Assembly (NCBI GenBank): GCA_963514005.1
Contig: OY740799.1
Location: forward strand, 31,124,001 to 31,188,000
Reading direction: 5' to 3'
Length of the DNA: 64,000 nt
From: Raja brachyura
Lineage: Eukaryota
In this document: in pieces, positions 1 to 64,000 of the stretch
Layout: the number at the start of each line of letters is the position of its first letter
Position numbering within the stretch: position 1 is the first letter of the stretch
Translations under genes and position numbers: made by a program
The notes under the pieces: generated by a model
Databases searched by the model: none
Told to the model about the DNA's origin: nothing
Seen by the model: the letters and a program-made list of their open reading frames with translations, nothing else

Positions 1-208
1 TCCTCCACAAATCCAAACTATTTTGAAATTGTGACATAATTTGGTAGAATTGTTATGAGTCAAACATTGACATCTTAACATGTATATTTGCACAATTTAT
101 GCCAATAATTTAAGCAAAGATGCAAGAAGTAAGTCACAGAGCTGATGTTAGAAATGTTGTCTCATTGTCTTCGATTTGCCAATGTTTATTGAAAGTGGTT
201 TGACTCAC

Positions 209-271
209 CTGTTGTGGAACTGGAGGTAGTCTCAGTTGTTCCAGTTGTCAAAGATGTTGTTGGTGTTGTTC
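209..271 (-). CDS. Micro-exon type A, unit 1 (63 nt, phase 1-1): GTTPTTSLTTGTTETTSSSTT
   Basis: Acceptor TTCTTTTCTATTTGCTCTCCAG, donor ACAG|GTGAGT. It is the Thr-rich core of the 186..383 ORF. Confidence 0.9.
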
Positions 272-3200
272 CTGGAGAGCAAATAGAAAAGAATTTACAA
301 ATTGAATTGCAAGAGTCACCAATCAATTTCAGTACGACACTGTACATTTTCAAAAGACTGGGCTGAATTTTAACAATGTTCATTGCTTGTGCCTATGCAA
401 AGGACATTTATTAGTAAACCAAATTTTGTTTCGTCATTTATCAAATGCACCGAAATTATAAATAGACATTGTGATTTTTAGAAGAAAGTTCTAAACTCCT
501 TCGTTGATCAACTTTGGAACCATCATTGAGCAGAAACAAAACTGTTTAACAGCGCTGCCATGACCAAAAACTCCCGGAATAGTGGAGGAGGCGAAGGGAA
601 GAGACCTTTTCTAAAAAGTGAAAATCCTTATCCATGTCAACTGAAAAGTGCAGATTTAATGCTCTTTTTGAAATTATTGTAGGCAACCAGCACCAAAAGG
701 CCTCATTAATTTGGTATTTACTTCTATATTTTCGTGGTGAGAAACTACATTTTTGGAATAAAGCAATGAACAAATATTCATGAAGAGGGTGCGATATGGA
801 GCTTCACTAAACAAAGCACCGAATCCAAAAGGAAAAGTTAACAAGATTGATAGATGATGTTACTAACCTGATGTAGTGCTGGTGGTGGTCTCAGTTGTTG
901 GTGTCGTTTCTAGTGAAAGAAAAGATTGCTCTATTCAAGTGGGGCAGCCAAGAGGAATTGGTACTCAGTTATAAAGCCATCAACAGGAATTCATGAGCTG
1001 GCACATTTCATGAAAGTGTTTTAATATGTAGATTGGTTACTTCTTACTAATATGCGAAGATAAACTGCTCAGCAACAACAGACTGTATCCCCCGCAGCCG
1101 CTCCATGGCGTTCTGCACCCAGCACGCTTATTTCACCACCTCCAATCGGTGTGTCTCCGGTGCCATCCCCGGTCACTTCCCCGTCACTTTATCGATTAAT
1201 TGAATAAAGCGTGCGATCATACTATGGGCTGCATTACTTTTTACTTGTCAATCAGCGGCTGAATAATTCAGGGTCATCATGAACAATTTCAATTTCTTAA
1301 TATACCAACTTCAGATTTTGTGGAAGCTCAGCAGTATTCTAAGACCTATTGATCAGAAATTTAGAACATAAGGAGCGGTAAAGTGCCACAACTGGCGCAA
1401 CTCCTACCTCACAGCACCAGAGACATCAGATTGATTTGTTCCGTGGGTGCTGTGTACATGGAGATGACATGCCCTCCCTGTTATGTGTTGCTTTCCTACA
1501 AGTATCTGAAATATATTTCACTAACCTGATGTGGTGCTGGTAGTGGTCTCTGTTGTTGATGTAGTTGTTGGTGTTCCTAGTGAAAGAAAATAAAGCAATA
1601 TTTAACCAAGACAGCCAAGAGGAATTGGTATACAGCTAACTATTGGTAGTCAGGAAACCATCAGCAGCAATTCATATGCTGGTACACTTTATTAAAATGT
1701 TTAACAGATGACATTTTTGTTCAACCTAGAATAAAATGGCAAGGCAAAATATACTTTTGATAAATCAGCAGCTGAATATTTCAGTGCAATCACAAATAAT
1801 CCTGTTCTATCTATACACCAGTTGCGGATTTCCTGGAAGATCAACCGTCTTCCAAAGACTGCAAGGTCTACTTAATACCATATTTTATAATACCATTATT
1901 CGTGGATCCATTTTTGAAAAATCTTTGAGCTGAAACAAAACTGTTTAACTGCGTTGCCATGACCAAAAACTACAGGAATAGTGGAAGAGGCGAAGGGAAG
2001 AGACCTTTTCTATAAAAGTGAAAATCCTTATCCATGTCTGCTGAAAGGTGCCAGACTCAATTCTCTTTTTAAAATTATGGCAGGCAATCAGCAACAAATG
2101 GCCTCCTCAATTCGGTAGTTGTTTCTATATTTTCATGGTGAGAAACTACATTTTTTGAATAAAGCAATGAACAAATATTCCTGAAGAGGGGGCTATATAG
2201 AGCTTCACTAAACAAAGCACAGAGTCCAAAAGTAAACGCTAACAAGATTGATAGATGATGTTACTAACCTGATGTAGTGCTGGTAGTGGTCTCAGTTGTT
2301 GGTGTAGTTTCTAGTGAAAGAAAAGATTGCTCTATTCAAGTGGGGCAGCCAAGAGAATTGGTACGCAGTTATAAAGCCATCAACAGGAATTCATGAGCTG
2401 GCACATTTTATGAAAGTGTTTTCATGTGTAGTTTGGTTGCTTCTTACAAATATGCAAAGATAAACTGCTCAGCAACAACAGACTGTGTCCCCCGTGGCCT
2501 CTCCACGGCGTTCTGCGCCCAGCACGCTTATTTCACCACCTCGCCGGTCACTTTCCCGGACACTTCACCGGTGAATTCCCCATCACTTTACCGATTAATT
2601 GAATAAAGCGTGCGGCCATACTATACGGCTGCATTACTTTTTCCTTGTCAATCAGCAGCTGAATATTTCAGGGCCATCATAAACAATTTCAATTTCTTAA
2701 TGTACCAACTTCAGATTTTGTGGAAGCTCAGCAAGTATTCCAAGAACTACTGATCAGAAATGTCGAACATAAGGAGCGGTAAAGTGCCAAAACTGTTGCA
2801 ACTCCTACCTCACAGCACCAGAGACATCAGATTGATTTGTTCCGTGGGTGTTGTGTGCATGGAGATGACATGTCCTCCCTGTTATGTGTGGCTTTCCTAC
2901 AAATGTCTGAAATATATTGTCACTGACCTGATATAGTACTGGTAGTGGTCTCAGTTATTGATGTAGTTGTTGGTGTTCCTGGTGAAAGAAAATAACGCAA
3001 TATTCAACCAAGACGGCAAGAGGAATTGGTACACAGCTAACTATTGGCAGTCAAGAAACCATCAGAAGGAATTCATAGGCTGGCACGCATTATTAAAAAT
3101 TTTAACAGATGGCATTTTTGTTCTTCGTAGAATAAAATGACAGAGCAAAATATATTTGATCAATCAGCAGCTGAATATTTCTGTGCCATCACAAATAAAC

Positions 3201-6200
3201 CTGTTCTGACTATACATCAGTTACGGATATCCTGGAAGATTACCGTCTTCCAAAGACCTCAAAATCACCATGTTGTCCAATACCATTATTTGTTGAACCA
3301 TGTTTGAAAAATCTTTGAGCTGAAACAAAACTGTTTAACAGCGTTGCCATGACAAAAAAACTCCCGGAAATCTGGAGGAGGCGAAGGGAAGAGACCTTTT
3401 CTAAAAAGCGAAAATCCTTATCCATGTCAACTGAAAAATGCCAGATTTAATGCTGTTTGTGAAATTATTGTAGGCAACCAGCACCAAAAGGCCTCCTTAA
3501 TTTGGTAGTTGTTTCTATATTTTTGTGGTGAGAAACTACATTTTTGGAATAAAACAATGAACAAATATTCATGAAGAGGGGGCTATATAGAGCTTCACTA
3601 AACAAAGCACAGAGTCCAAAAGGAAAAGCCAACAAGATTGATAGATGATGATACTAACCTGATGTAGTGCTGGTGGTGGTCTCAGTTGTTGGTGTTGTTT
3701 CTAGTGAAAGAAAAGATTGCTCTATTCAAGTGGGGCAGCCAAGAGAATTGGAACGCAGATATGAAGCCATCAACAGGAATTCATCAACTGGCATATTTTA
3801 TGAAAACGTTTTACTAGTTGTCACTTTCTTCATCAGTGAATAAACCATGCGGCCATACTATACGGCTGCATTACTTTTTCCTTGTCTTTGAGAAATTGCA
3901 TCTGATCAGGCATCTAGAAAGATTGATTTGGCACAGCTGTGCAGCTGGTAGAGCTGCAGCCTCATAGTGTCATAGATTTGTATTCTATCCTAACCTCGGG
4001 TGCTGTCAGGGCTGGGATTGCACGTTCTCCCTTTCACTACCTGTGATCCCCCCAAGTTTTTAACAGAGGATGATACTGACCTGATGTAGTGGTGGTCCCA
4101 GATGTTGATGTAGTTGTTTCTAGTGAAATAAAAAAATGTTATGTTCCACTGAGACAAACAAGAGGAATAGTTATGCGGTTTAGAATCCTCCAACAGGAAT
4201 TTATCAACTGGCACCTTTTAATAAGAAATTTTACACTTGATCTTGACTTATCAGTGAATATAGCATATGGCCATACTATGCTGCTGCATTACATTTTCCT
4301 TGTCAATCAGCTGCTGAATGTCAGGGCCACCACAAATAATTCCAACTTCTTAATGTACCAACTTCAGATTTTGTGGAAGCTCAGCAAGTATTCCAAGAAC
4401 TACTGATCATAAATTTACAACATAAGCAGCGGTAAAGTGCCACAACTGTTGCAACTCCTACCTCACAGCACCAGAGACTTCAGATTGATTTGTTCCGTGG
4501 GTGCTGTGTGCATGGAGATTACATGTACTCCCTGTTATGTGTGCCTTTCCTACATGTGTGTGAAATATATTGTCACTAACCTGATGTAGTACTGGTAGTG
4601 GTCTCTGTTGTTGATGTAGTTGTTGGTGTTTCTAGTGAAAGAAAATAATGCAATATTCAACCAGGACAGCCAAGAGGAATTGGTACATAGCTAACTATTG
4701 GTAGTCAGGAAACCATCAGCAGGAATTCATATGGTGGCACACTTAATTGAAATGTTGAACAGAAGGCATTTTTGTTCTTCACAGAATAAAATTGTAGGGA
4801 AAATATAATTTTGATCAATCAGAAGCTGAATATTTCAGTGCCATCACAAATAATTCTGTTCTATCTATACACCAGTTGCAGATTTCCTGGAAGATCAACC
4901 ATCTTCCAAAGACTGCAAGGTCTACTTAATACCATCATTTCCGATAGTATGTACTGTGTGTACTATGGGTAAGCATGTCTGTTCATATGCCCCATTGATA
5001 CATGATTATCAACTTGCATAAATTGTGTTCATTATAATCATGTTTTTGATTTTTGCTATGGAATGGCCGTAGAAATTGAGAAGCAGAAAACACCAACTCA
5101 TTTCCTCCACAAATCCAAACTATTTTGAAATTGTGACAAAATTTGGTAGAATTGTTATGAGTCAAACATTGACATCTTAACATGTATATTTGCACAATTG
5201 ATGCCAATAATTTAAGCAAAGATGCAAGAAGTAAGTCACAGAGCTGATGTTAGAAATGTTGTCTCATTGTCTTCGATTTGCCAATGTTTATTGAAAGTGG
5301 TTTGACTCACCTGTTGTGGAACTGGAGGTAGTCTCAGTTGTTCCAGTTGTCAAAGATGTTGTTGGTGTTGTTCCTGGAGAGCAAATAGAAAAGAATTTAC
5401 AAATTGAATTGCAAGAGTCACCAATCAATTTCAGTACGACACTGTACATTTTCCTGAGACTGGGCTGAATTTTAACAATGTTCATTGCTTGTGCCTATGC
5501 AAAGGACATTTATTAGTAAACCAAATTTTGTTTCGTCATTTATCAAATGCACCGAAATTATAAATAGACATTGTGATTTTTAGAAGAAAGTTCTAAACTC
5601 CTTCGTTGATCAACTTTGGAACCATCATTGAGCAGAAACAAAACTGTTTAACAGCGCTGCCATGACCAAAAACTCCCGGAATAGTGGAGGAGGCGAAGGG
5701 AAGAGACCTTTTCTAAAAAGTGAAAATCCTTAGCCATGTCAACTGAAAAGTGCAGATTTAATGCTCTTTTTGAAATTATTGTAGGCAACCAGCACCAAAA
5801 GGCCTCATTAATTTGGTATTTACTTCTATATTTTCGTGGTGAGAAACTACATTTTTGGAATAAAGCAATGAACAAATATTCATGAAGAGGGTGCGATATG
5901 GAGCTTCACTAAACAAAGCACAGAATCCAAAAGGAAAAGTTAACAAGATTGATAGATGATGTTACTAACCTGATGTAGTGCTGGTGGTGGTCTCAGTTGT
6001 TGGTGTCGTTTCTAGTGAAAGAAAAGATTGCTCTATTCAAGTGGGGCAGCCAAGAGGAATTGGTACTCAGTTATAAAGCCATCAACAGGAATTCATGAGC
6101 TGGCACATTTCATGAAAGTGTTTTAATATGTAGATTGGTTACTTCTTACTAATATGCGAAGATAAACTGCTCAGCAACAACAGACTGTATCCCCCGCAGC

Positions 6201-9200
6201 CGCTCCATGGCGTTCTGCACCCAGCACGCTTATTTCACCACCTCCAATCGGTGTGTCTCCGGTGCCATCCCCGGTCACTTCCCCGTCACTTTATCGATTA
6301 ATTGAATAAAGCGTGCGATCATACTATGGGCTGCATTACTTTTTACTTGTCAATCAGCGGCTGAATAATTCAGGGTCATCATGAACAATTTCAATTTCTT
6401 AATGTACCAACTTCAGATTTTGTGGAAGCTCAGCAGTATTCTAAGAACTATTGATCAGAAATTTAGAACATAAGGAGCGGTAAAGTGCCACAACTGGCGC
6501 AACTCCTACCTCACAGCACCAGAGACATCAGATTGATTTGTTCCGTGGGTGCTGTGTACATGGAGATGACATGCCCTCCCTGTTATGTGTTGCTTTCCTA
6601 CAAGTATCTGAAATATATTTCACTAACCTGATGTGGTGCTGGTAGTGGTCTCTGTTGTTGATGTAGTTGTTGGTGTTCCTAGTGAAAGAAAATAAAGCAA
6701 TATTTAACCAAGACAGCCAAGAGGAATTGGTATACAGCTAACTATTGGTAGTCAGGAAACCATCAGCAGCAATTCATATGCTGGTACACTTTATTAAAAT
6801 GTTTAACAGATGACATTTTTGTTCAACCTAGAATAAAATGGCAAGGCAAAATATACTTTTGATAAATCAGCAGCTGAATATTTCAGTGCAATCACAAATA
6901 ATCCTGTTCTATCTATACACCAGTTGCGGATTTCCTGGAAGATCAACCGTCTTCCAAAGACTGCAAGGTCTACTTAATACCATATTTTATAATACCATTA
7001 TTAGTGGATCCATTTTTGAAAAATCTTTGAGCTGAAACAAAACTGTTTAACTGCGTTGCCATGACCAAAAACTACAGGAATAGTGGAAGAGGCGAAGGGA
7101 AGAGACCTTTTCTATAAAAGTGAAAATCCTTATCCATGTCTGCTGAAAGGTGCCAGACTCAATTCTCTTTTTAAAATTATGGCAGGCAATCAGCAACAAA
7201 TGGCCTCCTCAATTCGGTAGTTGTTTCTATATTTTCATGGTGAGAAACTACATTTTTTGAATAAAGCAATGAACAAATATTCCTGAAGAGGGGGCTATAT
7301 AGAGCTTCACTAAACAAAGCACAGAGTCCAAAAGGAAACGCTAACAAGATTGATAGATGATGTTACTAACCTGATGTAGTGCTGGTAGTGGTCTCAGTTG
7401 TTGGTGTCGTTTCTAGTGAAAGAAAATATTGCTCTATTCAAGTGGGGCAGCCAAGAGAATTGGTACGCAGTTATAAAGCCATCAACAGGAATTCATGAGC
7501 TGGCACATTTTATGAAAGTGTTTTCATGTGTAGTTTGGTTGCTTCTTACTAATATGCAAAGATAAACTGCTCAGCAACAACAGACTGTGTCCCCCGTGGC
7601 CTCTCCACGGCGTTCTGCGCCCAGCACGCTTATTTCACCACCTCGCCGGTCACTTTCCCGGACACTTCACCGGTGAATTCCCCATCACTTTACCGATTAA
7701 TTGAATAAAGCGTGCGGCCATACTATACGGCTGCATTACTTTTTCCTTGTCAATCAGCAGCTGAATATTTCAGGGCCATCATAAACAATTTCAATTTCTT
7801 AATGTACCAACTTCAGATTTTGTGGAAGCTCAGCAAGTATTCCAAGAACTACTGATCAGAAATGTCGAACATAAGGAGCGGTAAAGTGCCAAAACTGTTG
7901 CAACTCCTACCTCACAGCACCAGAGACATCAGATTGATTTGTTCCGTGGGTGTTGTGTGCATGGAGATGACATGTCCTCCCTGTTATGTATGGCTTTCCT
8001 ACAAATGTCTGAAATATATTGTCACTAACCTGATGTAGTACTGGTAGTGGTCTCAGTTATTGACGTAGTTGTTGGTGTTCCTGGTGAAAGAAAATAACGC
8101 AATATTCAACCAAGACGGCAAGAGGAATTGGTACACAGCTAACTATTGGCAGTCAAGAAACCATCAGAAGGAATTCATAGGCTGGCACGCATTATTAAAA
8201 ATTTTAACAGATGGCATTTTTGTTCTTCGTAGAATAAAATGACAGAGCAAAATATATTTGATCAATCAGCAGCTGAATATTTCTGTGCCATCACAAATAA
8301 ACCTGTTCTGACTATACATCAGTTACGGATATCCTGGAAGATTACCGTCTTCCAAAGACCTCAAAATCACCATGTTGTCCAATACCATTATTTGTTGAAC
8401 CATGTTTGAAAAATCTTTGAGCTGAAACAAAACTGTTTGACAGCGTTGCCATGACAAAAAAACTCCCGGAAATCTGGAGGAGGCGAAGGGAAGAGACCTT
8501 TTCTAAAAAGCGAAAATCCTTATCCATGTCAACTGAAAAATGCCAGATTTAATGCTGTTTGTGAGATTATTGTAGGCAACCAGCACCAAAAGGCCTCCTT
8601 AATTTGGTAGTTGTTTCTATATTTTTGTGGTGAGAAACTACATTTTTGGAATAAAACAATGAACAAATATTCATGAAGAGGGGGCTATATAGAGCTTCAC
8701 TAAACAAAGCACAGAGTCCAAAAGGAAAAGCTAACAAGATTGATAGATGATGATACTAACCTGATGTAGTGCTGGTGGTGGTCTCAGCTGTTGGTGTTGT
8801 TTCTAGTGAAAGAAAAGATTGCTCTATTCAAGTGGGGCAGCCAAGAGAATTGGAACGCAGATATGAAGCCATCAACAGGAATTCATCAACTGGCATATTT
8901 TATGAAAACGTTTTACTAGTTGTCACTTTCTTCATCAGTGAATAAACCATGCGGCCATACTATACGGCTGCATTACTTTTTCCTTGTCTTTGAGAAATTG
9001 CATCTGATCAGGCATCTAGAAATATTGATTTGGCACAGCTGTGCAGCTGGTAGAGCTGCAGCCTCATAGTGTCATAGATTTGTATTCTATCCTAACCTCG
9101 GGTGCTGTCAGGGCTGGGATTGCACGTTCTCCCTTTCACTACCTGTGATCCCCCCAAGTTTTTAACAGAGGATGATACTGACCTGATGTAGTGGTGGTCC

Positions 9201-12200
9201 CAGATGTTGATGTAGTTGTTTCTAGTGAAATAAAAAAATGTTATGTTCCACTGAGACAAACAAGAGGAATAGTTATGCGGTTTAGAATCCTCCAACAGGA
9301 ATTTATCAACTGGCACCTTTTAATAAGAAATTTTACACTTGATCTTTACTTATCAGTGAATATAGCGTATGGCCATACTATGCTGCTGCATTACTTTTTC
9401 CTTGTCAATCAGCTGCTGAATGTCAGGGCCACCACAAATAATTCCAACTTCTTAATGTACCAACTTCAGATTTTGTGGAAGCTCAGCAAGTATTCCAAGA
9501 ACTACTGATAATAAATTTACAACATAAGCAGCGGTAAAGTGCCACAACTGTTGCAACTCCTACCTCACAGCACCAGAGACTTCAGATTGATTTGTTCCGT
9601 GGGTGCTGTGTGCATGGAGATTACATGTACTCCCTGTTATGTGTGCCTTTCCTACATGTGTGTGAAATATATTGTCACTAACCTGATGTAGTACTGGTAG
9701 TGGTCTCTGTTGTTGATGTAGTTGTTGGTGTTTCTAGTGAAAGAAAATAATGCAATATTCAACCAGGACAGCCAAGAGGAATTGGTACATAGCTAACTAT
9801 TGGTAGTCAGGAAACCATCAGCAGGAATTCATATGGTGGCACACTTAATTGAAATGTTGAACAGAAGGCATTTTTGTTCTTCACAGAATAAAATTGTAGG
9901 GAAAATATAATTTTGATCAATCAGAAGCTGAATATTTCAGTGCCATCACAAATAATTCTGTTCTATCTATACACCAGTTGCAGATTTCCTGGAAGATCAA
10001 CCATCTTCCAAAGACTGCAAGGTCTACTTAATACCATCATTTCCGATAGTATGTACTGTGTGTACTATGGGTAAGCATGTCTGTTCATATGCCCCATTGA
10101 TACATGATTATCAACTTGCATAAATTGTGTTCATTATAATCATGTTTTTGATTTTTGCTATGGAATGGCCGTAGAAATTGAGAAGCAGAAAACACCAACT
10201 CATTTCCTCCACAAATCCAAACTATTTTGAAATTGTGACATAATTTGGTAGAATTGTTATGAGTCAAACATTGACATCTTAACATGTATATTTGCACAAT
10301 TTATGCCAATAATTTAAGCAAAGATGCAAGAAGTAAGTCACAGAGCTGATGTTAGAAATGTTGTCTCATTGTCTTCGATTTGCCAATGTTTATTGAAAGT
10401 GGTTTGACTCACCTGTTGTGGAACTGGAGGTAGTCTCAGTTGTTCCAGTTGTCAAAGATGTTGTTGGTGTTGTTCCTGGAGAGCAAATAGAAAAGAATTT
10501 ACAAATTGAATTGCAAGAGTCACCAATCAATTTCAGTACGACACTGTACATTTTCAAAAGACTGGGCTGAATTTTAACAATGTTCATTGCTTGTGCCTAT
10601 GCAAAGGACATTTATTAGTAAACCAAATTTTGTTTCGTCATTTATCAAATGCACCGAAATTATAAATAGACATTGTGATTTTTAGAAGAAAGTTCTAAAC
10701 TCCTTCGTTGATCAACTTTGGAACCATCATTGAGCAGAAACAAAACTGTTTAACAGCGCTGCCATGACCAAAAACTCCCGGAATAGTGGAGGAGGCGAAG
10801 GGAAGAGACCTTTTCTAAAAAGTGAAAATCCTTATCCATGTCAACTGAAAAGTGCAGATTTAATGCTCTTTTTGAAATTATTGTAGGCAACCAGCACCAA
10901 AAGGCCTCATTAATTTGGTATTTACTTCTATATTTTCGTGGTGAGAAACTACATTTTTGGAATAAAGCAATGAACAAATATTCATGAAGAGGGTGCGATA
11001 TGGAGCTTCACTAAACAAAGCACCGAATCCAAAAGGAAAAGTTAACAAGATTGATAGATGATGTTACTAACCTGATGTAGTGCTGGTGGTGGTCTCAGTT
11101 GTTGGTGTCGTTTCTAGTGAAAGAAAAGATTGCTCTATTCAAGTGGGGCAGCCAAGAGGAATTGGTACTCAGTTATAAAGCCATCAACAGGAATTCATGA
11201 GCTGGCACATTTCATGAAAGTGTTTTAATATGTAGATTGGTTACTTCTTACTAATATGCGAAGATAAACTGCTCAGCAACAACAGACTGTATCTCCCGCA
11301 GCCGCTCCATGGCGTTCTGCACCCAGCACGCTTATTTCACCACCTCCAATCGGTGTGTCTCCGGTGCCATCCCCGGTCACTTCCCCGTCACTTTATCGAT
11401 TAATTGAATAAAGCGTGCGATCATACTATGGGCTGCATTACTTTTTACTTGTCAATCAGCGGCTGAATAATTCAGGGTCATCATGAACAATTTCAATTTC
11501 TTAATATACCAACTTCAGATTTTGTGGAAGCTCAGCAGTATTCTAAGAACTATTGATCAGAAATTTAGAACATAAGGAGCGGTAAAGTGCCACAACTGGC
11601 GCAACTCCTACCTCACAGCACCAGAGACATCAGATTGATTTGTTCCGTGGGTGCTGTGTACATGGAGATGACATGCCCTCCCTGTTATGTGTTGCTTTCC
11701 TACAAGTATCTGAAATATATTTCACTAACCTGATGTGGTGCTGGTAGTGGTCTCTGTTGTTGATGTAGTTGTTGGTGTTCCTAGTGAAAGAAAATAAAGC
11801 AATATTTAACCAAGACAGCCAAGAGGAATTGGTATACAGCTAACTATTGGTAGTCAGGAAACCATCAGCAGCAATTCATATGCTGGTACACTTTATTAAA
11901 ATGTTTAACAGATGACATTTTTGTTCAACCTAGAATAAAATGGCAAGGCAAAATATACTTTTGATAAATCAGCAGCTGAATATTTCAGTGCAATCACAAA
12001 TAATCCTGTTCTATCTATACACCAGTTGCGGATTTCCTGGAAGATCAACCGTCTTCCAAAGACTGCAAGGTCTACTTAATACCATATTTTATAATACCAT
12101 TATTCGTGGATCCATTTTTGAAAAATCTTTGAGCTGAAACAAAACTGTTTAACTGCGTTGCCATGACCAAAAACTACAGGAATAGTGGAAGAGGCGAAGG

Positions 12201-15200
12201 GAAGAGACCTTTTCTATAAAAGTGAAAATCCTTATCCATGTCTGCTGAAAGGTGCCAGACTCAATTCTCTTTTTAAAATTATGGCAGGCAATCAGCAACA
12301 AATGGCCTCCTCAATTCGGTAGTTGTTTCTATATTTTCATGGTGAGAAACTACATTTTTTGAATAAAGCAATGAACAAATATTCCTGAAGAGGGGGCTAT
12401 ATAGAGCTTCACTAAACAAAGCACAGAGTCCAAAAGGAAACGCTAACAAGATTGATAGATGATGTTACTAACCTGATGTAGTGCTGGTAGTGGTCTCAGT
12501 TGTTGGTGTCGTTTCTAGTGAAAGAAAATATTGCTCTATTCAAGTGGGGCAGCCAAGAGAATTGGTACGCAGTTATAAAGCCATCAACAGGAATTCATGA
12601 GCTGGCACATTTTATGAAAGTGTTTTCATGTGTAGTTTGGTTGCTTCTTACTAATATGCAAAGATAAACTGCTCAGCAACAACAGACTGTGTCCCCCGTG
12701 GCCTCTCCACGGCGTTCTGCGCCCAGCACGCTTATTTCACCACCTCGCCGGTCACTTTCCCGGACACTTCACCGGTGAATTCCCCATCACTTTACCGATT
12801 AATTGAATAAAGCGTGCGGCCATACTATACGGCTGCATTACTTTTTCCTTGTCAATCAGCAGCTGAATATTTCAGGGCCATCATAAACAATTTCAATTTC
12901 TTAATGTACCAACTTCAGATTTTGTGGAAGCTCAGCAAGTATTCCAAGAACTACTGATCAGAAATGTCGAACATAAGGAGCGGTAAAGTGCCAAAACTGT
13001 TGCAACTCCTACCTCACAGCACCAGAGACATCAGATTGATTTGTTCCGTGGGTGTTGTGTGCATGGAGATGACATGTCCTCCCTGTTATGTATGGCTTTC
13101 CTACAAATGTCTGAAATATATTGTCACTAACCTGATGTAGTACTGGTAGTGGTCTCAGTTATTGACGTAGTTGTTGGTGTTCCTGGTGAAAGAAAATAAC
13201 GCAATATTCAACCAAGACGGCAAGAGGAATTGGTACACAGCTAACTATTGGCAGTCAAGAAACCATCAGAAGGAATTCATAGGCTGGCACGCATTATTAA
13301 AAATTTTAACAGATGGCATTTTTGTTCTTCGTAGAATAAAATGACAGAGCAAAATATATTTGATCAATCAGCAGCTGAATATTTCTGTGCCATCACAAAT
13401 AAACCTGTTCTGACTATACATCAGTTACGGATATCCTGGAAGATTACCGTCTTCCAAAGACCTCAAAATCACCATGTTGTCCAATACCATTATTTGTTGA
13501 ACCATGTTTGAAAAATCTTTGAGCTGAAACAAAACTGTTTGACAGCGTTGCCATGACAAAAAAACTCCCGGAAATCTGGAGGAGGCGAAGGGAAGAGACC
13601 TTTTCTAAAAAGCGAAAATCCTTATCCATGTCAACTGAAAAATGCCAGATTTAATGCTGTTTGTGAGATTATTGTAGGCAACCAGCACCAAAAGGCCTCC
13701 TTAATTTGGTAGTTGTTTCTATATTTTTGTGGTGAGAAACTACATTTTTGGAATAAAACAATGAACAAATATTCATGAAGAGGGGGCTATATAGAGCTTC
13801 ACTAAACAAAGCACAGAGTCCAAAAGGAAAAGCTAACAAGATTGATAGATGATGATACTAACCTGATGTAGTGCTGGTGGTGGTCTCAGCTGTTGGTGTT
13901 GTTTCTAGTGAAAGAAAAGATTGCTCTATTCAAGTGGGGCAGCCAAGAGAATTGGAACGCAGATATGAAGCCATCAACAGGAATTCATCAACTGGCATAT
14001 TTTATGAAAACGTTTTACTAGTTGTCACTTTCTTCATCAGTGAATAAACCATGCGGCCATACTATACGGCTGCATTACTTTTTCCTTGTCTTTGAGAAAT
14101 TGCATCTGATCAGGCATCTAGAAATATTGATTTGGCACAGCTGTGCAGCTGGTAGAGCTGCAGCCTCATAGTGTCATAGATTTGTATTCTATCCTAACCT
14201 CGGGTGCTGTCAGGGCTGGGATTGCACGTTCTCCCTTTCACTACCTGTGATCCCCCCAAGTTTTTAACAGAGGATGATACTGACCTGATGTAGTGGTGGT
14301 CCCAGATGTTGATGTAGTTGTTTCTAGTGAAATAAAAAAATGTTATGTTCCACTGAGACAAACAAGAGGAATAGTTATGCGGTTTAGAATCCTCCAACAG
14401 GAATTTATCAACTGGCACCTTTTAATAAGAAATTTTACACTTGATCTTTACTTATCAGTGAATATAGCGTATGGCCATACTATGCTGCTGCATTACTTTT
14501 TCCTTGTCAATCAGCTGCTGAATGTCAGGGCCACCACAAATAATTCCAACTTCTTAATGTACCAACTTCAGATTTTGTGGAAGCTCAGCAAGTATTCCAA
14601 GAACTACTGATAATAAATTTACAACATAAGCAGCGGTAAAGTGCCACAACTGTTGCAACTCCTACCTCACAGCACCAGAGACTTCAGATTGATTTGTTCC
14701 GTGGGTGCTGTGTGCATGGAGATTACATGTACTCCCTGTTATGTGTGCCTTTCCTACATGTGTGTGAAATATATTGTCACTAACCTGATGTAGTACTGGT
14801 AGTGGTCTCTGTTGTTGATGTAGTTGTTGGTGTTTCTAGTGAAAGAAAATAATGCAATATTCAACCAGGACAGCCAAGAGGAATTGGTACATAGCTAACT
14901 ATTGGTAGTCAGGAAACCATCAGCAGGAATTCATATGGTGGCACACTTAATTGAAATGTTGAACAGAAGGCATTTTTGTTCTTCACAGAATAAAATTGTA
15001 GGGAAAATATAATTTTGATCAATCAGAAGCTGAATATTTCAGTGCCATCACAAATAATTCTGTTCTATCTATACACCAGTTGCAGATTTCCTGGAAGATC
15101 AACCATCTTCCAAAGACTGCAAGGTCTACTTAATACCATCATTTCCGATAGTATGTACTGTGTGTACTATGGGTAAGCATGTCTGTTCATATGCCCCATT

Positions 15201-18200
15201 GATACATGATTATCAACTTGCATAAATTGTGTTCATTATAATCATGTTTTTGATTTTTGCTATGGAATGGCCGTAGAAATTGAGAAGCAGAAAACACCAA
15301 CTCATTTCCTCCACAAATCCAAACTATTTTGAAATTGTGACAAAATTTGGTAGAATTGTTATGAGTCAAACATTGACATCTTAACATGTATATTTGCACA
15401 ATTTATGCAAATAATTTAAGCAAAGATGCAAGAAGTAAGTCACAGAGCTGATGTTAGAAATGTTGTCTCATTGTCTTCGATTTGCCAATGTTTATTGAAA
15501 GTGGTTTGACTCACCTGTTGTGGAACTGGAGGTAGTCTCAGTTGTTCCAGTTGTCAAAGATGTTGTTGGTGTTGTTCCTGGAGAGCAAATAGAAAAGAAT
15601 TTACAAATTGAATTGCAAGAGTCACCAATCAATTTCAGTACGACACTGTACATTTTCAAAAGACTGGGCTGAATTTTAACAATGTTCATTGCTTGTGCCT
15701 ATGCAAAGGACATTTATTAGTAAACCAAATTTTGTTTCGTCATTTATCAAATGCACCGAAATTATAAATAGACATTGTGATTTTTAGAAGAAAGTTCTAA
15801 ACTCCTTCGTTGATCAACTTTGGAACCATCATTGAGCAGAAACAAAACTGTTTAACAGCGCTGCCATGACCAAAAACTCCCGGAATAGTGGAGGAGGCGA
15901 AGGGAAGAGACCTTTTCTAAAAAGTGAAAATCCTTATCCATGTCAACTGAAAAGTGCAGATTTAATGCTCTTTTTGAAATTATTGTAGGCAACCAGCACC
16001 AAAAGGCCTCATTAATTTGGTATTTACTTCTATATTTTCGTGGTGAGAAACTACATTTTTGGAATAAAGCAATGAACAAATATTCATGAAGAGGGTGCGA
16101 TATGGAGCTTCACTAAACAAAGCACCGAATCCAAAAGGAAAAGTTAACAAGATTGATAGATGATGTTACTAACCTGATGTAGTGCTGGTGGTGGTCTCAG
16201 TTGTTGGTGTCGTTTCTAGTGAAAGAAAAGATTGCTCTATTCAAGTGGGGCAGCCAAGAGGAATTGGTACTCAGTTATAAAGCCATCAACAGGAATTCAT
16301 GAGCTGGCACATTTCATGAAAGTGTTTTAATATGTAGATTGGTTACTTCTTACTAATATGCGAAGATAAACTGCTCAGCAACAACAGACTGTATCTCCCG
16401 CAGCCGCTCCATGGCGTTCTGCACCCAGCACGCTTATTTCACCACCTCCAATCGGTGTGTCTCCGGTGCCATCCCCGGTCACTTCCCCGTCACTTTATCG
16501 ATTAATTGAATAAAGCGTGCGATCATACTATGGGCTGCATTACTTTTTACTTGTCAATCAGCGGCTGAATAATTCAGGGTCATCATGAACAATTTCAATT
16601 TCTTAATATACCAACTTCAGATTTTGTGGAAGCTCAGCAGTATTCTAAGAACTATTGATCAGAAATTTAGAACATAAGGAGCGGTAAAGTGCCACAACTG
16701 GCGCAACTCCTACCTCACAGCACCAGAGACATCAGATTGATTTGTTCCGTGGGTGCTGTGTACATGGAGATGACATGCCCTCCCTGTTATGTGTTGCTTT
16801 CCTACAAGTATCTGAAATATATTTCACTAACCTGATGTGGTGCTGGTAGTGGTCTCTGTTGTTGATGTAGTTGTTGGTGTTCCTAGTGAAAGAAAATAAA
16901 GCAATATTTAACCAAGACAGCCAAGAGGAATTGGTATACAGCTAACTATTGGTAGTCAGGAAACCATCAGCAGCAATTCATATGCTGGTACACTTTATTA
17001 AAATGTTTAACAGATGACATTTTTGTTCAACCTAGAATAAAATGGCAAGGCAAAATATACTTTTGATAAATCAGCAGCTGAATATTTCAGTGCAATCACA
17101 AATAATCCTGTTCTATCTATACACCAGTTGCGGATTTCCTGGAAGATCAACCGTCTTCCAAAGACTGCAAGGTCTACTTAATACCATATTTTATAATACC
17201 ATTATTCGTGGATCCATTTTTGAAAAATCTTTGAGCTGAAACAAAACTGTTTAACTGCGTTGCCATGACCAAAAACTACAGGAATAGTGGAAGAGGCGAA
17301 GGGAAGAGACCTTTTCTATAAAAGTGAAAATCCTTATCCATGTCTGCTGAAAGGTGCCAGACTCAATTCTCTTTTTAAAATTATGGCAGGCAATCAGCAA
17401 CAAATGGCCTCCTCAATTCGGTAGTTGTTTCTATATTTTCATGGTGAGAAACTACATTTTTTGAATAAAGCAATGAACAAATATTCCTGAAGAGGGGGCT
17501 ATATAGAGCTTCACTAAACAAAGCACAGAGTCCAAAAGGAAACGCTAACAAGATTGATAGATGATGTTACTAACCTGATGTAGTGCTGGTAGTGGTCTCA
17601 GTTGTTGGTGTCGTTTCTAGTGAAAGAAAATATTGCTCTATTCAAGTGGGGCAGCCAAGAGAATTGGTACGCAGTTATAAAGCCATCAACAGGAATTCAT
17701 GAGCTGGCACATTTTATGAAAGTGTTTTCATGTGTAGTTTGGTTGCTTCTTACTAATATGCAAAGATAAACTGCTCAGCAACAACAGACTGCGTCCCCCG
17801 TGGCCTCTCCACGGCGTTCTGCGCCCAGCACGCTTATTTCACCACCTCGCCGGTCACTTTCCCGGACACTTCACCGCTGAATTCCCCATCACTTTACCGA
17901 TTAATTGAATAAAGCGTGCGGCCATACTATACGGCTGCATTACTTTTTCCTTGTCAATCAGCAGCTGAATATTTCAGGGCCATCATAAACAATTTCAATT
18001 TCTTAATGTACCAACTTCAGATTTTGTGGAAGCTCAGCAAGTATTCCAAGAACTACTGATCAGAAATTTAGAACATAAGGAGCGGTAAAGTGCCAAAACT
18101 GTTGCAACTCCTACCTCACAGCACCAGAGACATCAGATTGATTTGTTCCGTGGGTGTTGTGTGCATGGAGATGACATGTCCTCCCTGTTATGTGTGGCTT

Positions 18201-21200
18201 TCCTACAAATGTCTGAAATATATTGTCACTAACCTGATGTAGTACTGGTAGTGGTCTCAGTTATTGATGTAGTTGTTGGTGTTCCTGGTGAAAGAAAATA
18301 ACGCAATATTCAACCAAGACGGCAAGAGGAATTGGTACACAGCTAACTATTGGCAGTCAAGAAACCATCAGAAGGAATTCATAGGCTGGCACGCATTATT
18401 AAAAATTTTAACAGATGGCATTTTTGTTCTTCGTAGAATAAAATGACAGAGCAAAATATATTTGATCAATCAGCAGCTGAATATTTCTGTGCCATCACAA
18501 ATAAACCTGTTCTGACTATACATCAGTTACGGATATCCTGGAAGATTACCGTCTTCCAAAGACCTCAAAATCACCATGTTGTCCAATACCATTATTTGTT
18601 GAACCATGTTTGAAAAATCTTTGAGCTGAAACAAAACTGTTTAACAGCGTTGCCATGACAAAAAAACTCCCGGAAATCTGGAGGAGGCGAAGGGAAGAGA
18701 CCTTTTCTAAAAAGCGAAAATCCTTATCCATGTCAACTGAAAAATGCCAGATTTAATGCTGTTTGTGAAATTATTGTAGGCAACCAGCACCAAAAGGCCT
18801 CCTTAATTTGGTAGTTGTTTCTATATTTTTGTGGTGAGAAACTACATTTTTGGAATAAAACAATGAACAAATATTCATGAAGAGGGGGCTATATAGAGCT
18901 TCACTAAACAAAGCACAGAGTCCAAAAGGAAAAGCTAACAAGATTGATAGATGATGATACTAACCTGATGTAGTGCTGGTGGTGGTCTCAGTTGTTGGTG
19001 TTGTTTCTAGTGAAAGAAAAGATTGCTCTATTCAAGTGGGGCAGCCAAGAGAATTGGAACGCAGATATGAAGCCATCAACAGGAATTCATCAACTGGCAT
19101 ATTTTATGAAAACGTTTTACTAGTTGTCACTTTCTTCATCAGTGAATAAACCATGCGGCCATACTATACGACTGCATTACTTTTTCCTTGTCTTTGAGAA
19201 ATTGCATCTGATCAGGCATCTAGAAATATTGATTTGGCACAGCTGTGCAGCTGGTAGAGCTGCAGCCTCATAGTGTCATAGATTTGTATTCTATCCTAAC
19301 CTCGGGTGCTGTCAGGGCTGGGATTGCACGTTCTCCCTTTCACTACCTGTGATCCCCCCAAGTTTTTAACAGAGGATGATACTGACCTGATGTAGTGGTG
19401 GTCCCAGATGTTGATGTAGTTGTTTCTAGTGAAATAAAAAAATGTTATGTTCCACTGAGACAAACAAGAGGAATTGTTATGCGGTTTAGAATCCTCCAAC
19501 AGGAATTTATCAACTGGCACCTTTTAATAAGAAATTTTACACTTGATCTTTCCTTATCAGTGAATATAGCGTATGGCCATACTATGCTGCTGCATTACTT
19601 TTTCCTTGTCAATCAGCTGCTGAATGTCAGGGCCACCACAAATAATTACAACTTCTTAATGTACCAACTTCAGATTTTGTGGAAGCTCAGCAAGTATTCC
19701 AAGAACTACTGATCATAAATTTACAACATAAGCAGCGGTAAAGTGCCACAACTGTTGCAACTCCTACCTCACAGCACCAGAGACGTCAGATTGATTTGTT
19801 CCGTGGGTGCTGTGTGCAAGGAGATTACATGTACTCCCTGTTATATGTGCCTTTCCTACATGTGTGTGAAATATATTGTCACTAACCTGATGTAGTACTG
19901 GTAGTGGTCTCTGTTGTTGATGTAGTTGTTGGTGTTTCTAGTGAAAGAAAATAATGCAATATTCAACCAGGACAGCCAAGAGGAATTGGTACATAGCTAA
20001 CTATTGGTAGTCAGGAAACCATCAGCAGGAATTCATATGGTGGCACACTTAATTGAAATGTTGAACAGAAGGCATTTTTGTTCTTCACAGAATAAAATTG
20101 TAGGGAAAATATAATTTTGATCAATCAGAAGCTGAATATTTCAGTGCCATCACAAATAATTCTGTTCTATCTATACACCAGTTGCAGATTTCCTGGAAGA
20201 TCAACCATCTTCCAAAGACTGCAAGGTCTACTTAATACCATCATTTCCGATAGTATGTACTGTGTGTACTATGGGTAAGCATGTCTGTTCATATGCCCCA
20301 TTGATACATGATTATCAACTTGCATAAATTGTGTTCATTATAATCATGTTTTTGATTTTTGCTATGGAATGGCCGTAGAAATTGAGAAGCAGAAAACACC
20401 AACTCATTTCCTCCACAAATCCAAACTATTTTGAAATTGTGACATAATTTGGTAGAATTGTTATGAGTCAAACATTGACATCTTAACATGTATATTTGCA
20501 CAATTTATGCCAATAATTTAAGCAAAGATGCAAGAAGTAAGTCACAGAGCTGATGTTAGAAATGTTGTCTCATTGTCTTCGATTTGCCAATGTTTATTGA
20601 AAGTGGTTTGACTCACCTGTTGTGGAACTGGAGGTAGTCTCAGTTGTTCCAGTTGTCAAAGATGTTGTTGGTGTTGTTCCTGGAGAGCAAATAGAAAAGA
20701 ATTTACAAATTGAATTGCAAGAGTCACCAATCAATTTCAGTACGACACTGTACATTTTCAAAAGACTGGGCTGAATTTTAACAATGTTCATTGCTTGTGC
20801 CTATGCAAAGGACATTTATTAGTAAACCAAATTTTGTTTCGTCATTTATCAAATGCACCGAAATTATAAATAGACATTGTGATTTTTAGAAGAAAGTTCT
20901 AAACTCCTTCGTTGATCAACTTTGGAACCATCATTGAGCAGAAACAAAACTGTTTAACAGCGCTGCCATGACCAAAAACTCCCGGAATAGTGGAGGAGGC
21001 GAAGGGAAGAGACCTTTTCTAAAAAGTGAAAATCCTTATCCATGTCAACTGAAAAGTGCAGATTTAATGCTCTTTTTGAAATTATTGTAGGCAACCAGCA
21101 CCAAAAGGCCTCATTAATTTGGTATTTACTTCTATATTTTCGTGGTGAGAAACTACATTTTTGGAATAAAGCAATGAACAAATATTCATGAAGAGGGTGC

Positions 21201-24200
21201 GATATGGAGCTTCACTAAACAAAGCACCGAATCCAAAAGGAAAAGTTAACAAGATTGATAGATGATGTTACTAACCTGATGTAGTGCTGGTGGTGGTCTC
21301 AGTTGTTGGTGTCGTTTCTAGTGAAAGAAAAGATTGCTCTATTCAAGTGGGGCAGCCAAGAGGAATTGGTACTCAGTTATAAAGCCATCAACAGGAATTC
21401 ATGAGCTGGCACATTTCATGAAAGTGTTTTAATATGTAGATTGGTTACTTCTTACTAATATGCGAAGATAAACTGCTCAGCAACAACAGACTGTATCCCC
21501 CGCAGCCGCTCCATGGCGTTCTGCACCCAGCACGCTTATTTCACCACCTCCAATCGGTGTGTCTCCGGTGCCATCCCCGGTCACTTCCCCGTCACTTTAT
21601 CGATTAATTGAATAAAGCGTGCGATCATACTATGGGCTGCATTACTTTTTACTTGTCAATCAGCGGCTGAATAATTCAGGGTCATCATGAACAATTTCAA
21701 TTTCTTAATATACCAACTTCAGATTTTGTGGAAGCTCAGCAGTATTCTAAGACCTATTGATCAGAAATTTAGAACATAAGGAGCGGTAAAGTGCCACAAC
21801 TGGCGCAACTCCTACCTCACAGCACCAGAGACATCAGATTGATTTGTTCCGTGGGTGCTGTGTACATGGAGATGACATGCCCTCCCTGTTATGTGTTGCT
21901 TTCCTACAAGTATCTGAAATATATTTCACTAACCTGATGTGGTGCTGGTAGTGGTCTCTGTTGTTGATGTAGTTGTTGGTGTTCCTAGTGAAAGAAAATA
22001 AAGCAATATTTAACCAAGACAGCCAAGAGGAATTGGTATACAGCTAACTATTGGTAGTCAGGAAACCATCAGCAGCAATTCATATGCTGGTACACTTTAT
22101 TAAAATGTTTAACAGATGACATTTTTGTTCAACCTAGAATAAAATGGCAAGGCAAAATATACTTTTGATAAATCAGCAGCTGAATATTTCAGTGCAATCA
22201 CAAATAATCCTGTTCTATCTATACACCAGTTGCGGATTTCCTGGAAGATCAACCGTCTTCCAAAGACTGCAAGGTCTACTTAATACCATATTTTATAATA
22301 CCATTATTCGTGGATCCATTTTTGAAAAATCTTTGAGCTGAAACAAAACTGTTTAACTGCGTTGCCATGACCAAAAACTACAGGAATAGTGGAAGAGGCG
22401 AAGGGAAGAGACCTTTTCTATAAAAGTGAAAATCCTTATCCATGTCTGCTGAAAGGTGCCAGACTCAATTCTCTTTTTAAAATTATGGCAGGCAATCAGC
22501 AACAAATGGCCTCCTCAATTCGGTAGTTGTTTCTATATTTTCATGGTGAGAAACTACATTTTTTGAATAAAGCAATGAACAAATATTCCTGAAGAGGGGG
22601 CTATATAGAGCTTCACTAAACAAAGCACAGAGTCCAAAAGGAAACGCTAACAAGATTGATAGATGATGTTACTAACCTGATGTAGTGCTGGTAGTGGTCT
22701 CAGTTGTTGGTGTCGTTTCTAGTGAAAGAAAAGATTGCTCTATTCAAGTGGGGCAGCCAAGAGAATTGGTACGCAGTTATAAAGCCATCAACAGGAATTC
22801 ATGAGCTGGCACATTTTATGAAAGTGTTTTCATGTGTAGTTTGGTTGCTTCTTACTAATATGCAAAGATAAACTGCTCAGCAACAACAGACTGTGTCCCC
22901 CGTGGCCTCTCCACGGCGTTCTGCGCCCAGCACGCTTATTTCACCACCTCGCCGGTCACTTTCCCGGACACTTCACCGGTGAATTCCCCATCACTTTACC
23001 GATTAATTGAATAAAGCGTGCGGCCATACTATACGGCTGCATTACTTTTTCCTTGTCAATCAGCAGCTGAATATTTCAGGGCCATCATAAACAATTTCAA
23101 TTTCTTAATGTACCAACTTCAGATTTTGTGGAAGCTCAGCAAGTATTCCAAGAACTACTGATCAGAAATGTCGAACATAAGGAGCGGTAAAGTGCCAAAA
23201 CTGTTGCAACTCCTACCTCACAGCACCAGAGACATCAGATTGATTTGTTCCGTGGGTGTTGTGTGCATGGAGATGACATGTCCTCCCTGTTATGTATGGC
23301 TTTCCTACAAATGTCTGAAATATATTGTCACTAACCTGATGTAGTACTGGTAGTGGTCTCAGTTATTGACGTAGTTGTTGGTGTTCCTGGTGAAAGAAAA
23401 TAACGCAATATTCAACCAAGACGGCAAGAGGAATTGGTACACAGCTAACTATTGGCAGTCAAGAAACCATCAGAAGGAATTCATAGGCTGGCACGCATTA
23501 TTAAAAATTTTAACAGATGGCATTTTTGTTCTTCGTAGAATAAAATGACAGAGCAAAATATATTTGATCAATCAGCAGCTGAATATTTCTGTGCCATCAC
23601 AAATAAACCTGTTCTGACTATACATCAGTTACGGATATCCTGGAAGATTACCGTCTTCCAAAGACCTCAAAATCACCATGTTGTCCAATACCATTATTTG
23701 TTGAACCATGTTTGAAAAATCTTTGAGCTGAAACAAAACTGTTTGACAGCGTTGCCATGACAAAAAAACTCCCGGAAATCTGGAGGAGGCGAAGGGAAGA
23801 GACCTTTTCTAAAAAGCGAAAATCCTTATCCATGTCAACTGAAAAATGCCAGATTTAATGCTGTTTGTGAGATTATTGTTGGCAACCAGCACCAAAAGGC
23901 CTCCTTAATTTGGTAGTTGTTTCTATATTTTTGTGGTGAGAAACTACATTTTTGGAATAAAACAATGAACAAATATTCATGAAGAGGGGGCTATATAGAG
24001 CTTCACTAAACAAAGCACAGAGTCCAAAAGGAAAAGCTAACAAGATTGATAGATGATGATACTAACCTGATGTAGTGCTGGTGGTGGTCTCAGTTGTTGG
24101 TGTTGTTTCTAGTGAAAGAAAAGATTGCTCTATTCAAGTGGGGCAGCCAAGAGAATTGGAACGCAGATATGAAGCCATCAACAGGAATTCATCAACTGGC

Positions 24201-27200
24201 ATATTTTATGAAAACGTTTTACTAGTTGTCACTTTCTTCATCAGTGAATAAACCATGCGGCCATACTATACGGCTGCATTACTTTTTCCTTGTCTTTGAG
24301 AAATTGCATCTGATCAGGCATCTAGAAATATTGATTTGGCACAGCTGTGCAGCTGGTAGAGCTGCAGCCTCATAGTGTCATAGATTTGTATTCTATCCTA
24401 ACCTCGGGTGCTGTCAGGGCTGGGATTGCACGTTCTCCCTTTCACTACCTGTGATCCCCCCAAGTTTTTAACAGAGGATGATACTGACCTGATGTAGTGG
24501 TGGTCCCAGATGTTGATGTAGTTGTTTCTAGTGAAATAAAAAAATGTTATGTTCCACTGAGACAAACAAGAGGAATAGTTATGCGGTTTAGAATCCTCCA
24601 ACAGGAATTTATCAACTGGCACCTTTTAATAAGAAATTTTACACTTGATCTTTACTTATCAGTGAATATAGCGTATGGCCATACTATGCTGCTGCATTAC
24701 TTTTTCCTTGTCAATCAGCTGCTGAATGTCAGGGCCACCACAAATAATTCCAACTTCTTAATGTACCAACTTCAGATTTTGTGGAAGCTCAGCAAGTATT
24801 CCAAGAACTACTGATAATAAATTTACAACATAAGCAGCGGTAAAGTGCCACAACTGTTGCAACTCCTACCTCACAGCACCAGAGACTTCAGATTGATTTG
24901 TTCCGTGGGTGCTGTGTGCATGGAGATTACATGTACTCCCTGTTATGTGTGCCTTTCCTACATGTGTGTGAAATATATTGTCACTAACCTGATGTAGTAC
25001 TGGTAGTGGTCTCTGTTGTTGATGTAGTTGTTGGTGTTTCTAGTGAAAGAAAATAATGCAATATTCAACCAGGACAGCCAAGAGGAATTGGTACATAGCT
25101 AACTATTGGTAGTCAGGAAACCATCAGCAGGAATTCATATGGTGGCACACTTAATTGAAATGTTGAACAGAAGGCATTTTTGTTCTTCACAGAATAAAAT
25201 TGTAGGGAAAATATAATTTTGATCAATCAGAAGCTGAATATTTCAGTGCCATCACAAATAATTCTGTTCTATCTATACACCAGTTGCAGATTTCCTGGAA
25301 GATCAACCATCTTCCAAAGACTGCAAGGTCTACTTAATACCATCATTTCCGATAGTATGTACTGTGTGTACTATGGGTAAGCATGTCTGTTCATATGCCC
25401 CATTGATACATGATTATCAACTTGCATAAATTGTGTTCATTATAATCATGTTTTTGATTTTTGCTATGGAATGGCCGTAGAAATTGAGAAGCAGAAAACA
25501 CCAACTCATTTCCTCCACAAATCCAAACTATTTTGAAATTGTGACAAAATTTGGTAGAATTGTTATGAGTCAAACATTGACATCTTAACATGTATATTTG
25601 CACAATTTATGCCAATAATTTAAGCAAAGATGCAAGAAGTAAGTCACAGAGCTGATGTTAGAAATGTTGTCTCATTGTCTTCGATTTGCCAATGTTTATT
25701 GAAAGTGGTTTGACTCACCTGTTGTGGAACTGGAGGTAGTCTCAGTTGTTCCAGTTGTCAAAGATGTTGTTGGTGTTGTTCCTGGAGAGCAAATAGAAAA
25801 GAATTTACAAATTGAATTGCAAGAGTCACCAATCAATTTCAGTACGACACTGTACATTTTCAAAAGACTGGGCTGAATTTTAACAATGTTCATTGCTTGT
25901 GCCTATGCAAAGGACATTTATTAGTAAACCAAATTTTGTTTCGTCATTTATCAAATGCACCGAAATTATAAATAGACATTGTGATTTTTAGAAGAAAGTT
26001 CTAAACTCCTTCGTTGATCAACTTTGGAACCATCATTGAGCAGAAACAAAACTGTTTAACAGCGCTGCCATGACCAAAAACTCCCGGAATAGTGGAGGAG
26101 GCGAAGGGAAGAGACCTTTTCTAAAAAGTGAAAATCCTTATCCATGTCAACTGAAAAGTGCAGATTTAATGCTCTTTTTGAAATTATTGTAGGCAACCAG
26201 CACCAAAAGGCCTCATTAATTTGGTATTTACTTCTATATTTTCGTGGTGAGAAACTACATTTTTGGAATAAAGCAATGAACAAATATTCATGAAGAGGGT
26301 GCGATATGGAGCTTCACTAAACAAAGCACCGAATCCAAAAGGAAAAGTTAACAAGATTGATAGATGATGTTACTAACCTGATGTAGTGCTGGTGGTGGTC
26401 TCAGTTGTTGGTGTCGTTACTAGTGAAAGAAAAGATTGCTCTAATCAAGTGGGGCAGCCAAGAGGAATTGGTACTCAGTTATAAAGCCATCGACAGGAAT
26501 TCATGAGCTGGCACATTTCATGAAAGTGTTTTAATATGTAGATTGGTTACTTCTTACTAATATGCGAAGATAAACTGCTCAGCAACAACAGACTGTATCT
26601 CCCGCAGCCGCTCCATGGCGTTCTGCACCCAGCACGCTTATTTCACCACCTCCAATCGGTGTGTCTCCGGTGCCATCCCCGGTCACTTCCCCGTCACTTT
26701 ATCGATTAATTGAATAAAGCGTGCGATCATACTATGGGCTGCATTACTTTTTACTTGTCAATCAGCGGCTGAATAATTCAGGGTCATCATGAACAATTTC
26801 AATTTCTTAATGTACCAACTTCAGATTTTGTGGAAGCTCAGCAGTATTCTAAGAACTATTGATCAGAAATTTAGAACATAAGGAGCGGTAAAGTGCCACA
26901 ACTGGCGCAACTCCTACCTCACAGCACCAGAGACATCAGATTGATTTGTTCCGTGGGTGCTGTGTACATGGAGATGACATGCCCTCCCTGTTATGTGTTG
27001 CTTTCCTACAAGTATCTGAAATATATTTCACTAACCTGATGTGGTGCTGGTAGTGGTCTCTGTTGTTGATGTAGTTGTTGGTGTTCCTAGTGAAAGAAAA
27101 TAAAGCAATATTTAACCAAGACAGCCAAGAGGAATTGGTATACAGCTAACTATTGGTAGTCAGGAAACCATCAGCAGCAATTCATATGCTGGTACACTTT

Positions 27201-30200
27201 ATTAAAATGTTTAACAGATGACATTTTTGTTCAACCTAGAATAAAATGGCAAGGCAAAATATACTTTTGATAAATCAGCAGCTGAATATTTCAGTGCAAC
27301 CACAAATAATCCTGTTCTATCTATACACCAGTTGCGGATTTCCTGGAAGATCAACCGTCTTCCAAAGACTGCAAGGTCTACTTAATACCATATTTTATAA
27401 TACCATTATTCGTGGATCCATTTTTGAAAAATCTTTGAGCTGAAACAAAACTGTTTAACTGCGTTGCCATGACCAAAAACTACAGGAATAGTGGAAGAGG
27501 CGAAGGGAAGAGACCTTTTCTATAAAAGTGAAAATCCTTATCCATGTCTGCTGAAAGGTGCCAGACTCAGTTCTCTTTTTAAAATTATGGCAGGCAATCA
27601 GCAACAAATGGCCTCCTCAATTCGGTAGTTGTTTCTATATTTTCATGGTGAGAAACTACATTTTTTGAATAAAGCAATGAACAAATATTCCTGAAGAGGG
27701 GGCTATATAGAGCTTCACTAAACAAAGCACAGAGTCCAAAAGTAAACGCTAACAAGATTGATAGATGATGTTACTAACCTGATGTAGTGCTGGTAGTGGT
27801 CTCAGTTGTTGGTGTAGTTTCTAGTGAAAGAAAAGATTGCTCTATTCAAGTGGGGCAGCCAAGAGAATTGGTACGCAGTTATAAAGCCATCAACAGGAAT
27901 TCATGAGCTGGCACATTTTATGAAAGTGTTTTCATGTGTAGTTTGGTTGCTTCTTACAAATATGCAAAGATAAACTGCTCAGCAACAACAGACTGTGTCC
28001 CCCGTGGCCTCTCCACGGCGTTCTGCGCCCAGCACGCTTATTTCACCACCTCGCCGGTCACTTTCCCGGACACTTCACCGGTGAATTCCCCATCACTTTA
28101 CCGATTAATTGAATAAAGCGTGCGGCCATACTATACGGCTGCATTACTTTTTCCTTGTCAATCAGCAGCTGAATATTTCAGGGCCATCATAAACAATTTC
28201 AATTTCTTAATGTACCAACTTCAGATTTTGTGGAAGCTCAGCAAGTATTCCAAGAACTACTGATCAGAAATGTCGAACATAAGGAGCGGTAAAGTGCCAA
28301 AACTGTTGCAACTCCTACCTCACAGCACCAGAGACATCAGATTGATTTGTTCCGTGGGTGTTGTGTGCATGGAGATGACATGTCCTCCCTGTTATGTGTG
28401 GCTTTCCTACAAATGTCTGAAATATATTGTCACTGACCTGATATAGTACTGGTAGTGGTCTCAGTTATTGATGTAGTTGTTGGTGTTCCTGGTGAAAGAA
28501 AATAACGCAATATTCAACCAAGACGGCAAGAGGAATTGGTACACAGCTAACTATTGGCAGTCAAGAAACCATCAGAAGGAATTCATAGGCTGGCACGCAT
28601 TATTAAAAATTTTAACAGATGGCATTTTTGTTCTTCGTAGAATAAAATGACAGAGCAAAATATATTTGATCAATCAGCAGCTGAATATTTCTGTGCCATC
28701 ACAAATAAACCTGTTCTGACTATACATCAGTTACGGATATCCTGGAAGATTACCGTCTTCCAAAGACCTCAAAATCACCATGTTGTCCAATACCATTATT
28801 TGTTGAACCATGTTTGAAAAATCTTTGAGCTGAAACAAAACTGTTTGACAGCGTTGCCATGACAAAAAAACTCCCGGAATAGTGGAAGAGGCGAAGGGAA
28901 GAGACCTTTTCTAAAAAGCGAAAATCCTTATCCATGTCAACTGAAAAATGCCAGATTTAATGCTGTTTGTGAAATTATTGTAGGCAACCAGCACCAAAAG
29001 GCCTCCTTAATTTGGTAGTTGTTTCTATATTTTTGTGGTGAGAAACTACATTTTTGGAATAAAACAATGAACAAATATTCATGAAGAGGGGGCTATATAG
29101 AGCTTCACTAAACAAAGCACAGAGTCCAAAAGGAAAAGCTAACAAGATTGATAGATGATGATACTAACCTGATGTAGTGCTGGTGGTGGTCTCAGTTGTT
29201 GGTGTTGTTTCTAGTGAAAGAAAAGATTGCTCTATTCAAGTGGGGCAGCCAAGAGAATTGGAACGCAGATATGAAGCCATCAACAGGAATTCATCAACTG
29301 GCATATTTTATGAAAACGTTTTACTAGTTGTCACTTTCTTCATCAGTGAATAAACCATGCGGCCATACTATACGGCTGCATTACTTTTTCCTTGTCTTTG
29401 AGAAATTGCATCTGATCAGGCATCTAGAAAGATTGATTTGGCACAGCTGTGCAGCTGGTAGAGCTGCAGCCTCATAGTGTCATAGATTTGTATTCTATCC
29501 TAACCTCAGGTGCTGTCAGGGCTGGGATTGCACGTTCTCCCTTTCACTACCTGTGATCCCCCCAAGTTTTTAACAGAGGATGATACTGACCTGATGTAGT
29601 GGTGGTCCCAGATGTTGATGTAGTTGTTTCTAGTGAAATAAAAAAATGTTATGTTCCACTGAGACAAACAAGAGGAATAGTTATGCGGTTTAGAATCCTC
29701 CAACAGGAATTTATCAACTGGCACCTTTTAATAAGAAATTTTACACTTGATCTTGACTTATCAGTGAATATAGCATATGGCCATACTATGCTGCTGCATT
29801 ACTTTTTCCTTGTCAATCAGCTGCTGAATGTCAGGGCCACCACAAATAATTCCAACTTCTTAATGTACCAACTTCAGATTTTGTGGAAGCTCAGCAAGTA
29901 TTCCAAGAACTACTGATCATAAATTTACAACATAAGCAGCGGTAAAGTGCCACAACTGTTGCAACTCCTACCTCACAGCACCAGAGACTTCAGATTGATT
30001 TGTTCCGTGGGTGCTGTGTGCATGGAGATTACATGTACTCCCTGTTATGTGTGCCTTTCCTACATGTGTGTGAAATATATTGTCACTAACCTGATGTAGT
30101 ACTGGTAGTGGTCTCTGTTGTTGATGTAGTTGTTGGTGTTTCCAGTGAAAGAAAATAATGCAATATTCAACCAGGACAGCCAAGAGGAATTGGTACATAG

Positions 30201-33200
30201 CTAACTATTGGTAGTCAGGAAACCATCAGCAGGAATTCATATGGTGGCACACTTAATTGAAATGTTGAACAGAAGGCATTTTTGTTCTTCACAGAATAAA
30301 ATTGTAGGGAAAATATAATTTTGATCAATCAGAAGCTGAATATTTCAGTGCCATCACAAATAATTCTGTTCTATCTATACACCAGTTGCAGATTTCCTGG
30401 AAGATCAACCATCTTCCAAAGACTGCAAGGTCTACTTAATACCATCATTTCCGATAGTATGTACTGTGTGTACTATGGGTAAGCATGTCTGTTCATATGC
30501 CCCATTGATACATGATTATCAACTTGCATAAATTGTGTTCATTATAATCATGTTTTTGATTTTTGCTATGGAATGGCCGTAGAAATTGAGAAGCAGAAAA
30601 CACCAACTCATTTCCTCCACAAATCCAAACTATTTTGAAATTGTGACAAAATTTGGTAGAATTGTTATGAGTCAAACATTGACATCTTAACATGTATATT
30701 TGCACAATTTATGCCAATAATTTAAGCAAAGATGCAAGAAGTAAGTCACAGAGCTGATGTTAGAAATGTTGTCTCATTGTCTTCGATTTGCCAATGTTTA
30801 TTGAAAGTGGTTTGACTCACCTGTTGTGGAACTGGAGGTAGTCTCAGTTGTTCCAGTTGTCAAAGATGTTGTTGGTGTTGTTCCTGGAGAGCAAATAGAA
30901 AAGAATTTACAAATTGAATTGCAAGAGTCACCAATCAATTTCAGTACGACACTGTACATTTTCAAAAGACTGGGCTGAATTTTAACAATGTTCATTGCTT
31001 GTGCCTATGCAAAGGACATTTATTAGTAAACCAAATTTTGTTTCGTCATTTATCAAATGCACCGAAATTATAAATAGACATTGTGATTTTTAGAAGAAAG
31101 TTCTAAACTCCTTCGTTGATCAACTTTGGAACCATCATTGAGCAGAAACAAAACTGTTTAACAGCGCTGCCATGACCAAAAACTCCCGGAATAGTGGAGG
31201 AGGCGAAGGGAAGAGACCTTTTCTAAAAAGTGAAAATCCTTATCCATGTCAACTGAAAAGTGCAGATTTAATGCTCTTTTTGAAATTATTGTAGGCAACC
31301 AGCACCAAAAGGCCTCATTAATTTGGTATTTACTTCTATATTTTCGTGGTGAGAAACTACATTTTTGGAATAAAGCAATGAACAAATATTCATGAAGAGG
31401 GTGCGATATGGAGCTTCACTAAACAAAGCACAGAATCCAAAAGGAAAAGTTAACAAGATTGATAGATGATGTTACTAACCTGATGTAGTGCTGGTGGTGG
31501 TCTCAGTTGTTGGTGTCGTTTCTAGTGAAAGAAAAGATTGCTCTATTCAAGTGGGGCAGCCAAGAGGAATTGGTACTCAGTTATAAAGCCATCAAAAGGA
31601 ATTCATGAGCTGGCACATTTCATGAAAGTGTTTTAATATGTAGATTGGTTACTTCTTACTAATATGCGAAGATAAACTGCTCAGCAACAACAGACTGTAT
31701 CCCCCGCAGCCGCTCCATGGCGTTCTGCACCCAGCACGCTTATTTCACCACCTCCAATCGGTGTGTCTCCGGTGCCATCCCCGGTCACTTCCCCGTCACT
31801 TTATCGATTAATTGAATAAAGCGTGCGATCATACTATGGGCTGCATTACTTTTTACTTGTCAATCAGCGGCTGAATAATTCAGGGTCATCATGAACAATT
31901 TCAATTTCTTAATGTACCAACTTCAGATTTTGTGGAAGCTCAGCAGTATTCTAAGACCTATTGATCAGAAATTTAGAACATAAGGAGCGGTAAAGTGCCA
32001 CAACTGGCGCAACTCCTACCTCACAGCACCAGAGACATCAGATTGATTTGTTCCGTGGGTGCTGTGTACATGGAGATGACATGCCCTCCCTGTTATGTGT
32101 TGCTTTCCTACAAGTATCTGAAATATATTTCACTAACCTGATGTGGTGCTGGTAGTGGTCTCTGTTGTTGATGTAGTTGTTGGTGTTCCTAGTGAAAGAA
32201 AATAAAGCAATATTTAACCAAGACAGCCAAGAGGAATTGGTATACAGCTAACTATTGGTAGTCAGGAAACCATCAGCAGCAATTCATATGCTGGTACACT
32301 TTATTAAAATGTTTAACAGATGACATTTTTGTTCAACCTAGAATAAAATGGCAAGGCAAAATATACTTTTGATAAATCAGCAGCTGAATATTTCAGTGCA
32401 ATCACAACTAATCCTGTTCTATCTATACACCAGTTGCGGATTTCCTGGAAGATCAACCGTCTTCCAAAGACTGCAAGGTCTACTTAATACCATATTTTAT
32501 AATACCATTATTCGTGGATCCATTTTTGAAAAATCTTTGAGCTGAAACAAAACTGTTTAACTGCGTTGCCATGACCAAAAACTACAGGAATAGTGGAAGA
32601 GGCGAAGGGAAGAGACCTTTTCTATAAAAGTGAAAATCCTTATCCATGTCTGCTGAAAGGTGCCAGACTCAATTCTCTTTTTAAAATTATGGCAGGCAAT
32701 GAGCAACAAATGGCCTCCTCAATTCGGTAGTTGTTTCTATATTTTCATGGTGAGAAACTACATTTTTTGAATAAAGCAATGAACAAATATTCCTGAAGAG
32801 GGGGCTATATAGAGCTTCACTAAACAAAGCACAGAGTCCAAAAGGAAACGCTAACAAGATTGATAGATGATGTTACTAACCTGATGTAGTGCTGGTAGTG
32901 GTCTCAGTTGTTGGTGTCGTTTCTAGTGAAAGAAATGATTGCTCTATTCAAGTGGGGCAGCCAAGAGAATTGGTACGCAGTTATAAAGCCATCAACAGGA
33001 ATTCATGAGCTGGCACATTTTATGAAAGTGTTTTCATGTGTAGTTTGGTTGCTTCTTACTAATATGCAAAGATAAACTGCTCAGCAACAACAGACTGTGT
33101 CCCCCGTGGCCTCTCCACGGCGTTCTGCGCCCAGCACGCTTATTTCACCACCTCGCCGGTCACTTTCCCGGACACTTCACCGGTGAATTCCCCATCACTT

Positions 33201-36200
33201 TACCGATTAATTGAATAAAGCGTGCGGCCATACTATATGGCTGCATTACTTTTTCCTTGTCAATCAGCAGCTGAATATTTCAGGGCCATCATAAACAATT
33301 TCAATTTCTTAATGTACCAACTTCAGATTTTGTGGAAGCTCAGCAAGTATTCCAAGAACTACTGATCAGAAATGTCGAACATAAGGAGCGGTAAAGTGCC
33401 AAAACTGTTGCAACTCCTACCTCACAGCACCAGAGACATCAGATTGATTTGTTCCGTGGGTGTTGTGTGCATGGAGATGACATGTCCTCCCTGTTATGTG
33501 TGGCTTTCCTACAAATGTCTGAAATATATTGTCACTAACCTGATGTAGTACTGGTAGTGGTCTCAGTTATTGATGTAGTTGTTGGTGTTCCTGGTGAAAG
33601 AAAATAACGCAATATTCAACCAAGACGGCAAGAGGAATTGGTACACAGCTAACTATTGGCAGTCAAGAAACCATCAGAAGGAATTCATAGGCTGGCACGC
33701 ATTATTAAAAATTTTAACAGATGGCATTTTTGTTCTTCGTAGAATAAAATGACAGAGCAAAATATATTTGATCAATCAGCAGCTGAATATTTCTGTGCCA
33801 TCACAAATAAACCTGTTCTGACTATACATCAGTTACGGATATCCTGGAAGATTACCGTCTTCCAAAGACCTCAAAATCACCATGTTGTCCAATACCATTA
33901 TTTGTTGAACCATGTTTGAAAAATCTTTGAGCTGAAACAAAACTGTTTAACAGCGTTGCCATGACAAAAAAACTCCCGGAAATCTGGAGGAGGCGAAGGG
34001 AAGAGACCTTTTCTAAAAAGCGAAAATCCTTATCCATGTCAACTGAAAAATGCCAGATTTAATGCTGTTTGTGAGATTATTGTAGGCAACCAGCACCAAA
34101 AGGCCTCCTTAATTTGGTAGTTGTTTCTATATTTTTGTGGTGAGAAACTACATTTTTGGAATAAAACAATGAACAAATATTCATGAAGAGGGGGCTATAT
34201 AGAGCTTCACTAAACAAAGCACAGAGTCCAAAAGGAAAAGCTAACAAGATTGATAGATGATGATACTAACCTGATGTAGTGCTGGTGGTGGTCTCAGTTG
34301 TTGGTGTTGTTTCTAGTGAAAGAAAAGATTGCTCTATTCAAGTGGGGCAGCCAAGAGAATTGGAACGCAGATATGAAGCCATCAACAGGAATTCATCAAC
34401 TGGCATATTTTATGAAAACGTTTTACTAGTTGTCACTTTCTTCATCAGTGAATAAACCATGCGGCCATACTATACGGCTGCATTACTTTTTCCTTGTCTT
34501 TGAGAAATTGCATCTGATCAGGCATCTAGAAATATTGATTTGGCACAGCTGTGCAGCTGGTAGAGCTGCAGCCTCATAGTGTCATAGATTTGTATTCTAT
34601 CCTAACCTCGGGTGCTGTCAGGGCTGGGATTGCACGTTCTCCCTTTCACTACCTGTGATCCCCCCAAGTTTTTAACAGAGGATGATACTGACCTGATGTA
34701 GTGGTGGTCCCAGATGTTGATGTAGTTGTTTCTAGTGAAATAAAAAAATGTTATGTTCCACTGAGACAAACAAGAGGAATTGTTATGCAGTTTAGAATCC
34801 TCCAACAGGAATTTATCAACTGGCACCTTTTAATAAGAAATTTTACACTTGATCTTTCCTTATCAGTGAATATAGCGTATGGCCATACTATGCTGCTGCA
34901 TTACTTTTTCCTTGTCAATCAGCTGCTGAATGTCAGGACCACCACAAATAATTACAACTTCTTAATGTACCAACTTCAGATTTTGTGGAAGCTCAGCAAG
35001 TATTCCAAGAACTACTGATAATAAATTTACAACATAAGCAGCGGTAAAGTGCCACAACTGTTGCAACTCCTACCTCACAGCACCAGAGACGTCAGATTGA
35101 TTTGTTCCGTGGGTGCTGTGTGCAAGGAGATTACATGTACTCCCTGTTATATGTGCCTTTCCTACATGTGTGTGAAATATATTGTCACTAACCTGATGTA
35201 GTACTGGTAGTGGTCTCTGTTGTTGATGTAGTTGTTGGTGTTTCTAGTGAAAGAAAATAATGCAATATTCAACCAGGACAGCCAAGAGGAATTGGTACAT
35301 AGCTAACTATTGGTAGTCAGGAAACCATCAGCAGGAATTCATATGGTGGCACACTTAATTGAAATGTTGAACAGAAGGCATTTTTGTTCTTCACAGAATA
35401 AAATTGTAGGGAAAATATAATTTTGATCAATCAGAAGCTGAATATTTCAGTGCCATCACAAATAATTCTGTTCTATCTATACACCAGTTGCAGATTTCCT
35501 GGAAGATCAACCATCTTCCAAAGACTGCAAGGTCTACTTAATACCATCATTTCCGATAGTATGTACTGTGTGTACTATGGGTAAGCATGTCTGTTCATAT
35601 GCCCCATTGATACATGATTATCAACTTGCATAAATTGTGTTCATTATAATCATGTTTTTGATTTTTGCTATGTAATGGCCGTAGAAATTGAGAAGCAGAA
35701 AACACCAACTCATTTCCTCCACAAATCCAAACTATTTTGAAATTGTGACATAATTTGGTAGAATTGTTATGAGTCAAACATTGACATCTTAACATGTATA
35801 TTTGCACAATTTATGCCAATAATTTAAGCAAAGATGCAAGAAGTAAGTCACAGAGCTGATGTTAGAAATGTTGTCTCATTGTCTTCGATTTGCCAATGTT
35901 TATTGAAAGTGGTTTGACTCACCTGTTGTGGAACTGGAGGTAGTCTCAGTTGTTCCAGTTGTCAAAGATGTTGTTGGTGTTGTTCCTGGAGAGCAAATAG
36001 AAAAGAATTTACAAATTGAATTGCAAGAGTCACCAATCAATTTCAGTACGACACTGTACATTTTCAAAAGACTGGGCTGAATTTTAACAATGTTCATTGC
36101 TTGTGCCTATGCAAAGGACATTTATTAGTAAACCAAATTTTGTTTCGTCATTTATCAAATGCACCGAAATTATAAATAGACATTGTGATTTTTAGAAGAA

Positions 36201-39200
36201 AGTTCTAAACTCCTTCGTTGATCAACTTTGGAACCATCATTGAGCAGAAACAAAACTGTTTAACAGCGCTGCCATGACCAAAAACTCCCGGAATAGTGGA
36301 GGAGGCGAAGGGAAGAGACCTTTTCTAAAAAGTGAAAATCCTTATCCATGTCAACTGAAAAGTGCCAGATTTAATGCTCTTTTTGAAATTATTGTAGGCA
36401 ACCAGCACCAAAAGGCCTCATTAATTTGGTATTTACTTCTATATTTTCGTGGTGAGAAACTACATTTTTGGAATAAAGCAATGCACAAATATTCATGAAG
36501 AGGGTGCGATATGGAGCTTCACTAAACAAAGCACCGAATCCAAAAGGAAAAGTTTACAAGATTGATAGATGATGTTACTAACCTGATGTAGTGCTGGTGG
36601 TGGTCTCAGTTGTTGGTGTCGTTTCTAGTGAAAGAAAAGATTGCTCTATTCAAGTGGGGCAGCCAAGAGGAATTGGTACTCAGTTATAAAGCCATCAACA
36701 GGAATTCATGAGCTGGCACATTTCATGAAAGTGTTTTAATATGTAGATTGGTTACTTCTTACTAATATGCGAAGATAAACTGCTCAGCAACAACAGACTG
36801 TATCCCCCGCAGCCGCTCCATGGCGTTCTGCACCCAGCAAGCTTATTTCACCACCTCCAATCGGTGTGTCTCCAGTGCCATCCCCGGTCACTTCCCCGTC
36901 ACTTTATCAATTAATTGAATAAAGCGTGCGATCATACTATGGGCTGCATTACTTTTTACTTGTCAATCAGCGGCTGAATAATTCAGGGTCATCATGAACA
37001 ATTTCAATTTCTTAATATACCAACTTCAGATTTTGTGGAAGCTCAGCAGTATTCTAAGACCTATTGATCAGAAATTTAGAACATAAGGAGCGGTAAAGTG
37101 CCACAACTGGCGCAACTCCTACCTCACAGCACCAGAGACATCAGATTGATTTGTTCCGTGGGTGCTGTGTACATGGAGATGACATGCCCTCCCTGTTATG
37201 TGTTGCTTTCCTACAAGTATCTGAAATATATTTCACTAACCTGATGTGGTGCTGGTAGTGGTCTCTGTTGTTGATGTAGTTGTTGGTGTTCCTAGTGAAA
37301 GAAAATAAAGCAATATTTAACCAAGACAGCCCAGAGGAATTGGTATACAGCTAACTATTGGTAGTCAGGAAACCATCAGCAGCAATTCATATGCTGGTAC
37401 ACTTTATTAAAATGTTTAACAGATGACATTTTTGTTCAACCTAGAATAAAATGGCAAGGCAAAATATACTTTTGATAAATCAGCAGCTGAATATTTCAGT
37501 GCAATCACAACTAATCCTGTTCTATCTATACACAAGTTGCGGATTTCCTGGAAGATCAACCGTCTTCCAAAGACTGCAAGGTCTACTTAATACCATATTT
37601 TATAATACCATTATTCGTGGATCCATTTTTGAAAAATCTTTGAGCTGAAACAAAACTGTTTAACTGCGTTGCCATGACCAAAAACTACAGGAATAGTGGA
37701 AGAGGCGAAGGGAAGAGACCTTTTCTATAAAAGTGAAAATCCTTATCCATGTCTGCTGAAAGGTGCCAGACTCAATTCTCTTTTTAAAATTATGGCAGGC
37801 AATCAGCAACAAATGGCCTCCTCAATTCGGTAGTTGTTTCTATATTTTCATGGTGAGAAACTACATTTTTTGAATAAAGCAATGAACAAATATTCCTGAA
37901 GAGGGGGCTATATAGAGCTTCACTAAACAAAGCACAGAGTCCAAAAGGAAACGCTAACAAGATTGATAGATGATGTTACTAACCTGATGTAGTGCTGGTA
38001 GTGGTCTCAGTTGTTGGTGTCGTTTCTAGTGAAAGAAAAGATTGCTCTATTCAAGTGGGGCAGCCAAGAGAATTGGTACGCAGTTATAAAGCCATCAACA
38101 GGAATTCATGAGCTGGCACATTTTATGAAAGTGTTTTCATGTGTAGTTTGGTTGCTTCTTACTAATATGCAAAGATAAACTGCTCAGCAACAACAGACTG
38201 TGTCCCCCGTGGCCTCTCCACGGCGTTCTGCGCCCAGCACGCTTATTTCACCACCTCGCCGGTCACTTTCCTGGACACTTCACCGGTGAATTCCCCATCA
38301 CTTTACCGATTAATTGAATAAAGCGTGCGGCCATACTATACGGCTGCATTACTTTTTCCTTGTCAATCAGCAGCTGAATATTTCAGGGCCATCATAAACA
38401 ATTTCAATTTCTTAATGTACCAACTTCAGATTTTGTGGAAGCTCAGCAAGTATTCCAAGAACTACTGATCAGAAATGTCGAACATAAGGAGCGGTAAAGT
38501 GCCAAAACTGTTGCAACTCCTACCTCACAGCACCAGAGACATCAGATTGATTTGTTCCGTGGGTGTTGTGTGCATAGAGATGACATGTCCTCCCTGTTAT
38601 GTGTGGCTTTCCTACAAATGTCTGAAATATATTGTCACTAACCTGATGTAGTACTGGTAGTGGTCTCAGTTATTGATGTAGTTGTTGGTGTTCCTGGTGA
38701 AAGAAAATAACGCAATATTCAACCAAGACGGCAAGAGGAATTGGTACACAGCTAACTATTGGCAGTCAAGAAACCATCAGAAGGAATTCATAGGCTGGCA
38801 CGCATTATTAAAAATTTTAACAGATGGCATTTTTGTTCTTCGTAGAATAAAATGACAGAGCAAAATATATTTGATCAATCAGCAGCTGAATATTTCTGTG
38901 CCATCACAAATAAACCTGTTCTGACTATACATCAGTTACGGATATCCTGGAAGATTACCGTCTTCCAAAGACCTCAAAATCACCATGTTGTCCAATACCA
39001 TTATTTGTTGAACCATGTTTGAAAAATCTTTGAGCTGAAACAAAACTGTTTAACAGCGTTGCCATGACAAAAAAACTCCCGGAAATCTGGAGGAGGCGAA
39101 GGGAAGAGACCTTTTCTAAAAAGCGAAAATCCTTATCCATGTCAACTGAAAAATGCCAGATTTAATGCTGTTTGTGAGATTATTGTAGGCAACCAGCACC

Positions 39201-42200
39201 AAAAGGCCTCCTTAATTTGGTAGTTGTTTCTATATTTTTGTGGTGAGAAACTACATTTTTGGAATAAAACAATGAACAAATATTCATGAAGAGGGGGCTA
39301 TATAGAGCTTCACTAAACAAAGCACAGAGTCCAAAAGGAAAAGCTAACAAGATTGATAGATGATGATACTAACCTGATGTAGTGCTGGTGGTGGTCTCAG
39401 TTGTTGGTGTTGTTTCTAGTGAAAGAAAAGATTGCTCTATTCAAGTGGGGCAGCCAAGAGAATTGGAACGCAGATATGAAGCCATCAACAGGAATTCATC
39501 AACTGGCATATTTTATGAAAACGTTTTACTAGTTGTCACTTTCTTCATCAGTGAATAAACCATGCGGCCATACTATACGGCTGCATTACTTTTTCCTTGT
39601 CTTTGAGAAATTGCATTTGATCAGGCATCTAGAAATATTGATTTGGCACAGCTGTGCAGCTGGTAGAGCTGCAGCCTCATAGTGTCATAGATTTGTATTC
39701 TATCCTAACCTCGGGTGCTGTCAGGGCTGGGATTGCACGTTCTCCCTTTCACTACCTGTGATCCCCCCAAGTTTTTAACAGAGGATGATACTGACCTGAT
39801 GTAGTGGTGGTCCCAGATGTTGATGTAGTTGTTTCTAGTGAAATAAAAAAATGTTATGTTCCACTGAGACAAACAAGAGGAATTGTTATGCGGTTTAGAA
39901 TCCTCCAACAGGAATTTATCAACTGGCACCTTTTAATAAGAAATTTTACACTTGATCTTTACTTATCAGTGAATATAGCGTATGGCCATACTATGCTGCT
40001 GCATTACTTTTTCCTTGTCAATCAGCTGCTGAATGTCAGGGCCACCACAAATAATTCCAACTTCTTAATGTACCAACTTCAGATTTTGTGGAAGCTCAGC
40101 AAGTATTCCAAGAACTACTGATCATAAATTTACAACATAAGCAGCGGTAAAGTGCCACAACTGTTGCAACTCCTACCTCACAGCACCAGAGACTTCAGAT
40201 TGATTTGTTCCGTGGGTGCTGTGTGCATGGAGATTACATGTACTCCCTGTTATGTGTGCCTTTCCTACATGTGTGTGAAATATATTGTCACTAACCTGAT
40301 GTAGTACTGGTAGTGGTCTCTGTTGTTGATGTAGTTGTTGGTGTTTCTAGTGAAAGAAAATAATGCAATATTCAACCAGGACAGCCAAGAGGAATTGGTA
40401 CATAGCTAACTATTGGTAGTCAGGAAACCATCAGCAGGAATTCATATGGTGGCACACTTAATTGAAATGTTGAACAGAAGGCATTTTTGTTCTTCACAGA
40501 ATAAAATTGTAGGGAAAATATAATTTTGATCAATCAGAAGCTGAATATTTCAGTGCCATCACAAATAATTCTGTTCTATCTATACACCAGTTGCAGATTT
40601 CCTGGAAGATCAACCATCTTCCAAAGACTGCAAGGTCTACTTAATACCATCATTTCCGATAGTATGTACTGTGTGTACTATGGGTAAGCATGTCTGTTCA
40701 TATGCCCCATTGATACATGATTATCAACTTGCATAAATTGTGTTCATTATAATCATGTTTTTGATTTTTGCTATGGAATGGCCGTAGAAATTGAGAAGCA
40801 GAAAACACCAACTCATTTCCTCCACAAATCCAAACTATTTTGAAATTGTGACAAAATTTGGTAGAATTGTTATGAGTCAAACATTGACATCTTAACATGT
40901 ATATTTGCACAATTTATGCCAATAATTTAAGCAAAGATGCAAGAAGTAAGTCACAGAGCTGATGTTAGAAATGTTGTCTCATTGTCTTCGATTTGCCAAT
41001 GTTTATTGAAAGTGGTTTGACTCACCTGTTGTGGAACTGGAGGTAGTCTCAGTTGTTCCAGTTGTCAAAGATGTTGTTGGTGTTGTTCCTGGAGAGCAAA
41101 TAGAAAAGAATTTACAAATTGAATTGCAAGAGTCACCAATCAATTTCAGTACGACACTGTACATTTTCAAAAGACTGGGCTGAATTTTAACAATGTTCAT
41201 TGCTTGTGCCTATGCAAAGGACATTTATTAGTAAACCAAATTTTGTTTCGTCATTTATCAAATGCACCGAAATTATAAATAGACATTGTGATTTTTAGAA
41301 GAAAGTTCTAAACTCCTTCGTTGATCAACTTTGGAACCATCATTGAGCAGAAACAAAACTGTTTAACAGCGCTGCCATGACCAAAAACTCCCGGAATAGT
41401 GGAGGAGGCGAAGGGAAGAGACCTTTTCTAAAAAGTGAAAATCCTTATCCATGTCAACTGAAAAGTGCAGATTTAATGCTCTTTTTGAAATTATTGTAGG
41501 CAACCAGCACCAAAAGGCCTCATTAATTTGGTATTTACTTCTATATTTTCGTGGTGAGAAACTACATTTTTGGAATAAAGCAATGAACAAATATTCATGA
41601 AGAGGGTGCGATATGGAGCTTCACTAAACAAAGCACCGAATCCAAAAGGAAAAGTTAACAAGATTGATAGATGATGTTACTAACCTGATGTAGTGCTGGT
41701 GGTGGTCTCAGTTGTTGGTGTCGTTTCTAGTGAAAGAAAAGATTGCTCTATTCAAGTGGGGCAGCCAAGAGGAATTGGTACTCAGTTATAAAGCCATCAA
41801 CAGGAATTCATGAGCTGGCACATTTCATGAAAGTGTTTTAATATGTAGATTGGTTACTTCTTACTAATATGCGAAGATAAACTGCTCAGCAACAACAGAC
41901 TGTATCCCCCGCAGCCGCTCCATGGCGTTCTGCACCCAGCAAGCTTATTTCACCACCTCCAATCGGTGTGTCTCCAGTGCCATCCCCGGTCACTTCCCCG
42001 TCACTTTATCGATTAATTGAATAAAGCGTGCGATCATACTATGGGCTGCATTACTTTTTACTTGTCAATCAGCGGCTGAATAATTCAGGGTCATCATGAA
42101 CAATTTCAATTTCTTAATATACCAACTTCAGATTTTGTGGAAGCTCAGCAGTATTCTAAGACCTATTGATCAGAAATTTAGAACATAAGGAGCGGTAAAG

Positions 42201-45200
42201 TGCCACAACTGGCGCAACTCCTACCTCACAGCACCAGAGACATCAGATTGATTTGTTCCGTGGGTGCTGTGTACATGGAGATGACATGCCCTCCCTGTTA
42301 TGTGTTGCTTTCCTACAAGTATCTGAAATATATTTCACTAACCTGATGTGGTGCTGGTAGTGGTCTCTGTTGTTGATGTAGTTGTTGGTGTTCCTAGTGA
42401 AAGAAAATAAAGCAATATTTAACCAAGACAGCCAAGAGGAATTGGTATACAGCTAACTATTGGTAGTCAGGAAACCATCAGCAGCAATTCATATGCTGGT
42501 ACACTTTATTAAAATGTTTAACAGATGACATTTTTGTTCAACCTAGAATAAAATGGCAAGGCAAAATATACTTTTGATAAATCAGCAGCTGAATATTTCA
42601 GTGCAATCACAACTAATCCTGTTCTATCTATACACCAGTTGCGGATTTCCTGGAAGATCAACCGTCTTCCAAAGACTGCAAGGTCTACTTAATACCATAT
42701 TTTATAATACCATTATTCGTGGATCCATTTTTGAAAAATCTTTGAGCTGAAACAAAACTGTTTAACTGCGTTGCCATGACCAAAAACTACAGGAATAGTG
42801 GAAGAGGCGAAGGGAAGAGACCTTTTCTGTAAAAGTGAAAATCCTTATCCATGTCTGCTGAAAGGTGCCAGACTCAATTCTCTTTTTTAAATTATGGCAG
42901 GCAATCAGCAACAAATGGCCTCCTCAATTCGGTAGTTGTTTCTATATTTTCATGGTGAGAAACTACATTTTTTGAATAAAGCAATGAACAAATATTCCTG
43001 AAGAGGGGGCTATATAGAGCTTCACTAAACAAAGCACAGAGTCCAAAAGGAAACGCTAACAAGATTGATAGATGATGTTACTAACCTGATGTAGTGCTGG
43101 TAGTGGTCTCAGTTGTTGGTGTCGTTTCTAGTGAAAGAAAAGATTGCTCTATTCAAGTGGGGCAGCCAAGAGGAATTGGTACTCAGTTATAAAGCCATCA
43201 ACAGGAATTCATGAGCTGGCACATTTCATGAAAGTGTTTTAATATGTAGATTGGTTACTTCTTACTAATATGCGAAGATAAACTGCTCAGCAACAACAGA
43301 CTGTATCCCCCGCAGCCGCTCCATGGCGTTCTGCACCCAGCAAGCTTATTTCACCACCTCCAATCGGTGTGTCTCCAGTGCCATCCCCGGTCACTTCCCC
43401 GTCACTTTATCGATTAATTGAATAAAGCGTGCGATCATACTATGGGCTGCATTACTTTTTACTTGTCAATCAGCGGCTGAATAATTCAGGGTCATCATGA
43501 ACAATTTCAATTTCTTAATATACCAACTTCAGATTTTGTGGAAGCTCAGCAGTATTCTAAGACCTATTGATCAGAAATTTAGAACATAAGGAGCGGTAAA
43601 GTGCCACAACTGGCGCAACTCCTACCTCACAGCACCAGAGACATCAGATTGATTTGTTCCGTGGGTGCTGTGTACATGGAGATGACATGCCCTCCCTGTT
43701 ATGTGTTGCTTTCCTACAAGTATCTGAAATATATTTCACTAACCTGATGTGGTGCTGGTAGTGGTCTCTGTTGTTGATGTAGTTGTTGGTGTTCCTAGTG
43801 AAAGAAAATAAAGCAATATTTAACCAAGACAGCCAAGAGGAATTGGTATACAGCTAACTATTGGTAGTCAGGAAACCATCAGCAGCAATTCATATGCTGG
43901 TACACTTTATTAAAATGTTTAACAGATGACATTTTTGTTCAACCTAGAATAAAATGGCAAGGCAAAATATACTTTTGATAAATCAGCAGCTGAATATTTC
44001 AGTGCAATCACAACTAATCCTGTTCTATCTATACACCAGTTGCGGATTTCCTGGAAGATCAACCGTCTTCCAAAGACTGCAAGGTCTACTTAATACCATA
44101 TTTTATAATACCATTATTCGTGGATCCATTTTTGAAAAATCTTTGAGCTGAAACAAAACTGTTTAACTGCGTTGCCATGACCAAAAACTACAGGAATAGT
44201 GGAAGAGGCGAAGGGAAGAGACCTTTTCTGTAAAAGTGAAAATCCTTATCCATGTCTGCTGAAAGGTGCCAGACTCAATTCTCTTTTTTAAATTATGGCA
44301 GGCAATCAGCAACAAATGGCCTCCTCAATTCGGTAGTTGTTTCTATATTTTCATGGTGAGAAACTACATTTTTTGAATAAAGCAATGAACAAATATTCCT
44401 GAAGAGGGGGCTATATAGAGCTTCACTAAACAAAGCACAGAGTCCAAAAGGAAACGCTAACAAGATTGATAGATGATGTTACTAACCTGATGTAGTGCTG
44501 GTAGTGGTCTCAGTTGTTGGTGTCGTTTCTAGTGAAAGAAAAGATTGCTCTATTCAAGTGGGGCAGCCAAGAGGAATTGGTACTCAGTTATAAAGCCATC
44601 AACAGGAATTCATGAGCTGGCACATTTCATGAAAGTGTTTTAATATGTAGATTGGTTACTTCTTACTAATATGCGAAGATAAACTGCTCAGCAACAACAG
44701 ACTGTATCCCCCGCAGCCGCTCCATGGCGTTCTGCACCCAGCAAGCTTATTTCACCACCTCCAATCGGTGTGTCTCCAGTGCCATCCCCGGTCACTTCCC
44801 CGTCACTTTATCGATTAATTGAATAAAGCGTGCGATCATACTATGGGCTGCATTACTTTTTACTTGTCAATCAGCGGCTGAATAATTCAGGGTCATCATG
44901 AACAATTTCAATTTCTTAATATACCAACTTCAGATTTTGTGGAAGCTCAGCAGTATTCTAAGACCTATTGATCAGAAATTTAGAACATAAGGAGCGGTAA
45001 AGTGCCACAACTGGCGCAACTCCTACCTCACAGCACCAGAGACATCAGATTGATTTGTTCCGTGGGTGCTGTGTACATGGAGATGACATGCCCTCCCTGT
45101 TATGTGTTGCTTTCCTACAAGTATCTGAAATATATTTCACTAACCTGATGTGGTGCTGGTAGTGGTCTCTGTTGTTGATGTAGTTGTTGGTGTTCCTAGT

Positions 45201-48200
45201 GAAAGAAAATAAAGCAATATTTAACCAAGACAGCCAAGAGGAATTGGTATACAGCTAACTATTGGTAGTCAGGAAACCATCAGCAGCAATTCATATGCTG
45301 GTACACTTTATTAAAATGTTTAACAGATGACATTTTTGTTCAACCTAGAATAAAATGGCAAGGCAAAATATACTTTTGATAAATCAGCAGCTGAATATTT
45401 CAGTGCAATCACAACTAATCCTGTTCTATCTATACACCAGTTGCGGATTTCCTGGAAGATCAACCGTCTTCCAAAGACTGCAAGGTCTACTTAATACCAT
45501 ATTTTATAATACCATTATTCGTGGATCCATTTTTGAAAAATCTTTGAGCTGAAACAAAACTGTTTAACTGCGTTGCCATGACCAAAAACTACAGGAATAG
45601 TGGAAGAGGCGAAGGGAAGAGACCTTTTCTGTAAAAGTGAAAATCCTTATCCATGTCTGCTGAAAGGTGCCAGACTCAATTCTCTTTTTTAAATTATGGC
45701 AGGCAATCAGCAACAAATGGCCTCCTCAATTCGGTAGTTGTTTCTATATTTTCATGGTGAGAAACTACATTTTTTGAATAAAGCAATGAACAAATATTCC
45801 TGAAGAGGGGGCTATATAGAGCTTCACTAAACAAAGCACAGAGTCCAAAAGGAAACGCTAACAAGATTGATAGATGATGTTACTAACCTGATGTAGTGCT
45901 GGTAGTGGTCTCAGTTGTTGGTGTCGTTTCTAGTGAAAGAAAAGATTGCTCTATTCAAGTGGGGCAGCCAAGAGAATTGGTACGCAGTTATAAAGCCATC
46001 AACAGGAATTCATGAGCTGGCACATTTTATGAAAGTGTTTTCATGTGTAGTTTGGTTGCTTCTTACTAATATGCAAAGATAAACTGCTCAGCAACAACAG
46101 ACTGTGTCCCCCGTGGCCTCTCCACGGCGTTCTGCGCCCAGCACGCTTATTTCACCACCTCGCCGGTCACTTTCCCGGACACTTCACCGGTGAATTCCCC
46201 ATCACTTTACCGATTAATTGAATAAAGCGTGCGGCCATACTATACGGCTGCATTACTTTTTCCTTGTCAATCAGCAGCTGAATATTTCAGGGCCATCATA
46301 AACAATTTCAATTTCTTAATGTACCAACTTCAGATTTTGTGGAAGCTCAGCAAGTATTCCAAGAACTACTGATCAGAAATGTCGAACATAAGGAGCGGTA
46401 AAGTGCCAAAACTGTTGCAACTCCTACCTCACAGCACCAGAGACATCAGATTGATTTGTTCCGTGGGTGTTGTGTGCATGGAGATGACATGTCCTCCCTG
46501 TTATGTGTGGCTTTCCTACAAATGTCTGAAATATATTGTCACTAACCTGATGTAGTACTGGTAGTGGTCTCAGTTATTGATGTAGTTGTTGGTGTTCCTG
46601 GTGAAAGAAAATAACGCAATATTCAACCAAGACGGCAAGAGGAATTGGTACACAGCTAACTATTGGCAGTCAAGAAACCATCAGAAGGAATTCATAGGCT
46701 GGCACGCATTATTAAAAATTTTAACAGATGGCATTTTTGTTCTTCGTAGAATAAAATGACAGAGCAAAATATATTTGATCAATCAGCAGCTGAATATTTC
46801 TGTGCCATCACAAATAAACCTGTTCTGACTATACATCAGTTACGGATATCCTGGAAGATTACCGTCTTCCAAAGACCTCAAAATCACCATGTTGTCCAAT
46901 ACCATTATTTGTTGAACCATGTTTGAAAAATCTTTGAGCTGAAACAAAACTGTTTAACAGCGTTGCCATGACAAAAAAACTCCCGGAAATCTGGAGGAGG
47001 CGAAGGGAAGAGACCTTTTCTAAAAAGCGAAAATCCTTATCCATGTCAACTGAAAAATGCCAGATTTAATGCTGTTTGTGAGATTATTGTAGGCAACCAG
47101 CACCAAAAGGCCTCCTTAATTTGGTAGTTGTTTCTATATTTTTGTGGTGAGAAACTACATTTTTGGAATAAAACAATGAACAAATATTCATGAAGAGGGG
47201 GCTATATAGAGCTTCACTAAACAAAGCACAGAGTCCAAAAGGAAAAGCTAACAAGATTGATAGATGATGATACTAACCTGATGTAGTGCTGGTGGTGGTC
47301 TCAGTTGTTGCTGTTGTTTCTAGTGAAAGAAAAGATTGCTCTATTCAAGTGGGGCAGCCAAGAGAATTGGAACGCAGATATGAAGCCATCAACAGGAATT
47401 CATCAACTGGCATATTTTATGAAAACGTTTTACTAGTTGTCACTTTCTTCATCAGTGAATAAACCATGCGGCCATACTATACGGCTGCATTACTTTTTCC
47501 TTGTCTTTGAGAAATTGCATCTGATCAGGCATCTAGAAATATTGATTTGGCACAGCTGTGCAGCTGGTAGAGCTGCAGCCTCATAGTGTCATAGATTTGT
47601 ATTCTATCCTAACCTCGGGTGCTGTCAGGGCTGGGATTGCACGTTCTCCCTTTCACTACCTGTGATCCCCCCAAGTTTTTAACAGAGGATGATACTGACC
47701 TGATGTAGTGGTGGTCCCAGATGTTGATGTAGTTGTTTCTAGTGAAATAAAAAAATGTTATGTTCCACTGAGACAAACAAGAGGAATTGTTATGCGGTTT
47801 AGAATCCTCCAACAGGAATTTATCAACTGGCACCTTTTAATAAGAAATTTTACACTTGATCTTTACTTATCAGTGAATATAGCGTATGGCCATACTATGC
47901 TGCTGCATTACTTTTTCCTTGTCAATCAGCTGCTGAATGTCAGGGCCACCACAAATAATTCCAACTTCTTAATGTACCAACTTCAGATTTTGTGGAAGCT
48001 CAGCAAGTATTCCAAGAACTACTGATCATAAATTTACAACATAAGCAGCGGTAAAGTGCCACAACTGTTGCAACTCCTACCTCACAGCACCAGAGACTTC
48101 AGATTGATTTGTTCCGTGGGTGCTGTGTGCATGGAGATTACATGTACTCCCTGTTATGTGTGCCTTTCCTACATGTGTGTGAAATATATTGTCACTAACC

Positions 48201-51200
48201 TGATGTAGTACTGGTAGTGGTCTCTGTTGTTGATGTAGTTGTTGGTGTTTCTAGTGAAAGAAAATAATGCAATATTCAACCAGGACAGCCAAGAGGAATT
48301 GGTACATAGCTAACTATTGGTAGTCAGGAAACCATCAGCAGGAATTCATATGGTGGCACACTTAATTGAAATGTTGAACAGAAGGCATTTTTGTTCTTCA
48401 CAGAATAAAATTGTAGGGAAAATATAATTTTGATCAATCAGAAGCTGAATATTTCAGTGCCATCACAAATAATTCTGTTCTATCTATACACCAGTTGCAG
48501 ATTTCCTGGAAGATCAACCATCTTCCAAAGACTGCAAGGTCTACTTAATACCATCATTTCCGATAGTATGTACTGTGTGTACTATGGGTAAGCATGTCTG
48601 TTCATATGCCCCATTGATACATGATTATCAACTTGCATAAATTGTGTTCATTATAATCATGTTTTTGATTTTTGCTATGGAATGGCCGTAGAAATTGAGA
48701 AGCAGAAAACACCAACTCATTTCCTCCACAAATCCAAACTATTTTGAAATTGTGACAAAATTTGGTAGAATTGTTATGAGTCAAACATTGACATCTTAAC
48801 ATGTATATTTGCACAATTTATGCCAATAATTTAAGCAAAGATGCAAGAAGTAAGTCACAGAGCTGATGTTAGAAATGTTGTCTCATTGTCTTCGATTTGC
48901 CAATGTTTATTGAAAGTGGTTTGACTCACCTGTTGTGGAACTGGAGGTAGTCTCAGTTGTTCCAGTTGTCAAAGATGTTGTTGGTGTTGTTCCTGGAGAG
49001 CAAATAGAAAAGAATTTACAAATTGAATTGCAAGAGTCACCAATCAATTTCAGTACGACACTGTACATTTTCAAAAGACTGGGCTGAATTTTAACAATGT
49101 TCATTGCTTGTGCCTATGCAAAGGACATTTATTAGTAAACCAAATTTTGTTTCGTCATTTATCAAATGCACCGAAATTATAAATAGACATTGTGATTTTT
49201 AGAAGAAAGTTCTAAACTCCTTCGTTGATCAACTTTGGAACCATCATTGAGCAGAAACAAAACTGTTTAACAGCGCTGCCATGACCAAAAACTCCCGGAA
49301 TAGTGGAGGAGGCGAAGGGAAGAGACCTTTTCTAAAAAGTGAAAATCCTTATCCATGTCAACTGAAAAGTGCAGATTTAATGCTCTTTTTGAAATTATTG
49401 TAGGCAACCAGCACCAAAAGGCCTCATTAATTTGGTATTTACTTCTATATTTTCGTGGTGAGAAACTACATTTTTGGAATAAAGCAATGAACAAATATTC
49501 ATGAAGAGGGTGCGATATGGAGCTTCACTAAACAAAGCACCGAATCCAAAAGGAAAAGTTAACAAGATTGATAGATGATGTTACTAACCTGATGTAGTGC
49601 TGGTGGTGGTCTCAGTTGTTGGTGTCGTTTCTAGTGAAAGAAAAGATTGCTCTATTCAAGTGGGGCAGCCAAGAGGAATTGGTACTCAGTTATAAAGCCA
49701 TCAACAGGAATTCATGAGCTGGCACATTTCATGAAAGTGTTTTAATATGTAGATTGGTTACTTCTTACTAATATGCGAAGATAAACTGCTCAGCAACAAC
49801 AGACTGTATCCCCCGCAGCCGCTCCATGGCGTTCTGCACCCAGCAAGCTTATTTCACCACCTCCAATCGGTGTGTCTCCAGTGCCATCCCCGGTCACTTC
49901 CCCGTCACTTTATCGATTAATTGAATAAAGCGTGCGATCATACTATGGGCTGCATTACTTTTTACTTGTCAATCAGCGGCTGAATAATTCAGGGTCATCA
50001 TGAACAATTTCAATTTCTTAATATACCAACTTCAGATTTTGTGGAAGCTCAGCAGTATTCTAAGACCTATTGATCAGAAATTTAGAACATAAGGAGCGGT
50101 AAAGTGCCACAACTGGCGCAACTCCTACCTCACAGCACCAGAGACATCAGATTGATTTGTTCCGTGGGTGCTGTGTACATGGAGATGACATGCCCTCCCT
50201 GTTATGTGTTGCTTTCCTACAAGTATCTGAAATATATTTCACTAACCTGATGTGGTGCTGGTAGTGGTCTCTGTTGTTGATGTAGTTGTTGGTGTTCCTA
50301 GTGAAAGAAAATAAAGCAATATTTAACCAAGACAGCCAAGAGGAATTGGTATACAGCTAACTATTGGTAGTCAGGAAACCATCAGCAGCAATTCATATGC
50401 TGGTACACTTTATTAAAATGTTTAACAGATGACATTTTTGTTCAACCTAGAATAAAATGGCAAGGCAAAATATACTTTTGATAAATCAGCAGCTGAATAT
50501 TTCAGTGCAATCACAACTAATCCTGTTCTATCTATACACCAGTTGCGGATTTCCTGGAAGATCAACCGTCTTCCAAAGACTGCAAGGTCTACTTAATACC
50601 ATATTTTATAATACCATTATTCGTGGATCCATTTTTGAAAAATCTTTGAGCTGAAACAAAACTGTTTAACTGCGTTGCCATGACCAAAAACTACAGGAAT
50701 AGTGGAAGAGGCGAAGGGAAGAGACCTTTTCTGTAAAAGTGAAAATCCTTATCCATGTCTGCTGAAAGGTGCCAGACTCAATTCTCTTTTTTAAATTATG
50801 GCAGGCAATCAGCAACAAATGGCCTCCTCAATTCGGTAGTTGTTTCTATATTTTCATGGTGAGAAACTACATTTTTTGAATAAAGCAATGAACAAATATT
50901 CCTGAAGAGGGGGCTATATAGAGCTTCACTAAACAAAGCACAGAGTCCAAAAGGAAACGCTAACAAGATTGATAGATGATGTTACTAACCTGATGTAGTG
51001 CTGGTAGTGGTCTCAGTTGTTGGTGTCGTTTCTAGTGAAAGAAAAGATTGCTCTATTCAAGTGGGGCAGCCAAGAGGAATTGGTACTCAGTTATAAAGCC
51101 ATCAACAGGAATTCATGAGCTGGCACATTTCATGAAAGTGTTTTAATATGTAGATTGGTTACTTCTTACTAATATGCGAAGATAAACTGCTCAGCAACAA

Positions 51201-54200
51201 CAGACTGTATCCCCCGCAGCCGCTCCATGGCGTTCTGCACCCAGCAAGCTTATTTCACCACCTCCAATCGGTGTGTCTCCAGTGCCATCCCCGGTCACTT
51301 CCCCGTCACTTTATCGATTAATTGAATAAAGCGTGCGATCATACTATGGGCTGCATTACTTTTTACTTGTCAATCAGCGGCTGAATAATTCAGGGTCATC
51401 ATGAACAATTTCAATTTCTTAATATACCAACTTCAGATTTTGTGGAAGCTCAGCAGTATTCTAAGACCTATTGATCAGAAATTTAGAACATAAGGAGCGG
51501 TAAAGTGCCACAACTGGCGCAACTCCTACCTCACAGCACCAGAGACATCAGATTGATTTGTTCCGTGGGTGCTGTGTACATGGAGATGACATGCCCTCCC
51601 TGTTATGTGTTGCTTTCCTACAAGTATCTGAAATATATTTCACTAACCTGATGTGGTGCTGGTAGTGGTCTCTGTTGTTGATGTAGTTGTTGGTGTTCCT
51701 AGTGAAAGAAAATAAAGCAATATTTAACCAAGACAGCCAAGAGGAATTGGTATACAGCTAACTATTGGTAGTCAGGAAACCATCAGCAGCAATTCATATG
51801 CTGGTACACTTTATTAAAATGTTTAACAGATGACATTTTTGTTCAACCTAGAATAAAATGGCAAGGCAAAATATACTTTTGATAAATCAGCAGCTGAATA
51901 TTTCAGTGCAATCACAACTAATCCTGTTCTATCTATACACCAGTTGCGGATTTCCTGGAAGATCAACCGTCTTCCAAAGACTGCAAGGTCTACTTAATAC
52001 CATATTTTATAATACCATTATTCGTGGATCCATTTTTGAAAAATCTTTGAGCTGAAACAAAACTGTTTAACTGCGTTGCCATGACCAAAAACTACAGGAA
52101 TAGTGGAAGAGGCGAAGGGAAGAGACCTTTTCTGTAAAAGTGAAAATCCTTATCCATGTCTGCTGAAAGGTGCCAGACTCAATTCTCTTTTTTAAATTAT
52201 GGCAGGCAATCAGCAACAAATGGCCTCCTCAATTCGGTAGTTGTTTCTATATTTTCATGGTGAGAAACTACATTTTTTGAATAAAGCAATGAACAAATAT
52301 TCCTGAAGAGGGGGCTATATAGAGCTTCACTAAACAAAGCACAGAGTCCAAAAGGAAACGCTAACAAGATTGATAGATGATGTTACTAACCTGATGTAGT
52401 GCTGGTAGTGGTCTCAGTTGTTGGTGTCGTTTCTAGTGAAAGAAAAGATTGCTCTATTCAAGTGGGGCAGCCAAGAGAATTGGTACGCAGTTATAAAGCC
52501 ATCAACAGGAATTCATGAGCTGGCACATTTTATGAAAGTGTTTTCATGTGTAGTTTGGTTGCTTCTTACTAATATGCAAAGATAAACTGCTCAGCAACAA
52601 CAGACTGTGTCCCCCGTGGCCTCTCCACGGCGTTCTGCGCCCAGCACGCTTATTTCACCACCTCGCCGGTCACTTTCCCGGACACTTCACCGGTGAATTC
52701 CCCATCACTTTACCGATTAATTGAATAAAGCGTGCGGCCATACTATACGGCTGCATTACTTTTTCCTTGTCAATCAGCAGCTGAATATTTCAGGGCCATC
52801 ATAAACAATTTCAATTTCTTAATGTACCAACTTCAGATTTTGTGGAAGCTCAGCAAGTATTCCAAGAACTACTGATCAGAAATGTCGAACATAAGGAGCG
52901 GTAAAGTGCCAAAACTGTTGCAACTCCTACCTCACAGCACCAGAGACATCAGATTGATTTGTTCCGTGGGTGTTGTGTGCATGGAGATGACATGTCCTCC
53001 CTGTTATGTGTGGCTTTCCTACAAATGTCTGAAATATATTGTCACTAACCTGATGTAGTACTGGTAGTGGTCTCAGTTATTGATGTAGTTGTTGGTGTTC
53101 CTGGTGAAAGAAAATAACGCAATATTCAACCAAGACGGCAAGAGGAATTGGTACACAGCTAACTATTGGCAGTCAAGAAACCATCAGAAGGAATTCATAG
53201 GCTGGCACGCATTATTAAAAATTTTAACAGATGGCATTTTTGTTCTTCGTAGAATAAAATGACAGAGCAAAATATATTTGATCAATCAGCAGCTGAATAT
53301 TTCTGTGCCATCACAAATAAACCTGTTCTGACTATACATCAGTTACGGATATCCTGGAAGATTACCGTCTTCCAAAGACCTCAAAATCACCATGTTGTCC
53401 AATACCATTATTTGTTGAACCATGTTTGAAAAATCTTTGAGCTGAAACAAAACTGTTTAACAGCGTTGCCATGACAAAAAAACTCCCGGAAATCTGGAGG
53501 AGGCGAAGGGAAGAGACCTTTTCTAAAAAGCGAAAATCCTTATCCATGTCAACTGAAAAATGCCAGATTTAATGCTGTTTGTGAGATTATTGTAGGCAAC
53601 CAGCACCAAAAGGCCTCCTTAATTTGGTAGTTGTTTCTATATTTTTGTGGTGAGAAACTACATTTTTGGAATAAAACAATGAACAAATATTCATGAAGAG
53701 GGGGCTATATAGAGCTTCACTAAACAAAGCACAGAGTCCAAAAGGAAAAGCTAACAAGATTGATAGATGATGATACTAACCTGATGTAGTGCTGGTGGTG
53801 GTCTCAGTTGTTGGTGTTGTTTCTAGTGAAAGAAAAGATTGCTCTATTCAAGTGGGGCAGCCAAGAGAATTGGAACGCAGATATGAAGCCATCAACAGGA
53901 ATTCATCAACTGGCATATTTTATGAAAACGTTTTACTAGTTGTCACTTTCTTCATCAGTGAATAAACCATGCGGCCATACTATACGGCTGCATTACTTTT
54001 TCCTTGTCTTTGAGAAATTGCATCTGATCAGGCATCTAGAAATATTGATTTGGCACAGCTGTGCAGCTGGTAGAGCTGCAGCCTCATAGTGTCATAGATT
54101 TGTATTCTATCCTAACCTCGGGTGCTGTCAGGGCTGGGATTGCACGTTCTCCCTTTCACTACCTGTGATCCCCCCAAGTTTTTAACAGAGGATGATACTG

Positions 54201-57200
54201 ACCTGATGTAGTGGTGGTCCCAGATGTTGATGTAGTTGTTTCTAGTGAAATAAAAAAATGTTATGTTCCACTGAGACAAACAAGAGGAATAGTTATGCGG
54301 TTTAGAATCCTCCAACAGGAATTTATCAACTGGCACCTTTTAATAAGAAATTTTACACTTGATCTTTACTTATCAGTGAATATAGCGTATGGCCATACTA
54401 TGCTGCTGCATTACTTTTTCCTTGTCAATCAGCTGCTGAATGTCAGGGCCACCACAAATAATTCCAACTTCTTAATGTACCAACTTCAGATTTTGTGGAA
54501 GCTCAGCAAATATTCCAAGAACTACTGATCATAAATTTACAACATAAGCAGCGGTAAAGTGCCACAACTGTTGCAACTCCTACCTCACAGCACCAGAGAC
54601 TTCAGATTGATTTGTTCCGTGGGTGCTGTGTGCATGGAGATTACATGTACTCCCTGTTATGTGTGCCTTTCCTACATGTGTGTGAAATATATTGACACTA
54701 ACCTGATGTAGTACTGGTAGTGGTCTCTGTTGTTGATGTAGTTGTTGGTGTTTCTAGTGAAAGAAAATAATGCAATATTCAACCAGGACAGCCAAGAGGA
54801 ATTGGTACATAGCTAACTATTGGTAGTCAGGAAACCATCAGCAGGAATTCATATGGTGGCACACTTAATTGAAATGTTGAACAGAAGGCATTTTTGTTCT
54901 TCACAGAATAAAATTGTAGGGAAAATATAATTTTGATCAATCAGAAGCTGAATATTTCAGTGCCATCACAAATAATTCTGTTCTATCTATACACCAGTTG
55001 CAGATTTCCTGGAAGATCAACCATCTGCCAAAGACTGCAAGGTCTACTTAATACCATCATTTCCGATAGTATGTACTGTGTGTACTATGGGTAAGCATGT
55101 CTGTTCATATGCCCCATTGATACATGATTATCAACTTGCATAAATTGTGTTCATTATAATCATGTTTTTGATTTTTGCTATGGAATGGCCGTAGAAATTG
55201 AGAAGCAGAAAACACCAACTCATTTCCTCCACAAATCCAAACTATTTTGAAATTGTGACATAATTTGGTAGAATTGTTATGAGTCAAACATTGACATCTT
55301 AACATGTATATTTGCACAATTTATGCCAATAATTTAAGCAAAGATGCAAGAAGTAAGTCACAGAGCTGATGTTAGAAATGTTGTCTCATTGTCTTCGATT
55401 TGCCAATGTTTATTGAAAGTGGTTTGACTCACCTGTTGTGGAACTGGAGGTAGTCTCAGTTGTTCCAGTTGTCAAAGATGTTGTTGGTGTTGTTCCTGGA
55501 GAGCAAATAGAAAAGAATTTACAAATTGAATTGCAAGAGTCACCAATCAATTTCAGTACGACACTGTACATTTTCAAAAGACTGGGCTGAATTTTAACAA
55601 TGTTCATTGCTTGTGCCTATGCAAAGGACATTTATTAGTAAACCAAATTTTGTTTCGTCATTTATCAAATGCACCGAAATTATAAATAGACATTGTGATT
55701 TTTAGAAGAAAGTTCTAAACTCCTTCGTTGATCAACTTTGGAACCATCATTGAGCAGAAACAAAACTGTTTAACAGCGCTGCCATGACCAAAAACTCCCG
55801 GAATAGTGGAGGAGGCGAAGGGAAAAGACCTTTTCTAAAAAGTGAAAATCCTTATCCATGTCAACTGAAAAGTGCAGATTTAATGCTCTTTTTGAAATTA
55901 TTGTAGGCAACCAGCACCAAAAGGCCTCATTAATTTGGTATTTACTTCTATATTTTTGTGGTGAGAAACTACATTTTTGGAATAAAGCAATGAACAAATA
56001 TTCATGAAGAGGGTGCGATATGGAGCTTCACTAAACAAAGCACCGAATCCAAAAGGAAAAGTTAACAAGATTGATAGATGATGTTACTAACCTGATGTAG
56101 TGCTGGTGGTGGTCTCAGTTGTTGGTGTCGTTTCTAGTGAAAGAAAAGATTGCTCTATTCAAGTGGGGCAGCCAAGAGGAATTGGTACTCAGTTATAAAG
56201 CCATCAACAGGAATTCATGAGCTGGCACATTTCATGAAAGTGTTTTAATATGTAGATTGGTTACTTCTTACTAATATGCGAAGATAAACTGCTCAGCAAC
56301 AACAGACTGTATCCCCCGCAGCCGCTCCATGGCGTTCTGCACCCAGCACGCTTATTTCACCACCTCCAATCGGTGTGTCTCCGGTGCCATCCCCGGTCAC
56401 TTCCCCGTCACTTTATCGATTAATTGAATAAAGCGTGCGATCATACTATGGGCTGCATTACTTTTTACTTGTCAATCAGCGGCTGAATAATTCAGGGTCA
56501 TCATGAACAATTTCAATTTCTTAATATACCAACTTCAGATTTTGTGGAAGCTCAGCAGTATTCTAAGACCTATTGATCAGAAATTTAGAACATAAGGAGC
56601 GGTAAAGTGCCACAACTGGCGCAACTCCTACCTCACAGCACCAGAGACATCAGATTGATTTGTTCCGTGGGTGCTGTGTACATGGAGATGACATGCCCTC
56701 CCTGTTATGTGTTGCTTTCCTACAAGTATCTGAAATATATTTCACTAACCTGATGTGGTGCTGGTAGTGGTCTCTGTTGTTGATGTAGTTGTTGGTGTTC
56801 CTAGTGAAAGAAAATAAAGCAATATTTAACCAAGACAGCCAAGAGGAATTGGTATACAGCTAACTATTGGTAGTCAGGAAACCATCAGCAGCAATTCATA
56901 TGCTGGTACACTTTATTAAAATGTTTAACAGATGACATTTTTGTTCAACCTAGAATAAAATGGCAAGGCAAAATATACTTTTGATAAATCAGCAGCTGAA
57001 TATTTCAGTGCAATCACAAATAATCCTGTTCTATCTATACACCAGTTGCGGATTTCCTGGAAGATCAACCGTCTTCCAAAGACTGCAAGGTCTACTTAAT
57101 ACCATATTTTATAATACCATTATTCGTGGATCCATTTTTGAAAAATCTTTGAGCTGAAACAAAACTGTTTAACTGCGTTGCCATGACCAAAAACTACAGG

Positions 57201-60200
57201 AATAGTGGAAGAGGCGAAGGGAAGAGACCTTTTCTATAAAAGTGAAAATCCTTATCCATGTCTGCTGAAAGGTGCCAGACTCAATTCTCTTTTTAAAATT
57301 ATGGCAGGCAATCAGCAACAAATGGCCTCCTCAATTCGGTAGTTGTTTCTATATTTTCATGGTGAGAAACTACATTTTTTGAATAAAGCAATGAACAAAT
57401 ATTCCTGAAGAGGGGGCTATATAGAGCTTCACTAAACAAAGCACAGAGTCCAAAAGGAAACGCTAAGATTGATAGATGATGTTACTAACCTGATGTAGTG
57501 CTGGTAGTGGTCTCAGTTGTTGGTGTCGTTTCTAGTGAAAGAAAAGATTGCTCTATTCAAGTGGGGCAGCCAAGAGAATTGGTACGCAGTTATAAAGCCA
57601 TCAACAGGAATTCATGAGCTGGCACATTTTATGAAAGTGTTTTCATGTGTAGTTTGGTTGCTTCTTACTAATATGCAAAGATAAACTGCTCAGCAACAAC
57701 AGACTGTGTCCCCCGTGGCCTCTCCACGGCGTTCTGCGCCCAGCACGCTTATTTCACCACCTCGCCGGTCACTTTCCCGGACACTTCACCGGTGAATTCC
57801 CCATCACTTTACCGATTAATTGAATAAAGCGTGCGGCCATACTATACGGCTGCATTACTTTTTCCTTGTCAATCAGCAGCTGAATATTTCAGGGCCATCA
57901 TAAACAATTTCAATTTCTTAATGTACCAACTTCAGATTTTGTGGAAGCTCAGCAAGTATTCCAAGAACTACTGATCAGAAATTTAGAACATAAGGAGCGG
58001 TAAAGTGCCAAAACTGTTGCAACTCCTACCTCACAGCACCAGAGACATCAGATTGATTTGTTCCGTGGGTGTTGTGTGCATGGAGATGACATGTCCTCCC
58101 TGTTATGTGTGGCTTTCCTACAAGTGTCTGAAATATATTGTCACTAACCTGATGTAGTACTGGTAGTGGTCTCAGTTATTGATGTAGTTGTTGGTGTTCC
58201 TGGTGAAAGAAAATAACGCAATATTCAACCAAGACGGCAAGAGGAATTGGTACACAGCTAACTATTGTCAGTCAAGAAACCATCAGAAGGAATTCATAGG
58301 CTGGCACGCATTATTAAAAATTTTAACAGATGGCATTTTTGTTCTTCGTAGAATAAAATGACAGAGCAAAATATATTTGATCAATCAGCAGCTGAATATT
58401 TCTGTGCCATCACAAATAAACCTGTTCTGACTATACATCAGTTACGGATATCCTGGAAGATTACCGTCTTCCAAAGACCTCAAAATCACCATGTTGTCCA
58501 ATACCATTATTTGTTGAACCATGTTTGAAAAATCTTTGAGCTGAAACAAAACTGTTTAACAGCGTTGCCATGACAAAAAAACTCCCGGAAATCTGGAGGA
58601 GGCGAAGGGAAGAGACCTTTTCTAAAAAGCGAAAATCCTTATCCATGTCAACTGAAAAATGCCAGATTTAATGCTGTTTGTGAAATTATTGTAGGCAACC
58701 AGCACCAAAAGGCCTCCTTAATTTGGTAGTTGTTTCTATATTTTTGTGGTGAGAAACTACATTTTTGGAATAAAACAATGAACAAATATTCATGAAGAGG
58801 GGGCTATATAGAGCTTCACTAAACAAAGCACAGAGTCCAAAAGGAAAAGCTAACAAGATTGATAGATGATGATACTAACCTGATGTAGTGCTGGTGGTGG
58901 TCTCAGTTGTTGGTGTTGTTTCTAGTGAAAGAAAAGATTGCTCTATTCAAGTGGGGCAGCCAAGAGAATTGGAACGCAGATATGAAGCCATCAACAGGAA
59001 TTCATCAACTGGCATATTTTATGAAAACGTTTTACTAGTTGTCACTTTCTTCATCAGTGAATAAACCATGCGGCCATACTATACGGCTGCATTACTTTTT
59101 CCTTGTCTTTGAGAAATTGCATCTGATCAGGCATCTAGAAATATTGATTTGGCACAGCTGTGCAGCTGGTAGAGCTGCAGCCTCATAGTGTCATAGATTT
59201 GTATTCTATCCTAACCTCGGGTGCTGTCAGGGCTGGGATTGCACGTTCTCCCTTTCACTACCTGTGATCCCCCCAAGTTTTTAACAGAGGATGATACTGA
59301 CCTGATGTAGTGGTGGTCCCAGATGTTGATGTAGTTGTTTCTAGTGAAATAAAAAAATGTTATGTTCCACTGAGACAAACAAGAGGAATTGTTATGCAGT
59401 TTAGAATCCTCCAACAGGAATTTATCAACTGGCACCTTTTAATAAGAAATTTTACACTTGATCTTTCCTTATCAGTGAATATAGCGTATGGCCATACTAT
59501 GCTGCTGCATTACTTTTTCCTTGTCAATCAGCTGCTGAATGTCAGGGCCACCACAAATAATTACAACTTCTTAATGTACCAACTTCAGATTTTGTGGAAG
59601 CTCAGCAAGTATTCCAAGAACTACTGATCATAAATTTACAACATAAGCAGCGGTAAAGTGCCACAACTGTTGCAACTCCTACCTCACAGCACCAGAGACG
59701 TCAGATTGATTTGTTCCGTGGGTGCTGTGTGCAAGGAGATTACATGTACTCCCTGTTATATGTGCCTTTCCTACATGTGTGTGAAATATATTGTCACTAA
59801 CCTGATGTAGTACTGGTAGTGGTCTCTGTTGTTGATGTAGTTGTTGGTGTTTCTAGTGAAAGAAAATAATGCAATATTCAACCAGGACAGCCAAGAGGAA
59901 TTGGTACATAGCTAACTATTGGTAGTCAGGAAACCATCAGCAGGAATTCATATGGTGGCACACTTAATTGAAATGTTGAACAGAAGGCATTTTTGTTCTT
60001 CACAGAATAAAATTGTAGGGAAAATATAATTTTGATCAATCAGAAGCTGAATATTTCAGTGCCATCACAAATAATTCTGTTCTATCTATACACCAGTTGC
60101 AGATTTCCTGGAAGATCAACCATCTTCCAAAGACTGCAAGGTCTACTTAATACCATCATTTCCGATAGTATGTACTGTGTGTACTATGGGTAAGCATGTC

Positions 60201-63200
60201 TGTTCATATGCCCCATTGATACATGATTATCAACTTGCATAAATTGTGTTCATTATAATCATGTTTTTGATTTTTGCTATGGAATGGCCGTAGAAATTGA
60301 GAAGCAGAAAACACCAACTCATTTCCTCCACAAATCCAAACTATTTTGAAATTGTGACATAATTTGGTAGAATTGTTATGAGTCAAACATTGACATCTTA
60401 ACATGTATATTTGCACAATTTATGCCAATAATTTAAGCAAAGATGCAAGAAGTAAGTCACAGAGCTGATGTTAGAAATGTTGTCTCATTGTCTTCGATTT
60501 GCCAATGTTTATTGAAAGTGGTTTGACTCACCTGTTGTGGAACTGGAGGTAGTCTCAGTTGTTCCAGTTGTCAAAGATGTTGTTGGTGTTGTTCCTGGAG
60601 AGCAAATAGAAAAGAATTTACAAATTGAATTGCAAGAGTCACCAATCAATTTCAGTACGACACTGTACATTTTCAAAAGACTGGGCTGAATTTTAACAAT
60701 GTTCATTGCTTGTGCCTATGCAAAGGACATTTATTAGTAAACCAAATTTTGTTTCGTCATTTATCAAATGCACCGAAATTATAAATAGACATTGTGATTT
60801 TTAGAAGAAAGTTCTAAACTCCTTCGTTGATCAACTTTGGAACCATCATTGAGCAGAAACAAAACTGTTTAACAGCGCTGCCATGACCAAAAACTCCCGG
60901 AATAGTGGAGGAGGCGAAGGGAAGAGACCTTTTCTAAAAAGTGAAAATCCTTATCCATGTCAACTGAAAAGTGCAGATTTAATGCTCTTTTTGAAATTAT
61001 TGTAGGCAACCAGCACCAAAAGGCCTCATTAATTTGGTATTTACTTCTATATTTTCGTGGTGAGAAACTACATTTTTGGAATAAAGCAATGAACAAATAT
61101 TCATGAAGAGGGTGCGATATGGAGCTTCACTAAACAAAGCACCGAATCCAAAAGGAAAAGTTAACAAGATTGATAGATGATGTTACTAACCTGATGTAGT
61201 GCTGGTGGTGGTCTCAGTTGTTGGTGTCGTTTCTAGTGAAAGAAAAGATTGCTCTATTCAAGTGGGGCAGCCAAGAGGAATTGGTACTCAGTTATAAAGC
61301 CATCAACAGGAATTCATGAGCTGGCACATTTCATGAAAGTGTTTTAATATGTAGATTGGTTACTTCTTACTAATATGCGAAGATAAACTGCTCAGCAACA
61401 ACAGACTGTATCCCCCGCAGCCGCTCCATGGCGTTCTGCACCCAGCACGCTTATTTCACCACCTCCAATCGGTGTGTCTCCGGTGCCATCCCCGGTCACT
61501 TCCCCGTCACTTTATCGATTAATTGAATAAAGCGTGCGATCATACTATGGGCTGCATTACTTTTTACTTGTCAATCAGCGGCTGAATAATTCAGGGTCAT
61601 CATGAACAATTTCAATTTCTTAATGTACCAACTTCAGATTTTGTGGAAGCTCAGCAGTATTCTAAGAACTATTGATCAGAAATTTAGAACATAAGGAGCG
61701 GTAAAGTGCCACAACTGGCGCAACTCCTACCTCACAGCACCAGAGACATCAGATTGATTTGTTCCGTGGGTGCTGTGTACATGGAGATGACATGCCCTCC
61801 CTGTTATGTGTTGCTTTCCTACAAGTATCTGAAATATATTTCACTAACCTGATGTGGTGCTGGTAGTGGTCTCTGTTGTTGATGTAGTTGTTGGTGTTCC
61901 TAGTGAAAGAAAATAAAGCAATATTTAACCAAGACAGCCAAGAGGAATTGGTATACAGCTAACTATTGGTAGTCAGGAAACCATCAGCAGCAATTCATAT
62001 GCTGGTACACTTTATTAAAATGTTTAACAGATGACATTTTTGTTCAACCTAGAATAAAATGGCAAGGCAAAATATACTTTTGATAAATCAGCAGCTGAAT
62101 ATTTCAGTGCAATCACAAATAATCCTGTTCTATCTATACACCAGTTGCGGATTTCCTGGAAGATCAACCGTCTTCCAAAGACTGCAAGGTCTACTTAATA
62201 CCATATTTTATAATACCATTATTCGTGGATCCATTTTTGAAAAATCTTTGAGCTGAAACAAAACTGTTTAACTGCGTTGCCATGACCAAAAACTACAGGA
62301 ATAGTGGAAGAGGCGAAGGGAAGAGACCTTTTCTATAAAAGTGAAAATCCTTATCCATGTCTGCTGAAAGGTGCCAGACTCAATTCTCTTTTTAAAATTA
62401 TGGCAGGCAATCAGCAACAAATGGCCTCCTCAATTCGGTAGTTGTTTCTATATTTTCATGGTGAGAAACTACATTTTTTGAATAAAGCAATGAACAAATA
62501 TTCCTGAAGAGGGGGCTATATAGAGCTTCACTAAACAAAGCACAGAGTCCAAAAGGAAACGCTAACAAGATTGATAGATGATGTTACTAACCTGATGTAG
62601 TGCTGGTAGTGGTCTCAGTTGTTGGTGTCGTTTCTAGTGAAAGAAAAGATTGCTCTATTCAAGTGGGGCAGCCAAGAGAATTGGTACGCAGTTATAAAGC
62701 CATCAACAGGAATTCATGAGCTGGCACATTTTATGAAAGTGTTTTCATGTGTAGTTTGGTTGCTTCTTACTAATATGCAAAGATAAACTGCTCAGCAACA
62801 ACAGACTGTGTCCCCCGTGGCCTCTCCACGGCGTTCTGCGCCCAGCACGCTTATTTCACCACCTCGCCGGTCACTTTCCCGGACACTTCACCGGTGAATT
62901 CCCCATCACTTTACCGATTAATTGAATAAAGCGTGCGGCCATACTATACGGCTGCATTACTTTTTCCTTGTCAATCAGCAGCTGAATATTTCAGGGCCAT
63001 CATAAACAATTTCAATTTCTTAATGTACCAACTTCAGATTTTGTGGAAGCTCAGCAAGTATTCCAAGAACTACTGATCAGAAATGTCGAACATAAGGAGC
63101 GGTAAAGTGCCAAAACTGTTGCAACTCCTACCTCACAGCACCAGAGACATCAGATTGATTTGTTCCGTGGGTGTTGTGTGCATGGAGATGACATGTCCTC

Positions 63201-64000
63201 CCTGTTATGTGTGGCTTTCCTACAAATGTCTGAAATATATTGTCACTAACCTGATGTAGTACTGGTAGTGGTCTCAGTTATTGATGTAGTTGTTGGTGTT
63301 CCTGGTGAAAGAAAATAACGCAATATTCAACCAAGACGGCAAGAGGAATTGGTACACAGCTAACTATTGGCAGTCAAGAAACCATCAGAAGGAATTCATA
63401 GGCTGGCACGCATTATTAAAAATTTTAACAGATGGCATTTTTGTTCTTCGTAGAATAAAATGACAGAGCAAAATATATTTGATCAATCAGCAGCTGAATA
63501 TTTCTGTGCCATCACAAATAAACCTGTTCTGACTATACATCAGTTACGGATATCCTGGAAGATTAACGTCTTCCAAAGACCTCAAAATCTACTGAACGCC
63601 ATGTGGTCTAATACCAGTATTTGTTGATCCATTTTTGAAAATTCTTTGAGCTGAAACAAAACTGTTAAACAGCGTTGTCATGACAAAAAACTCCAGGAAT
63701 AGTGGAAGAGGCGAAGGGCAGAGACCTTTTCTATAAAAGTGAAAATCCTTATCCATGTCTGGTGAACAGTGCCAGACTCAATTCTCTTTATAAAATTATT
63801 GCAGGCAACCAGCAACAAAAGGCCTCCTTAATTCGGTAGTTGTTTCTATATTTTCGTGGTGAGAAACTATATTTTTGGAATAAAACAATGAACAAATATT
63901 CATGAAGTGGGGCCTATTTCGAGCTTCACCATAAAAAGTACAGAGTCCAAAAGGAAAATCTAACAAGATTGATAGATGATGATACTAACCTGATGTAGTG
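209..64000 (-). CDS. Internal portion of a giant multi-micro-exon gene encoding a mucin-like Thr/Ser-rich (PTS) domain; 99 complete exons plus 1 partial, ~1573 codons; both gene ends lie outside the window
   Basis: Each Thr-codon-rich block on the minus strand is preceded by a polypyrimidine tract + YAG (mostly TTTTCTTTCACTAG) and followed by GTTAGT, GTCAGT or GTGAGT. All are 3n long and phase 1-1, and they join into a stop-free frame. Unit peptide in transcript order H-G-F-E-D-C-B-A: ETPTTTSTTETTTSTTS ETTTSTSGTTTTS ETTPTTETTTSTTS GTPTTTSITETTTSTTS ETTPTTETTTSTTS GTPTTTSTTETTTSTTS ETTPTTETTTSTTS GTTPTTSLTTGTTETTSSSTT (79 T, 22 S, 12 E, 7 P, 5 G, 1 I, 1 L). Confidence 0.88.
868..909 (-). CDS. 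Micro-exon type B, unit 1 (42 nt): ETTPTTETTTSTTS
   Basis: Acceptor TCTTTTCTTTCACTAG, donor TCAG|GTTAGT. Confidence 0.88.
1047..1195 (-). mobile_element. ~149-bp GC/CpG-rich intronic insertion, possibly a small non-autonomous element (paralogue at 2447-2594; present in every unit)
   Basis: Absent from the homologous F-G and G-H introns (G-H intron 461 nt vs 616/617 nt). Minus-strand ends are A|TC...TTAG|T and it contains 12-bp internal repeats. The class assignment is tentative. Confidence 0.4.
1526..1576 (-). CDS. Micro-exon type C, unit 1 (51 nt): GTPTTTSTTETTTSTTS
   Basis: Acceptor TTTATTTTCTTTCACTAG, donor TCAG|GTTAGT. Confidence 0.88.
2269..2310 (-). CDS. Micro-exon type D, unit 1 (42 nt): ETTPTTETTTSTTS
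   Basis: Paralogue of exon B at +1401; same splice sites; differs from B only at synonymous Thr codons. Confidence 0.88.
2544..2591. repeat. Degenerate 12-bp minisatellite (4 copies) inside the intronic insertion; paralogue at ~1146-1192
   Basis: ccggtcactttc ccggacacttca ccggtgaattcc ccatcactttac. Confidence 0.75.
2928..2978 (-). CDS. Micro-exon type E, unit 1 (51 nt): GTPTTTSITETTTSTIS (ends ...STTS in most units)
   Basis: Acceptor TTATTTTCTTTCACCAG; donor GTCAGT in units 1 and 6, GTTAGT in the others. Confidence 0.87.
3659..3700 (-). CDS. Micro-exon type F, unit 1 (42 nt): ETTPTTETTTSTTS
   Basis: Acceptor TCTTTTCTTTCACTAG, donor TCAG|GTTAGT. Confidence 0.88.
4081..4119 (-). CDS. Micro-exon type G, unit 1 (39 nt): ETTTSTSGTTTTS
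   Basis: Acceptor TTTTTTTATTTCACTAG, donor TCAG|GTCAGT. Confidence 0.86.
4581..4631 (-). CDS. Micro-exon type H, unit 1 (51 nt): ETPTTTSTTETTTSTTS
   Basis: Acceptor TTATTTTCTTTCACTAG, donor TCAG|GTTAGT. Confidence 0.88.
5311..9733 (-). CDS. Unit 2 exon set (8 micro-exons)
   Basis: A 5311-5373, B 5970-6011, C 6628-6678, D 7371-7412, E 8030-8080, F 8761-8802 (T>A variant at 8788), G 9183-9221, H 9683-9733. Confidence 0.86.
10413..14835 (-). CDS. Unit 3 exon set (8 micro-exons)
   Basis: A 10413-10475, B 11072-11113, C 11730-11780, D 12473-12514, E 13132-13182, F 13863-13904 (T>A variant), G 14285-14323, H 14785-14835. Confidence 0.86.
15515..19937 (-). CDS. Unit 4 exon set (8 micro-exons)
   Basis: A 15515-15577, B 16174-16215, C 16832-16882, D 17575-17616, E 18234-18284, F 18965-19006, G 19387-19425, H 19887-19937. 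Confidence 0.86.
20617..25039 (-). CDS. Unit 5 exon set (8 micro-exons)
   Basis: A 20617-20679, B 21276-21317, C 21934-21984, D 22677-22718, E 23336-23386, F 24067-24108, G 24489-24527, H 24989-25039. Confidence 0.86.
25719..29629 (-). CDS. Unit 6 exon set (7 intact micro-exons; exon H has lost its acceptor)
   Basis: A 25719-25781, B 26378-26419 (E>V at 26419), C 27036-27086, D 27779-27820, E 28438-28488, F 29169-29210, G 29591-29629. Confidence 0.85.
30091..30141 (-). pseudogene. Probable pseudo-exon: unit 6 copy of exon H with acceptor AG>GG
   Basis: + strand reads gtttccagtgaaag here versus gtttctagtgaaag in all other H copies (t>c at 30143), so the minus strand has CACTGG instead of CACTAG. 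The same change creates the unique 29968..30198 ORF. Confidence 0.75.
30821..35243 (-). CDS. Unit 7 exon set (8 micro-exons)
   Basis: A 30821-30883, B 31480-31521, C 32138-32188, D 32881-32922, E 33540-33590, F 34271-34312, G 34693-34731, H 35193-35243. Confidence 0.86.
35923..40346 (-). CDS. Unit 8 exon set (8 micro-exons; 1-bp intronic insertion at ~36365)
   Basis: A 35923-35985, B 36583-36624, C 37241-37291, D 37984-38025, E 38643-38693, F 39374-39415, G 39796-39834, H 40296-40346. Confidence 0.86.
41026..48250 (-). CDS. Unit 9 exon set (12 micro-exons; C+D pair triplicated)
   Basis: A 41026-41088, B 41685-41726, C 42343-42393, D' 43086-43127, C 43744-43794, D' 44487-44528, C 45145-45195, D 45888-45929, E 46547-46597, F 47278-47319 (P>A at 47311), G 47700-47738, H 48200-48250. 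Confidence 0.85.
41727..45929. repeat. Three tandem copies of a 1401-bp sub-unit (intron, exon C, intron, exon D) inside unit 9
   Basis: Copies 41727-43127, 43128-44528, 44529-45929; the MARQN... ORF recurs at 42553, 43954 and 45355. Confidence 0.97.
48930..54753 (-). CDS. Unit 10 exon set (10 micro-exons; C+D pair duplicated)
   Basis: A 48930-48992, B 49589-49630, C 50247-50297, D' 50990-51031, C 51648-51698, D 52391-52432, E 53050-53100, F 53781-53822, G 54203-54241, H 54703-54753. Confidence 0.85.
49631..52432. repeat. Two tandem copies of the 1401-bp sub-unit inside unit 10
   Basis: Copies 49631-51031 and 51032-52432; ORF recurs at 50457 and 51858. Confidence 0.97.
55433..59852 (-). CDS. 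Unit 11 exon set (8 micro-exons; 3-bp intronic deletion at ~57465)
   Basis: A 55433-55495, B 56092-56133, C 56750-56800, D 57490-57531, E 58149-58199, F 58880-58921, G 59302-59340, H 59802-59852. Confidence 0.86.
60532..63301 (-). CDS. Unit 12 (partial) exon set (5 micro-exons)
   Basis: A 60532-60594, B 61191-61232, C 61849-61899, D 62592-62633, E 63251-63301. Confidence 0.86.
63566..63989. repeat. Diverged paralogous intron marking the edge of the homogeneous array
   Basis: From 63566 the sequence departs from the E-F intron consensus by many substitutions and is 8 bp longer up to the next exon (63990 vs expected 63982). Confidence 0.9.
63990..64000 (-). CDS. 3' end of a further B/D/F-like exon, cut by the window edge
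   Basis: gatactaac|ctgatgtagtg, i.e. ...CACTACATCAG|GTTAGT on the minus strand. Confidence 0.75.

Follow-up and report, generated by a model that had tools for sequence, protein, structure and literature searches.

A 160-kb repeat array of Raja brachyura is predicted to encode the PTS domain of an intact Muc19-family gene through 231 phase-1 micro-exons

The window analyzed here, a stretch of 64,000 nucleotides, is dominated by a tandem repeat with a period of 5,102 bp and an additional inner period of 1.4 kb (Table 1). Compared with the first unit, the eight best whole-unit copies show 99.4-99.7% identity, which bears out the 5.1-kb repeat described in the initial annotation of this DNA; Tandem Repeats Finder, whose period limit is 500, reported no repeat. 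A scan for AG..GT readings with both length and frame left free recovered a Thr+Ser content of at least 60% in 243 of 2,249 minus-strand readings as against 0 of 1,409 on the plus strand, and all 243, which overlap and hence count the same blocks repeatedly, share a single frame. The window contains 98 intact minus-strand micro-exons of 39, 42, 51 or 63 nt, all in phase 1-1, which amount to 4,668 nt (7.3% of its length) and join into 1,555 aa with zero stops and 79% Thr+Ser. The initial annotation had therefore correctly recognized a stop-free, Thr/Ser-rich product of the minus strand occupying about 7% of the sequence; its estimate of about 1,570 aa was nearly right, the excess arising because a 99th block (30,091-30,141) that has lost its acceptor was included. 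The reading frame would survive the skipping of this block. GT is present at every donor, as expected from the canonical splice sites claimed earlier, but the textbook GTRAG form is confined to the 63-nt exon (12 of 62 strict candidates).

In the direction of transcription the exons of the 5,102-bp unit follow the order A-b-d-c-b-c-b-c, and the unit is itself composed of exon-plus-intron monomers of ~0.4-0.75 kb and a 1.4-kb b-c dimer, about 89% alike. Eight exons per unit, the number first reported, is the usual state, but the count rises to 12 and 10 in two units of the window; these expanded forms reveal a nested repeat of exon-plus-intron monomers, and the proposal that exons and introns are repeated together as one unit is upheld. 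Each unit also carries, within one intron, a fragment of a high-copy interspersed repeat, presumably a SINE, that was amplified along with every unit, as seen from a depth spike and loose ends in four of four sequencing runs.

Table 1. Features of the repeat array and of gene A (n..m, positions in the window; C19:, positions on C19)
Feature	Position	Strand	Remarks
Window	C19:31,124,001-31,188,000		
Gene A start codon	C19:31,236,082	-	48 kb beyond right edge of window
Gene A PTS array	C19:31,038,435-31,198,802	-	231 exons, 160 kb
Gene A stop codon	C19:31,026,609	-	97 kb beyond left edge of window
Central 40% of gene A PTS-coding array	209..63301	-	98 intact phase 1-1 micro-exons
63-nt exon, type A	209..271	-	one per unit; CAG acceptor, GTGAGT donor
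Complete 5,102-bp unit	302..5403	strandless	8 exons and 8 introns
42-nt exon, type c	868..909	-	peptide TTPTTETTTSTTS; GTTAGT donor
51-nt exon, type b	1526..1576	-	
42-nt exon, type c	2269..2310	-	
51-nt exon, type b	2928..2978	-	
42-nt exon, type c	3659..3700	-	
Interspersed repeat fragment, high-copy	3929..4032	strandless	within one intron
39-nt exon, type d	4081..4119	-	GTCAGT donor
51-nt exon, type b	4581..4631	-	in transcript order, first after the next type A exon
Type b block, 51 nt	30091..30141	-	dead acceptor, AG to GG
Expanded unit, 7,904 bp	41119..49022	strandless	12 exons; two extra b-c dimers
Expanded unit, 6,503 bp	49023..55525	strandless	10 exons; one extra b-c dimer

The reading was extended past the window by 200 kb on its left and 400 kb on its right, giving 664 kb without gaps. 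The gene predicted here, gene A, comprises 265 exons (29 N-terminal, 231 repeat and 5 C-terminal), with 0 of 265 departing from AG/GT boundaries, four of these boundaries having been set to the AG/GT positions that fit homologues. Its coding sequence of 15,129 nt, or 5,043 codons with a single terminal stop, specifies 5,042 aa (about 519 kDa before sugars) divided into a head of 1,210 aa, a PTS region of 3,676 aa and a tail of about 156 aa, and makes up 7.2% of a 209-kb span of which, as the initial annotation had stated, neither end lies in the window. The predicted order of domains is signal peptide, D1-D2-D'D3, PTS, VWC-like and cystine knot, as indicated by the following: 1) The N-terminus is hydrophobic and was judged by eye to be a signal peptide. 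2) Flanking exons, in three N-terminal assemblies, match the Pfam VWD, C8 and TIL families above cut-off, and the D1 exon matches the structures of MUC5B, MUC5AC and MUC2 (best E 2.7e-14). 3) Along the predicted splice path the PTS region has 2,910 Thr+Ser among its residues (62% Thr, 17% Ser, 6% Pro) and no Cys. 4) Two tail exons match PF00007 Cys_knot with E-values of 0.015 and 9.6e-5, each half falling below the cut-off, and the 11 Cys among the final 92 aa can be aligned with those of MUC5AC and MUC19. Candidate promoter and polyadenylation elements are a TATA-like sequence ~90 nt before the ATG and an AATAAA ~180 nt after the stop. Thus, in-frame, non-repetitive exons, the check set beforehand, are present on both sides of the array and complete a predicted gel-forming mucin. 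A homology census of the array recovered 236 exon-like blocks, 231 of them intact; of the other five, two carry GG in place of AG, a third has no acceptor, a fourth is inverted, and the fifth is reduced to 15 nt but retains both splice sites and was omitted from the gene model. One intron of the array has been enlarged to 4.8 kb by insertion of an interspersed repeat.

Three other kinds of mucin were considered for gene A. A transmembrane mucin of the Muc13 or MUC1 type, in which SEA, EGF and transmembrane exons would follow the PTS region, was rejected as the frame after the array enters the VWC-like and cystine-knot exons and a stop, a trefoil-type mucin as the flanks are VWD and cystine knot, and the MUC2/MUC5/MUC6 group, which is marked by a position near AP2A2, as gene A differs from it in clade and C8-3 motif and as an alpha-adaptin match and a separate mucin cluster are found on C18. 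Protein searches with the D3 exon gave 16 matches, all from fish and 13 of them from sharks, rays and chimaera, most being named mucin-19-like; the search with the D1 exon yielded 0 of 8 candidates. In a FastTree phylogeny of the 91 of 165 proteins that cover the D2-D3 stretch (770 columns) gene A falls, with support 1.0, in a 31-member clade holding the mucin-19 proteins of horse, pika, kangaroo-rat and desman together with Amia MUC19, dog MUC5AC lying outside it, and the nearest protein to gene A is one from Mobula. A signature derived in the present analysis accompanies this grouping: 29 of the 31 clade members, gene A among them, have GKxxGFC in the C8-3 domain in place of DCxCxC, which is retained by 56 of the 60 tree proteins outside the Muc19 clade. 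Gene A consequently lacks the equivalent of MUC2 Cys1088, which is absent from 29 of 31 Muc19-clade proteins, and has that of Cys1130; dimers still form in MUC2 lacking Cys1088 (PMC7599080, excerpt). The predicted product of gene A is accordingly a Muc19-family gel-forming mucin, and the nearest proteins, the tree and the cysteine signature all vindicate the hint at a MUC19-type family made from the window.

Several comparisons bear on whether the array is maintained as coding sequence, some of which draw on gene B, a paralogue described below. When donors were picked by score alone, every one of the 363 repeat exons taken from genes A and B had a length divisible by 3, a result that tests donors and not acceptors since a frame-aware scan had supplied the exons. 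Codon positions 1, 2 and 3 diverge by 2.1, 5.2 and 11.4%, as against 10.2-10.6% for introns, among the 176 of 1,500 sampled, non-independent pairs that passed a 70-97% identity filter; the exons were preselected for intact AG/GT and high Thr/Ser/Pro, and hence invariance of AG and GT is there by construction. Indels are multiples of 3 in 5 of 7 cases in exons and 25 of 185 in introns, and distinct repeat exons show a dN/dS of 0.30 with stops in 0 of 77. The 16 of 28 units that were aligned are 99.3-99.9% alike, with identical pairs numbering 0 of 120, and vary at 3 of 254 first and second codon positions, 7 of 127 third positions and 91 of 4,513 intron sites, while both edges of the array grade into older, diverged units. 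These comparisons show, at the level of sequence, purifying selection on the exons of gene A, and this together with the strand and frame bias led us to reject a non-coding satellite.

The donors qualify how much of the array would reach the messenger. Among the 231 repeat exons 166 have GTTAGT and 33 GTCAGT, and a pyrimidine at +3 in these 199 is weaker than the consensus, which means that full exon inclusion is not assured. We therefore considered that the gene may be expressed with most of its micro-exons skipped, leaving a shorter and variable PTS domain and an array that is mostly passive cargo of repeat expansion. Besides the weak donors, this would fit with the frame-neutrality of skipping, with the near-identity of the 16 aligned units, whose intactness may reflect youth, and with public models of relatives having shorter PTS regions of up to ~1,300 residues. 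However, the codon-position pattern and low dN/dS are seen in the older, diverged exon types, both splice sites have been kept in 231 of 236 homologous blocks, and even the young units vary less at first and second than at third codon positions; hence we consider widespread skipping improbable. No RNA matching the repeat was found among 6 public runs, with a query that is 93% intron and with which spliced RNA would share few words. All four of the six runs that were examined cover introns, and joints in them (15 of 20 inspected) match none of the predicted introns; these four runs thus behave as DNA and are uninformative on expression.

Gene A belongs to a larger cluster. The interval from 30.6 to 33.2 Mb on C19 contains 9 D1 and 10 D3 exon matches, and LRRK2 propeller exons lie at C19:32.69-32.72 Mb, 42 kb from a D1 exon of the cluster and 1.45 Mb from gene A; LRRK2 was found through its propeller family, a search with the COR-A family having returned nothing on C19. 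A sugar transporter, which we take by position only to be SLC2A13, is placed head-to-head at C19:32.91-32.94 Mb. Human MUC19 likewise neighbors LRRK2 and SLC2A13. The sequence thus points to a cluster of about ten Muc19-type genes around LRRK2; a single gene spanning all arrays was rejected, as every array comes with separate cystine-knot exons or a separate head. Seven other genes of the cluster were sampled in 10-kb stretches; three have phase-1 micro-exons, and in the other four PTS-rich open frames extend for 332-1,536 aa, with 189-nt exons besides in one, which indicates that both designs coexist. C18 carries a second mucin cluster, at a distance of about 1 Mb from an alpha-adaptin match. 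One of its genes has a CysD domain inside a 5,481-aa open frame, the usual single-exon design, and a clear PTS region was absent from 6 of 9 sampled 10-kb C18 stretches (three genes).

Gene B lies 340 kb from gene A and agrees with it in the lengths of the 34 exons of head and tail, of which 30 could be mapped directly and 4 after a 1-nt adjustment. It reads as 182 exons in one frame, with four in-frame acceptor choices for one C8 exon, and would encode ~4,627 aa with PTS-CysD-D4 present twice. Neither CysD nor D4 was found in gene A, from which about 13.8 kb of sequence equivalent to that of gene B is missing; at C19:31,038,052 a PTS-type intron is joined to the last 31 nt of the D4 TIL exon known from gene B, leaving a donor without an acceptor. 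This junction shows, on sequence grounds, that gene A lost CysD-D4 by a local deletion after the A/B duplication, and the gene B sequence likewise shows that its PTS-CysD-D4 was doubled by duplication. Each event connects phase 1 with phase 1 and hence keeps the frame. Between the two genes the N-terminal exons have a dN/dS of 0.54, and the C-terminal exons one of 1.6 (25 nonsynonymous and 4 synonymous differences), which marks the latter as probably relaxed or diversifying and not under purifying selection.

The loss of these 13.8 kb and the C-terminal dN/dS would also suit a recently silenced duplicate, crippled by the CysD-D4 deletion and not yet decayed. Against this, the 34 unique exons have no stop or frameshift although the sequence between them differs from that of gene B by about 8-15%, the TATA-like element and AATAAA are in place, and a layout without D4 is normal for MUC19 (PMC4948705, excerpt) and recurs in a sawfish model (P0012); we hold silencing to be highly improbable. 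The slightest chance of all goes to an assembly artefact, an over-expanded or mis-joined repeat, for while long near-identical repeats are difficult to assemble, the 664 kb have no gaps, no two aligned units are identical, the array edges grade into older units, and 3 of the 4 public runs, representing three organisms, have contigs with the head-to-tail 5,102-bp joint, although one of these runs may be the source sample.

Hence the reading we prefer, with a probability of about 0.8, is that the repeat corresponds to the PTS domain predicted for an intact gel-forming mucin gene of the Muc19 family, with each short Thr/Ser-rich module forming a phase-1 exon by itself. As the repeat exons are in phase 1 at both ends, gain, loss or skipping of an exon keeps the frame, and the same rule accounts for the tolerance of copy-number change, dead splice sites and intron insertions and for both domain rearrangements in genes A and B remaining in frame. 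The array likely grew by unequal crossing-over of whole exon-plus-intron blocks; splicing would retain most micro-exons and reduce a transcript of ~209 kb to a coding sequence of ~15 kb, and the protein would be secreted, densely O-glycosylated, dimerized through its cystine knot and polymerized through the D3 cysteine equivalent to MUC2 Cys1130. By analogy with frog Muc19, a skin mucin (PMC4948705, excerpt), we guess that gene A probably contributes to the surface mucus of skin, gill or mouth. A bolder and rather doubtful extension is that the ray and shark Muc19 locus, a cluster of ~10 genes, uses phase-1 micro-exons as a modular kit, in which regulated skipping among 231 interchangeable exons might tune the length of the mucin individually in each cell and the phase rule might also allow whole domains to be dropped or doubled, giving a D4-less gene that converges on the mammalian MUC19 layout and another with five VWD domains and two copies of PTS-CysD-D4, alongside sister genes of the cluster with large PTS exons.

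What is new here is the scale, 231 micro-exons over 160 kb, together with the nested repeat, the frame-neutral loss of CysD-D4 in gene A and the doubling of PTS-CysD-D4 in gene B. A mucin design that repeats exons and introns together was already known as a rare one, of which gene A is an extreme case, as were the RefSeq relatives, which are mostly truncated; no new protein family or chemistry is revealed. The analysis provides a gap-free model for a class of genes usually broken in public annotation, and it illustrates that coding sequence can make up 7% of a 160-kb "macrosatellite". The proposed control of PTS length by splicing (PMC1552070) becomes directly testable at gene A, and the pairing of micro-exon and large-exon PTS genes in one cluster offers a natural comparison for intron gain and loss in mucin domains.

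Among known systems the closest are the models of other sharks and rays. The N-terminal 1,209 aa of gene A are 64-69% identical to Mobula hypostoma P0002 and Hypanus sabinus XP_059842765.1 ("mucin-2-like"), shark and ray "mucin-19-like" models share similar Thr-rich modules, and Pristis pectinata P0012 has, like gene A, PTS, VWC-like and cystine-knot regions without D4. RefSeq carries such relatives under mixed names (mucin-19-like, -2-like, -6-like and -5AC-like). Unlike the complete model of gene A most of them end inside the PTS region, which reaches at most ~1,300 aa in public shark and ray models as against 3,676 aa, and the final residues of several are Gly-Glu or Gly-Lys, the ending to be expected had a phase-1 donor been read through. 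Only in part, then, are such genes hidden from annotation, as had been supposed: 15 of 21 shark and ray relatives stop short but 6 reach the C-terminus, 13 of the 21 having come from a search limited to 2,000 aa that favors short models, which suggests that pipelines find these genes but often break them. In the literature searched, which leaves out most subscription journals, we found no description of elasmobranch Muc19 exon structure and none of the exon count or repeat exons of MUC19.

Human and mouse MUC19 have a many-exon PTS domain. Mammalian MUC19/porcine submaxillary mucin and fish spiggin share with gene A the clade, the C8-3 signature and the LRRK2-side position, a synteny on which supplementary figure S1 of PMC4948705 also bears. 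D4 is absent from MUC19 and kept in some spiggins (PMC4948705, excerpt), and its loss from gene A is a separate, local deletion distinct from the D4-less state of MUC19. Muc19 is single in human and mouse and present in 5-7 copies in stickleback (PMC2180178, excerpt), and Callorhinchus has three Muc19 genes (PMC4948705, excerpt); excerpts of PMC3056801, PMC10707392 and PMC11207715 served as further background. Multi-exon PTS domains are described in chicken and zebrafish Muc13, with one exon per repeat and splicing proposed in 2006 as a control of length (PMC1552070, excerpt), in Xenopus MucXS (Otogl) (PMC5789918, excerpt) and in chicken MUC2 (PMC3549977, excerpt). However, chicken Muc13, Xenopus MucXS and chicken MUC2 belong to families other than that of gene A, have in these excerpts about 12-40 repeats as against 231 exons, and are there described without a higher-order multi-exon repeat unit. 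MUC2, MUC5AC, MUC5B and MUC6 share with gene A the D1-D2-D'D3 head and the cystine-knot tail, but they place the PTS domain in one large exon instead of 231 and retain DCxCxC with the Cys1088 equivalent that gene A lacks.

The neighbouring Muc19-type gene, paralogue B, reads without interruption for ~4,627 aa. Its five VWD domains are arranged as D1, D2 and D3 followed by two successive PTS-CysD-D4 blocks. As these blocks are ~89-97% alike and carry differing insertions, the doubling is not a false duplication. On the other side of gene A, the gel-forming mucin whose array fills the window, lies a third PTS array, to which a CysD exon at C19:30,914,018 belongs. The only head exons recovered for this array were the last TIL3 exon and one short exon following it. 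Given that D1-D3 are absent from the 29 kb reaching to the gene A stop codon, the third array looks 5'-truncated.

Coordinates of the features in the Raja brachyura assembly (G000; C19, OY740799.1; C33, a separate contig)
Feature	Coordinates	Loci	Composition
Third PTS array	C19:30,914,000-30,997,100	L001-L008	phase-1 exons, 48/51 nt, His-Pro-rich
Shortened repeat exon, gene A array	C19:31,043,141-31,043,176	L012	15 nt
Inverted PTS exon, gene A array edge	C19:31,193,413-31,193,472	L021	60 nt
Paralogue B	C19:31,369,401-31,558,899	L039-L058	182 exons
CysD-containing exon repeats	C19:31.905-31.925 Mb and 33.19-33.27 Mb		
Plus-strand D3 exon	C19:32,212,352		
Split CysD (WxxW) exons	C33:18.56-18.73 Mb		

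Two unusual exons were observed in the gene A array. When the opposite strand is read, the single inverted exon still has an intact acceptor and donor. The shortened one keeps its AG, its GT and the frame, and is possibly a 232nd exon of the array.

In other genes of the C19 cluster, exon repeats containing CysD have period lengths near 1.1, 5.3 and 6.5 kb, and are additional coding macrosatellites; the 33.2-Mb gene is situated on the far side of LRRK2 and the sugar transporter. A plus-strand D3 exon falls within the D1-D3 interval of a minus-strand gene (D1 exon at 32,228,745, D3 exon at 32,180,230), and might represent a local inversion or a nested fragment. The split CysD exons on C33, repeated across 170 kb, are another secreted-protein gene built from repeats.

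In five public shark and ray mucin models (P0002, the Mobula hypostoma mucin-19-like protein, P0005, P0007, P0008 and P0031) the PTS region is exited via Gly-Glu or Gly-Lys. Read-through of a phase-1 GTGAG or GTAAG donor would yield these dipeptides, a match hinting that the PTS regions of these proteins are also exon-split.

Follow-up and report, generated by a model that had tools for sequence, protein, structure and literature searches.

The window analysed here is a 64,000-nt stretch of the Raja brachyura genome (C19:31,124,001-31,188,000, C19 being the contig that contains it), and 1,064 kb around and including it was fetched. Its exons, which are predictions from DNA, belong to one gene on the minus strand, here called gene B, with the order signal-D1-D2-D'-D3-PTS-VWC-CK. 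A signal-like first exon lies at C19:31,236,082 and is followed by D-domain exons at 31,233-31,204 kb, by an array of short repeat (PTS) exons that extends past both ends of the window (C19 ~31,199-31,038 kb), and by VWC-like and cystine-knot exons reaching 31,026 kb. VWD, C8 and TIL matches were obtained in 10 of the 13 exon frames upstream (5') of the array. Three VWD-C8-TIL units occur within the N-terminal part, the exons of which are colinear with residues ~33-1198 of mucin-19-like proteins. The two Cys_knot matches (E 8.8e-05 and 0.036) fall just short of the curated cut-off or below it, and the VWC-like exons match P0012 and no Pfam family. No match to a fourth VWD was found between the end of the array and the last exon. 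A search with the D3 exon returned 16 proteins, of which 13 are named mucin-19 or mucin-19-like, one mucin-6-like and two are unnamed, these names being automatic annotations; the best matches were mucin-19-like proteins of sharks, rays and chimaera (59-73% identity). The window is thereby predicted to be the Thr/Ser repeat region of a gel-forming mucin resembling Muc19, which we take, from knowledge of the family, to be secreted, disulfide-linked and densely O-glycosylated. In its predicted layout gene B agrees with the definition of Muc19/Muc6 given in PMC4948705.

Gene B lies in a cluster of related genes. About ten D3-exon homologues were found within C19:30.6-33.2 Mb, whereas three Muc19 paralogues are reported for Callorhinchus in the pertinent passage of PMC4948705. 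The D3 exon of gene B is 45-93% identical to its C19 paralogues versus 34-51% to those of a separate cluster on another contig (C18). ARM_LRRK2 exons are present at C19:32.85-32.89 Mb on the same strand, with mucin D3 homologues on either side, and 1.3 Mb of the same contig separate LRRK2 from the top of paralogue A. LRRK2 and MUC19 are adjacent in mammals. An earlier COR-A search had missed LRRK2 at the locus, and a Pfam scan of 150 of the 731 flanking frames detected no neighbour genes, only mobile-element and PHD matches. As in vertebrate Muc19 and spiggin, there are three VWD-C8-TIL units, a PTS region, no fourth VWD and a VWC-like and cystine-knot C-terminus, near LRRK2; unlike in these, the PTS region is split into 232 exons across 160 kb. 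Paralogue A, with flanks ~85-92% identical, contains 132 exons of this kind, its unit being one of six exons. Paralogue D of the same cluster encodes its PTS region as a single reading frame of 965 codons.

Downstream of gene B, at 30,997-30,893 kb, lies gene C, which has its own PTS array. No signal or D1-D3 exons of gene C were found in the 30 kb after gene B. It starts with an open duplicate of the final D3-region exon, whose phase fits the preceding donor of gene B, and retains open CysD, VWD-like (a fourth VWD), C8 and cystine-knot exons. Its PTS exons are partly damaged, with one 53-nt copy and two GC donors. Gene C could be a truncated copy in decay, or it could serve as an alternative 3' half.

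In the window, a motif scan detected 100 minus-strand donor motifs. Of the 100 corresponding exon copies, 99 lie entirely within 209-63301; the remaining 42-nt exon is cut by the window edge and has its donor at 63990. The features referred to below are as follows, in window positions.

209..63301, minus strand: middle stretch of gene B's (Muc19-like) PTS (mucin) exon array, 99 exon copies by motif scan
9683..9733, minus strand: exon type H, 51 nt, donor GTTAGT, transcribed first in a representative 5,102-bp unit
9183..9221, minus strand: exon type G, 39 nt, donor GTCAGT
8761..8802, minus strand: exon type F, 42 nt, donor GTTAGT
8030..8080, minus strand: exon type E, 51 nt, donor GTTAGT (the copies at 28438 and 2928 have GTCAGT)
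7371..7412, minus strand: exon type D, 42 nt, donor GTTAGT
6628..6678, minus strand: exon type C, 51 nt, donor GTTAGT
5970..6011, minus strand: exon type B, 42 nt, donor GTTAGT
5311..5373, minus strand: exon type A, 63 nt, donor GTGAGT, present 12 times in the window
30091..30141, minus strand: type H copy with acceptor AG>GG
26378..26419, minus strand: type B copy starting with TA, junction codon Val, frame intact
41026..48929, minus strand: expanded unit of 7,904 bp with 12 exons, two additional 51+42 pairs (~1.4-kb sub-unit) gained in DNA
48930..55432, minus strand: expanded unit of 6,503 bp with 10 exons, one additional 51+42 pair

AG and GT flank 98 of the 99 copies; the type H copy at 30091-30141, if its variant is real, would be skipped or would use a cryptic site. 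The 98 intact copies are 42 nt (38), 51 nt (37), 63 nt (12) or 39 nt (11) long, and every one is a multiple of three with phase 1-1, as the sequence-only reading had stated. All 100 exons end in CAG, also as stated. The claimed AA or GA start applies to 97 of the 98 (58 AA, 39 GA), the exception being the TA-starting type B copy. Any exon can nevertheless be joined to any other in frame; this copy yields a Val codon and keeps the frame. The donors are GTTAGT (73), GTCAGT (13) and GTGAGT (12), the last confined to the 63-nt exon A, in agreement with the earlier description.

The array is built on two scales, a basic unit of 5,102 bp and an inner sub-unit of 1.4 kb, and identity between units is ~99%. 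The order of the types is not the fixed series of eight that had been proposed, as one unit in the window has 10 exons and another has 12. In composition the window exons are 62% Thr, 17% Ser and 5.5% Pro, and each short exon is predicted from DNA to carry one repeat, as in a multi-exon PTS layout. A scan of 664 kb gave 389 matches on the minus strand and one on the plus strand, the latter an inverted copy of exon A. All 389 minus-strand exons, across genes A, B and C, are multiples of three in phase 1. The array is not a chance pattern, given this strand bias and given that all 389 are multiples of three although the scan set no constraint on length. Tandem Repeats Finder reported no repeats on the array, the periods of which exceed its 500-base limit. 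A 63-nt version of the 42-nt exons, extended from an upstream AG, was rejected for its poor pyrimidine tract.

Over the whole of gene B, the PTS region comprises 232 intact exons (11,043 nt, 3,681 aa), mostly of 39-63 nt. These encode only 18 distinct, near-identical peptides, and the term combinatorial, applied earlier to their possible isoforms, overstates this variety. Length variation is already present in the DNA. Seventeen of the 28 A-to-A units are within 25 bp of 5,102 bp, and the others range from 3,779 to 9,497 bp. Of the 236 copies, four appear to be dead: one A is inverted, one G lacks its acceptor and two carry AG>GG. Another copy is an intact exon of 15 nt, and none of the 236 was found to be frameshifted. 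Contigs of X2 and X6, the latter a different organism, span the breakpoint of the inversion by which a copy of exon A was lost; loss of an A exon has therefore been tolerated. Because copies are dead or missing in the genome, joins of the H>F and A>G kind should arise without regulated skipping, and H>F, earlier put forward as a test junction, is therefore not diagnostic. By length class, exons never lie next to each other in gene B as 63>63, 51>51, 42>42, 39>39, 39>63 or 63>42. Among the 17 near-identical units, exons are no more conserved than introns (variable sites 10/381 in exons versus 95/4519 in introns, p=0.46), a comparison that neither helps nor hurts the case for selection on inclusion. 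Introns are covered by contigs of four runs.

The symmetry of the exons had been taken as the sign of a cassette system. This is not supported. For types B-H, 20 of the 21 pairs of upstream intron flanks align better than any of 60 shuffles, H versus G being the exception, and downstream flanks are also common within H/E/C and within F/D/B. The intron flanks of exon A have no detectable relation to those of types B-H. Seven of the eight exon types (B-H) thus descend from one module, with A as a separate lineage. The array is preceded by an exon ending in phase 1 and followed by one that begins in phase 1, whereas the phases of 23 D-domain introns of gene B are mixed (9, 11 and 3 for phases 0, 1 and 2). 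A module copied tandemly in a phase-1 gap must be a multiple of three with phase 1-1, because otherwise the frame breaks, and one or two origins with selection for an open frame would yield the 99 symmetric exons. Symmetry is for this reason weak evidence for cassette splicing, and the pyrimidine at donor position +3 would likewise be one inherited state. In human, tandem duplication is a frequent origin of disordered symmetric exons, according to part of PMC3632108. Table 3 of the same paper gives 1-1 exons as 21.3% of alternative versus 11.1% of constitutive exons, an excess that would by analogy favour the earlier view, modestly.

The donors other than that of exon A had also been described as non-consensus. 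Two measures of their strength disagree. Reference introns were placed by protein alignment, 62 of 77 being kept and 15 dropped as doubtful. In pairing with the 5' end of the U1 of this genome, the common array donors reach -8.8 to -12.2 kcal/mol, versus a median of -6.5 for 23 presumed constitutive donors of gene B, and they at least equal 19-22 of these 23, the figure for CAG|GTTAGT and CAG|GTCAGT being 19-21. They pair strongly because positions -3 to -1 and +4 to +6 are perfect. On a small matrix of 38 local donors from genes B and D, in which T occurs once at +3 and C never, GTTAGT ranks at or above 10 of the 38 and GTCAGT 7, in the lower third, while the GTGAGT of exon A ranks at or above 34. 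Array acceptors are average or better on the local matrix. The donor of exon A is strongest by both tests, as supposed, and the other array donors are within the constitutive range; the role of exon A as an anchor is doubtful, as one of its copies is lost by inversion in a second organism too.

These observations probably describe a VNTR-like array of exon-intron modules that is spliced largely in order and varies mainly via recombination. The 39-63-nt exons would be tandem copies of one or two exon-plus-intron modules, and all copies would preserve the frame likely because only such copies survive in the phase-1 gap. Unequal crossing-over or conversion may both build and homogenise the array, with recombination as the main source of heritable length change, and the repeat exons are predicted to be spliced in mostly in genomic order. 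Rare dead copies would be missing from the mRNA without harm. If live copies are now and then skipped, this would be tolerated noise, each exon contributing ~0.5% of a 3,680-residue domain. The intactness of 232 of the 236 copies, the single PTS reading frame of paralogue D and the one splice variant of chicken MUC2 (see below) support this reading. Against it stand the local rarity of a pyrimidine at +3 (1 of 38 donors), the matrix ranks of GTTAGT and GTCAGT, the human excess of 1-1 exons among alternative ones and the splicing polymorphism of Xenopus FIMs treated below. In addition, exons under ~50 nt are prone to skipping, and near-identical repeats may favour long exon jumps.

It is possible, though we think it unlikely, that live repeat exons are instead skipped frequently, including multi-unit jumps, to give a broad ladder of PTS lengths in each individual with no anchoring by exon A. 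The array has the capacity for in-frame skipping, every join being in frame, and a combinatorial ladder is hypothetical. The exons are very short, the donors with a +3 pyrimidine are low on the local matrix, with exon A highest, and splicing of this kind has a precedent in FIM-C.1 (PMC7177656) and was proposed for chicken Muc13 (PMC1552070), as far as the passages on these genes go. However, pairing with U1 exceeds the average, one ancestor passed on both the symmetry and the +3 base, and 18 peptides give little sequence variety. For chicken MUC2, the corresponding part of PMC3549977 gives one splice variant only for a multi-exon PTS region. In simulation, independent skipping at 1-50% per exon spread the length by only 0.7-6.6%, and a broad ladder therefore needs long jumps; a single random long jump per molecule gave a spread of ~36%. 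With 232 exons that leak at 1% each, only ~10% of molecules would be full length, so that trivial micro-variation is likely, changing little. A more elaborate scheme, to which we give little credence, places splicing on two scales: long jumps over 232 interchangeable exons would set the PTS length of each molecule, and the D1-D3 head of gene B would be spliced across 210 kb onto the headless gene C, from the exon that ends at C19:31,206,773 to one starting near C19:30,997,083, one promoter thereby serving two structurally different gel-forming mucins.

Regulation by exon type, with exon A constitutive and B-H turned on or off according to tissue or stage so as to adjust the density of glycans, seems very unlikely. 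The separate lineage of exon A and its donor, the best in both tests, are in its favour, but all types encode near-identical Thr/Ser peptides, the loss of one A copy by inversion is common to another organism, and GTGAGT is also the donor of a 48-nt non-A exon of paralogue A (15 copies). We regard it as extremely improbable that the array or its variants are partly an assembly artefact, through over-expansion or through base errors, of which the GG acceptor could be one. The ~99% identity of the units would allow this, and the AG>GG acceptor of the H copy is absent from the contigs of four runs, although such contigs drop rare variants. On the other hand, the units bear distinct variants and insertions, the 5,102-bp unit junction was found in contigs of X1 and X6, two organisms, and the 1,064 kb contains no N. 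The copy number may be off, the architecture not.

The array resembles several known systems. The parallel once drawn with Schistosoma micro-exon genes holds for short exons, mostly multiples of three, in genes of secreted proteins, and remains an analogy. As those genes are described in the relevant part of bioRxiv 10.1101/2023.06.21.545858, they are schistosome-specific, have 10-20 exons, mostly of 15 nt, that make up the whole protein, and their isoforms are verified. Here, 232 near-identical repeat exons of 39-63 nt lie inside a large, conserved vertebrate VWD mucin, which places gene B outside the definition of those genes.

Among mucins, human MUC19 has many exons. The centre of MUC19 is given as unresolved in cattle and human in the passage concerned of PMC3056801. 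In chicken Muc13, each PTS repeat has one exon, and control of length via splicing was proposed in 2006 (PMC1552070, in the section on this gene); the mucin domain of Xenopus tropicalis Otogl/MucXS is multi-exon in the part of PMC5789918 that treats it. Both share with gene B a PTS region spread over many exons. Chicken Muc13, with 12 or more repeats, is a SEA mucin of the transmembrane type (same section), whereas gene B is predicted to encode a secreted VWD mucin and has ~20 times more exons, in units nested at a higher order. A Muc13/SEA identity was considered for the present gene and rejected, as no SEA match was found near the locus.

The frog skin mucins (FIMs) also consist of repeat units, and the repeat exons of gene B are symmetric and frame-preserving. 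Alternative splicing of repeats occurs also in the vWD mucin FIM-B.1. The precedent that the sequence-only reading had found in Xenopus FIM mucins is borne out for X. laevis FIM-C.1, described as polymorphic through alternative splicing in the passage of PMC7177656 that cites 1992 work; the same paper assigns vWD domains to FIM-B.1. Variation of the FIMs was demonstrated in transcripts, whereas gene B is known here from DNA alone, and no trefoil domain was found among the exons identified in gene B.

Titles and abstract starts in the literature yielded no paper on such an exon array in cartilaginous fish. The mucin layout known from chicken and frog is here extended to the Muc19 cluster of a cartilaginous fish, in a very large, fully resolved example with 232 exons, nested units, dead copies and a single-exon paralogue adjacent. 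The 2006 idea that splicing sets mucin length becomes directly testable. If the long jumps or the head shared with gene C were real, the properties of mucus could be tuned within one animal by splicing and not by alleles.

About ten homologues of the Muc19-like D3 exon were found on both strands of contig C19 at 30.6-33.2 Mb, around LRRK2, and make up an expanded cluster. C18 carries another mucin cluster, at 44.6-45.7 Mb. The features considered here are as follows (G000:C19 denotes contig coordinates and L-numbers denote pieces of DNA).

G000:C19:31,557-31,369 kb: paralogue A, with a repeat unit of about 4.06 kb that holds six exons
G000:C19:30,791,100 downward (L087): PTS region of paralogue D, a single reading frame of 965 codons
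G000:C19:30,997,115-30,893,082 (L028 down to L097): gene C, Muc19-like and headless
L001:5160-5736: inversion of about 580 bp containing one copy of exon A, the 63-nt type of the gene B array
G000:C19:31,043,155-31,043,141 (L032): intact micro-exon of 15 nt in the gene B array
G000:C19:31,113,458-31,117,834 (L039-L040), on the gene's strand: intronic LINE-like element in the gene B array, about 4.4 kb long
G000:C19:31,015-31,010 kb, between genes B and C: candidate DIRS-type frames
G000:C19:30,909-30,905 kb, within gene C: candidate DIRS-type frames

Since the PTS region of paralogue D is a single frame, the cluster contains both one-exon and many-exon PTS designs. Paralogue A possesses two CysD exons, whereas gene B is without them. 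At the 5' edge of paralogue A, one exon copy is shortened to 50 nt, and in two others CAC precedes the donor. A PHD finger was also observed in a 216-codon frame (L072:122-769) about 140 kb past the start of paralogue A.

The first exon of gene C is the last exon of the D3 region, and neither a signal exon nor D1-D3 exons were found upstream of it. The gene carries a separate set of phase 1-1 PTS exons, a large number of which have NAGNAG acceptors, and it also has open frames for CysD, a fourth VWD-like region, C8 and a cystine knot. Gene C may be a truncated copy, or else an alternative 3' half of gene B.

Within the gene B array, the left breakpoint of the exon A inversion is bridged by contigs from two organisms, and the 15-nt micro-exon arose by an in-frame deletion in a 51-nt type. 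The LINE-like element carries a frame of 1,285 codons. It is probably recent, since over 2.6 kb it shares 99.8% identity with another copy located at 31,647-31,649 kb. The two sets of candidate DIRS-type frames appear to resemble the reverse transcriptase, RNase H and recombinase-like parts of such a retrotransposon.
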